DNA of 64,000 nucleotides, taken from positions 4,265-68,264 of the forward strand of contig CBDUNF010000001.1 of assembly GCA_965368515.1 (NCBI GenBank), written 5' to 3'. The translations under genes and the position numbers were made by a program. Numbering within the stretch: the first letter of the stretch is position 1; the number at the start of each line of letters is the position of its first letter. Shown here one piece after another: positions 1 to 64,000 of this stretch. Origin of the DNA: an uncultured bacterium (GTDB lineage Bacteria > Actinomycetota > Acidimicrobiia > Spongiisociales > UBA5794). The notes under the pieces are model-generated. The model did no database searches. It saw only the letters and a list, made by a program, of their open reading frames with translations, and had not been told where the DNA came from.

Positions 1-253
1 GGCCGTTCAGTTTCCCCGAGAGTGTCGGGCGAGAGAGCCTGCCTTTCGCTTCGACGTGGAGCCCCAACTGTTGGGCGACCCGGCGCCAGGCTCCGACGCT
101 GTTCTGATGCGACTGGTACGCCATGTAGGCGATGCCGACGATGATGAGAATGACAATTGCGAAAAAGGGCATGGGCTCAAGTCTACGCCTGCGGGCGCAG
201 CCGGCAGGCTGCGCCCGCAGGTTTGAGTTCCGCTACGCGGAACTCAGCCATCC

Positions 254-1204
254 ATGTCGGATCTCTGTGGAGTATCGCCGCGGTGTGCGGGATTGCGGTA
301 CGCGGGCAGGTTTGGGTTACGCGGTGCTGGGTATCGTGCGGTGGTGCATCGTGTCCGTGATCACTCGGGAACTTCATATCTCTCTGAGGTGACTGCCTTG
401 CTCCAGCGTGCCAGGAGAGAGCATCCGACGAAGGGTCTATGGGAGGCTGCGGACCGTCAGTGGTGGTGGCGAACACCCCGAAGCACCGACGACCAACCGA
501 TGCCGTTCTGGTACGACGAGCACGGCCCGGTTGCGGCAGCTGTGACCACCGCATGGTCATCCAGTACGTGGCTCGATCTGATCACTCTCCCGTCGGTGGA
601 AGCCTCCCTGATTCGAGAGATCTTTGAGCGGGCTCAGGAGCTCACCACGGATCTTGCGCCTGTCGAGATGCTGGTTGACGACGAGGACGAGGCCCTCATC
701 AGGCTTCTCAGTGACGCCGGGTTCCATCAAGGGTCGGGGGACGTGACGGCATGGCTGAACGCAGCGACGAGACCCGAGGTCAGCACCCTTCCGGACGGTT
801 ACTCGCTCCACAGCCGAGCCACCCGTGCATCAACCGTCCACCACTTTGCTCAACGCAACGGTCCTGAGGTCGAGAGTCGGCTGCGGCAGACTTCGCTTTA
901 CCGACCGGATCTCGATCTGTTCGTGGTTGACGACGAAGGCCGTGTCGCGGCCTATGGGCTGTTTTGGAACGACCCAGCTACCGGTGTCGGCCTTGTGGAG
1001 CCAATAGGCACTGAACCGCCCCACCGAGGCAAGGGGCTCGCCCGGCACGTCGTGGCTACCGGAGTTCACAAGCTCCTTGCGGCAGGGAGCCAGCGAACCA
1101 AGGTCAGCTATGAAAGCGACAATGCCGCGGCGGTTGCCCTGTACCTCGGTGCGGGGTTTGAGCCAACCATGACCTGCTCCCTATGGAGCACCTCCCCAGA
1201 CTGA
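254..1204 (+). CDS. GNAT family N-acetyltransferase with long N-terminal extension (possibly two-domain); start uncertain (in-frame GTG at 389 possible)
   Basis: C-terminal acetyl-CoA binding motif (RGKGLARHVV...GAGFEP); first ~40 aa Arg-rich low-complexity, so the true start is probably downstream. Confidence 0.55.
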   Translation: MSDLCGVSPRCAGLRYAGRFGLRGAGYRAVVHRVRDHSGTSYLSEVTALLQRARREHPTKGLWEAADRQWWWRTPRSTDDQPMPFWYDEHGPVAAAVTTAWSSSTWLDLITLPSVEASLIREIFERAQELTTDLAPVEMLVDDEDEALIRLLSDAGFHQGSGDVTAWLNAATRPEVSTLPDGYSLHSRATRASTVHHFAQRNGPEVESRLRQTSLYRPDLDLFVVDDEGRVAAYGLFWNDPATGVGLVEPIGTEPPHRGKGLARHVVATGVHKLLAAGSQRTKVSYESDNAAAVALYLGAGFEPTMTCSLWSTSPD

Positions 1205-1298
1205 CCCGCCCATTGGCAGAATTGCCGAGCGGTGGATTCGCTTGCAGGCGAGCCTGGGCAGTCTTGCCCTCGCCCACTTCGGCTCAGCCTGCCCAGCC

Positions 1299-1775
1299 CT
1301 AGTACCCGCCGCCGAGTTTGGTGTGGTCCCAGGTGATGGTCTTCATGGGTTCTACGACCACAGCCGTGTTCTTGGACGCAAACCGCCCAAAGGCTGCTTC
1401 GAGAGCGTCGGTGTCGAGCTCGATCGGTGCATCGTTGATCATCGGGTACTTGGCCGCGAGCCCACCGTAGATCGACAGCACATAATCGGGGTCGGTGACA
1501 AGAAGCGCAGTCCCTTTGATCATCACGCCTTGCAGCTGTGAGTAGTCGTCGCCCGTCTCCACCAAGACTGTCAGTTTGGGGTTGCGTTGCAGATTGACGA
1601 TCTTCTGCGACTTGGTGAACGAGCGGAACACGACCTTGCCGTCGTCCATGACGTACCACATGGGTGCGAGATGCGGCCAGCCGTCAGCGCCGACTGTGGA
1701 TACCTCGAGCACCGTGTTCGTGCTGAGAAACTGTTGAACCTCTTCCGGGGTCATAGTTATGTCTTTGCGTGCCAT
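1299..1775 (-). CDS. pyridoxamine 5'-phosphate oxidase family / PPOX class F420-dependent enzyme
   Basis: 158 aa; split-barrel flavin-binding-like sequence (WPHLAPMWYVMDDGKVVF...); size and composition typical of PPOX-class proteins. Confidence 0.65.
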   Translation of the reverse strand: MARKDITMTPEEVQQFLSTNTVLEVSTVGADGWPHLAPMWYVMDDGKVVFRSFTKSQKIVNLQRNPKLTVLVETGDDYSQLQGVMIKGTALLVTDPDYVLSIYGGLAAKYPMINDAPIELDTDALEAAFGRFASKNTAVVVEPMKTITWDHTKLGGGY

Positions 1776-2028
1776 AGGAGCAACATAGCCGGTCGGCGGA
1801 ATGCCGTCGCAACGGGTAACGTTCTACGAATAGCAACCCGTACGGGCGACCAGATTGGCGGCCGATACACCGGTTGACCCAAACACAACTGAATCCACCG
1901 ACCCTGAGACCAGCCGCGGCGGTTCCAGGGACGCCCCTGGGCCGAGCCCCGGTTTGACGCAGCCAAACCGGAAGCTGCCCAAAGGGCAGCCCCCAACCCA
2001 TTCTCCGGGTGGGGAGAAGGGAAACGAC

Positions 2029-2940
2029 ATGACCAAGAGACTCACCGCACCGGCGATCAAAGCCCGCAAGGGTGGCGAGAAGCTGACGATGGTCACCGCA
2101 TACGACGAGCCCTCGGCCCGTATCGCCGATCGCGCCGGCGTCGACATCATTCTGGTGGGTGACTCGGTCGCCAACGCTGTCCTTGGCCGTGCGGACACGC
2201 TCGCTATGTCCGTTGATGAGATGGTCTATCACACCGCTGCGGTCATGACCGCAGCCCCCTCCGCCCTTGTTGTCGCAGACATGCCGTGGCTCAGCTATCA
2301 CACGACCCCGAAGGAAGCGGTTCATAATGCCGGTCGCTTGATTCGTGACGGGGGAGCGGGCGCCGTGAAGCTCGAAGGCGGACGCAAGCGGCTCGACGTT
2401 GTTGCTGCGGTACTGGGTGCTGAGATCCCGGTGATGGGTCATCTCGGACTCACTCCCCAATCGGTTCACGCTATGGGTGGATACCGGGTTCAGGGCAAGC
2501 AAGCTGCCGCCGCGTACGAACTGATCACCGACGCGAAACTCCTCGCCGATGCGGGTGTGTTTGCGATTGTGCTCGAAGGCGTTCCAGACATGGTTGCCAA
2601 GATGGTCACCGACGAGATCGCGATTCCAACAATCGGGATCGGAGCGGGTGCCGAATGTGACGGTCAGGTACTTGTGTTCCACGACGTGCTTGGTCTGCAC
2701 GACAAGCGTACGGCCAAGTTCGTTCGACAGTACGCCCAACTCGCAAACGTTGCGGTCGAAGCGCTCGAGCAGTTCTTTGCGGACGTCCGTAGTGGAGAAT
2801 TCCCCGGCGAAGCCGAGACCTATCACATGCCGGACGAGTCGGCCGAGATCCTCAAGGAACTGAGCGAGACCGCAGGCGAGCTCCCCGGCTCCGGTGTCGC
2901 CACCGACAGCTTCCTCGCCGACGAAGCCATGGAGCAGTAG
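2029..2940 (+). CDS. panB: 3-methyl-2-oxobutanoate hydroxymethyltransferase (ketopantoate hydroxymethyltransferase)
   Basis: TAYD...ILVGDS...GHLGLTPQS PanB signature residues; GGAGAAGG RBS upstream of ATG at 2029. Confidence 0.9.
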   Translation: MTKRLTAPAIKARKGGEKLTMVTAYDEPSARIADRAGVDIILVGDSVANAVLGRADTLAMSVDEMVYHTAAVMTAAPSALVVADMPWLSYHTTPKEAVHNAGRLIRDGGAGAVKLEGGRKRLDVVAAVLGAEIPVMGHLGLTPQSVHAMGGYRVQGKQAAAAYELITDAKLLADAGVFAIVLEGVPDMVAKMVTDEIAIPTIGIGAGAECDGQVLVFHDVLGLHDKRTAKFVRQYAQLANVAVEALEQFFADVRSGEFPGEAETYHMPDESAEILKELSETAGELPGSGVATDSFLADEAMEQ

Positions 2941-3044
2941 CGCGGGCACCAGCGCAGTGAGCGGGTGGACTACCGCCGCATGCCTAGAACAACAAGGAAG
3001 CGGCCCCCGATTGGGAGCCGCTTCCTCGTTAGTAGTGGTCGCTT

Positions 3045-4019
3045 CTAGCCCTTCACCGAGCCCGCAGTAATACCTCTCACGAAGAACCTCTGCAGTGCAA
3101 AGAACACGAGTAGAGGCCCGACGGTGATCACAAACGCTCCAGCCGTCAGCAAGTGTTCTCGAGCTCCAAACTCTCCTGCCAGCGATGCCACCACGATCGT
3201 GCCGGGCAGCGCCTCCCTATTGCCCCCGATCATCGTGAGGGCGATCAGGTAGTCGTTCCAGGTCCAGAGGAACTGGAAGATGGCGAACGCAGCCAGCACC
3301 GGAACCGATAACGGGAGAACCAGCCGCCAGAAGACCTTGAAGTGATCGGCGCCGTCGATGGCAGCCGATTCGAACAGGTCTTTCGGCAGGCCTGCGATGT
3401 AGTTGTGCAATAGGAATATCGCGAACGGCATCGCAAAACCGGTGTGGGTTAACCACACCGCCGGTATCTCGCCGGATAAGTCCAAATCCGGGAACAACTG
3501 AACCGTCTTCTCAATGAACGGCAATGTCAGGGCGACACCGTTCGAGTAGGCCGATAGCAGCGGGATCAGCGCCACCTGCGTGGGTACTGCCAACAGAGCC
3601 ACGGTGGCGATGAACAACCACTCCCGGCCCTTGAAGTCGATCCAGGCGAAGGCATACGCGGCAAAAGCTGCGATCGCGATCGGGATGATCGTGGCGACCA
3701 CTGCGATAGCGACTGAGTTGAGCAATGCGTTGCCGAGGCCTGCACCAACGTCGGGGAAGAGCACCTCGCGGTAGTTGTCCAATGTCGGGAAGTCGAACCC
3801 GTTGGCGTTGTCTCTGAAGGCATTCCAGAATCCGCTGCCGCGTTGTGCGTCTCGAGTTCGGAACGAATTCACGAACAAGCTGAAAGTCGGGATCGTCCAT
3901 AGGATGACAAGGATCCAGAGGAACCACGTAGGAATCCCACGGAGGAACCCGTAAATACGCTTCCCCAGGGGACGACGCTGTGTGACGGCGCCGGCGGGTC
4001 GTTGCTTGGTAGTTGTCAT
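3045..4019 (-). CDS. carbohydrate ABC transporter permease (MalG-like)
   Basis: EAA-like loop (ESAAIDGADHFKVFWRLVLPL); multiple TM segments; 4-nt overlap with upstream permease gene. Confidence 0.85.
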   Translation of the reverse strand: MTTTKQRPAGAVTQRRPLGKRIYGFLRGIPTWFLWILVILWTIPTFSLFVNSFRTRDAQRGSGFWNAFRDNANGFDFPTLDNYREVLFPDVGAGLGNALLNSVAIAVVATIIPIAIAAFAAYAFAWIDFKGREWLFIATVALLAVPTQVALIPLLSAYSNGVALTLPFIEKTVQLFPDLDLSGEIPAVWLTHTGFAMPFAIFLLHNYIAGLPKDLFESAAIDGADHFKVFWRLVLPLSVPVLAAFAIFQFLWTWNDYLIALTMIGGNREALPGTIVVASLAGEFGAREHLLTAGAFVITVGPLLVFFALQRFFVRGITAGSVKG

Positions 4020-5920
4020 CCCAGCCTCTCTCTCTGCATCCGTCGAATATTGATCGCCATTACAGGAAGAACAGCGATGAACAGGACGACGGCCACCGCC
4101 GAGCCCATGCCGAAGTCAAGCTGAGTAAAGGCTCGTTCCCACATCTCATTGGCAAGCACCTGGGTATCGAAGTTGCCATTGGTCATGACCTTCGGGATAT
4201 CGAAAACCTTGAGCACCGTGACGACCAGCGTGGTGACCACAACCCCGATCGTGGGATAGATCTGCGGGATCGTCACTCGCCAGAAGGTCTGCGACTCGGT
4301 TGCGCCATCGATGCGTGCTGCCTCCAGGAGATCCTCGGGCACCGCCTTGATGGCGGCTGAGAAGATGACCATGGCGAAACCGGTCTGGATCCAGATGAAC
4401 ACGACCATCATCCAGAAGTTGTTCCACGGAGCTTCCTGGATGAAGAGCACCGGATCTGAGAGCACCCGGATCTCGCCGTCGAATTCGAATAGCTCGAATC
4501 CGCCGATACCGGGTCCGTTGAACTGGTAGATCAACCATCCCAAGCCGGCGACGATGGCCAGGCATCCCGCCACGATGCCGTTAGAGCCTGCCTGCCAGCC
4601 GCGCCAAGCCAGATATCCCAAAGCGGCGATAAACGCCAGCAGCACGATGGTGACGACGAGGCGCGCCGTCCCGGAGTTGCTCCACTCACCGATCATCACC
4701 CAGAGCGAGTTGAGGACGCCGCTCTGCGGATCCTGGGGTGGTCGGGCAACGTAGATCAGACGCCAGATAATCGAGGCGCCGACGAAGCTGATTGCCATCG
4801 GCAGGAAGATCAACGACTTTGCGATGTTCTCTCCCCTGGACCGATCAGCGAGAACAGCCACCGCGAGGCCGAGGGAGACGGCGAACGTGATGACGCTCAA
4901 GATCCACCAGAGGTTGTTGGGAATCGTTCCCCTGATATTGGTAAAGATCGCAAAGAACAACAGCACGACACCGCCGGCCATCAGCGATAGGTTGCCCGGG
5001 TTGACCGAGAAGCCGGCCCCGATCTGCCTACCCGACAGTTTGCCTGCGACGATGCCGAGTATCCCGACCACGACCGCAATCCAGAAGAGAGAGCTGGTAA
5101 GGATGTCGCCCGCCTTATCGAAGTTGATAATGCCGGGATCACTAAACAGCTCTGCATAGTTGGAGAATCCGGTTGGGGATAGGTCGTTCGGGTTCCCGCT
5201 CAAGAAGCTCAACCAGATGGTTCGCCCGAGTGGAATGACCAGAGCGGATCCCACGAACAGGAGCGCCGGGGCCAGGAAGATGTACTTTCTGCTTCCGAGC
5301 GCGATCTCGGCACGTTTCACCCGGGACGGCCGAGGTCGCCATCCCACGGCCAATCCAACCAGGAGGCCGAGGACGATTGCGACCACGATCATTTCGACGC
5401 GGGAACCATCGAGCGTGGCTGCCACCCAGGCACCGAGCAGCCAACCGAATGCCGCTCCGGCTATGAGCGACCGTGTCAGCTTCTCCGGGTCTCTACCTTT
5501 CAGCACCCAGATCAGGAATCCCAAACCGACGCCGATGAGCAGGCCGACGATCACACCGATAGGGTCGATCGAGGGCTTGATCGTTTGGTCGGCGGCGACA
5601 CCAAGGAGCACCCCGAGCGCACCACCTCCGGCTGCACCGACGATCATCCGCTGGGTGCGGTCCTGGATCAGGCTGAGGGCCAGCCCGGTACCGCCGCCAA
5701 TCACTAAAGCGACCAAGGTGACTACAACCGGGGAATCGATCATGCGATTACCCCAGAGCAATAGGAACACCACGCCCGACAGGAGACCTCCCGTGATGGT
5801 GCTGTAGCGCGGGTATTTGTCCTCGGTCAGGTCAAACACCTTGTTGACCCCGATGAAGATCAGGGCGCTCAAGCCTATGGCACCGACGATGCCTAGGACG
5901 GTGACGACAAGTCTGTTCAT
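4016..5920 (-). CDS. carbohydrate ABC transporter permease (MalF-like, extended N-terminal membrane domain)
   Basis: C-terminal EAA motif (EAARIDGATESQTFWRVTIP); about 12+ predicted TM helices; in operon with the substrate-binding protein and MalG-like gene. Confidence 0.8.
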   Translation of the reverse strand: MNRLVVTVLGIVGAIGLSALIFIGVNKVFDLTEDKYPRYSTITGGLLSGVVFLLLWGNRMIDSPVVVTLVALVIGGGTGLALSLIQDRTQRMIVGAAGGGALGVLLGVAADQTIKPSIDPIGVIVGLLIGVGLGFLIWVLKGRDPEKLTRSLIAGAAFGWLLGAWVAATLDGSRVEMIVVAIVLGLLVGLAVGWRPRPSRVKRAEIALGSRKYIFLAPALLFVGSALVIPLGRTIWLSFLSGNPNDLSPTGFSNYAELFSDPGIINFDKAGDILTSSLFWIAVVVGILGIVAGKLSGRQIGAGFSVNPGNLSLMAGGVVLLFFAIFTNIRGTIPNNLWWILSVITFAVSLGLAVAVLADRSRGENIAKSLIFLPMAISFVGASIIWRLIYVARPPQDPQSGVLNSLWVMIGEWSNSGTARLVVTIVLLAFIAALGYLAWRGWQAGSNGIVAGCLAIVAGLGWLIYQFNGPGIGGFELFEFDGEIRVLSDPVLFIQEAPWNNFWMMVVFIWIQTGFAMVIFSAAIKAVPEDLLEAARIDGATESQTFWRVTIPQIYPTIGVVVTTLVVTVLKVFDIPKVMTNGNFDTQVLANEMWERAFTQLDFGMGSAVAVVLFIAVLPVMAINIRRMQRERLG

Positions 5921-5977
5921 GGTTCTCCCTTGTCCGCTCCCGGTTGGTTCAATCTAGTGAACCGATCTTGCTGGCGC

Positions 5978-6017
5978 CGAAAAGACAGAAGCCAGCCCGC
6001 AATGCGGGCTGGCTTCT
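5978..6017 (-). terminator. intrinsic terminator/attenuator hairpin between the substrate-binding protein and permease genes (14-bp perfect stem)
   Basis: AGAAGCCAGCCCGC-AAT-GCGGGCTGGCTTCT, followed on the minus strand by a TCTTTTC tract. Confidence 0.5.
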
Positions 6018-6040
6018 GTGTCTATCACGCTTGAACCGGA

Positions 6041-7450
6041 CTAGTTGGTCGGCCAAGCAGCGTCGATGGCGGTAAATGCATCCTCAACGCTCTTGTCACC
6101 GTTGACTGCGCTGGTGCCTTCAGTCCAGAAGGCTCCTGAACCGACCGCGGCCGGCATCAGGTCCGAGCCATCGAAACGGGCCGGAGCCGCGTTCAACAGG
6201 ATCGAGATGAAGCCGCCCTCGAGCTCGTTCCACAAGCTCAGGTCGACACCGAGGTTCGAAGTCAGGAAGCCAGAGGCGTCGCCGCCCTTGATCTCCCGCT
6301 GCGCCTTCTGACGCTCTTCGGCATACTCGGTGGAACCAAGGTACTCCATCACTGCCCACACCTCGGGGGCGTCACGGAACGCTGCTGCCGAGTTGCCGGC
6401 GGTCAGCGTCGGGGACGAGTCCGTGTCGACGTTCGGGAAGTAGAACGTGCCGATCTGGCCGCCCTCACCAACGGTCGTGCCTTCAGGCAGGAACGCAGCG
6501 AAGAATGAGGCCTGGCGAACCATGGCGCAAGTGCCGTCGACGAGCGGCTGCCCGTGATCAGCGCTGTGTGCCGTAGCTGAGATCGAACCGCCAGCAGCAT
6601 AGGTGTTGCCCGGCGTGTTCCAGATGTCCAGGATCGCGTTGGCCACAGCCGTGACTCGCGGATCCGAGAACTTCAGCTCATTGGAAGTCCACTGGTCGTA
6701 GGCCTCGGGGCCTTCGAGCCGCAGCATCATGTCTTCCATCCAGTCGGTGAAAACCCAACCGGTGGCAGGTCCGGATTCGATACCGATGCACCAAGGGGTT
6801 TGGCTAGCAGCGATCATCTCATTGCTGAGAGTAACGAGCTCATCGAATGTCGTCGGGATCGCATAGCCGCCGTCGGCGAAGACCTGCTGGTTGTACCAGA
6901 CGATCGACTTCAGGTCGGTCTTGACCTGGAAGGCGTAGACATCGTCCTCATACGTGTAGGTCTCGAGCGTGCCCGCCGGCCACTGTGGCCTGACGACAGC
7001 CTCGACAGCATCCGGAATGGGTAGCAGGAAGCCCTGCGCAGCAAAGTCGAGGACCTTGCCGGGCTGCGGGAACATTGCGATATCCGGCGGGTTGCCACCG
7101 GCTGCCTGTGCGTTGATCTGGTCCGAGAAGTCACGAGCACCAGTGTGGGTGATCGTCATCCCGTTCCGCTCGGCAAAGACGTCGAGCGCCCGCTGAATGC
7201 CGGTCGCCTCGTCCGCACCATCCTCAGAAGAGAAGATCGTTACGCTTGTTCCCGCGAGGTCCACCATTGGGGCCTCTGTTGTATCGGGTGCGGCAGTGGT
7301 ATCGGTTCCACCATCGCTTGGCGCGGCCGTCGTTTCGGCCGCCGTTGTGTCTGAGGGTGCCGCCGTTGTGCCTTCATCCGCATCGTCGCCGCACGCAGCA
7401 GCAAAGAGAGCGAAGACAACAAGCAGCAGCAGCCACTTGAATTGCTTCAT
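6041..7450 (-). CDS. sugar ABC transporter substrate-binding lipoprotein
   Basis: Lipoprotein signal LLLVVFALFAAACGDD; Thr/Ala-rich linker; extracellular solute-binding fold; AAGGAGGAGG RBS upstream of ATG at 7450. Confidence 0.85.
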   Translation of the reverse strand: MKQFKWLLLLVVFALFAAACGDDADEGTTAAPSDTTAAETTAAPSDGGTDTTAAPDTTEAPMVDLAGTSVTIFSSEDGADEATGIQRALDVFAERNGMTITHTGARDFSDQINAQAAGGNPPDIAMFPQPGKVLDFAAQGFLLPIPDAVEAVVRPQWPAGTLETYTYEDDVYAFQVKTDLKSIVWYNQQVFADGGYAIPTTFDELVTLSNEMIAASQTPWCIGIESGPATGWVFTDWMEDMMLRLEGPEAYDQWTSNELKFSDPRVTAVANAILDIWNTPGNTYAAGGSISATAHSADHGQPLVDGTCAMVRQASFFAAFLPEGTTVGEGGQIGTFYFPNVDTDSSPTLTAGNSAAAFRDAPEVWAVMEYLGSTEYAEERQKAQREIKGGDASGFLTSNLGVDLSLWNELEGGFISILLNAAPARFDGSDLMPAAVGSGAFWTEGTSAVNGDKSVEDAFTAIDAAWPTN

Positions 7451-7676
7451 GGAGTCCTCCTCCTTGAGCATCGGCCGAGCGCCGATGCAGGGATAACCAT
7501 ACCGACCGCTACCGGTCGCGCAAAGTCACGACGGCCCACTTCTTTCCAAGAATGGAAGCGCATCCACAGTCGGTGGAACTTCGATTGGTTAGGGCCAGGT
7601 AGTAGCCTCGACTGGAGGCGAGTTGGTGCACGCTGTTTCCCCCGAGGACACACACCCGCAAGCCGGGTAGAAAAAC

Positions 7677-7688
7677 GGAACCGGTTCC
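7677..7688. promoter_or_regulatory. perfect 12-bp palindrome GGAACCGGTTCC in the divergent promoter region (candidate operator)
   Basis: Seen directly; ~36 nt upstream of the 7724 start; shares GGAAC/GTTCC half-sites with the TTGGAACGTTCCAA boxes but with different spacing. Confidence 0.3.
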
Positions 7689-7723
7689 ATTGCTATGCTG
7701 GAGCCCAGCCCCGGAGAAGCCAT

Positions 7724-8656
7724 ATGGCCCAAGTAGTCGTATCCGAATTCATGAACGAAGCAGCGGTAGAGCCGCTGCGCGAGAAGTTCACCGTTCTATT
7801 CGACCCGGGATTGGTCGATGACCGCAACCGCCTGTTGGCGGAGCTGAGTGAAGCCGAGGCGATCATCGTTCGCAATCGAACGCAAGTCGATGCTGGCTTG
7901 CTGGCTGCCGCTCCCCGGTTGCGAGCCGTCGGACGGCTTGGTGTTGGTCTCGACAACATCGATCTCCAAGCGTGTGCAGATCGCGGAGTTGTGGTCCACC
8001 CCGCGACCGGTGCCAACGCACTAGCGGTCGCCGAGTATGTAGTTGCCTCACTCCTTATGTTGTTCCGCGGTGCGTACCAGTCGAAGGATCGGATGCTCGA
8101 CGGATCCTGGCCCCGAGCCGACCTTCAAGGTCGGGAAACTGCGGGCAAGTCTCTGGCGCTCGTCGGGCTCGGTGAGATTGCGCGCCTCGTTGCCGTGCGT
8201 GCCTCCGCCCTCGGAATGAACGTTGCCGCCTTCGATCCGTTTATTGCCGATACCGACCCGGTCTGGGATGACATCGATCGCCGCGAGACTGTCGATGCGG
8301 TGCTCGCCGGCGCAGACGCGGTGAGCGTTCACGTTCCGCTCACCGACGAGACCCGACACATACTCAACGCGTCGAGTCTCGGTGTGCTGGCCCCGGGCGC
8401 GGTTGTCGTGAATACCGCTCGTGGGGGCATCGTTGACGATGCTGCCCTCGCAGCCGCGATTCGCGCCGGGAAGATCGCCGGCGCCGCGCTTGATGTGTTC
8501 GAGGTCGAGCCGTTGACCGCTGTGGCCGCAGAGCCGTTTGTTGGACTCGACAACGTCGTGCTGACCCCACACATCGCAGGCCTCACCGCAGAATCGAATT
8601 CGCGAGTTAGCGACGTGACCGTCGCCAATGTGTTAGCAACCCTGACGAGCAAGTAG
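7724..8656 (+). CDS. D-isomer-specific 2-hydroxyacid dehydrogenase (PGDH/GyaR-like)
   Basis: NAD-binding GLGEIAR-like motif and catalytic R/E/H arrangement (NTARGGIVDDAAL...DVFEVEP...TPHIAG). Confidence 0.8.
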   Translation: MAQVVVSEFMNEAAVEPLREKFTVLFDPGLVDDRNRLLAELSEAEAIIVRNRTQVDAGLLAAAPRLRAVGRLGVGLDNIDLQACADRGVVVHPATGANALAVAEYVVASLLMLFRGAYQSKDRMLDGSWPRADLQGRETAGKSLALVGLGEIARLVAVRASALGMNVAAFDPFIADTDPVWDDIDRRETVDAVLAGADAVSVHVPLTDETRHILNASSLGVLAPGAVVVNTARGGIVDDAALAAAIRAGKIAGAALDVFEVEPLTAVAAEPFVGLDNVVLTPHIAGLTAESNSRVSDVTVANVLATLTSK

Positions 8657-8665
8657 GAGAGATAG

Positions 8666-9328
8666 ATGAAGTTCTTCCTCGATAGTGCCATGACCGACGA
8701 GATCGAATATGCCCTCGAGATGTGGGACATCGACGGGGTCACCACCAACCCACGTCACGTTCAGGTTTCCGGCAAACCGTTCATGACCGTCATCGCCGAG
8801 ATCGCCAAGATCTTCGACGGGACCGACAAGCCGATCTCGGTCGAGGTCAATCCTCACTTCGATGATTGGACAGAGATGGTGACGGAAGGCAAGAAGCTCG
8901 CCGCCCTGTCTCCCAACTTCATCATCAAGCTTCCCGCCACCGAGCCCGGATACAAGGCCGTCCACGAACTGGCCAAGGACGGCATCCAGTCGAACCTGAC
9001 TCTCGTATTCTCGGCAGCCCAGGCACTCCAAGCGATGCGCATGGGTGCGGCGTTCGTATCCCCGTTTGTCGGCTGGAAGGAAAGCAACGGCGAAGAGATC
9101 ACTCACTTCATCGACGAGGTGGCCGCGATCCGCAACGTCTTCGGATACGACACGGAGATCATCGTTGCGGCCGCCCGCAACGCCAGGCAGATCACCAACT
9201 CTGCCGTCGTCGGTGCCGACATTGTTACCGCCGGCATGCCGGTGTTCAAGGACAGCTTCGCTCATCCCTACACGGACGTTGGACTCGGCAAGTTCCAGGC
9301 TTTCTGGGACGACACCCCGTACGAGTAG
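8666..9328 (+). CDS. fructose-6-phosphate aldolase / transaldolase family protein (Fsa/TalC-like)
   Basis: MKFFLDSA...GVTTNP N-terminal signature of the Fsa/TalC subfamily; 220 aa. Confidence 0.8.
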   Translation: MKFFLDSAMTDEIEYALEMWDIDGVTTNPRHVQVSGKPFMTVIAEIAKIFDGTDKPISVEVNPHFDDWTEMVTEGKKLAALSPNFIIKLPATEPGYKAVHELAKDGIQSNLTLVFSAAQALQAMRMGAAFVSPFVGWKESNGEEITHFIDEVAAIRNVFGYDTEIIVAAARNARQITNSAVVGADIVTAGMPVFKDSFAHPYTDVGLGKFQAFWDDTPYE

Positions 9329-9332
9329 CACC

Positions 9333-10745
9333 GTGACCTCACCCCGCAAGAGACTCGGTGTCCTCGCCCTCGCCCGGCCTACCTTCGACGTTCCGTACGC
9401 AGAAGAGGTTGCCACCGCCGCAATGGAAACGCTGACGGGTCTCGACGCCGATCTGCTGGGCAACTCCGATCTCTTGTTCGACGCTGAGTCGACCGAGAAG
9501 GCGCTGGAGCAGTTCGTCGGTGTCGAACTCGACGCGTTGTTGTTGCTCCAGGTTTCGTTCACCGACTCGTCGATGACCGAAGCCATCGGGGCCCGTTTCG
9601 ATGCCCCCATTGTCATCTGGTCGTTCCCGGAGGCCCGGGTGGGTGGGCGGCTGCGCCTCAACTCGTTCTGTGGTCTCAACCTGGCTGCCTACGCACTGAT
9701 CAAGTCCGGTAGCGACTTCGACTACGTGCACCGCCTTGCGGACGACGCTGGTGCGATCGATGACATCGTCGCCCTGCTCGCTGGTGACATCAAGCAAGAT
9801 GCAAGTCGGCGGCGCCCCCCTCGATCCGCCTCACCAGCCGCGCAACAGACCGCGACCGCGGTTGCAGCGACGCTGGCGACGACGAGGATCGGTGTCATTG
9901 GTGATCGTCCCGTTGGGTTCGACCCCTGTGGCTACGACCAGGAGACATTGGCGGAAGTCACCGGGGTGATGGTCGATCGCAAAGAGCTAGAAGACCTGTT
10001 CGGGAGCGCAGCAGCGACGCCGATCGAAATCGTGTCGGCTACGCGGGAACGTGCGGTCGAGCGACTCGGCAATCTCGACGATCTGGACCAGGAAGCTCTC
10101 GACAAGTCGCTCAGCCTCTACGGGGGACTGAAGACGTTGATCGACGCTGGTGGCTGGTCCGGTGTTGCCACCCGGTGTTGGCCGGAGTGCTTCACCGACT
10201 ACGGAGGCGCCGCATGCTCTCCGCAGAGCATGCTCATCGACGATGGCATCCCCGGAACCTGCGAGGCCGATGTATATGGCAACGTGACCGCCCTGCTGCT
10301 GCAGCACACGGCGGGCGAACCATCGTTCGTTGCCGATCTGGTTGAGATGGACACCGACGGGAAGACCGGAGTTCTCTGGCATTGCGGTCTGGCCCCCATG
10401 CACATGGCACCCGATGACGGGTCTGCGGTTGGGACTATTCACTCCAACCGGAAGCTGCCGCTGCTCAACGAGTTTGCGCTCCGCCCCGGTCGGGTCACGC
10501 TATGCCGTCTGAGCCAGGCGGGTGGGGTTCATTCCCTGGTCATCGGCGGCGGTACGATGCTCGATGAGCCGCTTGCATTCTCTGGCACCGCTGGTGTCGT
10601 CGAATTCGACCGGTCGGCATCCGAAGTCGTGGCAACCATCGCTAGGGAGGGCCTCGAGCATCATTTCGGAATTGTGTACGGCGACTATCGCGAAGAATTA
10701 GAAGCCCTAGCTGCAGGCTGGGGCATCCCCGTTATCGATCTCTAG
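9333..10745 (+). CDS. L-arabinose isomerase / L-fucose isomerase family sugar isomerase
   Basis: Conserved metal-site blocks matching AraA (GTCEADVYGNVTALL ~ GEGDWKTAALL; VADLVEMD...GVLWHCGLAPMHMA ~ MEDYTYHF...GSHMLE); GTG start 5 nt after the Fsa gene stop. Confidence 0.6.
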   Translation: MTSPRKRLGVLALARPTFDVPYAEEVATAAMETLTGLDADLLGNSDLLFDAESTEKALEQFVGVELDALLLLQVSFTDSSMTEAIGARFDAPIVIWSFPEARVGGRLRLNSFCGLNLAAYALIKSGSDFDYVHRLADDAGAIDDIVALLAGDIKQDASRRRPPRSASPAAQQTATAVAATLATTRIGVIGDRPVGFDPCGYDQETLAEVTGVMVDRKELEDLFGSAAATPIEIVSATRERAVERLGNLDDLDQEALDKSLSLYGGLKTLIDAGGWSGVATRCWPECFTDYGGAACSPQSMLIDDGIPGTCEADVYGNVTALLLQHTAGEPSFVADLVEMDTDGKTGVLWHCGLAPMHMAPDDGSAVGTIHSNRKLPLLNEFALRPGRVTLCRLSQAGGVHSLVIGGGTMLDEPLAFSGTAGVVEFDRSASEVVATIAREGLEHHFGIVYGDYREELEALAAGWGIPVIDL

Positions 10746-10758
10746 AAAGGGACGGAGA

Positions 10759-11778
10759 ATGAGCAAAGTAAAGGTCGGCGTCGCCGGCTACGGAGTAATT
10801 GGGAACCGGCTCGCCGCTGGTGTCGCCATGCAAGAGGACATGGAGCTCGTCGGTGTTGCCGATGTCGCCCCGACCCTTCCCGTTCGTGCGCTCAAAGAGC
10901 GCGGGATGCCCTTCAAGTTGTTCACGGCATACGATGGCGCAGAGGTTGCGCTCGAAGAAGCAGGCATCCCGGTGTCCGGTGGCTTCGATGACTTGCTCGG
11001 CGAAGTCGATGTGATGCTCGACGCCGCTCCCGGTGGCATCGGAGCCAAGAACAAAGAGAAGTACGTGGCTGCGGGCGTCAAAGCGGTCTTCCAGGGCGGC
11101 GAGTCCGGAGAGGTGGCCGATGTTTTCTTCCACGGCACCGTCAACTACGAGAAGGGGCTTGGCGTTGACTACTTGAAGCTGACTTCGTGTAACACCACCG
11201 GCCTCATCCGTGCGGTCGATGCGGTGCACAAGGCTGTCGGTGTAAGCAAGACATTCATCACCATCATCCGCCGTGTTGCCGATCCGGGTGACACCCATCG
11301 TGGTCTCACCAACGTCCTGCAGGTGGAGCCAATCCCAAACCATCAGGCCGTTGACCTCGAGAACATCATGGACGGCGTTGCCGCCACTGGTCTTTTGGTC
11401 CACACCCCTGTCACCCACGGTCACATCATCACCATCTCGGCAACGCCGAAGGAGAAGATTTCCGTCGAAGATGCGATCGCCGCCTTCAAGGCGTATCCCC
11501 GCATCAAGGTCGTCAAGATTGCCGAAGGGTTCGACTCGAACTCATCGCTGTTCCAGTGGGCCCGCTACATGGAGTACCCGCGCGGTGACATGTACGAGAT
11601 CGGTCTCTGGGAGGAGATGGTTGGGCTGTCCGGCGACGATGTGGTGTTCGGCATCAACATCCCGCAGGAGTCGGTGACGATTCCCGAGACCATCGACGCC
11701 ATTCGTGCGTCCATGGAAATGCAGGCGACCGGTGTTGAGGCTGTCGCCTTGACCGACAAGTACCTCGGCATCAAGTAG
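10759..11778 (+). CDS. type II (archaeal-type) glyceraldehyde-3-phosphate dehydrogenase-like NAD(P)-dependent dehydrogenase
   Basis: N-terminal GYGVIGNRL Rossmann motif; active-site LTSCNTTGL, characteristic of archaeal type II GAPDH (type I has SCTTNCL); ~340 aa. Confidence 0.7.
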   Translation: MSKVKVGVAGYGVIGNRLAAGVAMQEDMELVGVADVAPTLPVRALKERGMPFKLFTAYDGAEVALEEAGIPVSGGFDDLLGEVDVMLDAAPGGIGAKNKEKYVAAGVKAVFQGGESGEVADVFFHGTVNYEKGLGVDYLKLTSCNTTGLIRAVDAVHKAVGVSKTFITIIRRVADPGDTHRGLTNVLQVEPIPNHQAVDLENIMDGVAATGLLVHTPVTHGHIITISATPKEKISVEDAIAAFKAYPRIKVVKIAEGFDSNSSLFQWARYMEYPRGDMYEIGLWEEMVGLSGDDVVFGINIPQESVTIPETIDAIRASMEMQATGVEAVALTDKYLGIK

Positions 11779-11790
11779 CAGGAGCGACCA

Positions 11791-12864
11791 GTGACTGAAG
11801 AGATTCGCTACGGCGTGATCGGCACCGGGATGATGGGTTTGGAGCACATCAACAATGTGAACGCCATCGAAGGCGCCCACGTCGTGGCTATCTCCGATCC
11901 GGATCCCCAGTCGCGCAAGTTCGGCAAAAACACAGCACGACTCGACGATGACATGGTCTTCACGGATCACAAGGACCTGTTGGCGGCAGGGGTGTGCGAT
12001 GCGGTGGTTCTCGTATCACCCAACCACACCCACGCCGACATCATGGAGGACATACTCGCCACCGACGTTCATGTGTTGGTGGAGAAACCCCTGGGGACCA
12101 CCGTCGACGAGTGTCGCCGCATTCTCAAGGCTGCGGAAGGGCACAGGGGCATCGTGTGGATGGGGCTCGAGTATCGGTACAAGCCGCCGATCCAGGCTCT
12201 GATCGATGAGGTTCGGTCCGGTGCGGTTGGCAACATCAAGATGGTCGCGATCCGCGAGCATCGCTTCCCGTTCCTCCCCAAGGTGGGAGATTGGAACAGG
12301 TTCAACCGGAACACCGGCGGCACATTGGTGGAGAAGTGCTGCCATTTCTTCGACCTGATGACACTCATTGCCGAGTCCAAGCCGACCCGTGTCTACGCGT
12401 CCGGTGGTCAGGATGTGAATCACCTCGAGGAGCGCTACGACGGCGAAGTCCCCGACATCCTCGACAACGCCTATGTGATGGTGGATTTTGCGAACGGCAT
12501 TCGGGCACTGCTGGACATCTGCATGTTCGCTGAGGGTTCCCGCAACGAACAAGAGCTGGCTGTCACCGGGGATATCGGCAAGGCCGAGTCCTTTGTGCCG
12601 GAGGCGATCATTCGGCTGGGCCGTCGCGCCGAACGCTCGTCCATAGAGCATCCGGTGTCTGATGATCACGTTGCGTTTCATGGACTCCATGAAGGCGCCA
12701 GCTATCTCGAGCACCTCGACTTCATCGATGCCATCCGCAATGACACGCCGCCCAAGGTGACGCTAGAAGACGGGCTGATGGCGGTTGCCGTCGGCCAGGC
12801 CGCCCACCTGTCGATCGAGGAGAGCCGGCCGGTGATGCTGGCCGAGGTCCTCGGCGACTCTTAG
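11791..12864 (+). CDS. Gfo/Idh/MocA family oxidoreductase
   Basis: N-terminal IRYGVIGTGMMG NAD(P)-binding motif; EKPL motif; typical length. Confidence 0.85.
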   Translation: MTEEIRYGVIGTGMMGLEHINNVNAIEGAHVVAISDPDPQSRKFGKNTARLDDDMVFTDHKDLLAAGVCDAVVLVSPNHTHADIMEDILATDVHVLVEKPLGTTVDECRRILKAAEGHRGIVWMGLEYRYKPPIQALIDEVRSGAVGNIKMVAIREHRFPFLPKVGDWNRFNRNTGGTLVEKCCHFFDLMTLIAESKPTRVYASGGQDVNHLEERYDGEVPDILDNAYVMVDFANGIRALLDICMFAEGSRNEQELAVTGDIGKAESFVPEAIIRLGRRAERSSIEHPVSDDHVAFHGLHEGASYLEHLDFIDAIRNDTPPKVTLEDGLMAVAVGQAAHLSIEESRPVMLAEVLGDS

Positions 12865-12894
12865 GAACCAAACAAACCGGGAGTGAGGAAACAA

Positions 12895-13179
12895 ATGAAA
12901 CCGGACATCGTCATCCACGACCCCACCGACTCAGTCGGTGTTGCGGTAGTGGAAGGGATCGAGGCAGGCCAGGAATTGGCCGTCTGGATCATGGACACAA
13001 ATGAGAACACATCGATCGTCTCGAAGGACCCGATCCCGCTCGGGCACAAGATCGCCATGGTCGATCTCGCCGAGGGCGATACGTTGATCAAGTACGGATA
13101 TGACATTGGCAAGGTCGTGGCGTCCACCCCTACGGGTCACCATGTCCATGTTCACAATGTCAAGACAAAGAAGTGGTAG
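12895..13179 (+). CDS. SAF-domain protein (UxaA-family dehydratase small/N-terminal subunit)
   Basis: ~94 aa; SAF-like beta-clip sequence; immediately upstream of, and likely coupled to, the UxaA-family large subunit. Confidence 0.7.
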
Positions 13180-13189
13180 GGGGTCGACG

Positions 13190-14353
13190 ATGACAGCAAC
13201 AATCAAGGCATACCGGCGCGAGAACGGTCGCGTCGGTATTCGCAACCATGTGATCATCCTGCCGGTCGATGACATCTCGAACGCATGCGTGGAGAAGGTC
13301 GCCAACAACATCTGTGGCACCCTCGCATTGCCGCACGCCTACGGTCGCCTCCAATTCGGCGCCGACCTCGAGCTCACCTTTGACACGCTCATCGGTACTG
13401 GCGCCAACCCGAACGTTGCCGCCGCCATCGTCATCGGCATCGAGCCAAAGTGGACCCAGCGCGTCGTCGACGGCATCGCAGCCACTGGCAAGCCCGTCGC
13501 CGGGTTCTCCATCGAGGAACACGGCGATCTCGAGATCGCTGCCGTTGCCGGACGCAAGGCTCAGGAGTTCGTGCAATGGGCGACTGAGTTGCAGCGCGAA
13601 GACGTTCCGCTGAGCGACCTGTGGATCGCCACCAAGTGCGGAGAATCCGACACGACCTCCGGTCTGGCCTCCAACCCGACGGTCGGGAACATGTTCGACA
13701 AGCTCGAACCCCAGGGCAACTATCTGTGCTTTGGCGAGACTTCCGAGTTGACGGGTGCCGAGATGGTCTGCGCCGACCGGGCCGCCACGCCTGAGGTGCG
13801 GCAGAAGTTCCTCGACACGTGGAACCGCTACAACGACATGATCAATCTCCACAAGACGAGTGATCTGTCCGATAGCCAGCCGACGGCAGGCAATATCGCC
13901 GGCGGTCTCACCACCATCGAAGAGAAGGCCTTCGGCAACTTCCAGAAGATCGGCAAGGAGTGCAAGTACATCGACGTTCTCGAGCCGGCGCAAGCGCCGA
14001 CCAAGGGTCCGGGTCTGTACTTCATGGATACATCGTCGGCGGCTGCCGAGTGCAACACGCTTCAGGCCGCAGCCGGTTTTGCGTTGCACATTTTTACCAC
14101 CGGTCAGGGCAACATCATCGGTCATCCGATCATGCCTGTGGTCAAGGTGACGGCCAACCCGAAGACCGCCCGCCTGATGGCCGACCATGTCGATCTCGAC
14201 GTATCCGGTCTGCTCAGCGGTGAAATGGTCCTGGACGAAGCCGGTGATCAGCTCATCGACATGGTGATCCGCACCGCCAACGGTCGGAACACCGCAGCCG
14301 AAACCCTCGGCCATCGTGAGTTCATCTTCACGAAGCTGTATCAGTCGGCCTAA
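13190..14353 (+). CDS. UxaA family hydrolase (altronate/galactarate dehydratase large subunit-like)
   Basis: Sequence typical of the D-galactarate dehydratase/altronate hydrolase C-terminal domain ([17 protein letters not shown]); split arrangement with the preceding SAF gene. Confidence 0.8.
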
Positions 14354-14390
14354 GACAACAAGGAGCGTCCCTCCCCGGCCTTTCGGGCGG

Positions 14391-14416
14391 CTCCCCCTCC
14401 CGAACGGGAGGGGGAG
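14391..14416. terminator. strong GC hairpin (11-bp perfect stem), probable operon terminator
   Basis: CTCCCCCTCCC-GAAC-GGGAGGGGGAG directly after the UxaA gene stop; flanked by further CTCCCC/GGGGAG repeats; no U-tract. Confidence 0.35.
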
Positions 14417-14522
14417 TTACCTCTCCCCACTGGGGACGTGCCGTGCGAAGCAGAGGCGGGGAGGGGGCTGATGAGATCAGCTGCAAGGTCGATTACATCG
14501 AACTCCATGGACAAGGAACATC

Positions 14523-15518
14523 ATGATCCGCACCGCGACGGAATTGGAACAACTCGCAACCAAGGTCTTGGTGAAGGCAGGTACCGCCGAACCGGCGGCT
14601 CGCTCGACGGCGAAGGCACTTGTTCGCGCCAATCGTGACGGACTCAGCTCGCACGGGCTAGCCCGGCTCAAGGCTTACTCGGCGCAGGTCGCGGCCGGCA
14701 AGGTTGCCGGGGCAGCGGTCCCTGAGCTGGAGAAGCTTGGCCCCTCGGCCGCTCGTATCGATGCCAAAGAGGGCTTTGCTTTCCCTGCGTTTGATATGGC
14801 GATCGAGGCTCTGGTCGAGATGACGTCGGAGACACCGGTCGCCGGGATCTCGGTTACCAATTCTCATCACTTCGGTGTCGCCGGTCACCATGTCGAACGC
14901 CTTGCCAAGCACGGGGTCGTTGGCCTTGTCTTTGGTAACTCACCCTCCGCTATTGCACCGTGGGGTGGCTCCCGACCTTTGTTTGGAACCAACCCGATTG
15001 CGTTCGGGTTTCCCCGTGCCGATACCGATCCGGTCGTGGTGGATCTGTCCCTTTCCAAGCAGGCTCGGGGCAAGGTGATGCTCGCTGCTCAGGAGGGCCG
15101 CGACATACCTGAAGGTTGGGCGATCGACTCCGATGGCAACGCGACGACGGATCCCAAGGCGGCTCTCGGCGGTTCGATGTTGCCTCTTGGCGACGCCAAG
15201 GGAGCGGCGTTGGTGTTGGCGGTCGAGATCATGGCTGCCGCGATGACGGGTGCCCACTTCGGATACGAGGCGAGCTCGTTCTTCGACGACAAGGGTGGCC
15301 CGCCCCGGGTCGGCCAATTCATTCTCGGCTTCAATCCAGGTCCGCTGAGCGGTGGTAGCTACGCCGAACGACTCGAAGTGTTGCTGTCCGCCGTCACGGA
15401 CCAGCCGGGGACCCGGCTGCCCGGAGCTCGCCGTGTCCGCGTGCGTATCGAGTCGGCGGCAAACGGGATCGAGATTCCCGATGATCTGTTCCATTGGATG
15501 GAGAGTGCGGTCGGGTAG
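14523..15518 (+). CDS. Ldh family oxidoreductase (malate/L-lactate dehydrogenase family 2)
   Basis: Ldh_2 family conserved blocks (SHGLARL, NSHHFG, GTNPIAFGFP, KGAALVLAVE). Confidence 0.8.
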   Translation: MIRTATELEQLATKVLVKAGTAEPAARSTAKALVRANRDGLSSHGLARLKAYSAQVAAGKVAGAAVPELEKLGPSAARIDAKEGFAFPAFDMAIEALVEMTSETPVAGISVTNSHHFGVAGHHVERLAKHGVVGLVFGNSPSAIAPWGGSRPLFGTNPIAFGFPRADTDPVVVDLSLSKQARGKVMLAAQEGRDIPEGWAIDSDGNATTDPKAALGGSMLPLGDAKGAALVLAVEIMAAAMTGAHFGYEASSFFDDKGGPPRVGQFILGFNPGPLSGGSYAERLEVLLSAVTDQPGTRLPGARRVRVRIESAANGIEIPDDLFHWMESAVG

Positions 15519-15533
15519 CAGCAGACTCCCCAC

Positions 15534-16217
15534 TCAGTTCGTGCCGCGGCGAAGTTCAGGCGTCTGTACCAATAGGTTGAGCCCCGCGGCGATCGCGAGT
15601 CCGATAAATGCGCCGGCGATCACATCAAGCGGATTATGGGCGCCGAGGTAGATGCGGGCCAGGCCGTTGAGCGCAGCTAGCGAGTAAACGATCGCCATGC
15701 CCCGGCGGCCGACATATGGGGCCAGGAGCCCCGCAAGGACAAACGCAAAGATGGCGTGGCCGGACGGGAAGCCGAGCGGTGAGCTGTTGATCTCTCGGAT
15801 TACCGCATCGGGGACCGAAAGGAAGGGCCGCTCTCGTTCAATGAGAGCCTTGACCAGCCACCACTCGATAGCGAACTTGAGCGGAATCGCCAGGCCCAGG
15901 GCAATGCCGAGACGGTACCTGCGGATCGCCAGCGCGGCCAGAGCAGCGAGAGCGACAAAAGCAAGCGAGCCAAAGATCTGGAAAACCCACATCGGAGTCC
16001 TCAAGACGTTCGGCAAGCCGTTCACGGCATCGAACGCGGTCCTCTCGATATCGCTGACGTCGCCGTCGCGGACCACCCACATGCAGACGGCGAGTCCGAG
16101 AATCCCAACGGCCGCCACGGCGTAGTAGCGCCGTCTGTTGCGGGCAAACTGCACGGGTGCGCCCGACCGCAGGTGGGTGAGTGCCATTCCGCGGTGCGGA
16201 GCGTTCATTCTGGACAT
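15534..16217 (-). CDS. PAP2 family phosphatase (phosphatidic acid phosphatase type 2 / undecaprenyl-PP phosphatase-like)
   Basis: PSGH and SRxxxxxHxxxD-type motifs (FPSGHAIFAF...ARIYLGAHNPLDV); membrane protein; GAGGAGGG RBS upstream of the chosen ATG. Confidence 0.75.
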   Translation of the reverse strand: MSRMNAPHRGMALTHLRSGAPVQFARNRRRYYAVAAVGILGLAVCMWVVRDGDVSDIERTAFDAVNGLPNVLRTPMWVFQIFGSLAFVALAALAALAIRRYRLGIALGLAIPLKFAIEWWLVKALIERERPFLSVPDAVIREINSSPLGFPSGHAIFAFVLAGLLAPYVGRRGMAIVYSLAALNGLARIYLGAHNPLDVIAGAFIGLAIAAGLNLLVQTPELRRGTN

Positions 16218-16527
16218 CCGCCCTCCTCGCAGTGGCAGGGTCACCCGTCCAGCGTAGATCAACCGAGTGGGGCGTTAGCGGACGGCTTAGGGGCCCTGGT
16301 CGCTACTCGTCAGATTGGGCTTGCCGGGTGAAGTAGTGGAATGGATACCAGGTGAGCACGTAGGTCCAGCCGTCGGCCTCGTACCGCTTGATGACCGGCG
16401 CCGCCTGCAGCGCGGTCACGCTGATGTTCTCGTGGGGGACTCCGCGAGGCGAGAAGTACAGCTTGTGGGGTCGTCAAGATGTCCTTGACATGGATGATCC
16501 ACCTCGGCGGCTTGCGGCGCTCGGACC

Positions 16528-17241
16528 TCAGGTAACCAACAGCACGAGCGCACCGGTTATGAGAAGGGTGGTTGTGATGCGATCGAACATGTCGCGGTCG
16601 AGCCTGCCGACCACGGCTCGCCCGATGATGACTCCGACCGGGATCGCAAGCCAGGCGTACCAGGTTGATGCGATCAGATCACCGTCGAACAGGCCCGCCA
16701 GGAAATAGGCCGGCACCTTCAGCATGTTGGTGACCGTGAACAGGGCGGCAGAGGTCGCAACGAATTTCCGGGGAGGTAGGTCGGTTGTCAACAGGTAGGC
16801 GAGCACCGGCGGCCCGCCGAGGTGGGCAACGGCGGAGCTAACGCCTGCGACGAACCCGGCCGGCCAGGCTCGCGTCATTGCGAGATGCGCGGCCACCCGG
16901 GTCTTGGTGATGAGGTAATACGCCGCAAAGATCAACATCGCAATGGCGATGAGGTTGCGCAACGCCGGCTCGCTGATGTTGCCGAGAATGGTGCTGCCCA
17001 GGGCGATCCCCACGACGCTGGCCGCCAGCAGCCGAAGCACGATCGGCGTGACCCACTGTCGCCAGTGAGCGGTGATGGTGAACCAATCGGCGACAATCAG
17101 CATGGGCAGCAACAGCCCGATCGCATCGTCTGCCGGCAAAGACAGCGCAACCAGCACCGTGACAAACGGTGACAGCGTCCCTCCGACGCCAGCCTTGCTG
17201 AAGCCGATCAGAAACGCAGCGATGGCGGTGACTATGAGCAC
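16528..17241 (-). CDS. sulfite exporter TauE/SafE family membrane protein
   Basis: 237 aa; two-fold repeated 4-TM architecture with Gly-rich motifs typical of TauE/SafE. Confidence 0.8.
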   Translation of the reverse strand: MLIVTAIAAFLIGFSKAGVGGTLSPFVTVLVALSLPADDAIGLLLPMLIVADWFTITAHWRQWVTPIVLRLLAASVVGIALGSTILGNISEPALRNLIAIAMLIFAAYYLITKTRVAAHLAMTRAWPAGFVAGVSSAVAHLGGPPVLAYLLTTDLPPRKFVATSAALFTVTNMLKVPAYFLAGLFDGDLIASTWYAWLAIPVGVIIGRAVVGRLDRDMFDRITTTLLITGALVLLVT

Positions 17242-17262
17242 CGCGGCACCCTACACCCCGAT

Positions 17263-17311
17263 GCTTCTTGCGTATCTGGTGTCCATATGTGGACGTGGTG
17301 TCCGCCAGAAC
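17263..17311. repeat. 49-bp repeat, copy A (37 nt identical to copy B at 33783-33831); contains hairpin GTCCA-TATG-TGGAC
   Basis: Direct comparison of the two intergenic sequences. Confidence 0.6.
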
Positions 17312-17331
17312 TGAGAAACCCGGGAGCTCGA

Positions 17332-17898
17332 CTACCCGGGCTCGTTGCCCGGCTTCCACTTGATGCCGCAGCCCATCGACGGGTATTGATCTGACGGCTG
17401 CGCAGAGTCGGCGAGCACGGCATCGACGGCGGCTCGCAGGTCGGCACCGGTGACCGGAACGCCGGAGTTGGGACGTGACTCGTCGAACCGTCCGCGGTAG
17501 ACGAGGCTGCGATCGGGACCGAACAGGAAGAAGTCCGGCGTGCATGCGGCGGTGTATGCCTTGGCGACATCCTGCGACGCGTCATAGAGAACGGGGAAGG
17601 TGTAGCCGACCTCTCTCGAAACGAGGCCGAGTTGCTCGGGGCCGTCGTCGGGGTACTGATCGGCGTTGTTGGAGCTAATGGCAATGATGTCGACGTCGCG
17701 GTCGGAATAGTCGCGCCCGAATTCGGCGAGGCCTGCCTGCACATGCTTTACGTATGGGCAGTGGTTGCAGATGAACATCACGACCAGCCCTTTGGCTGAC
17801 AGGTCCCCCAAGGCGACCCGGCCCCCACCCACTGTGTCGGGCAGATCGAAATCGGGGGCGGTAGTTCCCAGGGACAACATGGTGGACTCGACGGCCAT
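17332..17898 (-). CDS. thioredoxin family protein (CxxC; TlpA/peroxiredoxin-like)
   Basis: APDFDLPD...ICNHCPYV CxxC motif; thioredoxin-fold sequence. Confidence 0.75.
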   Translation of the reverse strand: MAVESTMLSLGTTAPDFDLPDTVGGGRVALGDLSAKGLVVMFICNHCPYVKHVQAGLAEFGRDYSDRDVDIIAISSNNADQYPDDGPEQLGLVSREVGYTFPVLYDASQDVAKAYTAACTPDFFLFGPDRSLVYRGRFDESRPNSGVPVTGADLRAAVDAVLADSAQPSDQYPSMGCGIKWKPGNEPG

Positions 17899-17975
17899 TT
17901 TGGGCTCCTCTTTGGTGCGTGTCTGCAGACTAGGTGCTGAGATGCCCTGGCTAGAACGCGCTGACCAGCAGACTC

Positions 17976-18506
17976 CTACTGAAGAATGGTGGTTGGGAAG
18001 CGGTAGACGTCAACGGGGGTCCGCGGTCCGATGCCGCCTTGCTGACGTGCCAGAGCGATCATCTCGTCAGCGGTGTCAGCGGTTCCGGGCAGCACCAAGC
18101 TGGATCGTCCGCCAGGCTTCTGGAGAAGAACCCCGTGTCTTGCCGGGTCGATCTCAGAAGGATCCTGCACCTCATCCGGTTCTCCGAGCAGATAGATGAC
18201 GATGTGCAACCGATCCACCCTGGTGTCCCTCAGTGCCTTGAGGCTCGGATCGGATATCGCCGCAAGGACGGCGGCATGTGCGATCTCGCTTCGCAAGTTC
18301 TGTCGGGTGGAGGTGACTGAGCCGATCCGCCCGCGCAGCCGTCCCTCGCGGTTGCTCCGGCGGGGCGGGTCGTACACGGCGACGAAGACGCCGGATGGAG
18401 GCGGGTCGTTCCTCTCTGCATCTAGCTCGAGGATTTGCCCGGTATCCAGGTAGTGATGGATGGCCTTCCGAGCCACCCCAATGTATGGGTGCGCACCTTC
18501 ATCCAC
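17976..18506 (-). CDS. AMMECR1 domain-containing protein (putative)
   Basis: GVFVAVYD...GRLRGRIGS and DPSLKAL blocks resembling AMMECR1 (LRGCIG, DPRFPPL); the Cys of the canonical motif is replaced. Confidence 0.5.
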   Translation of the reverse strand: MDEGAHPYIGVARKAIHHYLDTGQILELDAERNDPPPSGVFVAVYDPPRRSNREGRLRGRIGSVTSTRQNLRSEIAHAAVLAAISDPSLKALRDTRVDRLHIVIYLLGEPDEVQDPSEIDPARHGVLLQKPGGRSSLVLPGTADTADEMIALARQQGGIGPRTPVDVYRFPTTILQ

Positions 18507-18579
18507 GCCGCCACCATATTGCAGCGAGGAAGCGGTGTGAAGTGCCGGTCAGCCGGTACTGAGAGTCAGATGGCCATAG

Positions 18580-18960
18580 CTAGTCGGCGATGCCGAGCGC
18601 CGTGGCGACCTTGTCGAGGTCGCTGGCGCCGATAACGACCCGGTTGTCGAGAGCGACGTAGAAGATGAACAGCTTGGCGCCGGCGTCGGCGATCTTACGG
18701 GCCACTCGCCCAAACTCGCCGGGTCGGGGCACGACGTCGACCAGAAGTACCTTGCGGCGATCCATCGGGATGAAGCTCGCCGCCCGGAGCACCTCGTATG
18801 CATTGTCGGCGAGTTCGTCTTTGACAACGACGTGGACGATTCGCCCTTCGAGGCGCGGGAAGGTGCACGAGGCTTCCATCTGGATGCCGGCTTGGCCGAG
18901 CGTCTCCCACAGCTCGGCAACCGCCCGGTCCTCTCCAACCACAAATGTGAGATCTTCCAT
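18580..18960 (-). CDS. ACT-domain-like small protein (paralog of 25655-26038), cotranscribed downstream of iolB
   Basis: ~127 aa; beta-alpha-beta-beta-alpha-beta ACT-like pattern (VLLVDVVPRPGEFGRVARKIADAGAKLFIFYV...VVIGASDLDKV); clear paralogy to the second copy. Confidence 0.45.
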   Translation of the reverse strand: MEDLTFVVGEDRAVAELWETLGQAGIQMEASCTFPRLEGRIVHVVVKDELADNAYEVLRAASFIPMDRRKVLLVDVVPRPGEFGRVARKIADAGAKLFIFYVALDNRVVIGASDLDKVATALGIAD

Positions 18961-18971
18961 GCTTGCTCTCC

Positions 18972-19826
18972 TCAGTCGGCCGACGTCAACGGCAATCGGG
19001 GATCCGGACCGAGCGCTTGCAAAGATGCCATCGCCGGTTCCTGCCGGGGATCGTTGCAGATGCTCCACTTGCGCTCGGGCGATGGACCCGCCATCACGTT
19101 CAAGTAGTACATGTGGTGTCCGGGGAACGCCGCCGCCGGACCATGGAACCCTTTCGGGACTAGAAATGTATCGCCGTCGCGAACGGTTACGGTCTCACCG
19201 ATTTCGCCATCCATTGTGTAGCAGGTGAAGAACCCCGAGCCGTTGCTGCCGTCGATCCTGAAGTAGTAGATCTCTTCGAGTTCGACCTCGGTGTCGGACA
19301 TCTCGTCATGCTTGTGGGCCGGATACGACGACCACCCACCTTCCGGAGTGAGTACCTCGACGGCGATGAGCTTGTCCGCTTCCCATGATGCGGCGTTGAG
19401 GAAGTTGTTGATCTGCCGTGATGCGGTGCTCGCTCCACGCACCTCAACTGCCACGGCCTTCGCCGGCACAACATACGGGTCGATGCGGCGCGTCGCCTCG
19501 GCGCGACACAGAGCAATCTCGCCACCAGTTGTCGACGTGATCCGCATCTCCGTGTCGATTGGCACATACGCAAAGCCGCTGATGCCCGCAAAGACGTTGT
19601 CGCGCCCGTCGACGTCAAACCGTTTGCCCTCGACCTCGACCGTGCAGCTACCTGCAAGCGGGAGAACCGCAACCTCGGCAGACCCGGTGGCCACCGTTGT
19701 GCTGGCCCCTGCGGTCAGGTCGAGTACTGAGAGACCGCAGTAACTCCATCCGGCCAAGCCGGGATCGATGTCGACAAGCATGCCCCCGTCAGCCGTCGAA
19801 CCGGCCGGATGAAAGAGTTGTGCCAT
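18972..19826 (-). CDS. iolB: 5-deoxy-glucuronate isomerase
   Basis: IolB/KduI-like cupin signatures KHDEMSDTEVELEEIYYF and HHMYYLNVMAG; AAGGAG RBS 7 nt upstream of ATG at 19826. Confidence 0.85.
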   Translation of the reverse strand: MAQLFHPAGSTADGGMLVDIDPGLAGWSYCGLSVLDLTAGASTTVATGSAEVAVLPLAGSCTVEVEGKRFDVDGRDNVFAGISGFAYVPIDTEMRITSTTGGEIALCRAEATRRIDPYVVPAKAVAVEVRGASTASRQINNFLNAASWEADKLIAVEVLTPEGGWSSYPAHKHDEMSDTEVELEEIYYFRIDGSNGSGFFTCYTMDGEIGETVTVRDGDTFLVPKGFHGPAAAFPGHHMYYLNVMAGPSPERKWSICNDPRQEPAMASLQALGPDPRLPLTSAD

Positions 19827-19836
19827 CACCGTCTCC

Positions 19837-19850
19837 TTGGAACGTTCCAA
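19837..19850. promoter_or_regulatory. 14-bp palindromic operator TTGGAACGTTCCAA (copy 1), overlapping the iolB RBS
   Basis: Perfect palindrome with central AACGTT; identical sequence at four other promoter-proximal sites. Confidence 0.6.
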
Positions 19851-19937
19851 CATGTTGAACCTAATCGGCGGCGCTGGGTGCTGTCAACGCGGTCGAGGCG
19901 CTTGACATACTCGTACCCGGGTGTTTAGCGTGGCTTA

Positions 19938-19951
19938 TTGGAACGTTCCAG
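19938..19951. promoter_or_regulatory. operator copy 2 (TTGGAACGTTCCAG), ~50 nt upstream of iolG and just downstream of a TTGACA...TAGCGT promoter-like pair (19902-19931)
   Basis: 13/14 match to the palindrome; position relative to a candidate -35/-10. Confidence 0.5.
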
Positions 19952-20001
19952 ACAAATCTCGGCGGTCTGATTGATCTGCGGGGAGATGGAAGAGGTGACG
20001 G

Positions 20002-20991
20002 ATGCGGATCGGTCTTATCGGTGCAGGCCGGATCGGGCTCTTTCACGGGCAGACCCTGGCGGTTCATGAAGAGGTCAGCGGGATTCTGGTGAGCGATCCG
20101 CTGATCGAGCGGGCCAAGACATTGGCCGCCGACATCGGTGCCGAGGTAGCTCCCGATGCCGATGCGATGATCGGCGAGATCGACGCCATGGTGGTCGCCG
20201 CCGCGACGGACGTGCACGCTCCGATGATGCACCTAGCCGCCGACGCCGGGATCCCCGTCTTCTGTGAGAAGCCGATCGCCGTCGATCTCCCCACAACCGA
20301 TCTGGTTGTCGACCACATCCGGCAGGCGGGCATCCCCGCACAGATCGGATTCCAACGCCGGTTCGATGCGGGTTATCGCGCCGCCAAAGCCAGGGTCGAC
20401 GACGGCACACTCGGACACCTCTACTCGGTTCGCACCACAACTCACGATCACGAACCTCCCCCGCCCGGGTATGTCGACACAGGAATCTACGTCGATACCC
20501 AGATCCACGACTTTGACATCATCAGGTTCGTCACCGGCCAAGAGGCAGTCGAGGTCTATGCCGCCGGGTACACGACCACCGCGGACGCCTTTGGCCCCGA
20601 CCGCCCGATCGACACCGGCGTTGTCGTTCTCTCGTTGAGTGATGGAACCCAGGCTTTGATGTCGGGGATCCGCCACAATCCGGTCGGACACGATGTCCGC
20701 ATGGAGTTGTTTGGCGTCGAAGACAGCGTCAGCGTCGGGCTGCACCCGAGCCTCCCACTGCGTTCCGTCGAGCCGGGCGGTCTCGCCATCGTCGAACCGA
20801 CGCCGAAGTCCTTCCTGGATAGGTTCGCCCCGGCTTACAGAGCCGAGATCGAAGTGTTCCTAAACGTGGCTCAGGGACGGATCGAGAGCCCATGCACCCC
20901 CGAAGATGCCCGTGCGGCGCTGCGCATTGCGATTGCCTGCAATGTCTCACGCGCCGAGCACAGACCCGTTCGATTGGAGGAAGTGGCATGA
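20002..20991 (+). CDS. iolG: myo-inositol 2-dehydrogenase-like Gfo/Idh/MocA oxidoreductase
   Basis: MRIGLIGAGRIG Rossmann motif, EKP motif; divergent from iolB and followed by an iolE-like gene and an inositol-type ABC transporter. Confidence 0.75.
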   Translation: MRIGLIGAGRIGLFHGQTLAVHEEVSGILVSDPLIERAKTLAADIGAEVAPDADAMIGEIDAMVVAAATDVHAPMMHLAADAGIPVFCEKPIAVDLPTTDLVVDHIRQAGIPAQIGFQRRFDAGYRAAKARVDDGTLGHLYSVRTTTHDHEPPPPGYVDTGIYVDTQIHDFDIIRFVTGQEAVEVYAAGYTTTADAFGPDRPIDTGVVVLSLSDGTQALMSGIRHNPVGHDVRMELFGVEDSVSVGLHPSLPLRSVEPGGLAIVEPTPKSFLDRFAPAYRAEIEVFLNVAQGRIESPCTPEDARAALRIAIACNVSRAEHRPVRLEEVA

Positions 20992-21869
20992 CAGACATGA
21001 TGTCGCGGATAGCCGGGGCACCGATTACGTGGGGTGTGGACGGCTCCCCTGGTTGGGGCCACCTGATGGATCCCGATCGCGTCCTGGGTGAGATGGCCGC
21101 GCTGGGGTTGAAGGCGACGGAGTTGGGGCCCGATGGTTACCTGCCGATCGATCCGGCCGAACTCAAAGCGAAGCTCGATGGCTACGGCCTCGAGTTGGTT
21201 GGCGGGTTCGTGCCTGCGGTGCTTCACATTCCAGAGCGAGCTGAGGGTGACCTCGCCTATGCGGCCCGGGCGTCGAAGACGCTGGCCGGATGTGGTGCGA
21301 GCGTTCTGGTGCTTGGCCCCGGTTCCGGACTCGACGGTTACGACACATCGATTGACATGTCGGACACCGATTGGGGCATTTTCCTGGGTAACCTGAAACA
21401 TGTGATCGCTGCTGCGGCCGACGAGGGTTTGACAGTTGCCTTGCACCAACATTGGGGCATGGCCATTGAGACCCCGCAACACGTGGAGCGTTTGATTGCG
21501 CAGAGCGACGTCGAATTTTGTCTCGATACCGGGCACCTATACCTAGGAGGTGCCGATCCCGTTGCGATCGCCAAAGCCGCCGTCGGTCGGGTGGCCCATG
21601 TGCACCTCAAGGACGTTGACGAAGCGATGGCCAACCAGGTTCGACGCGGCGAACTGCCATTCCGCCAGTCAGTTATTGACGGCATTTTCAAGCCGCTTGG
21701 TGATGGCGCAGTCGACATCGCAGGCTTTGTCGGAACACTCGAAGAGGCCGGCTTTGACGGTTGGTATGTCCTCGAGCAGGACAAGGTTCTCGATGCAGAT
21801 CCGCTTCCAGGCGAGGGCCCGATACAAGACGCCCGAAAGAGCTTCTCGTATCTGGCGGGGTTGAGCTAG
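20988..21869 (+). CDS. sugar phosphate isomerase/epimerase (xylose isomerase-like TIM barrel); candidate inosose dehydratase IolE
   Basis: TIM-barrel AP-endonuclease-2 family pattern (HLKD, VLEQD); ATGA overlap with iolG. Confidence 0.65.
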
Positions 21870-21982
21870 TAACGGTTTGCCCTCACGAGCGTCGTGAGGG
21901 TGGAAGGGCCCACTCATGTGGGCGCCCGACTGCGTGGATTGATCCATATAGTCGGGGAGGAAATACGGAGGAGGAACAAGGG

Positions 21983-23005
21983 ATGAAAAGAAGTGTATGG
22001 CTGGTGTTGCTGCTGGCCTTCGCCCTGATCGTCGGAGCCTGCGGTGGCGACGATGACTCGACAACCACCGCTGCCGGTGACGACGCCACGGAGACGACCG
22101 CAGACGGCGGCGGCGACGCTGTGACCCAGCGCAGCTTGCGCATCGTTGTTGTCTCGCACGGTCAAGCGTCCGACCCGTTCTGGTCGGTAGCGGCCAACGG
22201 TGTCAGCGATGCTGGTGATGACATGGGAGTCACCGTTGAGTACCAGTCGCCGGGGACGTTCGACATGGTCGAGATGAGCCAGATCATCGATGCGGCCGTT
22301 GCGTCGCAGCCGGACGGTTTGGTTGTATCAATTCCCGATGCGGCGGCTCTTGGTGATTCGATTCGGGCCGCCGTTGCGGCTGGTATCCCGGTCATCTCGA
22401 TGAACTCGGGTAGCGACGCGTTTGCCGATCTTGGCGTGCTGGTCCATGTTGGCCAGACTGAGTACGAGGCCGGGCTCATTGCCGGTCAGCGCTTTGCCGC
22501 CGAGGGAGTTGGCAGCGCCATCTGCATCAACCAGGAAGTTGGTAACACCGCACTCGATGACCGCTGCCAAGGCTTCGAAGACGGTCTCGGCGTGGACGTC
22601 AACGTCATTCCTGTGGATCTCGCCGATCCGACGGGCACCCAGGAAACTGTTGCTGGTGCGTTGCAGGCGAATCCGGTTGAGGGAATCCTGACGCTGGGCC
22701 CGACCGGCGCTGCGCCGACCCTGGCCGCGCTGACCGAGAACGGCATGCTGGGAACTATCAAGTTCGCCACGTTCGACATGTCTCCTGACGTGCTGGCCTC
22801 GATTGTCGACGGCGACATGCTGTTCGCCATCGACCAGGCGCAGTACCTGCAGGGCTACCTGCCGATCGTGCTCCTGACGAAGTACGCCGAAACGGGCGCA
22901 CTGCCCTTGGGCAGCGTTGACCGTGTCATCCTGACCGGTCCGCAGATCGTCACCGCAGACGTGGCAGCAGACGTAATCGCCTACTCGGAGCAAGGCCTCC
23001 GCTAA
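21983..23005 (+). CDS. sugar ABC transporter substrate-binding lipoprotein (ribose/inositol-binding type I PBP)
   Basis: Lipoprotein signal [16 protein letters not shown]; periplasmic-binding-protein type I sequence; GGAGGAGGAACAAGGG RBS. Confidence 0.8.
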
Positions 23006-23074
23006 TCGAACGAACTGGCTGGGACCCGCTACGGCGGGTCCCAGCTCTATCCGCAAGAACGGAGGGAGGATTGC

Positions 23075-24151
23075 GTGACCACTGAAACGGCGCCGGCAAC
23101 AGCGCCGGCACCACCGAGCGACGAAAGAGTCAGGCAGGTTGGACTGCTCAGCCGGCTGCTGGCTCGTCCCGAGGTTGGGGCAATCGTTGGGACGGCCCTG
23201 ATTTGGGTGTTCTTTGCGATTGTCGCCTGGGACAACAACTTTGCAAGCTGGGTGACGACGGCCGCCATCTTCAATCGGGCGGCCCCGCTTGGCATTCTCG
23301 CCATCGCGGTCGCGCTGCTGATGATTGGTGGCGAGTTCGATCTGTCGATCGGCTCGATAGTGGGCTTCGCCGGCATGACGATAATGATCCTCGTCTTCCC
23401 CAGCGAAGGCGGAGGCTTTGGCTGGTCGCTGTGGCCGGCCATGCTCGTAGCGCTGGTCTTCGCCCTGACGATTGGGTTGTTCAATGGCTGGCTGGTGATG
23501 GCAACCAAGCTGCCATCGTTCATCATCACCCTGGGCACGCTATTCGTATTCCGCGGTTTGACCATCGCGGTGACACGTCTGTTGACCAACCGCACCCAGC
23601 TCGGTGGCGCTGACGAAGTGTCGGGCTTCGGCTTGGCCGACTCGATCTTCGCTGCGGAAATCGGTCTGTTCGGGGCGTCTTTCCGGATCTCCATCCTTTG
23701 GTGGATCGGCCTGACAGCTCTAGCTACCTGGATCCTCCTGCGCACCAAGCAAGGCAACTGGATCTTCGGTTCCGGCGGCGATGACAACGCCGCTCGCAAC
23801 CAGGGTGTTCCGGTCACCCGGACCAAGGTCGCACTCTTCATGACCACCGCGTTCGCCGGGTTCCTTGTGGCATTGATTCAGGTTGTGCAGTTCACCGGTG
23901 CTGACACCTTGCGAGGCCGGCAGCAGGAGTTCTTTGCGATCATTGCCGTGGTCATCGGGGGCACGCTGCTCACTGGTGGCTACGGGTCTGCGATCGGGGC
24001 GTTCTTTGGTGCGCTGATCTTTGCGATGGTGCAGCAAGGCATCATCATCACCGGTGTCGACGGTGACTGGTTCCAAGTCTTCGTCGGTGGCATTCTGATT
24101 ATCGCCGTGATCTTCAACAACTTCGTACGGCAGAAGGCGGCACAACGATGA
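23075..24151 (+). CDS. ABC transporter permease (RbsC/monosaccharide type)
   Basis: 10-TM branched-chain/ribose-type permease pattern; GTG start. Confidence 0.8.
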
Positions 24152-25017
24152 GTGGCAACGGCACCCCACTTCTGGAAATCAAGAACGTCTCCAAGTACTT
24201 CGGTAGCGTCATTGCGTTGCAGGATGTGTCGGCGTTTGTGCGTGCCGGTGAGGTCACCTGTCTCCTTGGCGACAACGGTGCCGGGAAGTCGACCCTGATC
24301 AAGGTTTTGGCCGGTGTCCACAAGCCGACCGAAGGCGAGTACTTCTTCGATGGTCAAGCGATGGATTTCAGCTCGCCGCGCGACGCTTTGGATCACGGCA
24401 TCGCCACCGTCTATCAGGACCTGGCCATGATCCCGCTAATGGCTGTGTGGCGGAACTTCTTCCTAGGGGCCGAGCCCACCAAGGGCTGGGGTCCCTGGCG
24501 GCGATTCGATGTGGATCGGGCCAAGGAGATCACTGTCACCGAGCTGGGCAAGATGGGGATCCAGATTCGGGATCCCGATCAGACGGTCGGAACGCTTTCG
24601 GGTGGTGAGCGCCAGTCGGTGGCTATCGCCCGTGCGGTCTACTTCGGCGCCAAGGTGCTGATTCTCGATGAGCCGACCGCGGCCCTCGGTGTCAAGCAGG
24701 CCGGTGTGGTCCTCAAGTACATCTTGCAGGCACGCAACCGGGGGATCGGTGTGATCTTCATTACCCACAACCCGCACCATGCGTACCCCGTTGCGGATCA
24801 CTTCGTGATCCTGCGTCGTGGAACCGTGTACGGCGACTACACGAAGGAAGAACTCCCGCTCGAGCAACTGGTCCAGATGATGGCCGGCGGCGCCGACCTC
24901 GAGGTGCTCCAGCATGAGCTGGAGGCAGCATCACGTGAAGGCGAAGAGGGGGCCGATACGCTCAAGGAGACTGCGGCGAGGATCGGCTCCGAGCTCGAGG
25001 AGCTTGGGGAAAGCTAA
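24148..25017 (+). CDS. sugar ABC transporter ATP-binding protein
   Basis: Walker [10 protein letters not shown], signature LSGGERQ, Walker [12 protein letters not shown]; ATGA overlap with the permease gene. Confidence 0.85.
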
Positions 25018-25051
25018 GAGTGATCGGGTCGTGGCTGAGTCTCGTGCTCCG

Positions 25052-25594
25052 TCACGATCCGAGTCCCCAGTCGCGGACGACTATCACCGCAGCGTCTGTG
25101 AGTTGGATCCCGGCGCGATGGCTACGTCGCTCTTCCACCAACTCAACTATCGCTTCGGCGTACTGCTCCGAGGGTGTGGTCTCCCACGTGTCTGCTTCGA
25201 ACCAATCAACGGAAGGCGAAAAACCCTGCGCTGCGAGAAACGCTGTGCGGAGATCCTCGTGCTCTGGGCAGGTGAATTCGACATGATGGGCAAACTCATG
25301 CAGCAGTTCGCTGCGCAGGGTTGCCGGGGTCCCCGGCACCCGAACCACGATTGTCTCCGTAGCCGGCCGGTATTCGCCACGATTATCGAGCTCCCACGCT
25401 GCCGCCAGGGTCGGAGACGGGATGCAATCACGACGACCCGGCACCGCGGCGAGAAAGTCGCTCCAGGCCTCGAGAGCCAGCTCGCGCAGGTCACCGGGGA
25501 CTGTGTCGTCAAAGTGGAGGTCGGCGGAACCACCGCCGCAACCGGTGAGGCCGACGAATGCGATCAAGGCTGTCGAGAAGAGGCGGCGGAGCAC
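25052..25594 (-). CDS. HExxH-motif lipoprotein (putative zinc metallopeptidase-like); start uncertain (GTG)
   Basis: Lipobox LIAFVGLTGCGGG after a positive N-region; LLHEFAHHVEF zincin-like motif; no canonical RBS. Confidence 0.4.
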   Translation of the reverse strand: MLRRLFSTALIAFVGLTGCGGGSADLHFDDTVPGDLRELALEAWSDFLAAVPGRRDCIPSPTLAAAWELDNRGEYRPATETIVVRVPGTPATLRSELLHEFAHHVEFTCPEHEDLRTAFLAAQGFSPSVDWFEADTWETTPSEQYAEAIVELVEERRSHRAGIQLTDAAVIVVRDWGLGS

Positions 25595-25654
25595 ATAATG
25601 ACAATAACCCGAGGCTCGGCGCACGCAGCCCGAGCGACCAAGTGAGGTGTTGCG

Positions 25655-26038
25655 ATGAATGACATCACGATCATGATTCCAGAGCGCGGTGGGGCAGTTC
25701 CCGAGGTGTGGGAGGCTCTCGGTGCTGCTGCCGTTTCTGTCGAGGCGGCGCTCTCGTTTTCCCGAGAACATCACCGCGTCGTCCATGTCGTTGTTGCTGA
25801 CGAAGCGGTGGCGCCCGCACGTGGCGCTCTCGAATCTGCCGGTTTCCTCATCGTGGATCAGCGTGAAGTCCTGCTGGTCGACCTGGCGGATCACCCCGGA
25901 GGCCTCGCTGAGGTAACCCGGGTCGCGTATGACTCGGGCGCCGGCGTCTACCTACTGTCGATGGCCACCGAGAACCGGGTGATGCTTGGCGTCGCCGACC
26001 TCGAAGCAGCACACCGCGCCTTTGGCAGGGCCAAATGA
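25655..26038 (+). CDS. ACT-domain-like small protein (paralog of 18580-18960), translationally coupled to the gluconolactonase gene
   Basis: 127 aa; alignable to the other copy along its full length; GAGGTG RBS. Confidence 0.45.
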   Translation: MNDITIMIPERGGAVPEVWEALGAAAVSVEAALSFSREHHRVVHVVVADEAVAPARGALESAGFLIVDQREVLLVDLADHPGGLAEVTRVAYDSGAGVYLLSMATENRVMLGVADLEAAHRAFGRAK

Positions 26039-26907
26039 AGGTCGAATGCGTCCTCCCCGCAAAAGCCGATCTGGGGGAGTGCCCGGTGTGGAGTCCGGCG
26101 GACGAACTCCTCTACTGGGTGGATATCGATGGTCGTGCGGTTCACGCCTTCGACCCATCTCTGGGCACCGATCGGAAGTGGCAGCTGGAGGTGCGTCCCG
26201 CAACCATCGCCAGAACCAACGATCCAAAGCGGTTGCTTGTTGCCGCAGAGAACGAGCTGGCGTGGCTGGCTCTGGATACCGGCGAGCTGACGTCGTGGGT
26301 GAGTCTCGAAGAGTCAAAGGAAGGCATCCGACTCAACGACGGACGTTGTGACCCGGCAGGCCGGCTGTGGATTGGCGGCATGTATGTGCCAACGTCGGCG
26401 ATGAGATTCGAAGCCTTCTTGCACCGGGTTGATCCCGATGGCAGCTTCGTCACGGTCCGTAGCGAGGTCGGTTGTGCCAACGGGTCGGCCTTCTCGCCGG
26501 ACGGATCGGTGATGTATTGGGCCGACACGCTGCACGGAATCGTGTGGGCATACGACTATGACATAGATACCGGGAATCAACACAACGAGCGTGTCTTCTT
26601 GGATTTCGCCCCGCTGCCCGGCAAGCCCGACGGAGCATGTGTGGATGAAACCGGCTGCTACTGGGTCGCGTGTGTCGGTGGTGGGGCGGTCGCCCGGATC
26701 ACGCCGCACGGTGATGTCGATCAGGTAATCGACGTTCCTGTGATTCGACCCACCATGCCTGCCTTCGGGGGTCCCACTCTGGACACGCTCTACATCACAA
26801 CCATTGGTGTCCGCGATCCGGCGCAGGACGGCCCCGGTGACCACGGTGGCATCTTCGCCTTCAACCCCGGGGTACGAGGGCTGCCTGAGCCGGTGTTCGG
26901 CGGGTAA
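26035..26907 (+). CDS. SMP-30/gluconolactonase/LRE family protein (sugar lactonase)
   Basis: Six-bladed propeller lactonase blocks (GECPVWS, NDGRCDPAGRLWIG, PDGACVDETGCYWVA). Confidence 0.8.
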   Translation: MKVECVLPAKADLGECPVWSPADELLYWVDIDGRAVHAFDPSLGTDRKWQLEVRPATIARTNDPKRLLVAAENELAWLALDTGELTSWVSLEESKEGIRLNDGRCDPAGRLWIGGMYVPTSAMRFEAFLHRVDPDGSFVTVRSEVGCANGSAFSPDGSVMYWADTLHGIVWAYDYDIDTGNQHNERVFLDFAPLPGKPDGACVDETGCYWVACVGGGAVARITPHGDVDQVIDVPVIRPTMPAFGGPTLDTLYITTIGVRDPAQDGPGDHGGIFAFNPGVRGLPEPVFGG

Positions 26908-27097
26908 GCCCCGATTCAGACCGGACGAAGCATCCATAGACAACCGAGACGATGGCTTCGAAGAGCTTGCGAGTTTGTTGTGTAGCTCTGGCCAGGCAGA
27001 GCACCGTTGCGGCGGGCGACCCATCGATTGCGAAGCTAGTGCCGATAGCCCGCGGCTCACTGATACGCTCGGGAACACGCAACCTGTAGGAGGGACA

Positions 27098-28027
27098 ATG
27101 GCGTCTTCACACCGAATTGTCAGCCGAGGCACGGTATTGACTCTGGTTCTGGGCCTGCTGCTCGGGGCCGCCATCACCTCTGCGTTGGCAGCGCCGCTCG
27201 ATGCGGGGAAAGCGCCGGGGCAGCGGGTGGTCGAACACCGCATCGACATCCCTGCAGGCGACCATGTGATTCCGGCGATCCTTGCGGTGCCGAGAAGGGG
27301 TGGCCCGAACGCTGAGTTTCCCGCGGTCCTAATGGTGCACGGCTTCGCCTCGCACAAGGACGAAGTCGGCGACATGTACAAACGAGAGGCGCGATATCTG
27401 GCCGGCGCCGGGTACGCCTCGCTGCGGATTGATTTTGCCGGGTCGGGCGAGAGCGCCCAGCCGTGGGTCGCCAACACCTACGACGGGATGGTCGCCGACA
27501 CTCGGATCGCGCTCGATTGGCTCGTTGACCACTCGGCGACCGACGACGATCGAATCGGGATTCTGGGGTTCAGCCTGGGTTCGCGGATCTCGGCAGCGGT
27601 AGCCGGAACGGACGACCGGATCGCCGCGTTTGCCAGCTGGTCTGGTTCGGTTGAGAACGGTCGCACCGGGTTCGATTTCTTCTTTGACACCTACTACGAG
27701 GAGGCCCAGGCCAACGGGTCGGTCGTCGTTGATCTTGGGTTCACGGTCATCGAGTTGAGTGCTGAGTGGTTCGAGAGCATGGATGCGTCTCACGCCCGCG
27801 ACGATGTCGGCGGCTACGTCGGCCCACTTCTCGCCATTGCGGGTACCGACGACTTGACCGTCGATCCGGTCGTATCGAGAGAGCTGATTCTGCATGCGGG
27901 GAGCCTCGACGCGACCCTGAGGATCCTCCCCGGAGCAGACCACATCTACCACGTGCTGACACCCGACCAGACTCTTGCCGAGGAGGTCATGCTGCTGACG
28001 GCACGCTGGTTCGCCGACAAGCTGTAA
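27098..28027 (+). CDS. secreted alpha/beta hydrolase (dienelactone hydrolase-like)
   Basis: Signal peptide; GFSLGS nucleophile elbow; AGGAGGGA RBS. Confidence 0.7.
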   Translation: MASSHRIVSRGTVLTLVLGLLLGAAITSALAAPLDAGKAPGQRVVEHRIDIPAGDHVIPAILAVPRRGGPNAEFPAVLMVHGFASHKDEVGDMYKREARYLAGAGYASLRIDFAGSGESAQPWVANTYDGMVADTRIALDWLVDHSATDDDRIGILGFSLGSRISAAVAGTDDRIAAFASWSGSVENGRTGFDFFFDTYYEEAQANGSVVVDLGFTVIELSAEWFESMDASHARDDVGGYVGPLLAIAGTDDLTVDPVVSRELILHAGSLDATLRILPGADHIYHVLTPDQTLAEEVMLLTARWFADKL

Positions 28028-28100
28028 GCGGGCCATGCCGCACGGTCCGTATCGCCTCTGTGCGTTGCGGGCCGTGCCTCATTCTGTCAGGACCAAACGA

Positions 28101-28114
28101 TTGGAACGTTCCAA
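28101..28114. promoter_or_regulatory. operator copy 3 (TTGGAACGTTCCAA), 20 nt upstream of the 28134 dehydrogenase gene
   Basis: Perfect 14-bp palindrome. Confidence 0.6.
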
Positions 28115-28133
28115 TCACCAGCGTTAGTATCGG

Positions 28134-29117
28134 GTGACATCGTCGGAGGGTGCGTTGGAAGTGTCGATGCCAGCAGTCTGGTTTGAGCGGGAGATCCTGC
28201 CGGATCTATATGCCGACGTGGTCACTCATGTCCAGGTGCTTGGGCCGGCCAGTGCTACCCCGGACGAGCCTTATCGTGGTCTTCCGACGGCTCTCGGCGT
28301 CGTCGCCTCCCAACACAACTACACAGCAGAGGTGATGGATCTCGCCCCCGGGCTGCTCGTTATCTCTCGCACCGGAATCGGTTACGAAAAGGTTGATGTT
28401 GACGCAGCCACCGCAAGGGGAATCGCTGTCTGCAACACCCCGGATGCTCCAACCGTCTCGACCGCCGAGCACGCCATCGCACTGCTGCTCATGGTCGCCA
28501 AGAACGTCAAACGCTCCGAGGCGGCTCTCCGAGGTGGCGGCTCGGACTTCTACGCCCGGCATGTCGGCATCGAATTGGAGGGGCTCACCCTGGGTCTCGT
28601 TGGATTCGGCAGGATCGCCCGGCAGGTCGCTGGTCTTGCCCATGGCTTTGGCATGCAAGTCTTGGCATTCGATCCGTTTCTGGATGATTCCGAGTTCGAA
28701 GGAGCGACTCGCTGCGACACAGCAGAGCAGTTGGCCGCCCAGGCGGATGCGCTCTCGTTGCATGTCCCACTCACCAGCGACAACGCTGGGCTCGTCGGTG
28801 GGGACTTCCTGCGGGTGATGAAGTCGGGGGCAATCCTCATCAATACCGCACGTGGGGGGCTGGTGGACCTTGCCGCGCTGGAAGCCGCACTCGAGTCCGG
28901 CCATCTCTTTGGTGTCGGACTCGACGTGACCGATCCGGAACCGCTACCGCCCGACCATCCCCTACTGCACAGGGACGATGTAGTGGTCACCCCCCACGTC
29001 GCCGCCGGTACTGCCGGGGCCAAGCGCAGGATCTTCAACACAGCCTTTACACAAGTCACGCAGGTTCTCAACGGAACACGACCCCAGCACCTCGTCAATC
29101 CCGAGGTGTGGAGTTGA
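28134..29117 (+). CDS. D-isomer-specific 2-hydroxyacid dehydrogenase; start uncertain (GTG 28134 / GTG 28161 / ATG 28167)
   Basis: NAD-binding GLVGFGRIAR, catalytic NTARGGLVD...GLDVTDPEP...TPHVAAGT. Confidence 0.75.
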   Translation: MTSSEGALEVSMPAVWFEREILPDLYADVVTHVQVLGPASATPDEPYRGLPTALGVVASQHNYTAEVMDLAPGLLVISRTGIGYEKVDVDAATARGIAVCNTPDAPTVSTAEHAIALLLMVAKNVKRSEAALRGGGSDFYARHVGIELEGLTLGLVGFGRIARQVAGLAHGFGMQVLAFDPFLDDSEFEGATRCDTAEQLAAQADALSLHVPLTSDNAGLVGGDFLRVMKSGAILINTARGGLVDLAALEAALESGHLFGVGLDVTDPEPLPPDHPLLHRDDVVVTPHVAAGTAGAKRRIFNTAFTQVTQVLNGTRPQHLVNPEVWS

Positions 29118-29148
29118 TGCTCCCAGCAGCGCATTGATAGGAGAAACA

Positions 29149-30324
29149 GTGAACAAGACCATCGGCATCGGTGTCGTCGGGTTTGGTTGGATGGGCCAGG
29201 CGCACAGCCGCGCCTACCGCAACATCCCCGTGTATTTCCCTGAGACCGGGCTGGAGCCCAAGCTGGTTGCCATTGCGGACAACGTGCCCGAGCGGGTCGA
29301 CCTGGCAGTCAACAACTTCGGCTTCGAGACCGGCACCGCCGATTGGCGCGAGCTCCTGGACCGTGATGACATCGACGTCATCGATTGCACAGCACCAACT
29401 GGCATGCATGAAGAGGTGGCCGTTGCGGCTGCTGCTGCCGGCAAACACGTCACCTGCGAGAAGCCGGTGGGCATCACACCGATGGCAACGGCCGCCATCG
29501 AAAAGGCGTCGCGAGATGCTGGTGTGATCACCGGGTGCGGCTACAACTATCGGTGGGCGCCGATGGTGCAGTACACCAAGCAGCTCATCGATGACGGTCG
29601 GTTCGGAGACCTGACTCACTACCGCGGCCGGTTCTTCTCCATGTATGGGCGGGATCGGCTCGGCCTTCTGTCGTGGCGGTTCAAGCAAGACGAGGCCGGG
29701 TTTGGGGCTCTCGCCGACATCATGTCCCACGCCGTCGACATGGCTCAGTACCTATGCGGACCGATCAAGAAGGTCGTCTCCGTCAAGGAGATCTTCGTCA
29801 AGGACCGCCCTCTGCCCACTCCGGGTTCGGGCACACACTATGACCGGGGCAAGCCCGATGACCCTACCGGCGTGGTCACCAACGAGGACTACGTCGGAGC
29901 TCTGGTTGAGTTCGAGAACGGAGTGCGAGGGACACTCGAGGCGGATCGCTCCATCTTTGGACCGCAGAGCCAGATGGCCTTTGAGATGAACGGTTCCAAG
30001 GGCGCCGCATACTGGGACCACGAGAAGCTCAATCAACTGTCGTTGTATCTCCCCGAGGAACAGCCAACCGACGGGTTTGTCGAGGTGCTGTCGGGCGATG
30101 CCTACAAGCACCACGGCAACTTCGTGCCGGGCGGCGGCAACTCGATTGGCTACGAGGACCTCAAGACGATCGAGGCCCTCGAGTTCATCACTGCGGTTGC
30201 CGAAGGCCGTCCCAACAAGCCCGACTTTGGTGACGCGTTGTCCGCTGCGTCGGTTGCGGCTGCGATGGTGCGGTCCTGGGAATCGGAGAAGTGGGAAGAC
30301 GTCGTCAGCCTTCGTATCGACTGA
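29149..30324 (+). CDS. Gfo/Idh/MocA family oxidoreductase
   Basis: IGIGVVGFGWMG N-terminal motif, CEKP motif; AGGAGAAACA RBS before GTG. Confidence 0.8.
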   Translation: MNKTIGIGVVGFGWMGQAHSRAYRNIPVYFPETGLEPKLVAIADNVPERVDLAVNNFGFETGTADWRELLDRDDIDVIDCTAPTGMHEEVAVAAAAAGKHVTCEKPVGITPMATAAIEKASRDAGVITGCGYNYRWAPMVQYTKQLIDDGRFGDLTHYRGRFFSMYGRDRLGLLSWRFKQDEAGFGALADIMSHAVDMAQYLCGPIKKVVSVKEIFVKDRPLPTPGSGTHYDRGKPDDPTGVVTNEDYVGALVEFENGVRGTLEADRSIFGPQSQMAFEMNGSKGAAYWDHEKLNQLSLYLPEEQPTDGFVEVLSGDAYKHHGNFVPGGGNSIGYEDLKTIEALEFITAVAEGRPNKPDFGDALSAASVAAAMVRSWESEKWEDVVSLRID

Positions 30325-30336
30325 CCCGGAGGACAA

Positions 30337-31098
30337 ATGCTGCTCGAGAACACAACCAAGCGCAAGCTCCGTGACGGCGGGACCGTCTATGGATGTTTCA
30401 TGCGCCAGGCCGAGGCGACCCTCGCCGAATTCATCGCGATGCAGGGCATGGACTTCATGATCTTCGACGGCGAACACGGGTCGCTCGAAGCCCGCGACAT
30501 CGAAGGGCTCAGCCGGGCCTGTGAGTTGCACGGCGTAACACCGATCGCCCGGGTCAGTAGCAACCAGCCGGCGGCGATATTGCGCTTTCTCGATGCCGGA
30601 GCCCATGGAGTCCAGATCCCCTGGGTGAATACCGCGGCCGAGGTCGAGCAGGCAGTGCAGTCGGCGAAGTACGGGCCTCGCGGGTTGCGCGGACTCGCCG
30701 GGAGCAGGCAAGGCGGATGGGGCCTCACCGAACCGCTGGGCGAATACACCCAGCGTGCCAATCGTGAAACGATGGTGGTTATCCACATCGAAACCGCCCA
30801 GGCCGCCGCGGCGGTCGAGGAGTACGTCGGCATCGACGATGTCGACGTCTTGTTCATCGGCCCCACCGATCTGTCCCATTCGCTTGGGCACCCCGGGAAC
30901 CCTGGTCATTCCGAAGTGGTCGAGGTCATGGATCGGGTCACCGAGGCCGTGGTGGCGTCCGACAAGACACTCGGCATCTTTGTTGGGACCCGGAAGGCGG
31001 CTGCAGATTGGCACGCCAAGGGTGCTCGCTACATCGCAACAGGTCTAGAAGGAATCATCAAGCAAGGAATCCAGGCATACCTACCTGGCGACCGGTAA
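30337..31098 (+). CDS. HpcH/HpaI family class II aldolase (2-keto-3-deoxy-acid aldolase-like)
   Basis: TIM-barrel PEP-utilising/HpcH pattern (MIFDGEHG...HIET...LFIGPTDLS). Confidence 0.8.
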   Translation: MLLENTTKRKLRDGGTVYGCFMRQAEATLAEFIAMQGMDFMIFDGEHGSLEARDIEGLSRACELHGVTPIARVSSNQPAAILRFLDAGAHGVQIPWVNTAAEVEQAVQSAKYGPRGLRGLAGSRQGGWGLTEPLGEYTQRANRETMVVIHIETAQAAAAVEEYVGIDDVDVLFIGPTDLSHSLGHPGNPGHSEVVEVMDRVTEAVVASDKTLGIFVGTRKAAADWHAKGARYIATGLEGIIKQGIQAYLPGDR

Positions 31099-31109
31099 AG
31101 GAGTCACCA

Positions 31110-32954
31110 ATGGAGACCATCCGACTGACAACTGCGCAGGCCATCGTCAAGTGGCTGCTCGCGCAGCGAACAATCGTTGCCGGTGAAGAAGTCGGCATCT
31201 TCGCCGGAGCCTTCGGCATCTTCGGTCACGGCAATGTCACATGTCTCGCCGAGGCGCTCCAGCCGGTCCAGGACGAGCTGCCGACCTGGCGCGGCCACAA
31301 CGAGCAGTCAATGGCTCTTGCCGCCGTCGCCTACGGCAAAGCTATGCGTGGCAAGCGCATCATGATCGCCACCTCCTCGATCGGCCCCGGCAGCACCAAC
31401 ATGGTTACCGCTGCTGCCGCTGCTCACGCCAATCGCATCCCCGTGCTGCTGTTCTCAGGCGACACATTTCAGCACCGCATCGTTGATCCGGTGCTCCAGC
31501 AGGTTGAGAACTTTGGGAACCCGACCATCACCGCAGCAGATACCTTCAAGCCGGTCACTCGGTATTGGGATCGGATCAGCCGTCCAGAGCAGGTGGTTCA
31601 GTCGCTCCCGCAGGCGCTGGCCGTCATGCTCGACCCCGCCACGCGCGGCCCGGCGTTCTTTGCGCTGCCGCAGGACATCCAAGCCGAGGCGTACGACTAT
31701 CCGGCCCGATTCTTCGAGCCCAAGGTGCATTTCGTTCGTCGTCCTGGGCCCGATCCGCGTGAGGTCGCCGCAGCTGCCGCGATGCTCACCAAGGCCGAAA
31801 AGCCGATGATCATCGCCGGTGGAGGGGTGCATTACTCCGACGCGGTTGCGGAGTTGACCGACTTCGCCGAACGGCGGGGCATTCCGGTCGTCGAGACGGT
31901 CGCCGGCAAGGCCACCATGGTCCACGACCATCCGAACTATGCGGGTCCTATCGGTGTGACGGGGTCGGCCGCTGCAAACTCTGTGGCCGAAGACGCAGAC
32001 GTCGTTGTTGCCATCGGCACCCGACTGCAGGATTTCACGACCGGATCATGGTCCGTGTTCAAGAACCCGAACACCCGCTTCATTGCCATCAACACTGCCG
32101 GTTGGGATGCACACAAGCAGATGTCGCAGCCGGTAGTCGCCGATGCAAAGGCAGCGCTCGCCGCACTGGACGCTGCGATCGGTGATTACAGGGCTGCGCC
32201 CGCCTGGCTGGCCTTTGCTCAGGACCGTATCGCCGAGTGGCACGACTATCTCGACTCCTGGAAGGGCCGGGAGCACGATGGGCCGCCGGCGTATGCCGAG
32301 GTCATCCAGGTAGTCAACGAGGTCTGCGACGACGACGACTACTGCCTCTCGGCGGCCGGTGGGCTGCCGGGTGAGCTAGTGATGGGTTGGAGGTCCAAGG
32401 CTGTCGGTTCGTTCGACTCCGAGTATGGCTACTCCACCATGGGATACGAGATCGCCGGTGCCTGGGGAGCGAAGATGGCTCGCGGTGACGGTGATGTCGT
32501 TTGCTGGGTTGGCGACGGCTCGTACTTGATGATGAACTCCGACATCTACTCAACGGTGATGACGGGTAAGAAGGTCATTTTCATGGTCTGTGACAACGGC
32601 GGGTTCGCCGTCATCAACCGGCTCCAGGTCAACACCGGTGGCGAGGAGTTCAACAACCTGTTGCGGACTGCACGGCACGAGCGCTATTTCCATGTCGACT
32701 TTGTCAAGCACATCGAAGCGATGGGTGCTCTAGCCGAGAAGGTAGACAACATCGAAGACCTGCCCGCGGCATATGCCCGGGCGAAGGCGGCAGACCGCAG
32801 CTACGCCATCGTTGTCGACATCGATGAGTACACATGGACCGAGGGTGGCGCCTGGTGGGAGGTTGGCATCCCCGAGGTCAGCGACCGTGAGCAGGTGCGA
32901 GTCGCCCGTGCGGAACTCGAGGCCGAGAAGAAGCACCAACGAGTCGGGATCTGA
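31110..32954 (+). CDS. iolD: 3D-(3,5/4)-trihydroxycyclohexane-1,2-dione acylhydrolase (decyclizing), TPP-dependent
   Basis: TPP enzyme with GDGS...NN ThDP-binding motif (VGDGSYLMMNSD...VCDNGGFAV); IolD-type length ~615 aa; AAAGGAG RBS. Confidence 0.8.
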   Translation: METIRLTTAQAIVKWLLAQRTIVAGEEVGIFAGAFGIFGHGNVTCLAEALQPVQDELPTWRGHNEQSMALAAVAYGKAMRGKRIMIATSSIGPGSTNMVTAAAAAHANRIPVLLFSGDTFQHRIVDPVLQQVENFGNPTITAADTFKPVTRYWDRISRPEQVVQSLPQALAVMLDPATRGPAFFALPQDIQAEAYDYPARFFEPKVHFVRRPGPDPREVAAAAAMLTKAEKPMIIAGGGVHYSDAVAELTDFAERRGIPVVETVAGKATMVHDHPNYAGPIGVTGSAAANSVAEDADVVVAIGTRLQDFTTGSWSVFKNPNTRFIAINTAGWDAHKQMSQPVVADAKAALAALDAAIGDYRAAPAWLAFAQDRIAEWHDYLDSWKGREHDGPPAYAEVIQVVNEVCDDDDYCLSAAGGLPGELVMGWRSKAVGSFDSEYGYSTMGYEIAGAWGAKMARGDGDVVCWVGDGSYLMMNSDIYSTVMTGKKVIFMVCDNGGFAVINRLQVNTGGEEFNNLLRTARHERYFHVDFVKHIEAMGALAEKVDNIEDLPAAYARAKAADRSYAIVVDIDEYTWTEGGAWWEVGIPEVSDREQVRVARAELEAEKKHQRVGI

Positions 32955-32956
32955 CG

Positions 32957-33754
32957 ATGGCCGACCTTGATGGCAAGGTTGCGCTGCTGACCGGAGCCGG
33001 GTCGCTGGTCGGCGGCGCCATCGGCCAGAAGCTGGTCGATGCGGGGGCCAGGGTGGTGATGGCCGGTCGCAATGAAGCGAACGGAGCCGAGGTGGTTGCG
33101 CCGCTTGGTGACTCCGGCGTGTTCGTGAGCACCGACATCACCAAGGATGAAGACCTCGATGCGCTGGTGGCGGTGGCCGTGGGTCGGTTTGGCGGAGTAG
33201 ACATTGTTGTCTCCGCTGCTGCCATCTTCGATTGCGGGATGCTGGAGACCACACGGGAGAATTGGTTGCGGTCGTTCGATACCAACGTGATCAGCGGTGC
33301 AATGCTGATCGAGAAAGCGGTACCCCACATGCGGGAGCGCGGGGGAGGGGCTGTCGTCATCGTCGGTTCGATCTCCGGCAAGCAGTCGCAGCCAAATCGG
33401 ATTGTGTATCCGACCACCAAGTCCGCCCTGCTCGGTTTGACCCGGAACATGTCCCAGGCGCTGGCGCCGGACAATGTCCGGGTCAACCACATCACCCTGG
33501 GGTGGACGTGGAGCCGCAACATCGAGCGCCGCTACGGCAGCCGGGAACGAGCGGACCTGTTTGCCGCGGAGTTCCAACCGATGGGCCGGATGGTGCACCC
33601 TGAAGAGTGCGGCGATGCAGTCGTCTTCCTGAGCTCGGATCGGGCATCGTTCATCACCGGCGCCGATCTTGCCGTCGACGGTGGCTACGACGCAATCGGC
33701 CCCGAAGCGATGGGTCAGCCGTTCGAGAAGGTCCCGGCGCTGCCGGACACATAG
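32957..33754 (+). CDS. SDR family oxidoreductase
   Basis: TGAGSLVGGAIG cofactor motif; YxxxK (YPTTKSAL). Confidence 0.85.
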   Translation: MADLDGKVALLTGAGSLVGGAIGQKLVDAGARVVMAGRNEANGAEVVAPLGDSGVFVSTDITKDEDLDALVAVAVGRFGGVDIVVSAAAIFDCGMLETTRENWLRSFDTNVISGAMLIEKAVPHMRERGGGAVVIVGSISGKQSQPNRIVYPTTKSALLGLTRNMSQALAPDNVRVNHITLGWTWSRNIERRYGSRERADLFAAEFQPMGRMVHPEECGDAVVFLSSDRASFITGADLAVDGGYDAIGPEAMGQPFEKVPALPDT

Positions 33755-33782
33755 AAGCGGCGCCACCCAGCCGGCCCCTTAC

Positions 33783-33831
33783 GCTTCTTGCGTATCTGGT
33801 GTCCATATGTGGACGTGGTCTACGCCAGAAC
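33783..33831. repeat. 49-bp repeat, copy B (matches 17263-17311)
   Basis: gcttcttgcgtatctggtgtccatatgtggacgtggt identical in both copies. Confidence 0.6.
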
Positions 33832-33943
33832 GGTTAGGGGGTGGCCACCGCTGACCTCAGTGGCGGCCGGGCGAAGATGCAGATGTGTGACGGTTCAGCA
33901 TCGATCCGCAAGTTCAGCAAAGCGGCCGGCAGTCAGGTTCCAT

Positions 33944-34624
33944 ATGCTGTCGCCCATGCCCTACGAGATGGACCTGAGCACGTTCTCGCTTGATCGGTTT
34001 GCCGAGGTGCTGACAACGGTTGAACCGCTGCCCAGCCGCCGGATCCTCGTCGACCACATCGTCGACATCACGGCACGACTTGGAGCCGAGGGCGTGTCAG
34101 ACATAGAAGAGCTGCGCAAACTGTTGGCCGACAAGAAACGGTACGAAACAATCGGCGAGGATCTGGGGGTCGATGCCGCCTACCTGACGGTGCTGAACCG
34201 TGAGGTGAACTCGTACAGGACCAAACCGTTGCCGCTGGCGAAGCTCAACTTCCTCACCGCTGACGAGCTGGCGGTATTGGAAGGTGTCGGCATCAGGTCA
34301 ACGAAGGCTCTCTACGAACGTTGCGCCGCAAAGAGCGATCGCTATGCGCTCGCCGAGGAACTGGCCATCGATACCGGGCGGTTGGTCGAGACGCTGCGGC
34401 TGGCCAACCTGGTGCGAATCAACGGCGTCGGTCCCTCATTTGCGCGGTTCCTCCTCGATCTTGGAGTGCGCGGCCCTGATGATCTTCGGTTGATGGAGAC
34501 CGATGAGATCGTCCGGCGCTACTCGGATTCGATCGCCGGCGAGCCGAATCAACCAAAGCTACGAGGCGAGGACATCGAATACTGCAAGCGGTTCTGCGAA
34601 GGCCTTCAGGACGACGTTGAGTGA
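33944..34624 (+). CDS. DUF4332-like helix-hairpin-helix domain protein (putative); start uncertain
   Basis: Repeated HhH-like segments (LEGVGIRSTKALYE, INGVGPSFARFLLDLGV); weak RBS. Confidence 0.4.
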   Translation: MLSPMPYEMDLSTFSLDRFAEVLTTVEPLPSRRILVDHIVDITARLGAEGVSDIEELRKLLADKKRYETIGEDLGVDAAYLTVLNREVNSYRTKPLPLAKLNFLTADELAVLEGVGIRSTKALYERCAAKSDRYALAEELAIDTGRLVETLRLANLVRINGVGPSFARFLLDLGVRGPDDLRLMETDEIVRRYSDSIAGEPNQPKLRGEDIEYCKRFCEGLQDDVE

Positions 34625-35271
34625 ATCCGCTCGATGCCGTCGAGGATCAGGCGAAGCCCAAACTCGAACTCAGTTTCATCAACGTCGACTGGATCAACAA
34701 GATGCTGACGGACGTGAACAGCCAGATCCGGGTACTCGTCGGCCGGCAGTTCGGCTAGGAACCGGTCAGCGAACTCGTCGAGGTTGTCCATATCGGCGGC
34801 AAAACTGAGCAGCTGCATCGTGTAACCGAGGATGTGGTTTTCGACGACGTGATAGGCGTGGTGGGTGAGGTCCTCAGACAATCCTCCGTTGCGGAGGGTC
34901 GACAGGGCAACGTCCATGTAGCGCATCCGGGCGGGTCCGAGGTTGAGACGAGAGACCCACAGCATTCCCGCCCATGGGTGACGCAACAGAACTTCCTGGG
35001 CGGAGATCGCGCGGTGCCGGGTTGCCGACTTCCAACCACCCCTACCGGTGAGATCGATCTCGGCCGCGACGACGTCGATGATCCCGTCGAGGATCTCGTC
35101 CTTGTTCCTGACGTGGTGATAGAGCGACATCGCCTCCACCCCCAACTCCGCGGCTAGCTTGCGCATCGTGAGCGAGCCAAGACCGCCCGCATCGGCGAGA
35201 CCGACTGCTGCCTGCAGCACACGGTCACGGCTGAGCGGGGCTCGCGGTGTATCTGTCATTTCGTCTGGCAC
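34606..35271 (-). CDS. TetR/AcrR family transcriptional regulator
   Basis: N-terminal HTH (LTMRKLAAELGVEAMSLYHHVRNKDEIL) and TetR_C-like C-terminal domain. Confidence 0.8.
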   Translation of the reverse strand: MPDEMTDTPRAPLSRDRVLQAAVGLADAGGLGSLTMRKLAAELGVEAMSLYHHVRNKDEILDGIIDVVAAEIDLTGRGGWKSATRHRAISAQEVLLRHPWAGMLWVSRLNLGPARMRYMDVALSTLRNGGLSEDLTHHAYHVVENHILGYTMQLLSFAADMDNLDEFADRFLAELPADEYPDLAVHVRQHLVDPVDVDETEFEFGLRLILDGIERIHSTSS

Positions 35272-35369
35272 GATTCCTCCTCAGGGGATATTACCTCTTG
35301 ACAGCCTTACTTTGTATGGGTAGCTTTGAAGTGTACCCTTACAACGTAAGAATAGGGTAGGAGGAAATC

Positions 35370-36338
35370 GTGAAGGCAATCACCCAGTACAAATACGGCG
35401 GTCCCGAGACGCTTCAATTCGAGGACATCGCCAAGCCCATTCCCCAGGACGATGAGGTCCTGGTCGAAGTCCGGGCTGCGTCACTCAACATTGCCGATTG
35501 GCACATGATGACGGGCACTCCATGGATCGTGAGACTCATGGGCGGGGGTTTCCGCCGACCAAAGAACACGACCATTGGTAGTGATGTCGCAGGGGTAGTG
35601 GAAGCCGTCGGGACTGCGATCTCCACGTTCCAGCCCGGTGACGAGGTCATGGGCGACATCCGCAGGTCGTTCGCCGAGTACGCCGTCGCCAAGGAGAGGT
35701 GGCTGACCCATAAGCCGGAAGGTACGAGTTTCGACCAGGCCGCCGGGATTCCGTTGGCGGCGATCACTGCACTCCAGGGCCTGCGCGATCACGGCAAGCT
35801 ACAGGCCGGGCAGAAGGTCTTGGTCAATGGTGCGTCGGGATCTGTCGGCACCTTCACGGTGCAGATCGCCACCGCCATGGGGGCGGAGGTGACAGCCGTG
35901 TGCAGCACCCGCAATGTCGATACGGCCCGCTCGCTCGGGGCCTCGCATGTCATCGACTACACCAAAGAGGATTTCACCAAGGTGGCCGAGCGGTTCGATG
36001 TGATGATCGATATCGTTGGCAACCGTTCTCCGAAGGCATGTCGTGATTTGCTCGTCGCCGGCGGAATCTACGTCATCATTGGCGGTCCCAAGGGGCGGGT
36101 CCTGGGCCCCATTCCCAGGATGATCAGGGCGAAGTTTGCGTTCATGGGCCGCAGCCAGCACATGGTCTGGTTCGTGGCGAAGGTGAACCGGCCGGACCTG
36201 GATGTCCTGAGCGGCATGGTCGAGGAGGGCAAGCTCGTCTCGGTTGTCGATCGCACTTACTCGCTCGACCAGGTGCCGGACGCCTTCCGCTATCTCGGCG
36301 AGGGCCATGCCAAAGGCAAGCTCATCGTCACCATCTAG
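35370..36338 (+). CDS. NADPH:quinone reductase / zinc-binding alcohol dehydrogenase (MDR) family oxidoreductase
   Basis: GASGSVGTFTVQIA cofactor motif; MDR length; TAGGAGGAAATC RBS before GTG. Confidence 0.8.
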   Translation: MKAITQYKYGGPETLQFEDIAKPIPQDDEVLVEVRAASLNIADWHMMTGTPWIVRLMGGGFRRPKNTTIGSDVAGVVEAVGTAISTFQPGDEVMGDIRRSFAEYAVAKERWLTHKPEGTSFDQAAGIPLAAITALQGLRDHGKLQAGQKVLVNGASGSVGTFTVQIATAMGAEVTAVCSTRNVDTARSLGASHVIDYTKEDFTKVAERFDVMIDIVGNRSPKACRDLLVAGGIYVIIGGPKGRVLGPIPRMIRAKFAFMGRSQHMVWFVAKVNRPDLDVLSGMVEEGKLVSVVDRTYSLDQVPDAFRYLGEGHAKGKLIVTI

Positions 36339-36347
36339 CTGAGGCTG

Positions 36348-36638
36348 TTAGCGGTCGGCCATGTCCTTCTTCAGCACCCGGAGGACATCGCCGATCGCGA
36401 CGTGCGACTCGATGGGATGGCGGAGGGGAGCTTCGTCGATCAATTCGTAGTGGTTGCGCCTACCCACTTTCTCATGGCTCAGGTAGCCGTCGTGCTCGAG
36501 TTCGGCGACGATGCGCTGGGTGGCCCGCTCGGTGATCCCGACCTTCATGGCGACCTCGCGCAGCGTAATGTCGGGGTCCTCCGAGATGCTGAAAAGCACA
36601 TGGGCGTGATTCGTAAAGAACGTCCATTTTGCGTTCAT
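36348..36638 (-). CDS. small winged-helix HTH transcriptional regulator (ArsR/MarR-like)
   Basis: 97 aa; HTH LREVAMKVGITERATQRIVAELEHDGYL; GAAGGAGG RBS; divergent from the mrp operon. Confidence 0.6.
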   Translation of the reverse strand: MNAKWTFFTNHAHVLFSISEDPDITLREVAMKVGITERATQRIVAELEHDGYLSHEKVGRRNHYELIDEAPLRHPIESHVAIGDVLRVLKKDMADR

Positions 36639-36717
36639 CACCGAACCTCCTTCGTCATTCGTATCTTCTAGCTTTCCAATTATATACGCTCTAGATTTCG
36701 TGTAAATTGGTTCATCT
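36639..36717. promoter_or_regulatory. AT-rich divergent control region with inverted repeat CCAATTATA...TAAATTGG
   Basis: ~80 bp strikingly AT-rich segment in a ~67% GC genome, located between the regulator and mrpA starts. Confidence 0.35.
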
Positions 36718-39015
36718 ATGGTCTCCCTCCTTCTGATACATCTCGTTGTCGCCGTCTGCCTGGCGATCTTCCGTCGCTCGATCGGGCGGGGGGCCTTTGT
36801 TTTGGGTGCGATCGGCCCGGCCGCGGTCCTGACGTGGGCAGCAGTGAGCGCCGGTGACATCGTTTCCGGTACGCCGTTCGAGCAGTCGATCTCTTGGGTA
36901 ACCAACCTCAACCTCGTATTTGGGTTCCGAGTCGATGCGTATGCCCTCGTGTTCCTGTTGGTGATTGCAGGCGCCGGGCTGCCGATCTTTCTCTACGCGA
37001 GCCGCTACTTCTCCTCTTCACCGCAGGCGACGACTTTTGCCGCAACGATGACCGTGTTTGCCGGAGCGATGGTCGGTCTGGTCGGTTCCGATCACATGAT
37101 CTCCCTGTTTGTGTTCTGGGAACTGACCACCATCACGTCGTACCTGCTGATTGGATTCGACGACGGGAAGGCAGCCGCCCGGTCCGCCGCTCTCCACGCG
37201 GCTCTTGTGACTGGGGCGGGTGGGTTGGCCATGCTTGGAGGTATGGTGCTCCTAGCGGGTGAGGCCGGCACTTACTCGCTGTCGCAGATTGCCCAGAACC
37301 CGCCGGCACAGTCCGGCTTGGTCACCCTTGCATGGGTCTTGATCCTGCTCGGCGCGGTGACCAAGTCGGCTCAGTTCCCTTTCCATGCGTGGCTCCCCGG
37401 CGCCATGGCGGCTCCGACGCCGGCGAGTGCCTTTCTGCATTCCGCGACCATGGTCAAGGCGGGGATCTTCCTCGTCGGCCGCTTTGGCACAGCCGCGATT
37501 GCCACAACCGATTGGTGGCAGCCTGCGGTCCTGGCAATCGGGTTTGCGACGATGATCATTGGAGGATGGCGAGCCCTGCGCCAGTACGACCTGAAGCTGC
37601 TGCTCGCCTTTGGGACCGTATCGCAACTCGGATTCATCTTTCTCCTCGTTGGCTCGGGTGCTCCCGAGCTGATCTTCGGCGGGGTGGCCATCCTTATCGC
37701 TCACGCTCTCTTCAAGTCCACGCTTTTCCTCGTTGTTGGTGCGATTGATCATGAGGTTGGGACGCGTGATCTACGCCGTCTGTCTGGCCTTCGCACTGCG
37801 ATGCCAACGTTGTTCTGGACGGCGACCGGCGCCGCGTTGTCGATGGCTGCGGTTCCGCTGTCGCTCGGCTTTGCAGCAAAAGAGGCTGCATTCGACGGTC
37901 TACTCGGGCAAAGCACGCTTCTGATCGCGATCGCCGCTATCTCATCAGTGCTGACCGTGGCTTACACCTCGCGTTTCCTCATGGGGGCGTTCGGTCGCCA
38001 TCACGAAGGAGCCGAAGCGGTTGGAGCCGACGTGTCGGGGCCGCGCAGCGTGCTGCTCTGGGCCCCGGCCGCGATCGCAGGGCTGTCTGTTCTGCTCGGT
38101 CTCACGCCGGGGGTGCTCTTCCCTCTGGTCGATGAGGCAACTCGAGTTGTCACGGGCGTTAGCAAGGCGGGCAAGCTGGTCATCTGGCCGGGCCTGGTGC
38201 CGGCGCTCGCCTGGTCGGTGGCTTCGCTGACCGTCGGTGGGCTACTTGCCTGGCGAACCGGCGGAGTTGATGCCGCAATGGTACGGGTCGGTGTGGTCGC
38301 CGGTCATCTGCCTACCGCGGACGGCGCGTACCGTCGCTCGATTCCAGCGCTGCTTCGTTTTGCCGATCGCGCTAGTGGTCTTCTCCAGAACGGCTCACTG
38401 CCCGCGTACTTGGCGACGATCCTGATCGTTGCGATCGGTGCGCCGACAGTTGCCGTGCTATCTAACCGGCCGACCTTTGCCGTTCCGCAGTCGGGGACTC
38501 TGCTCGAATGGATCCTCGGCTTGCTAATCGTTGCCTTTGCAGTGTCGCTGGTCTTTGTCCGGCGGCGGTTCGCAGTCGTGATCTTGCTCGGGGGAGTGGG
38601 CTACGGAATCGCCGGTCTCTATTCCGTGCTCGGCGGTCCCGATCTCACCCTCACTCAGCTTCTGGTGGAGACACTGGCTATCGCCCTGTTCGCCTTTGTG
38701 TTGCGCCACCTGCCCGCCGTTTTCACCAAGCCGGCAACCGCCCGCCTTCCCCGCTTGGCGGTGGCCCTCTTGGTTGGAGCGTTTGTGTTTGGTGCGGGGT
38801 TGTTGGCCAACGCCGCCCGAACAACCGAGACGGTTTCTGCAACCTACCTGGCCGACGCGGTGCCGAAGGCTGCTGGCGGGAACGTCGTCAACGTGATCCT
38901 CGTTGACTTCCGTGCGTTCGACACTCTCGGCGAGATCACCGTGTTGGTCGCCGCGGCACTTGGTGTCGCGGGCTTGGTGCTGCCGGTGATCCGCGGCCAA
39001 CGGAGCCGAGCATGA
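36718..39015 (+). CDS. mrpA: Na+/H+ antiporter subunit A (MrpA/MnhA, with C-terminal MrpB-like domain)
   Basis: 765 aa; NuoL-like proton-pumping subunit sequence (HAWLPGAMAAPTPASAFLHSATMVKAG). Confidence 0.85.
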   Translation: MVSLLLIHLVVAVCLAIFRRSIGRGAFVLGAIGPAAVLTWAAVSAGDIVSGTPFEQSISWVTNLNLVFGFRVDAYALVFLLVIAGAGLPIFLYASRYFSSSPQATTFAATMTVFAGAMVGLVGSDHMISLFVFWELTTITSYLLIGFDDGKAAARSAALHAALVTGAGGLAMLGGMVLLAGEAGTYSLSQIAQNPPAQSGLVTLAWVLILLGAVTKSAQFPFHAWLPGAMAAPTPASAFLHSATMVKAGIFLVGRFGTAAIATTDWWQPAVLAIGFATMIIGGWRALRQYDLKLLLAFGTVSQLGFIFLLVGSGAPELIFGGVAILIAHALFKSTLFLVVGAIDHEVGTRDLRRLSGLRTAMPTLFWTATGAALSMAAVPLSLGFAAKEAAFDGLLGQSTLLIAIAAISSVLTVAYTSRFLMGAFGRHHEGAEAVGADVSGPRSVLLWAPAAIAGLSVLLGLTPGVLFPLVDEATRVVTGVSKAGKLVIWPGLVPALAWSVASLTVGGLLAWRTGGVDAAMVRVGVVAGHLPTADGAYRRSIPALLRFADRASGLLQNGSLPAYLATILIVAIGAPTVAVLSNRPTFAVPQSGTLLEWILGLLIVAFAVSLVFVRRRFAVVILLGGVGYGIAGLYSVLGGPDLTLTQLLVETLAIALFAFVLRHLPAVFTKPATARLPRLAVALLVGAFVFGAGLLANAARTTETVSATYLADAVPKAAGGNVVNVILVDFRAFDTLGEITVLVAAALGVAGLVLPVIRGQRSRA

Positions 39016-39443
39016 ACCGCCCATCTCCAATCCTCGAAGCGGGTGTCATTGCGGTCGCCGGGCCGATGCTCGTCTTCTCGATGTACTTGCTCTTTGCCGG
39101 ACACAATCAGCCCGGCGGTGGCTTCGCTGCCGGCTTGGTTGCCGGAGTCACGGTTCTTCTCGTGTGGGCCGCAGGCGGCACCGACACCGTGCGCCGAGTA
39201 CTGCCGATGCGTTCGACTCTGCTGATGGGTCTTGGTCTGCTCGTCGCCGCGCTGACCGGTTTCGCCGCGCTGTTGGGCGGTCTCTCCTTCTTGGAGTCCG
39301 GTTATGTCGAGTTCTCTCTCCCCGTTGTGGGGAAGGCCAAAATCGTTTCTGCCTTGTTCTTCGACATCGGCGTCTACCTCGTCGTTGTAGGCATGGCGCT
39401 CGGCTTGATCCGTGCCCTCGGCGAAGAGGGGGTTCCGCGATGA
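39012..39443 (+). CDS. mrpB: Na+/H+ antiporter subunit B
   Basis: LFAGHNQPGGGF motif typical of MnhB; ATGA overlaps with neighbouring genes. Confidence 0.8.
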   Translation: MNRPSPILEAGVIAVAGPMLVFSMYLLFAGHNQPGGGFAAGLVAGVTVLLVWAAGGTDTVRRVLPMRSTLLMGLGLLVAALTGFAALLGGLSFLESGYVEFSLPVVGKAKIVSALFFDIGVYLVVVGMALGLIRALGEEGVPR

Positions 39444-39817
39444 GCATCATCACGCTTGGTGTTGCGTCGCTGCTCTTCACCGTGGGGACGTACCTCGTCC
39501 TGCAGCGCATGTTGTCCAGGGTGATCATTGGTCTTGGCCTCATCTCTCATGGGGCCAATCTGCTGATCATGCTTGCCGGCTCGGGACCGGCCGCTCCGCC
39601 CGTGCTCACCGCGGATGGATCGGTCGCGGTCGTCGCCGATCCGCTGCCGCAAGCGATGGTTCTCACCGCGATAGTCATCACCTTCGGCATTACGGCATTC
39701 CTGCTGGCGCTGGCTCTTCGTAGCTACCTGCTTACCGGGACGGACGCCGTCGAGGACGACATCGAGGATCGACGAATCGCTCAATCAGCAAAGAAGACGT
39801 CGGAGGCCGCAATATGA
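39440..39817 (+). CDS. mrpC: Na+/H+ antiporter subunit C (NuoK-like)
   Basis: ~125 aa, 3 TM; NuoK/MnhC-like. Confidence 0.8.
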   Translation: MSIITLGVASLLFTVGTYLVLQRMLSRVIIGLGLISHGANLLIMLAGSGPAAPPVLTADGSVAVVADPLPQAMVLTAIVITFGITAFLLALALRSYLLTGTDAVEDDIEDRRIAQSAKKTSEAAI

Positions 39818-41280
39818 GCTGGCTTCTTCCCGCCATCGTTGCGATACCTGTGCTCGGTGCGGGTCTGACGGTCCTCGTCGGGCGCCGTCTCCTGCTCCAG
39901 CGCGTCATTGCGCTCTCCGGAGTGAGTTTTGTACTCATTGCCGCGGTACTTCTGCTGGTTTCCGCTGATGCCGGCACCCCGCAGGTTGCGCAGATTGGTG
40001 GATGGGCGGCGCCGGCAGGGATAACGCTCTTCGCCGACCGATTTGCGGCGATCGTATTGACCGTGTCGGCGGCGATGCTTCTGGCGGTTCTTGTCTATGC
40101 GATGGCACAGCTCGGGCGTGATGCTGTGGACTGGTGGTTCCACAGTAAGTATCTCGTGTTGACCGCAGGTGTCGCGCTGTCACTCGCCACCGGCGACCTG
40201 TTCAACCTCTTCGTCGGCTTCGAAATCATGCTGATTGCAAGCTACGTCTTGCTGACGGTGAAAGCCGGGCCGGATGAGGTCCGGGCGACCATGACCTACG
40301 TCGTGATCAACCTGGTCGCGTCAGCGCTGTTCCTTGTGGCGATTGCGTTCGTATACACGACCACCGGAACGCTCAACCTGGCCGACCTCTCCCGCGAGTT
40401 GGCGACTGTCGATCCGGCCGTTCGTTCCGGGCTCAGCATGTTGATGCTCGTGGTGTTCGGTATCAAAGCAGCCATTTTTCCGCTGTTCATGTGGCTTCCC
40501 GACTCGTACCCGACCGCCCCGACGCCGGTTACCGCAATCTTCGCCGGGCTGCTCACCAAGGTTGGTGTGTTCGTGATCATCCGCACCCAGACACTCCTGT
40601 TCAACCAGGACGAGCCGTCCACCCTCTTGCTGTTCGTGGCCGGTGCCACGATGACAGTCGGTGTACTCGGGGCCATCGCCCAGAACGACGTCAAGCGAAT
40701 CCTCAGCTTCCACATCGTGAGCCAGATTGGGTACATGATGATGGGGCTCGGCTTCCTTTCTGTTGCCGGTCTTGCTGCGGCCATCCTCTACATCACCCAC
40801 CACATCGTTGTGAAGACCGGTCTGTTCCTGGTTGGTGGACTGGTGGAATCCGAGCACGGCACCGGTGCATTGGACCGCATCGGCGGTGTGCTGCACCGAA
40901 GGCCGGTGATCGCTGCCCTCTTCCTGCCGCTGGCGCTGAGCCTGGCCGGGATCCCGCCATTCTCGGGATTCGTCGCAAAACTCGCACTCATCCAGGAAGG
41001 CATAGCGCTCGATCGCGGGCTGATCGTTGCGGTCAGCCTGCTAGTCAGCATGCTGACCCTGTTTTCGATGACGAAGATCTGGGGTGGGGTGTTCTGGGGT
41101 GAGCCGACCAAGGCTACGGGGAGTGCAGGTGCCGGGATGGTCGGAGCAACGGTGCTAGTGGTGACGCTCAGCATTGGTGTTGCCTTGTTTGCCTCACCGT
41201 TGGCGGAACTGGCCGAGCGGGCGGCAGCCGATCTGGTCGACCCTGCGGTCTATGCCGACGCGGTCTTGGGGAGGCGCTGA
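39814..41280 (+). CDS. mrpD: Na+/H+ antiporter subunit D (NuoN/M-like)
   Basis: 488 aa; NuoM/N-type antiporter subunit sequence. Confidence 0.85.
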   Translation: MSWLLPAIVAIPVLGAGLTVLVGRRLLLQRVIALSGVSFVLIAAVLLLVSADAGTPQVAQIGGWAAPAGITLFADRFAAIVLTVSAAMLLAVLVYAMAQLGRDAVDWWFHSKYLVLTAGVALSLATGDLFNLFVGFEIMLIASYVLLTVKAGPDEVRATMTYVVINLVASALFLVAIAFVYTTTGTLNLADLSRELATVDPAVRSGLSMLMLVVFGIKAAIFPLFMWLPDSYPTAPTPVTAIFAGLLTKVGVFVIIRTQTLLFNQDEPSTLLLFVAGATMTVGVLGAIAQNDVKRILSFHIVSQIGYMMMGLGFLSVAGLAAAILYITHHIVVKTGLFLVGGLVESEHGTGALDRIGGVLHRRPVIAALFLPLALSLAGIPPFSGFVAKLALIQEGIALDRGLIVAVSLLVSMLTLFSMTKIWGGVFWGEPTKATGSAGAGMVGATVLVVTLSIGVALFASPLAELAERAAADLVDPAVYADAVLGRR

Positions 41281-41543
41281 TGGGATCCGTTGTCACCATC
41301 GTCCAGGTAGTGCTCGGTATCGGCGCGACCCTTGCCTTCGTGCGTGCAGCGCGAGGTCCGAATCTCGTCGACCGGATCGTGGCCCTTGATCTTGTGCTCC
41401 TTCTCCTGGCAGGTGGGCTGGCCGCTCATGGAGCTCGTACGGGGTCCGATCTGTACGTTGCCGTTCTTGTCGTGGTGGCTCTGGTTGCGTTTGCCGGCAC
41501 GGTTGTGGTCGCTCGGTTCATCGAGTGGAGGGATGGTTCATGA
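41280..41543 (+). CDS. mrpF: Na+/H+ antiporter subunit F
   Basis: 87 aa; RGPNLVDRIVALDLV motif typical of MnhF. Confidence 0.7.
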   Translation: MGSVVTIVQVVLGIGATLAFVRAARGPNLVDRIVALDLVLLLLAGGLAAHGARTGSDLYVAVLVVVALVAFAGTVVVARFIEWRDGS

Positions 41544-42379
41544 GCCCGCTCGAGATTCTCGGATCCGCGTTGATGGTGTCCGGCGCGGGCCTTTCCGCTC
41601 TTGCTGCATGGGGTGTTCTCGATTTTCCATCGGCCCTGGCGCGAATGCACGCAGCGACCAAGTCGGCCTCCCTTGGCCTGGCGCTAATCGCCATGGGCGC
41701 GGGGTTGGCCGCGGAATCGGCCGGCCTGGCCGGCGTCAGCCTGCTCATGGCTGTGTTCTTGTTCATGACGGCTCCGATCTCGGGCCACATGCTCGGCAGA
41801 GCCGTCTATTCCGCGGGGCAGGCCACAGGGCTCGTCCACGACGACATGCCCAAGACGTCACCACAGCCGCTTCGGTTCGTGCAGGGCGAGCGGTCCCGCT
41901 TCTCCATTAATCGTGCGTTGGTTCTCACCACGGTGTGGGTCCTCCTGTGGCGGGACGCGAGTCCCGGTGTCTGGGTCGGGGGGCTGGTGGTGGCTGCGGC
42001 GATAGAGGCGGTTCGCCGCACCCGGGAGCGACCGTCACGAATTCGAGTTGGTGGTCTTCTTCGCTTCGTGGTCTATTACCTACGGATGGTCGTGCTCTCC
42101 AACCTTCGCGTAGCTTGGGAGGTGGTCACCCCGAACAACGACCAGATCAGCGAGGCGATCGTCGCAGTTCCATTGCGGACAGAGTCGGTCCAGGCAGCCC
42201 TATTGGTGGCCAATGCGATCAGTTACACACCAGGCTCCTTGACGATCGATCTGTCGGAGAGCCCGTTGGTGCTCTATGTCCATGTACTCCACTTCGAGTC
42301 GGCTGATGCCATCCGGAGCGAGGTTGCCGAACTCGAGGACCTAGTAGTCACTTCGGTCGCCGGGTCGGTGCGCACGTAG
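41540..42379 (+). CDS. fused Na+/H+ antiporter subunit G (N-terminal) and subunit E (C-terminal)
   Basis: N-terminal half matches MnhG (ILGSALMVSGAGLSALAAWGVLDFPSALARMHAATKSASLG); C-terminal half matches MnhE (YTPGSLTIDLSE...LYVHVL); ATGA overlap with mrpF. Confidence 0.65.
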   Translation: MSPLEILGSALMVSGAGLSALAAWGVLDFPSALARMHAATKSASLGLALIAMGAGLAAESAGLAGVSLLMAVFLFMTAPISGHMLGRAVYSAGQATGLVHDDMPKTSPQPLRFVQGERSRFSINRALVLTTVWVLLWRDASPGVWVGGLVVAAAIEAVRRTRERPSRIRVGGLLRFVVYYLRMVVLSNLRVAWEVVTPNNDQISEAIVAVPLRTESVQAALLVANAISYTPGSLTIDLSESPLVLYVHVLHFESADAIRSEVAELEDLVVTSVAGSVRT

Positions 42380-42455
42380 GGGGTCACGCTGCCGTTGCTG
42401 TCGTGTCGATGGCCATGGGCCCGAATCCCCCGGACGACCGGGGTCGAAGCCCAGT

Positions 42456-44306
42456 TCAGTGCTCTCCCTTTTCGGAGCCCCACGCTGCGGCGGTGATGTC
42501 GCTGCCGGCCGAAGGCTTTGTCTGCACCGGCATACCGATTGCCAATACCTCTTCGCCATCGCGAACCTCGCGATTGGATGAGAAGACATCGCAGCCCTGC
42601 GCCGACCGGACTACTAGCGGCAGGCTCTGCACGTCGGGCCGCGGTGTGCCTCGTGGCGTCTTGCGAACAACCTCGTCCGGGTCGGCGACCGTATAGGCGA
42701 GATCGACCACGTTCTCTGCCATCACGGCAACATCCCAAACTGTCAGGTCGACGCAGCGTCCGAAGAGCTGCTCTCCGGCAACCTCGTCGAGCAGGCGTGT
42801 CATGCTTTGTGTCGCCTCCGGTGGCATCGCCACATGAATGCTGGGTACGCCGAAGCGCTGCTTGGCGAGGCGTGCGGTAAGGAGGTTGACCTCGGCATTG
42901 GTAGTGGCTGCTACGAGCGCCGTCGCGTGCGAGGCGCCTGCCTCCTCCAGGACGTCATCATCGATCGCGTTTCCTTTGACAACCATCAGTCCCCGTTCGG
43001 TAGCTGAGCGCAGATGATCGGAGTTGGTGTCGATCATGACCACATCGGTGTGCTCGGCCAGCAGCACCGCCATCCGCTGAGCCACCGGTCCGGCTCCGAC
43101 GAACACGACGCCGTTGCGATCGTCTGCGACAAGCTCGCCACGATCCCTCAGGTGGTTGATTGCCCTAGTGAGGAACACCGGCACCGTTGCCGTCGTGAAG
43201 ACCGCCATGAACACGAGTATCGAGAAGATGCGTTCATCGATGATCCCTGCCGTCAATGCGATCTCGGCGACGATGATCTCTACTGCGCCGCGCCCGTTCA
43301 TGCCGGCACCGACCGCCACTCCCTCCCGGAAACCGTATCCGGTCGGAAGGTAGAAGATTGCAGTTCCGACGATCTTGCCGGCCGTCGCGAGAACGATGAC
43401 CGTAACCACGAGGGGGAGGGACTCGGAAATCACCGAGAAGGAAACCTTGAATCCCGCGGTCACGAAGAAGACCGGGGCCAACAGCCCAACGGACACGTTT
43501 CGCGCCCGACTCTCTACAGCATGGAGTTGATCGTGAGTGAGGACATCGGACCTTATGAATAGGCCTGCCAGGAAGGCGCCGAGGATGCCGTGAAGCCCGG
43601 CGGCTTCTGCTGCGGCAGCGTAGGCCAGGCCGACACCGACAACCGCAATGAAGAGAACCGACTGGTCGATTTTCATCCTGGCAACGACCTTGCCGATACG
43701 GGGGAACACTTTCATGCCGACCAGCCAGGCACCGGCTAGGAACACTGAGGCTTTGGCCACTGTTGCCAGTACTCCGGCGAGGGCGATAGTGCCAGTCGCG
43801 GCGAGTCCGAGGAGCGCAGCAAAGAAGACGAGAGCCGCGATGTCGGAGAACAGCGCACCCGCCATCAGCACATGGGCGATTCGTGTGTTCAAGATGCCGA
43901 GATCGACCAGTATGCGCGACTTCGTGGCCAATGACGTAACCCCCATTGCTACGGCCACGAATGAAGCGGCGACCGCGTCCCCCTCAACGAGCATCATCAA
44001 ACCGAAACCCAAACCGGCAGGCACTATGAACCCGCCCAGTGAGGCGAGCAGCCCGGGGCGGGTGGCGTTGCCGATTGAGGTTGGGTCGAGGTGGATGCCG
44101 ATATAGAGCATCAGGAGCGTTACGCCGAGCTTGCCGATGACGGTGATGGCATCATCGGTCGCGAGCAGTCCCAGCAGGGGAGGGCCCAGTGCGATCCCCG
44201 CCGCTAGTTCCCCCAGGATCGAGGGGTAGCCGAGTCTCCGCGCCAGCCAACCACCGGCAAGGGCAGCTGCCAGCACCAACATCAGATTCATGGGGTCGAG
44301 GCTCAT
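42456..44306 (-). CDS. cation:proton antiporter (CPA2, KefB-like) with C-terminal RCK/TrkA-N and TrkA-C domains
   Basis: N-terminal 12-13 TM Na_H_Exchanger domain; GVVFVGAGPVAQRMAVLL Rossmann (RCK) motif. Confidence 0.85.
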   Translation of the reverse strand: MSLDPMNLMLVLAAALAGGWLARRLGYPSILGELAAGIALGPPLLGLLATDDAITVIGKLGVTLLMLYIGIHLDPTSIGNATRPGLLASLGGFIVPAGLGFGLMMLVEGDAVAASFVAVAMGVTSLATKSRILVDLGILNTRIAHVLMAGALFSDIAALVFFAALLGLAATGTIALAGVLATVAKASVFLAGAWLVGMKVFPRIGKVVARMKIDQSVLFIAVVGVGLAYAAAAEAAGLHGILGAFLAGLFIRSDVLTHDQLHAVESRARNVSVGLLAPVFFVTAGFKVSFSVISESLPLVVTVIVLATAGKIVGTAIFYLPTGYGFREGVAVGAGMNGRGAVEIIVAEIALTAGIIDERIFSILVFMAVFTTATVPVFLTRAINHLRDRGELVADDRNGVVFVGAGPVAQRMAVLLAEHTDVVMIDTNSDHLRSATERGLMVVKGNAIDDDVLEEAGASHATALVAATTNAEVNLLTARLAKQRFGVPSIHVAMPPEATQSMTRLLDEVAGEQLFGRCVDLTVWDVAVMAENVVDLAYTVADPDEVVRKTPRGTPRPDVQSLPLVVRSAQGCDVFSSNREVRDGEEVLAIGMPVQTKPSAGSDITAAAWGSEKGEH

Positions 44307-44404
44307 TGTCAGGCTCCCCTCGGCTGTTACACGTCAACGGATACACGAAACATAATACGTGTTACAATAGTCGTCAACCACCATCCTGAAACAGGAGGGA
44401 GAAC

Positions 44405-45364
44405 ATGAAGCGCTTCAAGAACATCCTCGTTGTCGCAGAAAAGGACGACGGTCAGACACGCTCGCTGCTCCACGCGGCCGTCGATATGGCTCGTCGCAAC
44501 GGTGCGGTGCTAACTGTGTTCTCGGTTGTCGACGAAGTCTCGGAGCTACGTCGCTATCTCAAGACGAAGAGCGGTCGAGTGGATCTGGTGAATCTGATGA
44601 TTGAAGGCAGAATCGCCGAGCTACGAGCAGCAACTCCGCAGACCGACGTCTCAGTGCACTACGAGGTGAGGAGCGGCATCCCGTACCTCGAGGTCATCGA
44701 CAGGGTCGGTCTCTACGGGCATGACCTCGTCCTGACCGTCCCCATGCCACCAATCCGGAAGATCGGCCTTGGTTCTTCGTCGACGACGATGCACCTGTTG
44801 CGCAAGTGCCCGGTGCCCGTCTGGGTGCATTCACCGCTGTCGGCGACAGCCGATGCGCTGCTTGTTGCGATCGGGCCGTTCGGCGCAGCGACAGAGGAAT
44901 TGAACGTGAGGCTGCTGGAACTGGCATCGTCGCTGGCACGGACCACCGGTAGCGAGCTTCACATCGTCCATGCCTGGAGGATCGAAGGAGAGACAATGCT
45001 CCGCAGTCCTCGCTTGGCCTATACGACCAAAGAGATAGAAGCGATGGGCACAGAGGCGCAGCAGGCCGCTGCAGCCGGGATCGAAGCCTTGCTCGACCAG
45101 GTCGATGTCGCGGCCTCCAGTCGGATCCACGTTCTGAAAGGTCACGCCGGGGATGTGATCCCCGCCCTTATCGACGAAATCAACCCGAACGCGGTCGTAA
45201 TGGGAACTGTCGCTCGAACCGGGATACCCGGCCTGATAATCGGCAACACCGCCGAACGTGTCCTCGCCACAGTCGACCGAACTGTTCTCGCAGTCAAGCC
45301 GGACGGGTTTGTCTCACCGGTCGGTGGCGTCTTGGATTGGCACGCCACTCACCTGCCCTACTGA
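44405..45364 (+). CDS. universal stress protein (tandem UspA domains)
   Basis: Two Usp domains, each with the ATP-binding G-x2-G-x9-G(S/T) region (MGTVARTGIPGLIIGNTAERVL). Confidence 0.8.
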   Translation: MKRFKNILVVAEKDDGQTRSLLHAAVDMARRNGAVLTVFSVVDEVSELRRYLKTKSGRVDLVNLMIEGRIAELRAATPQTDVSVHYEVRSGIPYLEVIDRVGLYGHDLVLTVPMPPIRKIGLGSSSTTMHLLRKCPVPVWVHSPLSATADALLVAIGPFGAATEELNVRLLELASSLARTTGSELHIVHAWRIEGETMLRSPRLAYTTKEIEAMGTEAQQAAAAGIEALLDQVDVAASSRIHVLKGHAGDVIPALIDEINPNAVVMGTVARTGIPGLIIGNTAERVLATVDRTVLAVKPDGFVSPVGGVLDWHATHLPY

Positions 45365-45428
45365 GTTCTCAGGTCACAATTCGTGTTCGGCGGCCAATGG
45401 CGTGAAGCCAGTCGTGGCGTGGCCTCCT

Positions 45429-45442
45429 TGGAACGTTCCAAC
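45429..45442. promoter_or_regulatory. operator copy 4 (TTGGAACGTTCCAA), ~40 nt upstream of the SDR-iolC-iolB2-aldolase operon
   Basis: Perfect 14-bp palindrome. Confidence 0.6.
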
Positions 45443-45482
45443 GCTCGGGGATATACTGCGCGGACGCCACTTTGGAGGGGCC

Positions 45483-46292
45483 ATGGGTCGGTTCGACGGC
45501 AAGATCGCTCTCATCACCGGGAGCACGCAGGGCGTAGGTGAGGCCGTCGCCCGCCGTCTCGCAGTCGAAGGGGCTGCCGGCATCGTCGTGTGTGGCCGTA
45601 ATCAGAGTCGGGGGGAGACGGTTGCCGGAGCTCTGGCGGAAGCAGGGACGGCGGCGCTATTCGTACCGGTCGAACTTGGTGATGCGGAGAGCTGCCAGCG
45701 TCTGATTGCCAGCGCTGATGAGCAGTTCGGTCGCATCGATGTGTTGGTCAACGCGGCGGCTCTCACTCTGCGCGGTTCGATCATCGATACCTCGGTCGAA
45801 TTATGGGACCTGATAATGAACGTCAACCTGCGCGCTCCCTTTCTATTGATGCAGGGTGCGATCAAGATCATGAGGCGGGAAGGAAGCGGGGGCACCATCG
45901 TCAACGTCGGCTCAGTTGCATCGCACGGCGGTGCCCCGATCCTCATGCCGTATTCCGCATCGAAGGCAGCCTTGGCGGCCATGACCAAGAATGTGGCGTA
46001 CTCAGTTGCCTGGGACGGCATCCGCGTCAACTGCATCAACCCGGGCTGGATGGACACGCCGGGTGAGGACGATATCCAGCGACGCTTCCACACCGACGGG
46101 CAGGATTGGCTCGACAAAGCTGAGGCAGGAATGCCATCCGGGCAGCTCATCAAGACCGACGAGGTTGCAGCCGCCATCGCCTTCCTAGCATCCGGTGAAT
46201 CCGGCATCATGACCGGCTCGGTTGTCGACTATGACCAATCCGTCGTCGGCGCCGGCAACGCCCCGGTTCCCAAACGGGAGGAGACACCGTGA
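45483..46292 (+). CDS. SDR family oxidoreductase
   Basis: TGSTQGVGEAVA motif; YSASKAA catalytic YxxxK. Confidence 0.85.
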   Translation: MGRFDGKIALITGSTQGVGEAVARRLAVEGAAGIVVCGRNQSRGETVAGALAEAGTAALFVPVELGDAESCQRLIASADEQFGRIDVLVNAAALTLRGSIIDTSVELWDLIMNVNLRAPFLLMQGAIKIMRREGSGGTIVNVGSVASHGGAPILMPYSASKAALAAMTKNVAYSVAWDGIRVNCINPGWMDTPGEDDIQRRFHTDGQDWLDKAEAGMPSGQLIKTDEVAAAIAFLASGESGIMTGSVVDYDQSVVGAGNAPVPKREETP

Positions 46293-47287
46293 CATACGAT
46301 CTCATCACCGTCGGCCGGGTCAACATGGATCTGTTTGCTCAGGATATCGGCGCCGACTTTGCCGACATCACCGGCTTCGATGCGGCGGTAGGGGGCAGCC
46401 CTTCCAACATCGCCATGGGCACCAGCCGGCTTGGTTTGACGACAGCCGCGTTCACCGCAGTCGGCGACGACACGGTCGGCGACTTTGTGCGCCGTTTCCT
46501 CGGCGACATGGGTGTCGTGACTGATTTTGTTGCAACCAAACCAGGGAAGCGGACCTCGCTGGCCCTGGTCGGCGTGCAGCCACCCGATCGGTTCCCGCTC
46601 ACGTTCTATCGCGACGATCCGGCCGACATCTACCTGACTATCGATGATGCTTCTGCGCTGCCGTTCGGCAGCACCTCGGCTGTCCTGCTGTCCGGCAATG
46701 CCTTCAGCCGAGGCACCTGCGCTGACGCCGCTCGTCGCGCTGCGGAACGGGCGGGGCACTTCGGGCTGACCACGTTCATGGATCTCGATCTGCGGCCGAC
46801 CGACTGGTCCCATCCCCATGCGTTCGGTCTGACCCTGCGTCCCGTGCTGCCGTGGGTCGATGTCCTGATCGGCACCGAAGAGGAGTTCTTTGCGCTGCTC
46901 GCCCCCGATCCCGGCCCTGTGGCGACTGGCGCCCCGGTCACGGCCGTCGACAGGAACGTCCTCGAGCAGCTTGTCGGGGTCCTGCTCGAGACGGGAACTG
47001 TGGGGACGGTGGTCCTCAAGCGGGGGGCCACCGGTGCGACGGTCCTCACCGGGTCGGAACGTATTGACGTTCCGGGTTTCCCGGTCGATCCCGTCAACAC
47101 GGTCGGTGCGGGTGACTCATTTGCGTCGGGGCTCATCTGGAGTCGGCTCCGTGGCGACGATTGGTATCGGGCGTGTCGATTCGGCAACGCTTGTGGTGCC
47201 ATCGTGGTTACCCGGCATGGCTGTGCGGTGGCCTTCCCTACCGAGCAAGAGGTCGTCGAGTTCGTGACAGGCGCGGGAGGGTTCTAG
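46289..47287 (+). CDS. iolC: 5-dehydro-2-deoxygluconokinase (PfkB family)
   Basis: PfkB carbohydrate kinase motifs (N-terminal GG, C-terminal VNTVGAGDSFASG); GTGA overlap with the SDR gene; context with iolB and aldolase. Confidence 0.75.
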   Translation: MTYDLITVGRVNMDLFAQDIGADFADITGFDAAVGGSPSNIAMGTSRLGLTTAAFTAVGDDTVGDFVRRFLGDMGVVTDFVATKPGKRTSLALVGVQPPDRFPLTFYRDDPADIYLTIDDASALPFGSTSAVLLSGNAFSRGTCADAARRAAERAGHFGLTTFMDLDLRPTDWSHPHAFGLTLRPVLPWVDVLIGTEEEFFALLAPDPGPVATGAPVTAVDRNVLEQLVGVLLETGTVGTVVLKRGATGATVLTGSERIDVPGFPVDPVNTVGAGDSFASGLIWSRLRGDDWYRACRFGNACGAIVVTRHGCAVAFPTEQEVVEFVTGAGGF

Positions 47288-48171
47288 TGGTTCACAAACT
47301 GACATCAACCGAGGGCCCCGGTCGGGTCCTGGAGGTCACCCCCGAGATCGTCGGCTGGGATGTCCTCGACTTCTCCGTCATGGTGCTCGAAGCCGCGGGA
47401 CGGTGGGCGATGACCACAGGTGGTCGCGAGGTCGCAGTCGTGCCTCAAGCAGGATCATTCGTTGCCCACGTCGGCGAACAGAGCTTCTCTCTCAACCGCT
47501 CCAGCGTCTTTGCAGAGATGGCCTCCGTTCTGTATCTCCCACCGAACACGGAGCTCACGGTTGAGGCGGCTACCGATGCCGAGTTTGCGATCGGCGGTGC
47601 CCCTGCCGAGGGCAAATACCCGGTGCGTCTATTCGATCCGTCGGAGATGAAGACTGAAGTCCGCGGGGGCGGTGGCGCCACTCGTCAGGTGAACCACATC
47701 CTGGCGCACCCGCTACCCGCCGAGCGCCTGATCCTCTATGAGGTCTATGTACCTCGTGGCAAGTGGTCTGGCTGGCCCCCTCATTGCCACGATGGCTACG
47801 AAGGCTCGCCCTATCTAGAAGAGACCTACTACTTCCGTTTCGATCCACCCAACGGCTGGGGCATGCACCGCAACTACCGGCTCGACAACGACTTCGATGA
47901 GGTGTTCTCGGTCAGTGACCGGGATGTGGTCATGGTCACCCAGGGGTTCCACTCCAGCGCGGCGTCACCCGGCAACCACATGTATTTCCTCAACTATCTG
48001 GCGGGGAAGCCGTGGGACGAAGCGCGCGCCATTCCGCCTTTCTTCCAACCAGAGTACCGATGGATCGACGGCAACTGGGATCAGGATGCAATGACCCTTC
48101 CCGCAGTGACTCCGACCCCCCAGCCCGGTTCCGCCGGCGGTGGCTTTCCTCGAGAGCGAGGGCTGAAATGA
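47287..48171 (+). CDS. 5-deoxy-glucuronate isomerase family protein (second, divergent IolB copy)
   Basis: HCHD...YLEETYYFRF and GNHMYFLNYLAG IolB-type cupin motifs; GTG start overlapping the iolC stop. Confidence 0.75.
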   Translation: MVHKLTSTEGPGRVLEVTPEIVGWDVLDFSVMVLEAAGRWAMTTGGREVAVVPQAGSFVAHVGEQSFSLNRSSVFAEMASVLYLPPNTELTVEAATDAEFAIGGAPAEGKYPVRLFDPSEMKTEVRGGGGATRQVNHILAHPLPAERLILYEVYVPRGKWSGWPPHCHDGYEGSPYLEETYYFRFDPPNGWGMHRNYRLDNDFDEVFSVSDRDVVMVTQGFHSSAASPGNHMYFLNYLAGKPWDEARAIPPFFQPEYRWIDGNWDQDAMTLPAVTPTPQPGSAGGGFPRERGLK

Positions 48172-49154
48172 GTCTGCCGACAATCACACCGGGCAAGGCG
48201 AGGGGTTTGGCTGCAACTTCTTCGGCGGGCGGGATCTTCAAGGTGCTTGCAGTGGATCATCGTGATTCGATGCGTGTCCTGATCGAACCAGAGAATCCAC
48301 AGGTTTTGGCTGCCTCTCATCTGACGGAGGTCAAGCTCGACTTGCTGCGACAGTTGGGCGCCGATGCCACTGCGATCATGCTTGATCCGGAGTACAGCGT
48401 CGCCCAAGCCATCGTGGCGCGGGCGCTCCCCGGCAGTGTGGGTTTCCTCGCAGCCGTTGAAGCCCAGGGGTATCTGGGCGACCCGACGGCGCGGCAGACC
48501 TCTCTTCTCGACGGCTGGGGAGTCGAGAAGGCAAAGAGAGTCGGTGCCAACGCCATCAAGCTCCTCGTGCTGTATCGGCCGGATGCCGGTGCTGTGACAG
48601 AGGCCCAGGACGAAGTGATCAAGGCCGTTATCGCCGACTGCGCCCGCTACGACATTCCGCTATTCCTCGAGCCGCTGGCGTATGCCACCGAACCTGGAGT
48701 CGCCACCGGTTCCTCCGAGTTCGCCGCGATTCGTCGCGGCCTGGTTGTGGAGACCGTTCGTCGCCTGGGGGCCCTCGGCCCCGATGTCTTGAAGGTTCAG
48801 TTTCCCGTAGACACCCGCCACGAGCCGGACCGGGTGGCCTGGGCAGACGCTTGCGCCGAACTCGATGCAGTTGCCCCAGTGCCTTGGGCGCTGCTGTCTG
48901 GAGGTGATCCGTACGATCTGTTTCGTGACCAAGTTCGCATCGCCGCCGAGGCGGGTGCGTCGGGTTTCCTCGTGGGGCGGGCACTGTGGGGCGACTACAT
49001 CTCCGCCGAGTCCGCAGACAAGCCGCACATCATGGAGGAGACGGTGCGGCCCCGGCTTGCCGAGTTGTCGGCCCTGGCGGATGAGTTCGGCCATGACTGG
49101 GCTGATCGGTACCGGTTGCCGGAGATCGACGAGCGCTGGTTCACGACCTACTAG
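48168..49154 (+). CDS. class I aldolase of the tagatose-1,6-bisphosphate aldolase (LacD) family; candidate 2-deoxy-5-keto-gluconate-6-P aldolase
   Basis: Blocks matching LacD (VLAVDHRDSMRV, IMLDPEYSV, GANAIKLLVLY, DIPLFLEPLAYA); ATGA overlap with the preceding gene. Confidence 0.7.
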   Translation: MSLPTITPGKARGLAATSSAGGIFKVLAVDHRDSMRVLIEPENPQVLAASHLTEVKLDLLRQLGADATAIMLDPEYSVAQAIVARALPGSVGFLAAVEAQGYLGDPTARQTSLLDGWGVEKAKRVGANAIKLLVLYRPDAGAVTEAQDEVIKAVIADCARYDIPLFLEPLAYATEPGVATGSSEFAAIRRGLVVETVRRLGALGPDVLKVQFPVDTRHEPDRVAWADACAELDAVAPVPWALLSGGDPYDLFRDQVRIAAEAGASGFLVGRALWGDYISAESADKPHIMEETVRPRLAELSALADEFGHDWADRYRLPEIDERWFTTY

Positions 49155-50167
49155 TCGCCGGCTTTAGGAAGCTGGAGATCGGCTGCGGCAAAGAGCCGTT
49201 CGATGATCTTCATGTTCGCCACCGATCCAGAAGCCGGTACCGGCGATGGGCTACCCGACACGACGGCGTCCGCCAGCGCAGTCGCCTGGAGTCCGTATTG
49301 GTTGGCAACCGGCACTTTCGTAGAGGTGACCGTCGATGCGTGTGGGTGATGATTTCCGCTCGTTCCGATCGTGATCTGCGTCTCGTGATGTGGAGGGCAG
49401 TTGAAGGGATCGGCGATCGACAGCCATCCACCCGTCCCGTGGATGACGACGCGATGCAGAGGTTCTTGTTCCATGGAACAGGTGAACGAAGCGATGCCGG
49501 TGCCGTAGTCGAGAACGGCGCTGAACGTCAGGTCGACTCCGCTGACAGGATCGATACGCGCCGTTCCTAGTACGTGTTCCGGCTGGTCGCCCAGCAACAT
49601 GCGGCTGACGTCTACCGCGTAACATCCAACGTCGTACAAAGCGCCCCCGCCGGATGTGGCGTCGTGGCGGTAGTCGGTTGGTCGAGTCGACCGGAACGAG
49701 AACCAGACGTCGACGTCGGTGACTGTCCCGATCGTGTTGGCGGCGAGGAGCCGTTTGGTCTCAACCCATGCCGGGTGGAAGCGGTACATGAAAGCTTCCA
49801 TCACGAGCACGCCACGATCGGCGCAATGGCCGATGACCGCTTCCGCCTCCGCCGCGGTCAGCGTCAGCGGCTTCTCACAGAGGATGTGCTTGCCCGCATC
49901 GGCAGCCCGCATTATCCACTCCGCATGCAGATGGTTTGGTAGTGGGATGTACACGCAGTCGATATCGGGATCGGCGAGCAGGTCGTTGTACGAGCCGTAC
50001 GCCCTGGCGATGCCAAACTCCTCAGCTACATCTTCTGCGCTGAGCAGAGATCGGGATCCGATTGCCAACAGGTTGCAGCGCTCTGCGTCGAGCAGCGCAG
50101 GGATGACGTGAGCCTTGGCAATGAGCGCAGTGCCGAGGACACCCCAATTGAGGCGGGAGTTGGTCAT
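49151..50167 (-). CDS. Gfo/Idh/MocA family oxidoreductase
   Basis: LNWGVLGTALIAK N-terminal motif, CEKPL motif. Confidence 0.8.
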   Translation of the reverse strand: MTNSRLNWGVLGTALIAKAHVIPALLDAERCNLLAIGSRSLLSAEDVAEEFGIARAYGSYNDLLADPDIDCVYIPLPNHLHAEWIMRAADAGKHILCEKPLTLTAAEAEAVIGHCADRGVLVMEAFMYRFHPAWVETKRLLAANTIGTVTDVDVWFSFRSTRPTDYRHDATSGGGALYDVGCYAVDVSRMLLGDQPEHVLGTARIDPVSGVDLTFSAVLDYGTGIASFTCSMEQEPLHRVVIHGTGGWLSIADPFNCPPHHETQITIGTSGNHHPHASTVTSTKVPVANQYGLQATALADAVVSGSPSPVPASGSVANMKIIERLFAAADLQLPKAGD

Positions 50168-50190
50168 GGATTGCAGCCTACCGGACCGGT

Positions 50191-50204
50191 CTGGAACGTT
50201 CCAA
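50191..50204. promoter_or_regulatory. operator copy 5 (CTGGAACGTTCCAA) in the divergent region between the Gfo/Idh/MocA gene and the LacI regulator gene
   Basis: 13/14 match to the palindrome. Confidence 0.55.
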
Positions 50205-50235
50205 TAACGGCTTGCTATTATGCGCGGATTAGGAA

Positions 50236-51252
50236 GTGAGAGTCTTGAAGCAGCCGACAATCCTTGATGTAGCCGATCGGGCTGGTGTCTCGAAATCCCT
50301 GGTGTCGCTTGTCATGCGAGAGCCCGATCGGGTGAGCGATGCCAGCCGTGCCGCAGTGCTCGCCGCCGCCGCCGAGCTCGGCTATCGACCGAATGCCGTC
50401 GCCCGCAGTCTTGTCCAGCAACGCACGCATGTCATTGGTGTGGTCCTCTCCGACCTCCACAACCCCTTCTTTGCCGACGTCGCCGATGGCATTGAATCGG
50501 CCGCAGCGGCGGCCGGGTATCGGACAATGCTGTCTTCGGGATTCCTCGATCCGGTGCGCGAGCGGTCATCAATGGAGACCCTGCTCGAATTGCGGGTTGA
50601 TGCGCTGATACTGATGGGCTCGATGATGGAGGTCAACGACATCGAGACGCTGGCGTCGTCCCTGCCGGTGACGCTGGTTGGGCGTCACTCCGATTCCGAC
50701 ATGCTCGACACGGTCGGAGTCGACGACGCAGTCGGGGCACAGGTTGCAGTCGACTACCTGGTGGGTCTCGGGCACTCCAACATCACCCACATCCACGCTG
50801 GTTCGGCGGCAGGTGCGCCTCGACGGCGTTCCGGTTACGAAAAGGCGATGCGCGCACACGGTCTGGAGCGTTGGATTCGCAGCGTCGCAGGAGACTTCAC
50901 CGAGGCGGGCGGTGCCAAAGCGATGGCGGATATCCTCCAGAGCGGCAACATTCCCACTGCCGTCTTCGCCCCGAATGACTTCTCGGCGCTGGGTGCGATG
51001 GATGTCATCGACTCCGCCGGCCTGCAGATCCCTGGCGATATCTCGCTGTTTGGCTATGACAATCTGACCATCTCGGGTTTGCCTCGTATTGCGTTGACCA
51101 CTGTCGGGCAGCCGCGGGCAACCCTTGGCGAGGAAGCCGTATACCTGGTGCTGGAGCGTCTCAACGAGGGTCGGGACCTGGTGCGGAGGATGGTGGTCCC
51201 GCCATTCCTGGTGATTCGTTCAACAACGGGACCGCCGCGTTCCGGCGACTAG
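50236..51252 (+). CDS. LacI family transcriptional regulator (candidate repressor of the TTGGAACGTTCCAA regulon); start GTG 50236 or TTG 50245
   Basis: N-terminal HTH TILDVADRAGVSKSLVSLVM; periplasmic-binding-like effector domain. Confidence 0.85.
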   Translation: MRVLKQPTILDVADRAGVSKSLVSLVMREPDRVSDASRAAVLAAAAELGYRPNAVARSLVQQRTHVIGVVLSDLHNPFFADVADGIESAAAAAGYRTMLSSGFLDPVRERSSMETLLELRVDALILMGSMMEVNDIETLASSLPVTLVGRHSDSDMLDTVGVDDAVGAQVAVDYLVGLGHSNITHIHAGSAAGAPRRRSGYEKAMRAHGLERWIRSVAGDFTEAGGAKAMADILQSGNIPTAVFAPNDFSALGAMDVIDSAGLQIPGDISLFGYDNLTISGLPRIALTTVGQPRATLGEEAVYLVLERLNEGRDLVRRMVVPPFLVIRSTTGPPRSGD

Positions 51253-51272
51253 CGCCGTGACATACTGCTCGC

Positions 51273-51836
51273 ATGGTTCGACTGTTCCTCCTGGTTCCGA
51301 CGCTGATGGTGGTGGCGGCCGCCTGTAGTAGCCAAACCCCAACCACTTCGACCACTGAGGCGATCGCTGATCCAACTCCGTCCACTGTCGTCGCGCCGGG
51401 CACTGGGGCAACTGACACCACAACCACCGCGGAGTCGCCGCCGGCCGAGGTCGAGATCGAGGTGCCGGCATCTCTCGGAGACTTCGCCGTCGCGACGGTG
51501 TGGCTTGATGACATCGAGATTCGGGTAGCCCTTGCCGACACGAGCGAGCTCCGACGTCGCGGACTGATGCAGGTGGATGATCTGCTGGATCTCGAAGGGA
51601 TGGTGTTCGTATTCGAGCAGGACTCGTCGTCGGGTTTCTGGATGAAGGACACCCTCATCAGTCTCGACATTGCCTTCTTCGACGTTGCGGGCAGGTTTGT
51701 CGATGGCTTCACCATGGAACCGTGCACAACGACCGACTGCCCGACCTATCGTCCTTCCGGGTCATACCGGTTTGCATTGGAGATGGCTGCGGGGACGATG
51801 CCGGCCGGTGTAACGGAACTCCGGTTTGATCAGTAG
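51273..51836 (+). CDS. DUF192 domain-containing lipoprotein
   Basis: Lipobox VVAAACSSQ; DTLISLDIAFFD block typical of DUF192. Confidence 0.6.
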   Translation: MVRLFLLVPTLMVVAAACSSQTPTTSTTEAIADPTPSTVVAPGTGATDTTTTAESPPAEVEIEVPASLGDFAVATVWLDDIEIRVALADTSELRRRGLMQVDDLLDLEGMVFVFEQDSSSGFWMKDTLISLDIAFFDVAGRFVDGFTMEPCTTTDCPTYRPSGSYRFALEMAAGTMPAGVTELRFDQ

Positions 51837-51850
51837 CGGAGGAACTCGAG

Positions 51851-52420
51851 ATGCCGACGGTTGAAGTCTTGTTCGATGGCTATGTGGGGGAGCGGGTCGC
51901 CGGCACGGTGAGCCTCGTGAGGTCGGGTGATGTCGTTGCGATCATCGATCCCGGCATGGTGCCCGATCGGTCGGCGATCCTCGATCCCCTACGGGGTCAG
52001 GGTGTCGAACCCGAGGATGTGACTGACGTGATCTTGTCCCATCACCACCCGGACCACACCATGAACATCGCACTGTTCCCCAACGCCATGGTGCACGATC
52101 ACTGGGCCACCTACCGCAACGACGAGTGGATCTCGCGTCCCGCTGAAGGGTTTGCGGTTGCTGGTGGCATCACCCTGTTGGAGACGCCGGGGCATACCCC
52201 GCAGGACGTCACGACGCTGGTCCACACCGCTGCCGGCACGTATGCCTTCACCCACCTGTGGTGGAACGGGTCGATCGACGGTGATCCCCGCGCAACGCTG
52301 CCTGAGCTGCTGCAGCCCAATCGGGACCGAGTGCTGGGAATTGCGGACATCATCGTTCCGGGCCATGGTTCGCCCTTCCCGGCGGCAAGCGCCCCACGGA
52401 TCGAACAGGAGGCCGAGTAA
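51851..52420 (+). CDS. MBL-fold metallo-hydrolase
   Basis: HHHPDH metal-binding motif (ILSHHHPDHTMN), downstream His/Asp ligands. Confidence 0.75.
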   Translation: MPTVEVLFDGYVGERVAGTVSLVRSGDVVAIIDPGMVPDRSAILDPLRGQGVEPEDVTDVILSHHHPDHTMNIALFPNAMVHDHWATYRNDEWISRPAEGFAVAGGITLLETPGHTPQDVTTLVHTAAGTYAFTHLWWNGSIDGDPRATLPELLQPNRDRVLGIADIIVPGHGSPFPAASAPRIEQEAE

Positions 52421-53121
52421 TGGCACAGCGGAACATCGTCGCAATGGGTGGTGGTGGCTTCAGCTCGGGGAACTCGATGCTCGATCGTTATGCGTTGTCA
52501 CTGGTCGACGCGCCACGGCCGAAGGTCTGCTTCATTCCCACGGCGAGTGGAGACGACGCCGGATACACCCTCGAGTTCTTCAAGGCCTACAGCAGTTACG
52601 GTTGCGATCCGTTTGTGCTCAATCTCTTTTCGCGCGAAGTAGAGGACATCCCTGAGTTTCTCCATGGCATGGACATGGTTTATGTGGGCGGTGGTAGTAC
52701 TGCGAACCTCCTTGCGGTCTGGAGGTTGCACGGTGTGGATACGGCGCTCGAAGAGGCCTGGTACGACGGTGTGGTCCTGAGCGGTCTGAGCGCCGGCGCA
52801 AACTGCTGGTTCGACGCCAGCACCACCGATTCGTACCTTCTCGGCAAGGCGGATGCCCTCACAGACGGAGTCGGGTTCCTTCCCGGCAGCTACTGCCCGC
52901 ATTACACCTCGGAACCGGAGCGCCGGCCCAATTACATGAATCTGGTTGCTACCGGAGTACTGCCCTCTGGCTACGCATGTGAGGACGGCACTGCAGTTCA
53001 TTTTGTCGGCACCGAGCTGAAGATAGCGGTGTCCGTCGACGGCGATGCCAGGGCGTTTCGGGTGGCGCGACTCGGCGAAGGTGCATCCGAGGAGCCCCTC
53101 GAGTTTGTGACGCCAAGCTGA
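52420..53121 (+). CDS. peptidase E (S51 family alpha-aspartyl dipeptidase-like)
   Basis: S51 blocks (CFIPTASGD, YVGGGSTANLL, GLSAGANCWF with Ser nucleophile). Confidence 0.75.
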   Translation: MAQRNIVAMGGGGFSSGNSMLDRYALSLVDAPRPKVCFIPTASGDDAGYTLEFFKAYSSYGCDPFVLNLFSREVEDIPEFLHGMDMVYVGGGSTANLLAVWRLHGVDTALEEAWYDGVVLSGLSAGANCWFDASTTDSYLLGKADALTDGVGFLPGSYCPHYTSEPERRPNYMNLVATGVLPSGYACEDGTAVHFVGTELKIAVSVDGDARAFRVARLGEGASEEPLEFVTPS

Positions 53122-53295
53122 CCAAATGGCCTCTCCTGGGGCCATCCAACTGCCCGGCAGACCCGCGGTTGGTTCGCCACGTTGCGTGGTCGGGCCACGG
53201 CGAGGCGCATAACCGCTTGTAATGAGGCGCCCAATCCCTCTAATTTGACTCATGAATGGCGCGCTCTGAAGGCGCCGTCAGAGGAGAGGGAAACA

Positions 53296-54309
53296 ATGAA
53301 ACGACTATTAATGGCCGTCGTCGCGCTCGCGATGCTGGCAGCGGCTTGCGGAGGTGACGACGAGAGCAGCTCTCTGCTCGATGATGTCATCGACCGCGGC
53401 AACATCATTTGTGGTGTCAATGAGACACTGCCCGGGTTCGGTGTTGTCGACGACGCCGGCAACCTGAGTGGCTTCGATATCGACTTCTGCAAAGTTGTCG
53501 CTGCGGGCGTGCTTGGTGACGCCAATGCCGTCGAGTACGTACCGCTCAACGCTGATGCACGCTTCACTGCGCTTCAGTCGGGCGAGATCGACCTACTGAT
53601 TCGCAACACCACCTGGACGGCAACCCGTGACGGGCAAGAGGGCGCAAACTTCTTGTTCACCACGTACTACGACGGGCAGGGCATCATGGTGCCGGCCGCG
53701 ACTGGTTTCACCACGCTCGAGGATCTGGCCGACGCCAACATCTGCGTGCTGTCGGGTACCACTACCGAGCTGAACCTCACCGCTGTGTTCAATGCGCGCG
53801 GCATCCCGTTCAACCCGGTCGTGTTCGGTGACAACACCCAGCTGCGGCCGGCTTACGAGTCCGGTCAGTGCGAGGCGTGGACTTCGGATGCGAGCCAGAT
53901 CGGTTCGTTCAAGTTCACCATCGAGAGTGAGGGCGGCGCCGAGCAGCACATCATGTCGGAGGTCTTCTCCAAGGAGCCACTCGGTCCGGTCGTTGCTGAT
54001 GGCGATACGCAGTGGGCCCAGGCTGTCGAATGGTCAGTGATGGCCACGGTGCAGGCGTGGGAGTTTGGTTTGGATTCGGGCAACATCGGAAGCTATTCCG
54101 GTTCCGACCCCAACATTCTCAACTTCCTTGGCGATGGTGACTTCAACCCGACTCTTGGCTTGCCAAGTGATTTTGCGGTTCAGGTTGTCTCCCAGGTTGG
54201 CAACTACGAGGAGATCTACAACAAGTTCCCGGAGCTTGCTCCCCTCGATGGAAGTGTCAACGATCTGTGGAGCAACGGCGGTCTGATGTACGTACCGCCT
54301 TACCGCTAG
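53296..54309 (+). CDS. amino acid ABC transporter substrate-binding protein (general L-amino-acid AapJ/BztA-like)
   Basis: Signal/lipobox LAMLAAACGGDDE; family-3 solute-binding blocks. Confidence 0.8.
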   Translation: MKRLLMAVVALAMLAAACGGDDESSSLLDDVIDRGNIICGVNETLPGFGVVDDAGNLSGFDIDFCKVVAAGVLGDANAVEYVPLNADARFTALQSGEIDLLIRNTTWTATRDGQEGANFLFTTYYDGQGIMVPAATGFTTLEDLADANICVLSGTTTELNLTAVFNARGIPFNPVVFGDNTQLRPAYESGQCEAWTSDASQIGSFKFTIESEGGAEQHIMSEVFSKEPLGPVVADGDTQWAQAVEWSVMATVQAWEFGLDSGNIGSYSGSDPNILNFLGDGDFNPTLGLPSDFAVQVVSQVGNYEEIYNKFPELAPLDGSVNDLWSNGGLMYVPPYR

Positions 54310-54337
54310 ATCAACCGAGCTTGACATATAAACGGTG

Positions 54338-54366
54338 GGTGGCCGGCACGTGGGGTGCCGGCCACC
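54338..54366 (+). terminator. 12-bp perfect-stem hairpin (attenuator/terminator) between the substrate-binding protein and permease genes
   Basis: GGTGGCCGGCAC-GTGGG-GTGCCGGCCACC. Confidence 0.4.
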
Positions 54367-54392
54367 TCCGACACCTGTAGGACAAGATTGCC

Positions 54393-55625
54393 TTGACACA
54401 GACCACCCTGGAGCCGCCTAACTCGGCGGACACGGGCCCCGAAGAACACATAGTCTGGTACCGCAACGTGCGGACCTTACGCATCGTGGCGCAAGTCACT
54501 GCGGTTGTGGCCGTTCTTGCTCTGATGTCGTGGTTCTTCAACAACCTGCTCACAAATCTGGATCGCCGCAATATCGGCACCGACTTTGGATTCCTTAGCC
54601 GGCCGACCAACTTCGAGATTCCCTACGACGAAGGCTTCAATCCACGTAGCCCCGTGACCGACATGATCCTGGTCGGTCTGAAGAACACCTTCCTGGCGGG
54701 CTTCTTCGGGATCATCATCGCAAGCATTGTTGGTCTGCTTGTTGGCATCTCCCGGCTATCGACTAACTGGCTGGTCGCCAAGTTGGCGATGATCTATGTC
54801 GAGACCTTCCGCAATATCCCGCCGCTGGTCATCATCGTGTTCTTTGGAGCAGCGATGTTCACAGCCGGGCCGTTCCCGGTCCTTCAGGAAGCCGACACTG
54901 TTTCGTTCTTCGGTACCGACAACAACTTCCTGATTCTGTCGAACGAACGCTTTGGCATCCCCTCCTTCATCGCCGGGGGCAACGTTGGGCTGTTCTGGAT
55001 CACAGTTATCGTCGCGCTGTTAGCGGCAATCGCCGTAGGCGTCTACCGCACCCGACTCAGTGACAGAACAGGTGTGCACCACCATCGGATCCGATGGGGC
55101 TTCGGCGCCTTTGTCGTGATCAGCTTGCTGGGGTTCTTGCTCATCGGTGACGCGTTCACGATGTCGTGGCCCGAGGTTTCGGAGAACGGCCGGCGGATCG
55201 TCGGTGGGTTCATCATGAACTCCGGCTTCATGTCGATCACCGTCGCTCTCGGCCTCTATACGGCGAGCCATATCGCGGAGATCATTCGCGGTTCGATCCT
55301 TGCGGTCCCCAGCGGTCAAACCGAGGCGGCTAATGCGATCGCCCTCACCGCGTTCCAACGGTACCGATACATCGTCCTTCCGCAGGCCCTCCGAATAGCA
55401 TTGCCGCCGACGATCAACCAGTACCTCAACCTCGTCAAGAACACTTCGCTCGGGACCGTGGTGGCTTATGCCGAGATCACGGCGCTGACCCGAAGCTCGA
55501 TCGGCAACGGTCGCCCGGCACCGCAATCCATTGCGATTCTGATGTTGGTCTATCTGACCTTCTCGCTTGGGATTTCCGCCGTTTTGAATATCTATAACCG
55601 GCGCATTCAACTGGTGGAGAGGTAG
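54393..55625 (+). CDS. amino acid ABC transporter permease (AapQ/BztB-like); TTG start uncertain
   Basis: His/Glu/Gln/Arg/opine family permease domain with EAA-like loop. Confidence 0.7.
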   Translation: MTQTTLEPPNSADTGPEEHIVWYRNVRTLRIVAQVTAVVAVLALMSWFFNNLLTNLDRRNIGTDFGFLSRPTNFEIPYDEGFNPRSPVTDMILVGLKNTFLAGFFGIIIASIVGLLVGISRLSTNWLVAKLAMIYVETFRNIPPLVIIVFFGAAMFTAGPFPVLQEADTVSFFGTDNNFLILSNERFGIPSFIAGGNVGLFWITVIVALLAAIAVGVYRTRLSDRTGVHHHRIRWGFGAFVVISLLGFLLIGDAFTMSWPEVSENGRRIVGGFIMNSGFMSITVALGLYTASHIAEIIRGSILAVPSGQTEAANAIALTAFQRYRYIVLPQALRIALPPTINQYLNLVKNTSLGTVVAYAEITALTRSSIGNGRPAPQSIAILMLVYLTFSLGISAVLNIYNRRIQLVER

Positions 55626-55628
55626 ATC

Positions 55629-57086
55629 ATGGATCCCGACCTTCCCTTCACTCCGCTCGAGACGGGCACTTTGGAGCCTATGCCTGTTGCTGAAACGCGA
55701 GAGCGTCAGCCGAAGCTGCCGCCAGGCAAGTGGATCCATAAGAACCTGTTCAACAACTGGTACAACTCGGCTATCACAGTGGTCCTCGGCGTCTCCGTCA
55801 TCGCTGCGACATACTTCTTGCTGAGATTCGTTTTCGTCACTGCTCGATGGGCGCCCGTCATCGAGAACCTGACGCTGTTCATGGTTGGTCGTTTCCCGCG
55901 TACCGCAGCCAACGATCAGCTATGGCGTGTGGTCGCCCAGGTACTTATCTGGTCGGGGGCAATGGGACTGGCTTGGGGCGCCGCAGTGTCGGGCGCGAAG
56001 TTCCGGGCAATGCAGGCCGGCGTCGAGTACACCGAAGACACGCTGCTGACCAGGCTCAGGCGGTATTGGAGCCTGATCGGGCTGATCGTGCTACTTCTCG
56101 TAATCGCCAAGACGTTTGGCCCGGCTCTAGTCGTGATCGCGGCCGTCGCGATTGGGGCGGCGCTGCAGATGGTCGGAGCTCGAATCCCGGGTCAGTACGC
56201 CGGAGTCACCTGGGCCGGCGTCGCCTTCCTCGGCGTCCTCGGCTATCAGATCGTTAGCGGGTTCGTTGGTACCGGCTGGCTGTGGCTCTTTCTCCCGATC
56301 GTGCTCGCATCCGTTTCCCTGCTGGGGAGGCGTGATTGGGACGACGTGCGTCGCATGCACATCGTCCAAAGCGCAGCTGCAGTTGCCATATTGGCGGTCG
56401 GCTTCCTCTTGTACTCGGTGACCAATTTCGAAGGCGTCGGGTGGGACGAGTGGGAAGGTTTCCATCTCAATCTCATAATGGCTGCCCTGGCGATCACGCT
56501 GTCATTCCCGCTCGGTCTTCTGCTGGCGCTGGCTCGCCGATCGAGTTTCCCCGCCCTGCGAACACTCGCCACGCTCTACATCGAGCTGATCCGTGGTGTG
56601 CCGTTGATTTCGCTGCTGTTGATGGCTCAGTTCTTCCTTGGCTTTTTCCTGAATACGACCACGCTTCCCTCTGAGATCACCAGGGCGCTAGCGGCCATGA
56701 CGATGTTCACGGCTGCCTATGTGGCCGAGATCGTTCGCGGTGGACTCCAGGCGGTTCCGGGGGGCCAGGTCGAAGCGGGCAACTCGCTTGGGCTCTCGCC
56801 TTGGAAGGTCACAAGGCTCATCGTCCTGCCCCAGGCCCTTCGCGCCGTTATCCCGGCAATGGTTGGCCAGTTCATCTCGCTGTTCAAGGACACGACGCTG
56901 CTGTTCATCATCGGTATCGGCGAGATCCTTCGGGTTCGTGAGATTGTCCATGCGCAGACGGATTTCCGGGGCTTCGGGATCACAGAGACACTGGTGTTCG
57001 TGATGCTTGCCTTCTGGGCAGTGTCGTTTGCTATGTCTAGGGAAAGCCAACGTTTGGAACGGAAGCTTGGAGTTGGAGAACGATGA
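55629..57086 (+). CDS. amino acid ABC transporter permease (AapM/BztC-like)
   Basis: Polar amino-acid permease C-terminal domain ([17 protein letters not shown]). Confidence 0.8.
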
Positions 57087-57880
57087 CAGACAGAAACGAC
57101 TCAGGATCTGGTGAGGTATTCGCCGACGCCACCCAGATGGCCGGTACCGGCGAGCTGATGATCGAACTCGTCGATGTCGACAAGTACTTCGGCGACTTCC
57201 AAGCTCTGAAAGACATCAATCTGAGAATCGCCAAGCAGGAGGTTGTCGTTGTCATCGGGCCTTCGGGTTCCGGCAAGTCGACGATGATCCGCTGCATCAA
57301 CCGGCTCGAGAAGCATGATCACGGCAGGATCACGGTTGATGGCATCGAGCTCTCCGATGACATCAGGCACATCCAGGAGATCCGTCGTGAGACGGGAATG
57401 GTGTTCCAGCAGTTCAACCTGTTCCCACATCTAACGGTGCTGGAGAACGTAACCCTCGGACCACGCCAGGTTCGCAACATGCCCAAGAAGGAAGCGGACG
57501 ACCTGGGGATGGAGCAGCTCACTGCGGTGCAGATCCCCGAGCAGGCGCACAAATACCCCGGCCAACTCTCAGGTGGGCAGCAGCAACGTGTGGCCATCGC
57601 CCGGTCCTTGGCGATGAGCCCGAAGGTGATGCTCTTTGATGAGCCGACGTCAGCATTGGACCCAGAGATGATCAAAGAGGTGCTCGACTCCATGAAGGAA
57701 CTGGCCCTTTCCGGAATGACGATGATCGTCGTCACTCACGAGATGGGGTTTGCCCGCGAGGTTGCGGATCGTGTCGTCTTCATGGCCGACGGGCAGATCG
57801 TCGAAGTTGGCACCCCCGAGCACTTCTTCACCAACCCGACAGAAGATCGCACCAAGCTCTTCCTCAGCCAGATCCTGTAG
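57083..57880 (+). CDS. amino acid ABC transporter ATP-binding protein
   Basis: Walker [23 protein letters not shown] signature, Walker [12 protein letters not shown]; ATGA overlap. Confidence 0.9.
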
Positions 57881-58025
57881 GCGCCACGTCTCACCCAATC
57901 CGGCTGAGACGGCCGATGCCATTTGCGCGCTCCCGCGTCCTCAACCAGGTTCACTCCGTGGCCTAGCTGCCGATATAGGCGTGAGGATCAGGAGGGGCCG
58001 CCGGCCCACAGATAGAAGAAGAGGG

Positions 58026-58812
58026 ATGCGCATGAATCGCATAGCGGAGTTGGCCGATGTGACTCCCGACGTTGGACATCCAGTCTGTCTGTACTCGTCG
58101 GGGACCATGCCGTTTACTGGGTAGGGATTTCAGATGCAACGGCGTTTCGGTGCAATGTCTACTTCATCCAGGATGGAGATGTGGGGATCGTTGTCGATCC
58201 GGGTAGCTCCGATCACTTCGAGAGCGTGAAGCACAACATCGGTGAACTAATGGATCCAGCCGCCGTGACGGGATGATTCTATGTCACCAGGACCCCGATG
58301 TCGCGGCGTCCATGGTGGATTGGCTCGAGCTCAATCCGACAATGAAGGTCTTCACCAGTCCGCGCACCCAGGTGCTGATTCCCCACTACGGAGTCTCCGA
58401 CTACGACTTCTACGACACGTCGGTGAACCCGCGTTACGAATTGCCTTCCGGTGAGCATCTCCAGTTCATTGAGGCTCCATTCCTCCATTTCCCCGGGGCG
58501 ATCACGACATACGACACTGCAGCGAAGTTCCTGCTGTCTGGAGACATCTTTGCGGCACTGGATCTCGATTGGACTCTGACGGTTGACGATTTCTCGTTGC
58601 ACATCGCAAAGATGGACCTATTCCACATGGACTACATGGCCTCGAACCTTGCGGCCCGCGGTTTCGTCAGGCGCTTGGATGGAATTGAGATCGAGGGAAT
58701 CCTGCCGCAGCACGGGTCGATCATCAAACAGGAGCATGTGCCGCTTGCTCTCGACTATCTCGAGAACCTGCAATGTGGGCTCGACATCATCTACGCCGAC
58801 ATGGTGGACTAA
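58026..58812 (+). pseudogene. MBL-fold (flavodiiron/ODP-like) protein gene disrupted by two frameshifts (frames change near 58060-58115 and at 58273-58276)
   Basis: RBS+ATG ORF 58026-58124; frame-2 segment encoding VYWVGISDATAFRCNVYFIQDGDVGIVVDPG...ELMDPAAVTG ends at TGA 58274-58276; third frame ORF 58273-58812 (MILCHQDPDV...FLHFPGAITTYD...LLSGDIFAA); the pieces align as one flavodiiron-type MBL domain. Confidence 0.4.
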
Positions 58813-59320
58813 TGACAACGTCTGCACCGTCGGACGGTGAAGTTGCCGCGCTGCGACAGAAGATTGCCCTGCTCGAACAGGGAATGGGACAGGCTGCTCG
58901 TATTAGGGAGCTCTGGGAGAAATCCGCCAGCGACCTGAAGGCGACGAAGTCCGAGCTCAGTCACTCGCTGCAGGAACTGGCGGAAGCCCACGACGAACTA
59001 ACCGAGAAGAGCGAAGCGCTGGAGCGCCTCAACGATCAACTGCGTGAGGAGCTGGCGTTCCGCGAGAAGGTGGAGGCCGAGCGATTGTTGTCGCAGAAGC
59101 TCGAATCGATCGGCCAGTTGGCTGCGGGCATAGCCCACGAAATCAACACGCCAATTCAGTACGTAAGCGACAACACGCACTTTTTGCGGTCGGCCTTTGC
59201 GTCGCTTCAGCAGCTTGTTGTCGCACTCGATCCCGAGAAGGACGTTGCTGAGGGAAGCGAACCAGCTCGGCTGGCGGCTGTGCTGGACGTGGCCGAATCT
59301 GAAGCCTTGCTTGAAATCGA
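58812..59320 (+). pseudogene. histidine kinase fragment: coiled-coil + HisKA H-box (LAAGIAHEINTP) without an ATPase domain; ORF reads without stop into rpsF
   Basis: HisKA phospho-acceptor motif present; no HATPase_c N/G1/G2 boxes anywhere downstream; the frame continues through Arg/Cys-rich non-protein-like sequence to the rpsF stop. Confidence 0.4.
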
Positions 59321-59486
59321 AGCTTCCCCTGTGGCCAGTCAGGGTCGATGTGGACGGGTGACCCCAGCCCAGTTACACTCACGCACCGCAAACGGGGCAT
59401 GTCGAACAGTTTCGCCATGCCGCTACCCCTGCTCCCGGAGAGTCCGGGGGCCTTCCGCACTGCGGATGTCCACAGGAGGTGAGATA

Positions 59487-59774
59487 TTGCGTTCCTATGA
59501 GTTGATGATGATTCATCGTCCCGAGCTGGCCGAGCCCGATGTTCGGACTCTCGTCGGCGAGGTAGAAGGTGTCATCGCAAGTTCCGGTTCCGTAGAGGAC
59601 ACCGATTTTTGGGGCAAGCGTCGTTTTGCCTATGAGATCGATCACTTGAACGAGGGCTTCTACTCCGTCGTTACATTCGAAGCGGGCACCGAGATGGTCG
59701 AAACCCTTGACCGCGCCCTCGGGCTTCATGATGCCGTTATCCGGCACAAGATCACCCGCTCCGCCGGCAAGTAG
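59487..59774 (+). CDS. rpsF: 30S ribosomal protein S6 (TTG start)
   Basis: LRSYELMMIHRPEL...FYSVVTFEAG...DAVIRHKI S6 signature; AGGAGGTGA RBS 4-5 nt upstream of TTG. Confidence 0.85.
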   Translation: MRSYELMMIHRPELAEPDVRTLVGEVEGVIASSGSVEDTDFWGKRRFAYEIDHLNEGFYSVVTFEAGTEMVETLDRALGLHDAVIRHKITRSAGK

Positions 59775-59836
59775 AAAACTTGTCACCCTCGCCCTGCACA
59801 CTATGAACGAGTGCGCAGAGAGAAGAGAGATACGTA

Positions 59837-60307
59837 ATGAGTAACAACAGCGTGACATTGATCGGCAACCTCGTTGATGATCCGGAGCTTCGATTCACCC
59901 CGTCCGGTGTAGCCATGGCCAAGGTTCGTTTTGCGGTGAGCCGACGCTATCAAGACCGCAACCAGGAATGGCAGGAGGAGACCAGCTTCTTCGGCGGTAC
60001 CTGCTGGCGCGATATGGCCGAGAACGTCGCCGAGTCCCTGCAAAAGGGGATGCGGGTCATCGTGACCGGCCGGCTCGAGCAGCGTTCCTGGGAGAACCAA
60101 GAGGGCGAGAAGCGCTCGATGATCGAGGTCAGGATCGACGACATCGGCCCTTCGGTCCGATGGGCAACCGCATCGGTCACCCGTACCCCGCGCAGCGGTG
60201 GCACTGGTGACTGGGCCGGCAAGCAGAGTGGTGGCGGTGGTGGAGGCTCGGTACCACCGGCCCCTGTCGCCCGCGACGACTACGGCCCAGACGAAGCCCC
60301 TTTCTAA
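59837..60307 (+). CDS. ssb: single-stranded DNA-binding protein
   Basis: OB-fold SSB N-terminus (VTLIGNLVDDPELRFTPSG), Gly-rich tail ending in an acidic DEAPF. Confidence 0.9.
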   Translation: MSNNSVTLIGNLVDDPELRFTPSGVAMAKVRFAVSRRYQDRNQEWQEETSFFGGTCWRDMAENVAESLQKGMRVIVTGRLEQRSWENQEGEKRSMIEVRIDDIGPSVRWATASVTRTPRSGGTGDWAGKQSGGGGGGSVPPAPVARDDYGPDEAPF

Positions 60308-60337
60308 ACACTTTCACTTCCTCAGGAGGACAACAAT

Positions 60338-60604
60338 ATGCCCCCCAATACACGTAAGAAGCGTCGCCGTCCCTCGGCGGCAGACTCCCGTCGCCGTCCC
60401 AAGGTCTGTCAGTTCTGCAAGGAAAAGGCCGAGTTCGTCGACTACAAAGAGGTTGCGGTGCTCCGCAAGTTCATGTCCGACCGCGGCAAGATCCGCGCTC
60501 GTCGGGTGACCGGTCTCTGTCCGAAGCATCAGCGTGCGCTGGCGATCGCCATCAAGAACGCCCGCGAAATGGCGCTGCTGCCCTACATCTCGCAGAGGGG
60601 CTAA
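60338..60604 (+). CDS. rpsR: 30S ribosomal protein S18
   Basis: CQFCKEK...VDYKEV...[12 protein letters not shown]18 signature. Confidence 0.9.
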
Positions 60605-61050
60605 TGAACGTCATACTGCTCAAGGACGTCGCCGATCTCGGCGGCAAGGGAGACATCGTTGATGTTTCCAAGGGATTTGCCCGCAACTACCTGCTGCCCA
60701 AGAAGTTGGCCATGAAGGCAACCGACGGTGCGATCAAGCAGGCCGACAAGCTGCGTCAGCAGCGCATCGAGAGCGAAGCCAAGCTCAAGGGCGCTGCGGA
60801 AGAGCTGGCCAGGAACCTGGTCGGTTCCCGCATCGTCATCGCGGCGCGGTCCGGCGATGAAGGCAAGCTATTCGGATCGGTCGGTACGCACGACATCGCC
60901 GAAGCGGTCAAGAAGTTCAGCGGTGTCGATGTTCCGAGCGCGATCATCGAGATCCCGAATGCAATCAAGGAGATCGGTCTGCACGAGGTGACGATGAAGC
61001 CGCATGAAGAAGTGGAATTCAGTGTCAGCCTCGACGTGATCCCCGCCTAG
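60604..61050 (+). CDS. rplI: 50S ribosomal protein L9
   Basis: [29 protein letters not shown]9 N-terminal signature. Confidence 0.9.
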   Translation: MNVILLKDVADLGGKGDIVDVSKGFARNYLLPKKLAMKATDGAIKQADKLRQQRIESEAKLKGAAEELARNLVGSRIVIAARSGDEGKLFGSVGTHDIAEAVKKFSGVDVPSAIIEIPNAIKEIGLHEVTMKPHEEVEFSVSLDVIPA

Positions 61051-61060
61051 GAGGCGCAAC

Positions 61061-62419
61061 ATGGCTTTGGGAATCGACGATCCCCGATCCGGTTCCCTGC
61101 GCGTTCCACCACACAGCGTCGAGGCCGAGGAGTCGGTCCTCGGCGCTGTTTTGTTGGACAGCGATGCTGCCAACGTTGCACTCGAGAAGCTTCACCCGGA
61201 CGATTTCTACCGACCCGCCCATCAAGCGATCTTTGATGGGGTACTTGCCCTGTTCAATAAGAACGAGCCCGTTGACGCTGTCACCGTTGCGGAGGAGCTA
61301 CGGCGTGCCGACATGCTGGAGAGGGTTGGCGGTCTCGGCTATCTCACGCAGCTCATCGAGGTGGTCCCGGCGACCTCCAACATCGAGCACTATGCGGCCA
61401 TCGTCGAAGAGCATGCGCTCCGGCGTCGGCTCATGAGAGTCGGCGGCGACATCGGCAAGCTGGCGACCGAAGTCGACCAACCAATTGCCGAGGTTGTCGA
61501 CAAGGCCGAGCAATCCGTTTACGCCGTGTCGGAGAAGCGTGTCGGCGAGGGGCTGGCCCTAATCGACCCGCTGTTGGGTCCTGCGATCGAGAGAGCGGAA
61601 GAGCTACACCGCCACGGTGCCGAGGTGACCGGTTTGTCAACGGGCCTGCGTGACTTGGATCGCAAGCTCGCCGGTCTGCACCCGGGCAACCTCATCATCG
61701 TTGCCGCTCGTCCCGGTATGGGGAAGTCGACGCTCGCCATCGGCATCGCACAGCATATTGCGGTTCAGGGCGATCCAGTTGCCATCTTCACGTTGGAGAT
61801 GGGTCGGGAAGAGATCGTCTCGAGGATGCTGTGTTCGCAGGGACGAATCGATTCACAACGGCTGCGTACCGGGCGTCTCACTGAGGGCGACTTCTCGAAA
61901 CTGTCCAACGCCGCCAACGTCCTATACAAGAAGCCGATCTACGTCGATGACTCCGCAGGATTGACCGTGACTGAGATCCGAGCCAAGTGCCGGCGTCTCA
62001 AGCGGCGGAGTGGTCTTGGTCTGGTAGTAGTTGACTACCTCCAGTTGATGCACGGCACCGCCGGCGAGAATCGCCAGCAGGAGATCGCCATCATCAGTCG
62101 CAGCCTCAAGAGCCTTGCCCGCGAGCTCGAGGTGCCGGTCATCGGTGTTTCCCAGCTCAATCGTTCTCTAGAACAACGTGAAGACAAGCGTCCCCGTCTT
62201 GGCGACCTACGGGAGTCCGGGGCCATCGAACAGGACGCTGACATCGTGCTGTTCATCTACCGCCACGAGTACTACCACCCCGAGGCGATCGAAACCAAAG
62301 GTATCGCCGAGGTCGCGATTGCTAAGCACAGACAGGGCTCAGTTGGTCGTGTCGACCTCACCTTCCTGCCCGAATTCACCCTCTTTTCCGACATGGGCCG
62401 CGACACCCCGGTTATTTAG
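61061..62419 (+). CDS. dnaB: replicative DNA helicase
   Basis: PHSVEAEESVLGAVLLD N-terminal domain; Walker A GMGKST; DnaB C-terminal RecA-like domain; 452 aa (no intein). Confidence 0.9.
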   Translation: MALGIDDPRSGSLRVPPHSVEAEESVLGAVLLDSDAANVALEKLHPDDFYRPAHQAIFDGVLALFNKNEPVDAVTVAEELRRADMLERVGGLGYLTQLIEVVPATSNIEHYAAIVEEHALRRRLMRVGGDIGKLATEVDQPIAEVVDKAEQSVYAVSEKRVGEGLALIDPLLGPAIERAEELHRHGAEVTGLSTGLRDLDRKLAGLHPGNLIIVAARPGMGKSTLAIGIAQHIAVQGDPVAIFTLEMGREEIVSRMLCSQGRIDSQRLRTGRLTEGDFSKLSNAANVLYKKPIYVDDSAGLTVTEIRAKCRRLKRRSGLGLVVVDYLQLMHGTAGENRQQEIAIISRSLKSLARELEVPVIGVSQLNRSLEQREDKRPRLGDLRESGAIEQDADIVLFIYRHEYYHPEAIETKGIAEVAIAKHRQGSVGRVDLTFLPEFTLFSDMGRDTPVI

Positions 62420-62431
62420 AGGTACGAACGC

Positions 62432-63172
62432 TTACTCGCCCCGTGGCGTTTTTGGTCGAAGCACGACAGCGTCGGCAGCTCCGCCGGCGCTGGTCAGCGA
62501 AGCCAGGATCGCATCGAACATCCGCATCCGGCCGGTCTCGACCTGACGCTCAGCGAGCTCGCGAGCTGCGTGGTGATTACCCTTGAGAAGGGCGTCGAGC
62601 AGGTCACGGTGCTCACCCGCATGCAGCGATATGTCATGGTCGATCTCGAAGCCCATCGACAGCAGACGCTGCATCTCGTCGAGGAGGCTGGCCAGGGAAG
62701 CAGCCAGGCGTTCACTTCCGGAGGCGCTCGCCAGGATCTCGTGAAAGCGGAGCACCTTCGCCACACTCTGCTCGTAGGTATCTTGGTCAGTGTCCTCCAC
62801 AAGCGTGCGCAGTTGTTGGAGCTGTTCGGGTGTCGCTCTGGTGGCTGCCAGTTCCGCGGCTGCCGGTTCGAGGATCTGACGGAGTTGGTAGATCTCCTGG
62901 ACATCGGCGAGGGTCACCTCGGTAACCCGGTATCCGTGTCTGGGCTGAACCTCGACAAACCCTTCGTGGATCAGCATGCCGAGTGCCCGCTTCACCGGTG
63001 TCTTGCTCATGTTGAGTCGTTCGGCGATGTCGCCCTCGATCACCCGCGTGCCGGGCGGCAGGATGCACCGCAGGATTTCATCACGAAGCACCTTATAGGC
63101 GGTTTCGGTAGCGCTGCGGCCCCTGGTGTCGGATTCTGATGTCTCCCCGAGAATTGCGCGATAGCTTGGCAT
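62432..63172 (-). CDS. GntR family transcriptional regulator (FadR/FCD subfamily)
   Basis: N-terminal winged HTH (IAERLNMSKTPVKRALGMLIHEGFV) plus all-helical FCD C-terminal domain. Confidence 0.8.
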   Translation of the reverse strand: MPSYRAILGETSESDTRGRSATETAYKVLRDEILRCILPPGTRVIEGDIAERLNMSKTPVKRALGMLIHEGFVEVQPRHGYRVTEVTLADVQEIYQLRQILEPAAAELAATRATPEQLQQLRTLVEDTDQDTYEQSVAKVLRFHEILASASGSERLAASLASLLDEMQRLLSMGFEIDHDISLHAGEHRDLLDALLKGNHHAARELAERQVETGRMRMFDAILASLTSAGGAADAVVLRPKTPRGE

Positions 63173-63445
63173 TTCAGTTTGACGCCTCTGATATTCTTTA
63201 ACTACGGTACAAAAGTCCTACAGAATGGCTCCTGCAGGTATTACAGGAGCCTGTCCCGGCAGAAGGATAGCGTTCTGAACACCAACGAATCAGGGATCAA
63301 CATAGGCGACACGGATCATGAACACGCCGACGGCGATGGTGCTGAGGCCCACACCCACACCGTCCAGGACGGTGACCACTCCCACGAGCACAACCATGAC
63401 CACGACCACGAGCACCCGACGGGTATCTGGGGTCGGATCAAGTCG

Positions 63446-64000
63446 ATGTATGCTCCCCATAGCCATGATGCCGCCGATTCGATAGATACCGCGCTCGAGT
63501 CGTCGGCCAAGGGAATACGGGCGGTCAAGATCTCACTGGTCGGCCTGATGTCAACCGCCATCGTCCAGGTTTTCATCGTGATCCTCACCGGATCGGTCGC
63601 TCTGCTGGCGGACACGATCCACAACTTCTCCGATGCGCTCACCTCGATTCCGTTGTGGATCGCATTCATTCTTGGACGCCGCGCTGCGACCAGCTCGTAC
63701 ACATACGGTTATCGCCGCGCAGAAGACCTGGCGGGTTTATTCATTGTGTTCATGATCGCTTTGTCGGCGGTATTAGCTGCATGGGAGTCCATCGACCGGC
63801 TGTTCAATCCACAGGATGTCGAGAATCTGTGGCTAGTTGCTGTCGCCGCGATCGTCGGGTTCATCGGTAATGAGATCGTTGCCATCTACCGCATACGGGT
63901 CGGGCGGTCCATTGGTTCCGCGGCCCTCGTCGCTGATGGATACCACGCCAGAACTGATGGGTTGACCTCGCTTGCCGTGCTCTTTGGTGCGATCGGGGTC
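63446..64000 (+). CDS. cation diffusion facilitator (CDF) family metal transporter, 5' partial at window edge (ATG 63446; a His-rich in-frame segment lies upstream without a canonical start)
   Basis: CDF TM blocks (LADTIHNFSDALTS, GYRRAEDLAG); runs off the window end; in-frame upstream His-rich stretch HEHADGDGAEAHTHT...HSHEHNHDHDHEH. Confidence 0.55.
   Translation, partial: MYAPHSHDAADSIDTALESSAKGIRAVKISLVGLMSTAIVQVFIVILTGSVALLADTIHNFSDALTSIPLWIAFILGRRAATSSYTYGYRRAEDLAGLFIVFMIALSAVLAAWESIDRLFNPQDVENLWLVAVAAIVGFIGNEIVAIYRIRVGRSIGSAALVADGYHARTDGLTSLAVLFGAIGV

Follow-up and report, generated by a model that had tools for sequence, protein, structure and literature searches.

How does a bacterium that carries a set of inositol catabolic (iol) genes without iolJ and iolA bring the pathway to its end? 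This question is raised by the window analysed here, a stretch of 64,000 nucleotides (64 kb) from an uncultured Acidimicrobiia bacterium. The original prediction had described a non-canonical, split gene complement at 18972-50167, in which a lactonase and an HpcH aldolase might replace IolJ and IolA. Its main gene content proved to be real, and the set is indeed non-canonical. We consider it probable that these genes form an inositol catabolic regulon which follows the phosphorylative route and employs a class I aldolase of the LacD family at the last step. Judging from sequence, the gene set is best explained as the known inositol pathway with an unrelated type of aldolase in place of the usual last-step enzyme.

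Gene content of the locus

Profile searches bore out the earlier calls of iolB, iolG, an iolE-like gene, an ABC importer and iolD, with the IolG-like and IolE-like proteins both below their equivalog cut-offs, which we counted against the phosphorylative explanation:

18972..19826, minus strand: iolB1, 5-deoxy-glucuronate isomerase paralog 1 (284 aa; TIGR04378 278 bits, cut-off 205)
20002..20991, plus strand: iolG-like Gfo/Idh/MocA (GFO) dehydrogenase (329 aa; TIGR04380 271 bits, below the cut-off of 355)
20988..21869, plus strand: iolE-like inosose dehydratase (293 aa; TIGR04379 165 bits, below the cut-off of 290)
21983..25017, plus strand: ABC importer (binding protein 21983-23005, permease 23075-24151, ATPase 24148-25017)
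31110..32954, plus strand: iolD, THcHDO acylhydrolase (614 aa; TIGR04377 817 bits, cut-off 715)

Ahead of the iolB1 start codon (ATG at 19826) lies an AAGGAG ribosome-binding site; an ATGA overlap joins the iolG-like gene to the iolE-like gene. The IolG-IolE pair is conserved in relatives, with L031 showing the same divergent IolB1<>IolG-IolE layout as the window, and the PDB matches of the IolE-like protein were to IolE proteins only (9zmu, 3cny). The ABC binding protein resembles rhizopine-binding proteins (NF052284 338 bits, below the cut-off of 420), and the permease and ATPase match sugar ABC families.

In this scheme the ABC importer would bring inositol into the cell, a GFO dehydrogenase would oxidise it, the IolE-like enzyme would dehydrate the product and IolD would open the ring. 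The IolD product would be isomerised by IolB1 or IolB2 and phosphorylated by IolC. A stand-alone LacD-family aldolase of class I (Schiff-base), rather than class II IolJ, would then split the phosphorylated compound into DHAP and malonate semialdehyde, the latter being a substrate for an IolA (methylmalonate-semialdehyde dehydrogenase) whose gene would lie beyond the 64-kb window.

A LacD-type aldolase joined to iolC and iolB2

The kinase, the second isomerase and the proposed aldolase for 5-dehydro-2-deoxyphosphogluconate (DKGP) stand together in one operon, and the profile scores confirm the predicted iolC, second iolB and LacD-family class I aldolase at 46289-49154:

45483..46292, plus strand: SDR2 short-chain dehydrogenase (269 aa; PRK06198 377 bits, cut-off 240)
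46289..47287, plus strand: iolC, 5-dehydro-2-deoxygluconokinase (332 aa; TIGR04382 313 bits, cut-off 300)
47287..48171, plus strand: iolB2, 5-deoxy-glucuronate isomerase paralog 2 (294 aa; TIGR04378 227 bits, cut-off 205)
48168..49154, plus strand: stand-alone LacD-family class I aldolase, proposed DKGP aldolase (328 aa; PRK12858 237 bits, cut-off 184)

Start and stop codons overlap throughout this operon: SDR2 (PDB 4nim, 286 bits) runs into iolC via GTGA, and iolB2 overlaps both of its neighbours, the aldolase gene by 4 nt. The two iolB copies, predicted to be divergent, are 35% identical and both exceed the TIGR04378 cut-off; they may be isofunctional paralogs, one from each of two cluster architectures combined in the source genome.

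The aldolase matches PF01791 (86 bits), and its residues K131, E168 and K209, invariant in 18 homologs, align with the catalytic Lys/Glu/Lys of LacD (K126/E164/K206). It gave no PF09863 match and fell short of the Pfam threshold for DUF2090; among solved structures it is closest to a DUF2090-annotated protein (PDB 8tnf, 133 bits). On the basis of fitness data, the LacD-related DUF2090 domain has been put forward as the alternative enzyme for DKGP cleavage (PMC9007349). In proteobacteria this domain is fused to IolC, whereas the window holds an akin but stand-alone aldolase, and its IolC consists of the kinase domain only (TIGR04382 match over residues 3-325, no DUF2090). The window aldolase would be linked to the genetically supported DUF2090 enzyme by homology and context only.

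This context recurs among close relatives. Across GTDB species genomes, iolC and/or iolB lay at most 1.2 kb from the aldolase gene in 31 of the 32 loci with 400 bits or more, in 12 of 17 at 310-400 bits, and in a single one of 31 below 310 bits. The 31 iol-linked close orthologs span Acidimicrobiia, Chloroflexota, SAR324 and Bryobacterales, and in minimal clusters of Chloroflexota and SAR324 (e.g., L036, GFO-IolD-IolE-IolC-IolB-aldolase) the LacD-type enzyme is the sole aldolase. Because the gene overlaps iolB2, keeps the Lys/Glu/Lys set and has orthologs adjoining iolC or iolB in nearly every close locus, the missing IolJ appears best explained by non-orthologous displacement.

The whereabouts of IolJ and IolA

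The predicted lack of iolA and class II iolJ in the window was borne out by each search: no called gene in the window is an aldehyde dehydrogenase or class II aldolase, tblastn of the window with the relatives' IolA found nothing (best E 0.055), and its six reading frames are free of ALDH and class II FBA signatures. Furthermore, none of the 80 aldolase loci contains a class II aldolase signature. For the source genome, of which the window and short flanks were viewed, IolA was not found. In relatives, IolA (called by TIGR01722, cut-off 448.5; 563-744 bits) immediately precedes iolC-aldolase in L057 and L060 and immediately follows the LacI gene in L017 and L020, the closest syntenic relatives; its absence from the 64-kb window is therefore presumably positional. 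Growth on myo-inositol with iolABCDEG and without iolJ has been reported for Gaiella occulta and Solirubrobacter soli (PMC6741124).

One operator, one array

The perfect palindrome TTGGAACGTTCCAA occurs in five promoter regions and adjoins a LacI-family repressor gene. Its copies, given without strand, carry 0-1 mismatch, and their number was reached in 0 of 100 shuffles:

19837..19850: operator 1 (perfect), just upstream of iolB1
19938..19951: operator 2 (1 mismatch), preceding the iolG-like operon
28101..28114: operator 3 (perfect), preceding the 2-HADH-GFO-HpcH-iolD-SDR1 operon
45428..45441: operator 4 (perfect), preceding the SDR2-iolC-iolB2-aldolase operon
50191..50204: operator 5 (1 mismatch), in the intergenic region of GFO_3 and LacI
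49151..50167, minus strand: third GFO oxidoreductase, GFO_3 (338 aa; PF01408, PF22725, PF02894)
50245..51252, plus strand: LacI-family repressor (335 aa; PF00356, PF00532, PF13377)

The LacI-family repressor presumably controls the regulon through TTGGAACGTTCCAA. The sites recur at the same places in relatives: operator 2 in L027, L031 and L048; operator 3, ahead of the 2-HADH gene, in L011, L012, L014, L023, L024, L027 and L048; operator 4, ahead of SDR2, in more than 12 relatives; and operator 5 in most of them, placed 16-41 nt ahead of the LacI gene. The LacI gene itself conservedly ends the array in relatives, and the divergent GFO_3 (PDB 4had, 203 bits) is kept beside it in L014, L017, L018, L020 and L026.

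In about 25 Acidimicrobiia MAGs these genes form one uninterrupted array. What had been taken for a split gene complement is rather an 11.7-kb insertion, with unrelated material at 33944-45364 (DUF4332, TetR, Zn-ADH, MarR, Mrp antiporter, Kef, USP).

The accessory module and its possible roles

Between the iolE-like and iolC genes lies a further set of enzymes:

26035..26907, plus strand: SMP-30/gluconolactonase-family lactonase (290 aa; PF08450 271 bits)
28167..29117, plus strand: D-2-hydroxyacid dehydrogenase, 2-HADH (316 aa; PGDH 251 and glyoxylate reductase 199 bits, both below cut-offs)
29149..30324, plus strand: GFO dehydrogenase of the levoglucosan-DH/scyllo-inositol-DH clade (391 aa; NF052479 304 bits, below the cut-off of 650)
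30337..31098, plus strand: HpcH/HpaI-family class II pyruvate-type aldolase (253 aa; PF03328)
32957..33754, plus strand: SDR1 short-chain dehydrogenase (265 aa; PRK08265 279 bits, cut-off 294)

The lactonase and the HpcH/HpaI aldolase are thus present as predicted, whereas other particulars needed correction. The lactonase had been placed in an operator-marked operon; in the window no operator precedes it or the alpha/beta hydrolase, both lying upstream of the operator at 28101. Only three of the four predicted Gfo/Idh/MocA genes and one of the two D-2-hydroxyacid dehydrogenases fall within the range, the others being located outside it at 11791-12864 and, outside the regulon, at about 7724-8656.

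The best PDB matches were regucalcin and xylonolactonase 7plb for the lactonase, 1wwk and 2cuk for 2-HADH, and HpaI and YfaU for the HpcH aldolase, whose family scores (HpaI 167, GarL 148, RhmA 123 bits) all remain below cut-offs, as does the glucose 1-dehydrogenase score of SDR1 (PRK07231 202 bits, cut-off 215). In relatives the lactonase gene adjoins the 2-HADH gene, and in L034 SDR1 travels with lactonase-2-HADH-HpcH. Lactonase, 2-HADH, GFO, HpcH and SDR constitute a conserved, separable module of the same regulon, which would be dispensable for the phosphorylative route. That these five co-regulated enzymes find no place in the phosphorylative explanation weighs against it. An apparent HpcH-IolD fusion in L012 reflects a single stop-codon substitution relative to L013 and lends no Rosetta-stone support.

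As for the role of the additional enzymes, a tentative possibility is that the extra oxidoreductases only widen entry to scyllo-, D-chiro- and other inositols or methyl-inositols, with lactonase and HpcH as bystanders or repair enzymes. Several inositol dehydrogenases per organism are well documented, e.g., in Corynebacterium glutamicum (PMC9603128), and three GFO genes stand under the operator here. The GFO at 29149-30324, the sole GFO that the queries used picked up in minimal clusters (L035 and L036, for instance), has levoglucosan dehydrogenase (6a3f, 262 bits) and scyllo-inositol/L-glucose dehydrogenase (5ya8, 226 bits) as best solved relatives, so that the predicted feeding-in of multiple isomers could occur. 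Inositol dehydrogenation, however, yields inososes rather than lactones or 2-keto acids, and the lactonase, 2-HADH, HpcH and SDR1 unit of L034 is left unexplained.

Rather doubtful is an extra oxidative branch parallel to the phosphorylative route, in which the module (GFO and/or SDR, lactonase, 2-HADH, HpcH) could oxidise 5-deoxy-D-glucuronate to a lactone, hydrolyse this to 5-deoxyglucarate, and oxidise the latter to a 2-keto acid that yields hydroxypyruvate and malonate semialdehyde; alternatively, the branch could act on a related aldose or on a sugar derived from a cyclitol. Consistent with such a branch, L034 carries the module as a separate operon, GFO(-)<operator>lactonase-2-HADH-HpcH-SDR1, with the same palindrome, and L095 holds IolE-lactonase-2-HADH-GFO-HpcH-IolD-SDR, where neither IolC nor the aldolase lies within 10 kb. 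Apart from the dehydratase, the enzyme set follows the same logic as known oxidative routes for sugars, and from chemistry the IolD product should already be deoxy; moreover, an SDR in the same 90% cluster is named glucose 1-dehydrogenase by NCBI. Nevertheless, the literature searched offered no biochemical precedent, the branch would be redundant with co-expressed IolB, IolC and aldolase, and several clusters do without HpcH.

We regard as very improbable the original proposal that the phosphorylative end is missing and that lactonase, dehydrogenases and HpcH replace IolJ and IolA by an oxidative, non-phosphorylative route. The window without iolJ and iolA, the conservation of the lactonase, 2-HADH, GFO, HpcH and SDR genes in iol clusters, and the iolD-containing operon under the shared operator gave it some appeal. 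Against it, the window encodes both IolC and a dedicated class I aldolase, in overlapping reading frames, and relatives with the same module also have IolA beside the cluster. HpcH is missing from the otherwise identical clusters L011, L025, L027 and L030-L032, the whole module is absent from minimal Chloroflexota clusters, and an HpcH ortholog, 65% identical, sits in an unrelated context (L094). Since IolC and the LacD-family aldolase are present and the absence of IolA is probably positional, the phosphorylative route appears intact in this regulon, and lactonase and HpcH need not stand in for IolJ and IolA.

The least credible reading, namely that the protein serves another sugar as a tagatose-1,6-bisphosphate (or sulfofructose-phosphate) aldolase and has iol neighbours by chance, draws on the database name of the clade (tagatose 1,6-diphosphate aldolase), on clear homology to LacD (105 bits) and YihT/sulfofructose-phosphate aldolases (99-105 bits overall) and on more distant Chloroflexia homologs paired with a non-IolC PfkB kinase, yet the called genes of the window include none for tagatose, galactose-6-phosphate or sulfoquinovose, and the 4-nt overlap with iolB2 and the near-invariant iolC or iolB neighbourhood of close orthologs tie the aldolase to inositol.

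Gene content of the inositol locus

The locus probably encodes the canonical phosphorylative inositol pathway, with a non-orthologous class I aldolase in the place of IolJ (the class II aldolase for 5-dehydro-2-deoxy-D-gluconate 6-phosphate, DKGP) and with IolA (methylmalonate-semialdehyde dehydrogenase, MMSDH) encoded outside the window. One of the readings offered in the original prediction had the SMP-30 lactonase and the HpcH/HpaI aldolase (HpcH) replacing IolJ and IolA, a proposal that is not supported in view of the class I aldolase gene in the iolC operon and of the IolA genes beside the clusters of relatives. What is new here is modest but concrete: a LacD-family candidate DKGP aldolase, a defined LacI-type regulon and a conserved five-enzyme module.

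The window (GC content about 62%) is identical to metagenome contigs in the ENA assemblies ERZ250434xx, and gene coordinates and starts were taken from the gene calls attached to these contigs. Its proteins are also found on an 82,272-bp NCBI contig, and its nearest relatives are Acidimicrobiia MAGs.

Features of the inositol locus (window positions; strand marked where minus; family scores with their cut-offs in brackets)
18972-19826, minus strand: iolB1, TIGR04378 278 bits (205)
20002-20991: iolG-like, TIGR04380 271 bits (355)
20988-21869: iolE-like, TIGR04379 165 bits (290)
21983-25017: ABC importer
25052-25894, minus strand: 280-aa gene without family match
26035-26907: SMP-30 lactonase
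27098-28027: alpha/beta hydrolase with hydrophobic N-terminal segment, between lactonase and operator
28167-29117: D-2-hydroxyacid dehydrogenase (2-HADH)
29149-30324: GFO_L, Gfo/Idh/MocA (GFO) dehydrogenase
30337-31098: HpcH aldolase, PF03328
31110-32954: iolD, TIGR04377 817 bits (715)
32957-33754: SDR1 (265 aa)
33944-45364: unrelated block of DUF4332, TetR, Zn-ADH, MarR, Mrp antiporter, Kef-type K+ efflux (minus strand) and tandem-domain universal stress protein genes
45483-46292: SDR2
46289-47287: iolC (332 aa, kinase domain alone), TIGR04382 313 bits (300)
47287-48171: iolB2, TIGR04378 227 bits (205)
48168-49154: LacD-family aldolase (328 aa, separate gene), PRK12858 237 bits (184)
49151-50167, minus strand: GFO_3
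50245-51252: LacI-family regulator

The predicted IolC, IolD and both IolB proteins exceed their NCBIfam equivalog cut-offs, and the HpcH aldolase and the lactonase are clear members of their families. For the predicted iolG and iolE-like genes, IolG and IolE are the best-matching families, with scores below the equivalog cut-offs. The pair is conserved in relatives, and the PDB matches of the IolE-like protein are exclusively IolE structures.

Compared with the iolABCDEFGHIJ myo-inositol pathway of Bacillus subtilis, as outlined in PMC9007349 and PMC6741124 (citing Yoshida et al. 2008), the same chemistry is represented through IolG, IolE, IolD, IolB and IolC. The window differs in having a class I LacD-family aldolase where IolJ would be expected, no iolA in the cluster, a LacI-type repressor with a 14-bp palindrome, an ABC importer, IolB in two paralogous copies, and a module of lactonase, 2-HADH, HpcH and SDR genes.

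Array layout in relatives

With an alignment of aldolase homologs as query, we scanned one genome per GTDB species and obtained 80 loci (numbered with the prefix L), the ORFs of which were classified by phmmer against the window proteins. In about 25 Acidimicrobiia and allied loci, the iol genes form a single contiguous array in the order (IolG IolE) (lactonase) 2-HADH GFO_L (HpcH) IolD SDR1 SDR2 IolC (IolB2) aldolase (GFO_3<) LacI, where parentheses mark genes not present in every locus. Chloroflexota and SAR324 loci carry minimal arrays, e.g., GFO_L-IolD-IolE-IolC-IolB-aldolase in L036. Because the array of the relatives is contiguous, the gene set described as split in the original prediction is better seen as one array into which 11.7 kb have been inserted, separating SDR1 from SDR2. 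The inserted block includes a seven-subunit Mrp Na+/H+ antiporter (36718-42379); the Mrp antiporter also lies directly upstream of SDR2 in L026, and just a TauE gene occupies this position in L017 and L020.

Two further points of layout were observed. The alpha/beta hydrolase gene at 27098-28027 separates genes that are directly adjacent, lactonase next to 2-HADH, in the relatives examined. In addition, an ssb-rpsR-rplI-dnaB block (59837-62419) follows the iol regulon at a distance of a few kb, and since this relative position is kept in L014, L017, L020 and L026, the regulon occupies a stable chromosomal site in the lineage.

Operator and presumed LacI regulon

The sequence TTGGAACGTTCCAA, a 14-bp perfect palindrome, occurs with 0-1 mismatch at 19837, 19938, 28101, 45428 and 50191, a number reached in 0 of 100 shuffles. 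Copies lie upstream of iolB1, of the iolG-like/iolE-like/ABC operon, of 2-HADH-GFO_L-HpcH-iolD-SDR1 and of SDR2-iolC-iolB2-aldolase, and the fifth separates GFO_3 from the LacI gene. Adjacent genes of SDR2-iolC-iolB2-aldolase overlap at their stop and start codons (GTGA, TAGTG, ATGA), and the spacers of the iolD operon measure 2-31 nt. The identical palindrome recurs at identical positions in relatives, including between the lactonase and 2-HADH genes. From this pattern we infer that the palindrome would be the binding site of the LacI-type repressor, and the pair supplies a clean definition of the regulon.

The lactonase had been placed in an operator-marked operon, which does not hold in the window: the operator at 28101 comes after both lactonase and hydrolase, and there is no copy ahead of them, so that the reading of the lactonase as operator-controlled here was rejected. 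In relatives, the lactonase gene follows the operator-controlled IolG-IolE genes.

A candidate class I aldolase in place of IolJ

The predicted lack of iolJ in the window is borne out, in that no class II aldolase gene was called and no PROSITE-type signature of class II fructose-bisphosphate aldolases appeared in any of the six frames; the class II signature was equally missing from the ORFs of all 80 related loci. The iolC operon ends in an aldolase gene, predicted as LacD-type and assigned as such by PRK12858 and also by PF01791 (86 bits, cut-off 23.8). Its product aligns full-length with LacD, and K131, E168 and K209, invariant in 18 homologs, sit on the catalytic Lys, the Glu and the Schiff-base Lys of LacD (K126, E164 and K206 in 5f2l numbering). 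The best PDB match is the DUF2090-annotated 8tnf (133 bits), followed by LacD (105) and YihT/sulfofructose-phosphate aldolase (99).

Among homologs scoring at least 400 bits against the window protein, iolC and/or iolB lie within 1.2 kb in 31 of 32 loci; between 310 and 400 bits the count is 12 of 17, and below 310 bits, where the aldolases pair with a different PfkB kinase, it falls to 1 of 31. We therefore regard the protein as an unfused LacD-family candidate for the DKGP aldolase (EC 4.1.2.29), which would cleave DKGP to DHAP and malonate semialdehyde; its presumed substrate is thus a 2-deoxy-5-keto-aldonate 6-phosphate.

An alternative DKGP aldolase has been proposed before: Price et al. 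(2022; GapMind/RB-TnSeq) used fitness data to propose this role for DUF2090, which is LacD-related and occurs as a C-terminal fusion to IolC (PMC9007349). Like these fusions, the window aldolase has a LacD-related class I fold with the same catalytic Lys/Glu conserved, is genetically tied to IolC in the absence of IolJ, and finds its best solved homolog in the DUF2090-annotated 8tnf. Unlike them, it is unfused (IolC and the aldolase are two genes, of 332 and 328 aa), usually has iolB between itself and iolC, and scores as PF01791/PRK12858, with no match to PF09863 (DUF2090) at E<=10. Two aldolases of relatives also stay below the PF09863 gathering threshold of 27 bits (P0098, 25.5 bits; P0086, 18.6 bits). 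GapMind explicitly set aside proteins scoring better as DeoC/LacD than as DUF2090 (PMC9007349), and the window aldolase, unfused and without PF09863 match, is exactly of that class; it is therefore DUF2090-like by context and homology yet outside that Pfam family, and the DUF2090 proposal is extended to an unfused form. On 8tnf and on cg0198/Cgl0159 our literature search gave nothing useful beyond GapMind and the Gaiella genome paper, cg0198 being described merely as a "conserved hypothetical protein".

With LacD and the YihT/SqiA-type sulfofructose-phosphate aldolases the protein shares PF01791, similar length and catalytic residues (99-105 bits in PDB), whereas identity is low and the context is iolC/iolB rather than lac/tagatose or sulfoquinovose genes. 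A biological parallel is offered by the deep-branching Actinomycetota Gaiella occulta and Solirubrobacter soli, which grow on myo-inositol and have iolABCDEG but lack iolJ; the authors suggested an unannotated aldolase in its place and named no candidate (PMC6741124). The window aldolase is a concrete candidate for this "missing IolJ".

IolA and the significance of its position

The prediction that the window lacks iolA is confirmed: there is no aldehyde dehydrogenase among the called genes and no ALDH signature in any frame, and tblastn with the IolA proteins of relatives gave no match (best E 0.055). Nor was an ALDH seen in the short flanks of the window, which added an acetyltransferase gene and two genes beside a cation-efflux gene. 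The IolA proteins of several relatives score 563-744 bits on TIGR01722 (cut-off 448.5), and their genes vary in position: L057 and L060 have the gene immediately before iolC-aldolase, L033 and L066 have it in the vicinity of the cluster, and in the closest syntenic relatives L017 and L020 it comes immediately after the LacI gene, itself preceded by the operator. The LacI gene of the window, ending at 51252, is followed by a DUF192 gene that starts at 51273, the same arrangement as in L014 and L026. Because the position of IolA is variable, its lack from these 64 kb is no evidence of genome-wide absence.

As a side observation, the aldolase gene of the closest syntenic relatives L014, L017 and L020 is followed by an AMP-binding (acyl-CoA-synthetase-like) gene of about 600 aa, and L017 and L020 additionally have an extra GFO gene. 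None of the AMP-binding gene, the extra GFO and the MMSDH gene after LacI occurs in the window. The CoA ligase of the relatives might hint at an alternative fate for malonate semialdehyde or 3-hydroxypropionate.

Regions of relatives with the AMP-binding gene, extra GFO and MMSDH
L014: 11011-12807
L017: 10219-13034 and 15195-16706
L020: 4316-7131 and 9292-10803

Inositol, supplied by phytate, membrane turnover and compatible-solute turnover, is a major carbon source in soils and sediments, and its use is scored in genome surveys by iolB/C/D/E plus IolJ or IolA. The present data suggest that a stand-alone LacD-family aldolase, which databases mislabel as tagatose-bisphosphate aldolase, closes the pathway in widespread uncultured bacteria, namely Acidimicrobiia and also Chloroflexota, SAR324 and Bryobacterales.

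Two IolB paralogs

The two predicted iolB copies are indeed both present and divergent, each above the 205-bit cut-off and 35% identical to the other. In relatives, iolC and the aldolase gene flank the IolB2 type, and the IolB1 type occurs elsewhere near the cluster (L011, L025, L027, L031, L033 and L038); in L031 it diverges from IolG-IolE. The two types are mutually exclusive except in the window and in L062, and clusters with a single type are complete in all other respects. Most simply, IolB1 and IolB2 would be isofunctional paralogs, presumably united when two cluster layouts were combined.

The accessory module

Acidimicrobiia clusters repeatedly contain the genes for lactonase, 2-HADH, GFO, HpcH and SDR1. 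In L034 the module forms a separate operon, with a minus-strand GFO gene, the operator and then lactonase-2-HADH-HpcH-SDR1, beside GFO_L-IolD-IolC-IolB2-aldolase-LacI. The contexts of HpcH homologs, considered as indicators of a route without IolC, are mixed: in L095 the lactonase-2-HADH-GFO-HpcH set occurs with IolE and IolD, and neither IolC nor the aldolase is encoded within 10 kb of it; in L094, HpcH (65% identity) is found singly, in unrelated surroundings.

Context of the module in L095 (JGI 3300045502)
1-13401: IolE-lactonase-2-HADH-GFO-HpcH-IolD-SDR, by a DegT/DnrJ/EryC1 aminotransferase gene and three further GFO genes

The neighbourhood in L095 hints at aminocyclitol (inosamine-type) catabolism. 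Separately, the ABC binding protein of the window is similar to the rhizopine SBP.

An HpcH-IolD fusion of 873 aa in L012, tried as Rosetta-stone evidence, was rejected as a single substitution or sequencing error: L012 (3843-6464) and L013 (522-3143) are 99.92% identical, and the HpcH stop codon TGA of L013 is CGA in L012. Arguments against the module being strictly required are the lack of HpcH from several clusters that are identical in other respects, the isolated HpcH of L094 and the single-codon origin of the L012 fusion.

The closest characterised relatives of the module proteins are levoglucosan dehydrogenase and scyllo-inositol/L-glucose dehydrogenase for GFO_L, regucalcin and xylonolactonase for the lactonase, short phosphoglycerate, glycerate and glyoxylate dehydrogenases for 2-HADH, and HpaI, YfaU and GarL for HpcH. 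GFO_L matches Paracoccus LgdA (scyllo-inositol/L-glucose dehydrogenase, 5ya8) and levoglucosan dehydrogenase (6a3f) over its full length with 226-262 bits, but reaches 304 bits against the levoglucosan dehydrogenase equivalog cut-off of 650; in minimal iol clusters (L035 and L036, for instance), it is the sole GFO that the window-protein queries found. HpcH misses the cut-offs of all assigned equivalogs (HpaI, 167 bits against 369; GarL, 148 against 407; RhmA, 123 against 441).

Oxidative, non-phosphorylative sugar routes include the Weimberg and Dahms pathways and the L-rhamnose route LRA1-4 with its HpcH-type aldolase. In common with them, the module has a GFO or SDR as sugar dehydrogenase, a lactonase of the SMP-30 family and an aldolase of the HpcH family, whereas it has a D-2-hydroxyacid dehydrogenase instead of a sugar-acid dehydratase and is embedded in an inositol regulon beside IolD. 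By analogy, its logic may be described as that of an oxidative sugar route minus the dehydratase. That the module constitutes a hitherto undescribed oxidative, non-phosphorylative cyclitol branch, running in Acidimicrobiia beside IolB, IolC and the class I aldolase, nevertheless strikes us as rather unlikely. Such a branch could, for example, start from the already deoxygenated IolD product, with 5-deoxy-D-glucuronate oxidized via a lactone to 5-deoxyglucarate, which would then give a 2-keto acid and finally hydroxypyruvate and malonate semialdehyde; this particular route to malonate semialdehyde is a chemically consistent guess, and a doubtful one. Our literature search found no report on the oxidation of 5-deoxyglucuronate or on a link between HpcH and inositol.

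It was also observed that SDR1 (265 aa) shares a 90%-identity protein cluster with many 614-aa IolD sequences, which is probably due to a merged gene call.

A neighbouring sugar or sugar-acid cluster

The original prediction counted two D-2-hydroxyacid dehydrogenases and four GFO genes; from iolB1 to GFO_3 there are a single 2-HADH and three GFO genes. The supernumerary pair probably came from a separate sugar/sugar-acid cluster at 6041-15518, which has no iol operator and comprises the following genes.

Features of the 6041-15518 cluster
minus strand: ABC binding protein and two permeases
about 7724-8656: 2-Hacid_dh
about 8666-9328: TAL/FSA-type aldolase
ending at 10745: L-fucose-isomerase-like gene
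10759-11778: GAPDH-like gene
11791-12864: GFO
12883-14353: SAF domain and altronate/galactarate-type dehydratase
14523-15518: Ldh_2

Follow-up and report, generated by a model that had tools for sequence, protein, structure and literature searches.

Inositol-type catabolic genes in an uncultured member of the Acidimicrobiia are accompanied by five copies of a short palindrome, one of which lies in front of a gene for a LacI-family protein. Do these palindromes mark the genes that this protein controls? The window analyzed here, the whole 64-kb stretch of DNA, contains both gene and sites. Sequence comparison makes it very probable that the LacI-family protein encoded at 50236-51252 has the five palindromes as its operators; it would act as an IolR-like repressor. 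DNA binding, repression, and inositol as the effector are inferred.

Palindromes and their probable target genes

The exact palindrome is TTGGAACGTTCCAA. The predicted operators (O1 to O5) and their promoter-like elements are:

19837..19850, O1, exact palindrome, overlapping the AAGGAG ribosome-binding site of minus-strand iolB1 (ATG 19826)
19887-19882 and 19863-19858, minus strand, promoter-like pair TTGACA-18-TAGGTT, with O1 7 nt downstream
19938..19951, O2, one mismatch, TTGGAACGTTCCAG, in front of the iolG-like operon
19902-19907 and 19926-19931, promoter-like pair TTGACA-18-TAGCGT, with O2 6 nt downstream
28101..28114, O3, exact palindrome, with a TAGTAT hexamer (28125-28130) 10 nt downstream
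45428..45441, O4, exact palindrome, upstream of SDR-iolC-iolB-aldolase, with a TATACT hexamer (45452-45457) 10 nt downstream
50191..50204, O5, one mismatch, CTGGAACGTTCCAA, between the divergent Gfo/Idh/MocA and LacI-family genes

The motif search recovered the exact copies at 19837 and 28101 and both one-mismatch variants of the original prediction; the third exact copy exists as well, displaced by one nucleotide from the predicted 45429-45442. The three exact copies compare with none in 100 dinucleotide-preserving shuffles, and the five copies with up to two mismatches compare with a shuffle mean of 0.11. The assertion that the 64 kb hold no other copy is correct at up to two mismatches, where no sixth was found. 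Matches with three mismatches, at 964 and 56801, are both intragenic and at chance level (~2 expected), and a search with the 12-bp core TGGAACGTTCCA returned only these two as extra sites. The core is perfect, and the central CG present, in all five copies. Alignment of the sites shows a conserved core of 12 bp with weakly conserved outer positions; no conservation extends past 14 bp, and an inverted-repeat search around the sites found no longer palindrome. The proposed LacI-family operator architecture is upheld as a palindrome with a central CG, with a conserved core of 12 bp and not 14. The inverted-repeat search also picked up a terminator-like repeat at 28035-28082.

The genes concerned are:

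18972..19826, minus strand, iolB1, 5-deoxy-glucuronate isomerase (TIGR04378, 278 bits against a cut-off of 205)
20002..28027, plus strand, putative operon of an iolG-like dehydrogenase, an iolE-like dehydratase, an ABC transporter and further ORFs
28134..33754, plus strand, putative operon of a 2-hydroxyacid dehydrogenase, a Gfo/Idh/MocA protein (396 aa), an HpcH-type aldolase, iolD and an SDR
45483..49154, plus strand, putative operon of an SDR, iolC kinase, iolB2 and a DeoC/LacD-family aldolase
49151..50167, minus strand, Gfo/Idh/MocA oxidoreductase gene, divergent from the regulator gene
50236..51252, plus strand, LacI-family regulator gene (338 aa from GTG)

That the targets are of the iol catabolic type is borne out by both IolB copies, IolC and IolD, which exceed the NCBIfam equivalog cut-offs (IolB2, 227 bits vs 205; IolC, 313 vs 300; IolD, 817 vs 715). 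The IolG-like and IolE-like proteins fall below theirs, with best matches to TIGR04380 (271 bits, cut-off 355) and TIGR04379 (164 bits, cut-off 290), respectively. The ABC transporter genes of the same operon encode a binding protein, a permease and an ATPase, the binding protein matching best a rhizopine (inositol-derivative) binding protein at 338 bits; the rest of the operon consists of two small ORFs, an SMP-30/gluconolactonase-like protein and an alpha/beta hydrolase. The aldolase that follows iolC and iolB2 belongs to the PRK12858 subfamily (237 bits vs 184) and gave no match to any IolJ-specific model; it is a putative counterpart of IolJ in role. No aldehyde dehydrogenase, and hence no iolA (malonate-semialdehyde dehydrogenase), was found among the scanned ORFs of the window; iolA may lie elsewhere in the genome. 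At least six transcription units are spread over two gene clusters, 18972-33754 and 45428-51252. The regulon is dispersed as predicted, over two clusters and not three gene sets. Most likely it comprises genes for inositol uptake and breakdown.

The probable regulator and the conservation of the motif

The gene at 50236-51252 encodes, as proposed, a full-length LacI-family regulator with helix-turn-helix and sugar-binding domains. The LacI helix-turn-helix (PF00356) covers residues 8-53 with 57.5 bits against a cut-off of 27, and the effector domain matches Pfam Peripla_BP_1 (122.6 bits) and Peripla_BP_3 (103.9 bits). Residues 8-331 align to PurR 2-330, with a similar span for the RbsR, CcpA and LacI structures, and these end-to-end matches have E values of about 1e-43 to 1e-46. 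The recognition helix reads AGVSKSLVSLV. The hinge, ...YRPNAVARSL(59)V..., contains the leucine of the LacI-family hinge helix, and Leu59 probably corresponds to PurR Leu54, as read from alignment offsets. In LacI-family proteins the hinge leucine inserts into the central CG of the palindromic operator (PMC3899939). A C-terminal extension of the kind that forms the LacI tetramerization helix is absent, and the protein is presumably a dimer. An exact-sequence look-up found no record of the protein. A TTG at 50245, behind AGGAAG, is a possible true start of the gene. Two other regulator genes were found among the scanned ORFs, a TetR-family gene (34606-35271), which neighbors a zinc alcohol dehydrogenase gene, and, ~11 kb past the second cluster, a GntR/FCD gene (62432-63172); none of the scanned window ORFs encodes a rival regulator inside or adjoining the iol clusters.

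The motif was followed through 71 loci from other genomes, each encoding a relative of the LacI protein (1.04 Mb in total). At up to one mismatch 79 sites occur, against ~0.2 expected, and 69 of the 79 precede homologues of the LacI or iol-cluster genes by no more than 250 bp, in most cases by 25-60 bp: LacI (38), GFO3 (15), iolG (13), SDR2 (11), iolD (10), iolB (8) and the 2-hydroxyacid dehydrogenase (6). The Gfo/Idh/MocA-LacI gene pairing is kept in many loci, and the gene order of 28134..33754 in L015, L016, L023, L024, L045, L049 and L060. In L051 an operator precedes a 469-aa ORF that resembles an aldehyde dehydrogenase by eye. The motif co-occurs with this LacI orthologous group in >50 genomes, and in dozens of them it precedes iol operons as well as the gene of the LacI orthologue, in agreement with the proposed single-repressor regulon.

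The motif also covaries with the recognition helix of the regulator, which speaks for the LacI protein as the cognate factor, as had been suggested. Orthologues of at least 48% identity keep the helix AGVSKSLVSLV, and most have the motif nearby. In a group of ~40% identity from Ilumatobacteraceae-type MAGs, the helix is GVSR[A/T/G]LVS[M/L]T and the palindrome at the same place is CTGAAGCGCTTCAG. A motif-anchored scan of metagenome contigs brought up a distant LacI lineage (~31% identity, helix VSKSTVSLV) in which the regulator gene itself is preceded, at 30-96 bp, by the identical 14-mer. In 29 of the 120 stretches listed from that scan, LacI, GFO or iol homologues lie within 3 kb; the other 91 span a wide GC range, look chance-like and have no iol context. 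Since about three quarters of the exact matches listed lack this context, the 14-mer alone is not diagnostic in a collection of metagenome size. Relatives of the regulator occur in contigs labeled Vicinamibacteria, Euzebyaceae and Chloroflexia.

Promoter geometry and competing explanations

The contexts predicted for all five sites agree with the sequence and the gene-family assignments, and each site is promoter-proximal, as claimed, lying in the promoter region of inositol genes or before the LacI-family gene. At O3, which precedes the longest-ORF start of the 2-hydroxyacid dehydrogenase gene (GTG 28134) by 20 nt, the outer half TTGGAA takes the position of a -35 hexamer at 18-nt spacing. 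At O4, TTGGAA-18-TATACT scored promoter-like in the consensus scan. O5 is flanked on the plus strand by TATTAT (50216-50221), 11 nt away towards the LacI gene, and on the minus strand by TAGGCT (plus-strand AGCCTA, 50175-50180), 10 nt away. The latter lies only 7 nt before the ATG (50167) of the Gfo/Idh/MocA gene, which is therefore probably leaderless. Because a strict scan for sigma-70 and terminator consensus recognized a promoter at only one of the five sites (45428), positional statistics of TANNNT were used, and the -10 assignments follow this pattern, which is looser than the sigma-70 consensus. Across 81 sites, read in both directions, 78 of the 162 site-directions have a TANNNT hexamer at 9-12 nt from the edge of the site, where the background is ~1 per offset. 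In a second geometry class, which includes 19837 and 19938, the hexamer precedes the site by 6-8 nt. The sites thus appear to overlap either the -35 position or the transcription start, which fits repression.

In the proposed mechanism, a regulator dimer would bind the 12-bp core with its hinge leucine at the central CG. At 28101, 45428 and 50191 the operator would take the -35 position, with its outer half 18 nt from the TANNNT -10, so that the bound repressor would exclude RNA polymerase. At 50191 exclusion would work in both directions, on the regulator's own promoter (autoregulation) and on that of the divergent oxidoreductase gene. In the divergent iolB/iolG promoters the operators at 19837 and 19938 would sit 6-7 nt after the -10, at the transcription start. 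Inositol or a pathway intermediate would release the repressor and thereby turn on uptake through the ABC transporter and catabolism through iolG, E, D, B and C, the aldolase and the accessory dehydrogenases.

A different transcription factor encoded outside the window might bind the palindrome, with the neighboring LacI gene as just one of its targets. The view taken here covers 64 kb of the genome, and since the distant LacI lineage uses the identical 14-mer, the remainder could encode a LacI paralogue whose helix is the same. This explanation is nevertheless improbable: the motif travels with one orthologous group in >50 genomes and changes when the recognition helix changes, and a 14-bp palindrome with a central CG has the form of a LacI-family operator (PMC3899939, PMC5504672). 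Still less credible is a mainly promoter role without a dedicated repressor, in which TTGGAA would supply a bidirectional promoter with its -35 hexamer. The 18-nt distance from TTGGAA to a TANNNT hexamer at most sites would be accounted for, but the -10-distal half shows the same invariance as the proximal one, also where the promoter is one-directional, sites of the second class, 19837 and 19938 among them, are preceded by a TTGACA/-10 pair of their own, and co-occurrence with one LacI group would go unexplained. An action of the palindrome as RNA, either as a 5'-UTR hairpin masking the iolB ribosome-binding site or as a terminator, can practically be set aside. The sites at 19837 and 19938 are probably transcribed, and the former overlaps the ribosome-binding site; yet their folds are no more stable than those of shuffled sequences (z = 0.04 and -0.02), on which the hairpin/terminator reading was rejected, and the palindrome does not pair with itself in the minimum-energy structures. 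Transcripts would not include the other three sites, which are upstream of the -10 hexamer, T-runs are absent after all five sites, and orthologues show no compensatory hairpin-preserving changes, the core being invariant.

The explanation that deserves more weight, while unlikely on balance, leaves the regulator in place and changes the pathway or effector from myo-inositol to another cyclitol or derivative; the effector could also be a pathway intermediate. IolG-like and IolE-like scores below the cut-offs and the lack of an iolA among the scanned window ORFs are what open the way to another cyclitol as the true substrate. The same direction is indicated by three Gfo/Idh/MocA paralogues within the two clusters, by the rhizopine match of the binding protein, and by extra enzymes conserved in the regulon (2-hydroxyacid dehydrogenase, HpcH aldolase, two SDRs and the lactonase). 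Against it, IolD, both IolB copies and IolC pass their cut-offs, and with them the ring-cleavage branch that inositol isomers share is in place. Candidate substrates include scyllo- or D-chiro-inositol and a rhizopine-like inosamine.

Known regulators and wider implications

LacI-family inositol regulators are already known, and the present case is a further example. RegPrecise lists LacI-family IolR regulons in seven non-orthologous groups, including Streptomycetaceae SAV_7156, Micrococcineae AAur_1987/Achl_0116 and Corynebacteriaceae cg0210 (Ravcheev et al. 2014, PMC4052901). As there, comparative genomics finds the LacI-family regulator co-localized with inositol genes and conserved palindromes upstream of iol operons; the lineage differs, the window protein coming from the Acidimicrobiia. 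It is 35-42% identical to these IolR proteins, SAV_7156 being the best match (42%, E 3e-75) and Achl_0116 reaching 39%, with the helix AGVSKSLVSLV in common. The RegPrecise IolR1 group, represented by B. halodurans BH2219, is 32% identical. Relatives in cultivated bacteria also have related palindromes before their genes in iolG-type clusters, TTGGAGCGCTCCAA in Tsukamurella and TTGTAGCGCTACAA in Arthrobacter. In this comparison the central half-site bases of the window are AACGTT, in place of AGCGCT.

The LacI-family protein IolQ (DegA) of Bacillus subtilis was shown experimentally to repress the inositol dehydrogenase gene iolX; footprinting placed its sites downstream of the start site, and their ideal palindrome, AGAAAGCGCTTTCT, has 14 bp and is centered on CG (PMC5504672). 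IolQ failed to bind its own promoter, and it was not released by inositols in vitro. Its operator sequence differs from the window motif, and it controls the iolX promoter, the pathway as a whole being under the DeoR-type IolR. The LacI-family protein IpsA of Corynebacterium glutamicum binds as a dimer to a palindrome centered on CG, and myo-inositol causes its dissociation from DNA (PMC3899939). Unlike what is predicted for the window regulator, it acts on inositol synthesis (ino1, as activator) and cell-wall genes and not on catabolic iol operons. The compact 14-bp LacI operator form is shared with the actinobacterial CebR/CelR boxes, TGGGAGCGCTCCCA; the consensus for CebR2, TGGGAACGTTCCCA (PMC3377646, PMC9953190), matches the window motif except at the symmetric positions 2 and 13. 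These boxes serve cellobiose/cellulose utilization genes and a different LacI orthologous group. Literature searches for GGAACGTTCC returned CebR/CelR-type boxes and unrelated primers only, with no report of this inositol motif, and those for Acidimicrobiia with inositol and iolG found no papers.

The same physiological role, repression of iol genes until inositol or an intermediate is present, is filled elsewhere by unrelated protein families with different operator forms: the DeoR-type IolR of B. subtilis, the RpiR-type IolR of Sinorhizobium, Salmonella and Caulobacter, and the GntR-type IolR of C. glutamicum. Scanning of ORFs in the window's iol clusters turned up no gene of these three types.

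Two more unusual readings are put forward tentatively, as the less likely case: the operator would double as the -35 hexamer of its target promoters, and the regulon would drive a variant cyclitol pathway. Being symmetric, the 14-bp element with TTGGAA 18 nt from the -10 may serve promoters in both directions. If so, a compact promoter-operator cassette would have spread over Acidimicrobiia and the contigs labeled Vicinamibacteria, Euzebyaceae and Chloroflexia. As no iolA was found in the clusters, IolB is present in two copies, and a module of 2-hydroxyacid dehydrogenase, Gfo/Idh/MocA, HpcH aldolase, IolD and SDR is conserved, the end products may differ from those of the textbook inositol route. 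A transaldolase-like gene is also part of the regulon in some genomes.

This is an ordinary kind of sugar regulon, well supported, and it leaves the understanding of how LacI-family regulators work unchanged. It provides a concrete regulon, with operator, predicted cognate repressor and at least six transcription units, for the Acidimicrobiia, a mostly uncultured class in which almost no transcriptional regulation has been described, and it should aid annotation of inositol use in environmental genomes. The repressor/operator pair is compact and could be used for synthetic biology in high-GC hosts. Furthermore, natural variant pairs tie residues of the recognition helix to operator bases: K-S occurs with GGAAC, and R-A/T/G with GAAGC.

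Palindrome copies and gene clusters

Five palindromes and a LacI-family regulator gene make up a predicted regulon that is supported by comparative genomics; binding, repression and effector are all predictions. Sequence search of the window placed the exact 14-mer TTGGAACGTTCCAA at three positions, two as originally reported and the third shifted by one nucleotide (45428, given earlier as 45429). Both one-mismatch variants described before, TTGGAACGTTCCAG and CTGGAACGTTCCAA, were recovered when up to two mismatches were permitted, and a perfect 12-bp core, TGGAACGTTCCA, is common to all five sites. No exact match occurred in 100 dinucleotide-preserving shuffles of the window (61% G+C), and at ≤2 mismatches five sites were observed vs 0.11 expected from the shuffles. 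That the 64 kb contain no further copy also stands: none was found at ≤2 mismatches, and the only extra matches at three, at 964 and 56801, are intragenic and at chance level (~2 expected).

Sites and genes of the two iol clusters (NCBIfam scores in bits)
18972-19826 (-), IolB (Pfam/NCBIfam); TIGR04378, 278 vs equivalog cut-off 205
19837-19850, exact TTGGAACGTTCCAA
19938-19951, near-match TTGGAACGTTCCAG
20002-20991, IolG-like Gfo/Idh/MocA dehydrogenase; best match 271, under cut-off 355
20892-21869, ORF of an IolE-like TIM-barrel protein; 164 vs cut-off 290
21761-25017, ABC transporter; binding protein nearest to rhizopine binding protein
3' of the transporter, to 28027, two small ORFs, then a gluconolactonase-like protein and an alpha/beta hydrolase
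28101-28114, exact TTGGAACGTTCCAA
28134-33754, 2-hydroxyacid dehydrogenase, second Gfo/Idh/MocA (396 aa; top NCBIfam match levoglucosan dehydrogenase, under cut-off), HpcH-type aldolase, IolD (817 vs cut-off 715), SDR
45428-45441, exact TTGGAACGTTCCAA
45483-49154, SDR, IolC (313 vs 300), second IolB, DeoC/LacD-family aldolase
47161-48171 (+), second IolB; TIGR04378, 227 vs equivalog cut-off 205
49151-50167 (-), third Gfo/Idh/MocA gene
50191-50204, near-match CTGGAACGTTCCAA
50236-51252 (+), full-length LacI-family regulator (Pfam/NCBIfam)

The layout gives two clusters of genes (18972-33754 and 45428-51252) that together have five predicted operators and six or more transcription units, rather than the three gene sets first proposed. 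The stretch between them carries unrelated genes, for a DUF4332 protein, a universal stress protein, an Mrp antiporter, a Na+/H+ exchanger, and a TetR regulator whose gene neighbours that of a zinc alcohol dehydrogenase. The motif is absent from the multi-subunit Mrp-type cation/proton antiporter and TrkA-N Na+/H+ exchanger genes at 36718-44306. Directly 3' of the alpha/beta hydrolase stop codon, a terminator-like inverted repeat (28035-28082; 21-nt arms, 76% complementary) marks off the transporter operon from the operator and promoter that follow.

The enzyme complement is atypical by annotation and worth a note. The scanned ORFs of the 64-kb window include no aldehyde dehydrogenase (IolA); both IolB paralogues score above the equivalog cut-off, each with its own predicted operator-controlled promoter or operon; and an extra enzyme module surrounds iolD. 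The order 2-hydroxyacid dehydrogenase, Gfo/Idh/MocA, HpcH-type aldolase, IolD and SDR is kept in seven loci from other genomes (L015, L016, L023, L024, L045, L049 and L060). To our knowledge, its members other than IolD are outside the textbook iol pathway, and the conserved module (28134-33754) may indicate a variant cyclitol route. Rhizopine is an inositol derivative.

Alignments of the regulator to the solved RbsR, CcpA, PurR and LacI proteins run from end to end. Its best NCBIfam match is RbsR (210 bits vs cut-off 382), and no specific NCBIfam model was found for it. No rival regulator gene lies in or adjoining the iol clusters among the ORFs scanned, the sole others being TetR (34606-35271) and GntR/FCD (62432-63172) genes. 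A second, sugar-acid-type cluster occupies 7442-15518, with an ABC transporter upstream on the minus strand. It encodes a 2-hydroxyacid dehydrogenase, a fructose-6-phosphate aldolase-like protein, a 566-aa protein with a fucose isomerase C-terminal domain, a GAPDH-like protein, a Gfo/Idh/MocA protein, an altronate/galactarate dehydratase and an Ldh_2 protein. Since it has no palindrome copy, this cluster is presumably under a regulator other than the LacI protein.

Conservation of the sites and covariation with the regulator

One genome per species was scanned, and 71 loci (1.04 Mb in all) encode a relative of the window LacI protein. The majority are Acidimicrobiia MAGs (top match 83% identity); the remainder carry the labels Vicinamibacteria or Acidobacteriota, Euzebyaceae and Chloroflexia, and some of these bin labels may be wrong. 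These loci contain 79 sites at ≤1 mismatch vs ~0.2 expected, and 69 of the 79 lie ≤250 bp, mostly 25-60 bp, upstream of window-gene homologues, as measured to the estimated starts of the homologues. Sites precede LacI (38), the divergent Gfo/Idh/MocA gene (15), iolG (13), the SDR heading the iolC operon (11), iolD (10), iolB (8) and the 2-hydroxyacid dehydrogenase (6). None precedes the LacI gene in L024, L039 and L046, where that gene is inside an operon; in L024 a site stands at the head of the iol genes upstream of it.

Ten "orphan" sites fall outside the 69, and several lie ahead of other genes that may belong to the regulon. A 363-aa transaldolase-like gene, scoring far under the transaldolase cut-offs, is 3' of a site at L012:8895, L026:11169, L027:4527 and L028:3540, and an ORF of 469 aa that by eye looks like an aldehyde dehydrogenase follows the L051 operator (3333). 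Both are possible extra members without a window counterpart. Across all sites the conserved stretch is 14 bp, with a nearly invariant 12-bp core, weak outer T/A and no conservation beyond; the sites were picked by motif similarity, and the mismatches nonetheless cluster at the outer positions.

The recognition helix AGVSKSLVSLV is found in every readable orthologue at ≥48% identity. The ~40%-identity relatives in four loci of Ilumatobacteraceae-type MAGs (L058, L059, L063, L070) have the helix GVSR[A/T/G]LVS[M/L]T and, ~25-70 bp upstream of the LacI match, another perfect palindrome, CTGAAGCGCTTCAG, often in two copies; the window motif never occurs upstream of the LacI gene in these four. 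The two LacI groups are a predicted natural specificity-swap pair. A motif-anchored scan of metagenome contigs, independent of the LacI gene, gave orthologous iol clusters among the matches listed (L094, L098, L112, L128, L133, L172, L176, L185, L188), and also, among the matches listed, a distant LacI lineage of ~31% identity with the helix VSKSTVSLV followed by the motif GYVYNR (L080, L086, L096, L102, L109, L114, L115, L121, L181, L183, L187). In this lineage the same 14-mer, TTGGAACGTTCCAA, stands 30-96 bp ahead of the LacI gene, with Gfo/Idh/MocA genes adjoining. From these helix and palindrome data, the predicted match between the helix Lys-Ser and the GGAAC half-site holds across lineages. 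Roughly three-quarters of the metagenome matches listed are without LacI or iol context, range from 20 to 74% G+C and look like chance matches of a very large collection. In the LacI family a hinge leucine inserts into the central CG of the operator (PMC3899939), and the hinge AVARSL of the regulator supplies such a leucine. The helix-operator covariation and the conserved sites in other genomes support, at the sequence level, the original interpretation of LacI control.

Promoter geometry

For 78 of the 162 site-directions of 81 sites, the distance from the site edge to a TANNNT hexamer is 9-12 nt, vs ~1 per offset elsewhere; such a hexamer flanks 59 sites, 14 of them on both sides. With this spacing TTGGAA, the outer half-site, takes the -35 position, separated by 18 nt from the -10 hexamer downstream of it. 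The operator centre would then be near -30, a position that would exclude RNA polymerase rather than recruit it. In a second conserved class (29 cases) TANNNT is 6-8 nt upstream of the site.

Promoter classes of the window sites
28101, -35 class, TAGTAT 10 nt downstream
45428, -35 class, TATACT 10 nt downstream; the single promoter recognised by a strict consensus scan
50191, -35 class in both directions, TATTAT 11 nt toward the LacI gene, TAGGCT 10 nt on the other strand
divergent iolB/iolG promoters, second class, TTGACA-18-TAGGTT (-) and TTGACA-18-TAGCGT (+)

At the iolB/iolG pair the operators follow the hexamer by 7 nt (minus) and 6 nt (plus), at about +1. These two operators (19837 and 19938) are separated by 101 bp, and independent dimers rather than looping would be expected, because the protein is without a C-terminal extension like the LacI tetramerisation helix. 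The TAGGCT hexamer (50165-50180 region) stops 7 nt short of the ATG of the Gfo/Idh/MocA gene 49151-50167 and a Shine-Dalgarno sequence is missing, which suggests that this mRNA is leaderless. Transcription is predicted to begin near 19851, 19938, 28137, 45464 and 50228, and at 50167 for the leaderless mRNA. An RNA-level role of the palindrome is unsupported, the 5'-UTR folds being no stabler than shuffles (z near 0). An operator that would double as a -35 element for promoters on either side is worth a note.

Relation to known LacI-family systems

Inositol regulators of the LacI family form an established category, and seven non-orthologous "IolR" groups of this family are described by Ravcheev et al. 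2014 (PMC4052901). In B. subtilis, experiments have shown that the LacI-family protein IolQ represses iolX; its ideal palindrome is 14 bp long and centred on CG (PMC5504672). In C. glutamicum, the LacI-type regulator IpsA is dissociated from DNA by myo-inositol (PMC3899939). The box of CebR2, TGGGAACGTTCCCA, is the window motif with changes at just two symmetric positions, but its targets are cellobiose genes (PMC9953190). The literature search found no paper on this motif for inositol genes, or on inositol regulation in Acidimicrobiia.

Compared with members of the IolR groups, the window regulator is 42% identical to SAV_7156, which represents the Streptomycetaceae, 39% to Achl_0116 and 35% to cg0210, and shares its recognition helix with all three. 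Two relatives from cultivated Actinomycetes (plasmid collection) are in iolG-type clusters with related upstream palindromes, TTGGAGCGCTCCAA in Tsukamurella and TTGTAGCGCTACAA in Arthrobacter. In Nonomuraea gerenzanensis (L072:9803), a LacI gene like that of SAV_7156 (helix AGVSKSLVSLV) is preceded at ~200 bp by GTGGAAGCTTCCAG; the half-sites of this sequence are those of the window motif, but the centre is GC instead of CG.

Follow-up and report, generated by a model that had tools for sequence, protein, structure and literature searches.

Directly upstream of rpsF, in an uncultured Acidimicrobiia bacterium, three pieces of an ODP gene and a fragment of a histidine kinase gene follow one another on the + strand of the 64,000-nt stretch of DNA analysed here (the window). 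The locus raises the question of whether these pieces reflect sequencing errors, unusual small proteins or the remains of a signalling pair. The initial annotation had described the ODP pieces, the kinase fragment and an open frame running into rpsF, and all of them are present. We conclude that the locus is an ordinary pseudogene, neither a sequencing error nor a novel type of protein, and we give a probability of about 0.9 to the reading that it is a recently inactivated two-gene sensor module (odp plus histidine kinase), now a fixed pseudogene in a natural population.

The ODP region spans positions 58026-58812 and its pieces sit in three different frames, separated by two frameshifts:

58026..58124, + strand: psi-odp piece 1, the N-terminal 23-26 codons in the original frame, then out of frame to a TAG
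58095..58104, + strand: frameshift 1, a 1-nt deletion inside TCGTCGGGGA, with the GGGG run at 58100-58103
58097..58276 (start approximate), + strand: psi-odp piece 2, (G)DHAVYWVGISD...ELMDPAAVTG, ending at the TGA 58274-58276
58270..58276, + strand: frameshift 2, loss of 1 nt between GGG (58270-58272) and ATG (58273-58275)
58273..58812, + strand: psi-odp piece 3, MILCHQDPDV...IIYADMVD, covering the 179 C-terminal codons and retaining an intact di-iron motif region

Alignments showed that piece 1 (MRMNRIAELADVTPDVGHPVCLY) matches the N-termini of intact 260-aa homologues. At least two frameshifts had been proposed, and DNA alignment with five intact homologues revealed two. The first is a single-base gap relative to these homologues and is common to contig L001 and every population contig covering the site. 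At the second, the homologues read GGN ATG ATC/ATT CTG TGC CAC CAG and the window is without the third base of the glycine codon. What had been taken for a 2-nt slip is here a single-nucleotide deletion between 58272 and 58273, and the apparent ATGA stop/start overlap is a consequence of it. Once joined, the pieces make up one MBL domain, as first suspected: the repaired translation of 262 aa matches the ODP family (PF19583) over its full length (positions 1-194 of 194, E 6.4e-59, 199.5 bits for a gathering cut-off of 27.2). Piece 3 by itself covers PF19583 positions 44-194 (E 8e-46), shares 91% identity with the C-terminal part of the ODP on contig L088 (SRR26081748), and is reported by public gene callers as a 179-aa protein.

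Many intact proteins of 260 aa share about 80% identity with the repaired ODP. Residues 20-256 of the repaired ODP align with almost the full length of the solved structures 6QRQ (E 1.4e-41) and 6QNM (E 4.1e-34), the HQDPDV motif being identical in both alignments. The original label, flavodiiron/ODP-type, holds for its ODP part; the protein lacks a flavodoxin domain and so does not belong to the flavodiiron proteins. Indeed, no match to such a domain was found in Pfam or NCBIfam, the homologues stop at 260 aa, and the NCBIfam NorV models scored 31-38 bits against cut-offs of 635-711. The reading frame is interrupted by two 1-nt deletions in the window and by three in most population contigs. 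We assign the window copy to the ODP family as a pseudogene member, whose intact orthologues would be predicted to bind a di-iron centre and O2.

The kinase fragment, hereafter HK', starts within a TAATG stop/start overlap with odp (58810-58814):

58812..59321, + strand: HK', residues 1-170 of a kinase: coiled coil, H-box helix and a portion of the DHp insert

Nine full-length kinases (356-370 aa) align with HK' over their residues 1-170. With P0121, the kinase of L088, HK' shares 72% identity over 170 residues (75% in the BLASTP local alignment). The H-box LAAGIAHEINTP is present, its histidine codon lying at 59136-59138, and the HisKA match extends over profile positions 3-29 of 66 with an E of 0.0018, under the gathering score; the intact orthologues fall short of that score too. 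Homology to kinases ends at ...EALLEIE (residue 170), before a conserved AEDVPxAIAETLEGIxQVAxIVxSMKEF helix, and the DHp helical hairpin is left incomplete, with helix 2 missing. A Pfam profile search detected no HATPase_c in the kinase ORF of the window; P0121 carries this domain at residues 247-359. The fragment had been described as a coiled coil plus H-box with no ATPase domain, which agrees with our finding that it is residues 1-170 of a 360-370-aa kinase, HATPase_c being absent.

In L088, the in-frame 3' end of odp, the intact kinase P0121, the rpsF promoter and rpsF are found consecutively. An orthologous locus with a full kinase thus exists 5' of rpsF in a relative; its contig shows the last 112 ODP codons only, from which we infer a fully intact odp at that position. 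The following features lie between HK' and the end of rpsF:

59322..59333, + strand: deletion junction, placed by pairwise alignment with L088
59351..59379, + strand: putative rpsF promoter, with -35 TGGACG at 59351-59356, a 17-nt spacer and -10 TACACT at 59374-59379
59424..59486, + strand: structured 5' leader of rpsF, conserved and non-coding though inside the open frame
59487..59774, + strand: rpsF (ribosomal protein S6), intact, with a TTG start (PF01250, E 4.5e-24)

Relative to L088, the window lacks about 0.67 kb: the kinase from codon 171 to codon 370, its stop codon and roughly 70 bp of spacer. The deletion ends about 20 bp 5' of the rpsF -35 element, and homology to the rpsF-upstream region of relatives restarts at GGCCAG (59333-59338). 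The frame is open from 58773/58812 through the rpsF stop at 59774, as had been noticed, because the kinase stop codon is deleted and no stop happens to fall in the remaining 165 nt. The kinase fragment thus runs in frame into rpsF only as a by-product of the deletion.

Among the closest species representatives, the 11 whose sequence covers rpsF have an S6 with 81-89% identity to that of the window, the order rpsF-ssb-rpsR-rplI is conserved, and the TTG start and ribosome-binding site, with the Shine-Dalgarno AGGAGG at 59474-59479, are the same in 13 relatives. The block CGATGTGGAC...GTTACACTC is likewise conserved 5' of rpsF in 13 relatives, and it is solely from conservation that positions 59351-59379 are designated as the probable promoter. 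A sigma-70 consensus scan of 57800-59900 left this promoter unflagged since its 8/12 matching positions fall below the scan threshold; a consensus scan of the same interval found no terminator between the amino-acid ABC operon and rpsF. In the consensus fold of the leader (14 sequences), a CCCCU pairs with the Shine-Dalgarno AGGAGG, one hairpin is invariant, and a third helix has three pairs with compensatory changes. Searching Rfam gave no matches for the whole window at gathering thresholds and chance-level ones only for the leader region at E<=10 (sX12, E 1.3; sR51, E 7.9).

The proposal that the locus holds the remains of an ODP sensor/histidine kinase pair is well supported by relatives. 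An intact 260-aa ODP of about 80% identity followed by a kinase of 356-370 aa is present in L003, L004, L005, L086, L087 and L090. A metagenome contig search with the repaired ODP returned 19 loci, adding the intact pairs L089 and L090, and no further rpsF-adjacent ODP copy was seen among these 19. A 207-aa ODP (P0016, locus L002) was considered as a second decayed copy and is treated as an assembly artefact because its long-read contig has many split genes. In the window, the broken pair belongs to a larger insertion-like difference from relatives:

53122..59332, + strand: 6.2-kb block specific to this lineage, with the peptidase S51 gene on its left and the rpsF promoter on its right

This block contains the ABC operon (53182/53296-57880), psi-odp and HK'. 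In six relatives (L006, L007, L010, L014, L015, L021), the peptidase S51 gene lies 0.2-0.45 kb 5' of rpsF, and the remaining closest species representatives have different DNA between the two genes or show no peptidase S51 gene in the visible locus. A genome contig search with DnaB as a query yielded 80 loci, about 60 of them from Acidimicrobiia; none of these roughly 60 has an ODP 5' of rpsF, this kinase adjacent to it or this ABC operon there. At the left edge of the block, comparison of the spacer 53122-53295 with the spacers of relatives showed no homology past the 3' end of peptidase S51. The GC content of the block (0.56-0.62) is slightly below that of its flanks (0.60-0.63) and gives no clear signal of foreign origin.

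The gene pair in relatives, together with the kinase and odp 3' end at the rpsF position of L088, points to the following scenario. The ancestor would have carried, immediately 5' of the rpsF promoter, an odp for a 260-aa MBL-fold di-iron protein whose stop/start overlap coupled its translation to that of a soluble histidine kinase of 360-370 aa. The N-terminal coiled coil would have been the sole element of this kinase before DHp and ATPase, leaving it with no sensor domain of its own. By analogy with the ODP of Treponema denticola, the di-iron centre of the ancestral ODP may have been the site where O2 (or Fe(II) or NO) was sensed, and this ODP may have modulated the kinase through direct contact. 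In the window lineage, the two 1-nt deletions split odp into three frames and the loss of about 0.67 kb removed the kinase from codon 171 to its stop together with the spacer, rpsF keeping its promoter, its TTG start and the leader that sequesters its Shine-Dalgarno sequence. Judged from sequence, the remnants would have no function of their own and would at most be co-transcribed with the upstream ABC operon, though a residual role may persist, since piece 3 has its own ATG and HK' retains its start, coiled coil and H-box.

How old is this decay? The sequences indicate that it is recent. The dN/dS relative to L088 is 0.036 for the ODP and 0.15 for HK', values for which, under recent decay, a gene dead for a short time and one still constrained give the same signal. 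The repaired ODP carries no excess of damaging substitutions, with one unique change at near-invariant columns where nearly all intact homologues (n=54) have 0-3 and one has 7. Polymorphism amounts to 14 segregating sites per kb in psi-odp against 2 per kb in rpsF-dnaB. Uneven coverage among contigs and a contig end that diverges within the ABC operon confound these densities, which lend weak support to relaxed constraint.

The dN/dS of HK', its polymorphism below that of psi-odp, and its intact start codon, coiled coil and H-box would all fit a genuine small phosphotransfer or anti-kinase module forming heterodimers with other kinases, an alternative raised from the start for the HisKA-only product. 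We consider this very unlikely. The low dN/dS is explained by the recency of the truncation, and, at outgroup-conserved sites, 7 changes are specific to the window and 3 to L088. HK' stops short of DHp helix 2 and so cannot build the four-helix bundle bearing the phospho-acceptor, and the C-terminus of such a module would be made of translated rpsF promoter and leader, then S6. Moreover, nearly all of the best 120 HK' homologues listed are 300-390 aa long with HATPase_c; no conserved truncated family appears among them, and the truncated form is known from this single population only.

It is likewise most doubtful that the HK' ORF is translated at all, either as a dominant-negative coiled-coil/H-box peptide titrating kinases or as an extended S6 within ribosomes; if this were true, the deletion would have made a new gene product and not a dead remnant. 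A functional HK'-S6 fusion, in which S6 would bear a 225-residue N-terminal extension, has in its favour the frame open from 58812 to 59774 and the 320-aa 'Ribosomal_S6' called in at least seven assemblies. We find it barely credible, as rpsF has its own promoter, structured leader, ribosome-binding site and TTG as in relatives with a normal 95-aa S6, and the 165 nt in between show conservation of RNA and promoter sequence, not of protein. No selection is needed for the open stretch, since the estimated chance of 55 in-frame codons without a stop is about 5% at this GC content.

The frameshifts and the truncation could in principle be sequencing or assembly errors hiding an intact ODP-kinase pair, as had also been envisaged. 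Homopolymer runs are indel-error sites of some sequencing platforms, and both frameshifts lie in or next to G runs. However, the same two 1-nt gaps were found in 14 separately assembled contigs from different samples. Twelve of these come from ENA assemblies, whose SPAdes-style contig names point to short reads, and two from Logan assemblies of sequencing runs. Accession numbers of most of the confirming assemblies lie close together (ERZ250434xx), so that these may come from one study or site, perhaps from a single population. Every contig that reaches the junction shares it, with an identical sequence in 10/10 (L001, L109/L115 counted once, L110-L114, L116, L117 and L119). These contigs are separate consensus sequences because they differ by SNPs and by a third indel: 58163delT with 58165C>A, present in 8 of the 12 contigs covering 58163, is a third frameshift inside piece 2 that leads to FRCNVY-TAA. 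Over the 11.7 kb shared with L001, the sole indel falls within psi-odp; the remainder of the 64-kb window shows dense long ORFs and no other broken genes, and an absence of 0.67 kb is impossible as a base-calling error. Sequencing error is excluded, and this alternative rejected with next to no probability left to it, since 14 separate contigs share the frameshifts, and the junction where they reach it.

Finally, an ODP still produced by two programmed ribosomal frameshifts or from separately translated pieces that assemble is highly implausible, for although the ATG of piece 3 overlaps the stop of piece 2 (ATGA) in a way that resembles translational coupling and the conserved metal-site motifs are unchanged, it would require two separate +1 events, the breaks lie within the MBL beta-sandwich core, all homologues are single 260-aa chains, and the additional frameshift and TAA in piece 2 of 8/12 contigs would be intolerable for a functional gene.

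As a clear case of recent gene loss, the inactivated sensor module has little general biological import. It does draw attention to the regular pairing, in Acidimicrobiia, of ODP-type di-iron sensors with a sensor-less soluble histidine kinase, a pairing of which, to our knowledge, there is no characterisation; intact orthologues such as P0121 or the L003 pair are the ones worth studying. The locus has also left annotation artefacts in public assemblies, where a 179-aa 'ODP' and a 'ribosomal protein S6' of 320 aa are listed. Within one population, the third frameshift, which is segregating, offers a small natural case of stepwise pseudogene decay.

Among known systems, flavodiiron proteins and flavorubredoxin (FprA, NorV) share a homologous MBL-type di-iron core, and their PDB structures match with E 1e-8 to 1e-4, whereas the ODP homologues have only 260 aa, with neither flavodoxin nor rubredoxin domain. 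JGI names these ODP homologues 'flavorubredoxin'. The ODPs of T. denticola (TDE2498) and Thermotoga maritima (PF19583; 6QNM/6R9N and 6QRQ/6QWO) are alike in being stand-alone MBL-fold proteins of about 255-260 aa, with HQDPDV identical and the FLH, SGD and PQHG motifs conserved. The ODP of T. denticola is an O2 sensor in chemotaxis, genetically coupled to an MCP homologue (PMC7666581). The gene likewise stands beside a signalling partner, and in L003, L086 and L087 odp lies 3' of a che operon and an HD-GYP-type gene, reminiscent of the partners of published ODPs; unlike in T. denticola, the partner is a soluble histidine kinase and not an MCP, and the window copy has two frameshifts.

H-NOX and HnoK form an operon of a stand-alone gas sensor and a sensor-less histidine kinase. 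The ancestral module resembles them in the translational coupling of a gene for a small sensor that binds a cofactor to one for a cytoplasmic kinase without an input domain, and differs in its di-iron MBL fold, in place of a haem H-NOX, and in an ODP-kinase interaction deduced from gene adjacency only. As for its present state, the locus is like ordinary bacterial pseudogenes in its single-base deletions at short G runs, its 3'-end deletion, its segregating disabling mutations and its fragments called as small proteins by gene callers. The sole curiosity is that the deletion halts just before the promoter of an essential gene, leaving a stop-free frame into that gene.

The ODP (oxygen-binding di-iron protein) gene psi-odp (58026-58812) and the truncated histidine kinase ORF HK', which starts at 58812, lie upstream of rpsF, the ribosomal protein S6 gene, and comprise the following features, all on the plus strand.

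58026 to 58124, +: psi-odp piece 1, from ATG to stop, frame reading MRMNRIAELADVTPDVGHPVCLY...
58095-58104, +: frameshift 1, a 1-nt gap inside TCGTCGGGGA in the DNA alignment
Ending with TGA 58274-58276, +: psi-odp piece 2, second frame, ...GDHAVYWVGISDATAFRCNVYFIQDGDVGIVVDPG...ELMDPAAVTG
Between GGG 58270-58272 and ATG 58273, +: frameshift 2, a 1-nt gap in the DNA alignment
ATG 58273 to TAA 58810-58812, +: psi-odp piece 3, third frame, MILCHQDPDV...IIYADMVD
From 58812, homology to 59321, +: HK', with N-terminal coiled coil, H-box helix and part of the DHp-domain insert
Within 59322-59333, +: deletion junction, ~20 bp upstream of the rpsF -35 element
59424-59486, +: rpsF 5' leader, conserved in 13 relatives

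The initial annotation had described three ORF pieces in three frames forming one flavodiiron/ODP-type MBL domain. The pieces are present, and once joined they yield a 262-aa protein covering positions 1-194 of 194 of the Pfam ODP family PF19583 (E 6.4e-59). Among oxygen-binding di-iron proteins of known structure, 6QRQ/6QWO (E 1.4e-41) and 6QNM/6R9N (E 4.1e-34) align to the repaired protein over nearly their full length, and the HQDPDV motif is identical. Flavodiiron proteins align over the MBL core alone (E 1e-8 or weaker) and the repaired protein contains no flavodoxin domain; this makes the gene an ODP and rules out the flavodiiron part of the assignment. A protein search retrieved 815 ODP homologues, the top ones being intact, 260 aa long and 75-80% identical. 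DNA alignment with five intact homologues revealed two gaps in the window odp and no more, each of one base, the second placed such that the ATGA junction reads as the scar of a 1-nt deletion and not as the 2-nt slip first proposed. A 207-aa ODP on a long-read-style contig (L002, ERZ25039549 contig_55199) was considered as a second decayed copy and is probably an assembly artefact, given the many split genes of that contig (CheA, CheY and CheR are in pieces).

The start ATG of HK' overlaps the ODP stop codon (TAATG), and the spacing in intact relatives is similar, with a one-base overlap or a few bases between the genes. The HK' product aligns to residues 1-170 of nine full-length kinases (356-370 aa), in agreement with the coiled coil and H-box without ATPase domain reported initially. 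Its H-box helix is LAAGIAHEINTP (His codon 59136-59138), and kinase homology ends at ...EALLEIE (59321), directly before the conserved helix AEDVPxAIAETLEGIxQVAxIVxSMKEF. HATPase_c, residues 247-359 of the closest orthologue P0121, also lies beyond this end. The retained H-box could suggest a functional HisKA-only protein; however, both this helix and HATPase_c are missing, and no HisKA-only family is apparent among the best 120 kinase homologues listed, nearly all of which are 300-390 aa with HATPase_c.

The ancestral arrangement was sought in relatives. The window DnaB shares 96% identity with its counterpart in MAG Vin_3, and the remaining close relatives are MAGs from Acidimicrobiia. The distance from the peptidase S51 gene (window 52420-53121) down to rpsF is 0.2-0.45 kb in several of the closest species representatives (L006, L007, L010, L014, L015, L021), while the others have different DNA between the two genes or lack the peptidase gene in the visible locus. 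None of ~60 Acidimicrobiia loci has an ODP gene upstream of rpsF, this kinase next to rpsF or the amino-acid ABC operon at that place; window 53122-59332 is therefore a lineage-specific 6.2-kb block. A short contig of a closer relative (L088, 1,843 bp) is decisive for the ancestral order: it carries an in-frame ODP C-terminus (91% identity to the window), the full-length 370-aa kinase P0121, a 190-bp spacer and rpsF (95% identical). By alignment, ~0.67 kb is absent from the window, namely kinase codons 171-370, the stop codon and ~70 bp of spacer. Homology to the relatives' region upstream of rpsF restarts at GGCCAG (59333-59338), and this restart, together with the end of kinase homology, therefore places the junction. 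In three relatives (L021 10001-12634, L023 10001-12634, L026 3852-5705), DnaB stops after residue 386 and picks up again 0.5-1.3 kb later, as if split by an intein insertion; the window DnaB (61061-62419) is uninterrupted.

The HK' frame runs on into rpsF, and an HK'-S6 fusion could be imagined. Upstream of rpsF, a conserved block CGATGTGGAC...GTTACACTC, shared with relatives, can be read as a promoter (-35 TGGACG 59351-59356; -10 TACACT 59374-59379). In the consensus fold of the leader, CCCCU (59426-59430) pairs with the Shine-Dalgarno AGGAGG (59474-59479), the invariant hairpin GCUCCCGG/CCGGGGGC is retained, and a third helix shows compensatory changes and a variable insert. The leader matched no Rfam family and may be of the S6:S18 autoregulatory type. 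The TTG start (59487) and the S6 domain (PF01250, E 4.5e-24) of rpsF are normal, and the linking stretch is thus promoter and leader RNA, non-coding, which speaks against a fusion. We estimate a ~5% chance of an in-frame, stop-free 55-codon stretch at this GC content, so the open frame requires no special explanation. The structured leader (window 59424-59489) was also seen in L006-L015, L021, L023, L026 and L088. Gene callers annotate the read-through (58812-59774) as a 320-aa 'Ribosomal_S6' in public assemblies L108-L114, and many public assemblies list the psi-odp fragment as an ODP protein of 179 aa; both calls are annotation artefacts.

An exact-sequence look-up found the 320-aa ORF or the 179-aa piece in 14 separately assembled contigs (two from Logan assemblies of sequencing runs, the other 12 from ENA assemblies at 3-5x coverage whose contigs are named in SPAdes style), most of the confirming assemblies having neighbouring accession numbers and possibly representing one site or population. 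Scattered SNPs separate these contigs from the window. In 8 of the 12 contigs covering 58163, 58163delT with 58165C>A, absent from the window, creates a third frameshift plus a TAA stop within piece 2, against programmed frameshifting or a split ODP as an explanation of the three frames. The same deletion is the single indel in 11.7 kb common to the window and the near-identical population contig L001. Both 1-nt gaps occur in every contig covering them and the same junction wherever a contig reaches it, so sequencing error, the alternative raised initially, is excluded; the remainder of the 64-kb window has long, densely packed ORFs. L001 is otherwise 99.75% identical, with ~1 SNP per kb outside 62558-62744 (GntR-family gene, minus strand), where 12 SNPs in 190 bp look like a short recombination tract. 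One population contig has 18 consecutive differing positions at 54313-54330, as would be expected of an 18-bp indel in the spacer that separates the SBP gene from the first permease gene.

Compared with L088, S6 has a dN/dS of 0.04, the ODP C-terminus one of 0.036 and the kinase N-terminus one of 0.15; dS of the two sensor genes is 1.1-1.5, near saturation. The repaired ODP has one unique change at near-invariant columns, and nearly all of 54 intact homologues have 0-3 (one has 7). At outgroup-conserved sites HK' shows 7 window-specific vs 3 L088-specific changes, which is not significant. The low dN/dS and the lack of excess damaging changes point to an inactivation recent relative to the L088 split. 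Segregating sites number 14 per kb in psi-odp vs 2 per kb in rpsF-dnaB, a comparison confounded by unequal coverage.

Taken together, two homopolymer-associated 1-nt deletions broke odp and a 0.67-kb deletion truncated the kinase, leaving the downstream essential gene intact. The best reading is that the remnants have no function. They form an ordinary pseudogene pair of known families that arose recently; we give the HisKA-only, frameshifting or split-ODP, and fusion readings less than one chance in ten together. Intact pairs in relatives and the full kinase of L088 support the initial idea of a decayed sensor-kinase pair. The only points of mild novelty are that ODP and kinase genes are regularly paired in Acidimicrobiia and that this decay gives rise to annotation artefacts.

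By analogy with the Treponema denticola ODP, the ancestral ODP may have been a sensor of O2, Fe(II) or NO, acting through its di-iron site, and may have regulated the sensor-less kinase through direct contact. Consistent with such a role, the intact pair follows a che operon and an HD-GYP-type gene in L003, L086 and L087 and adjoins cytochrome oxidase genes in L005. In the latter (8001-9290; MAG Vin_3, JAAETI010000243.1), odp lies after these genes and before SCO1 and AhpC genes, and is called as a 429-aa protein with an N-terminal extension resembling a lipoprotein and a cytochrome c (CVTCH motif); the fusion may be real or the start mis-called. In T. denticola, ODP serves chemotaxis as an O2 sensor and has a genetic coupling to an MCP homologue (PMC7666581), whereas the partner in Acidimicrobiia is a sensor-less kinase.
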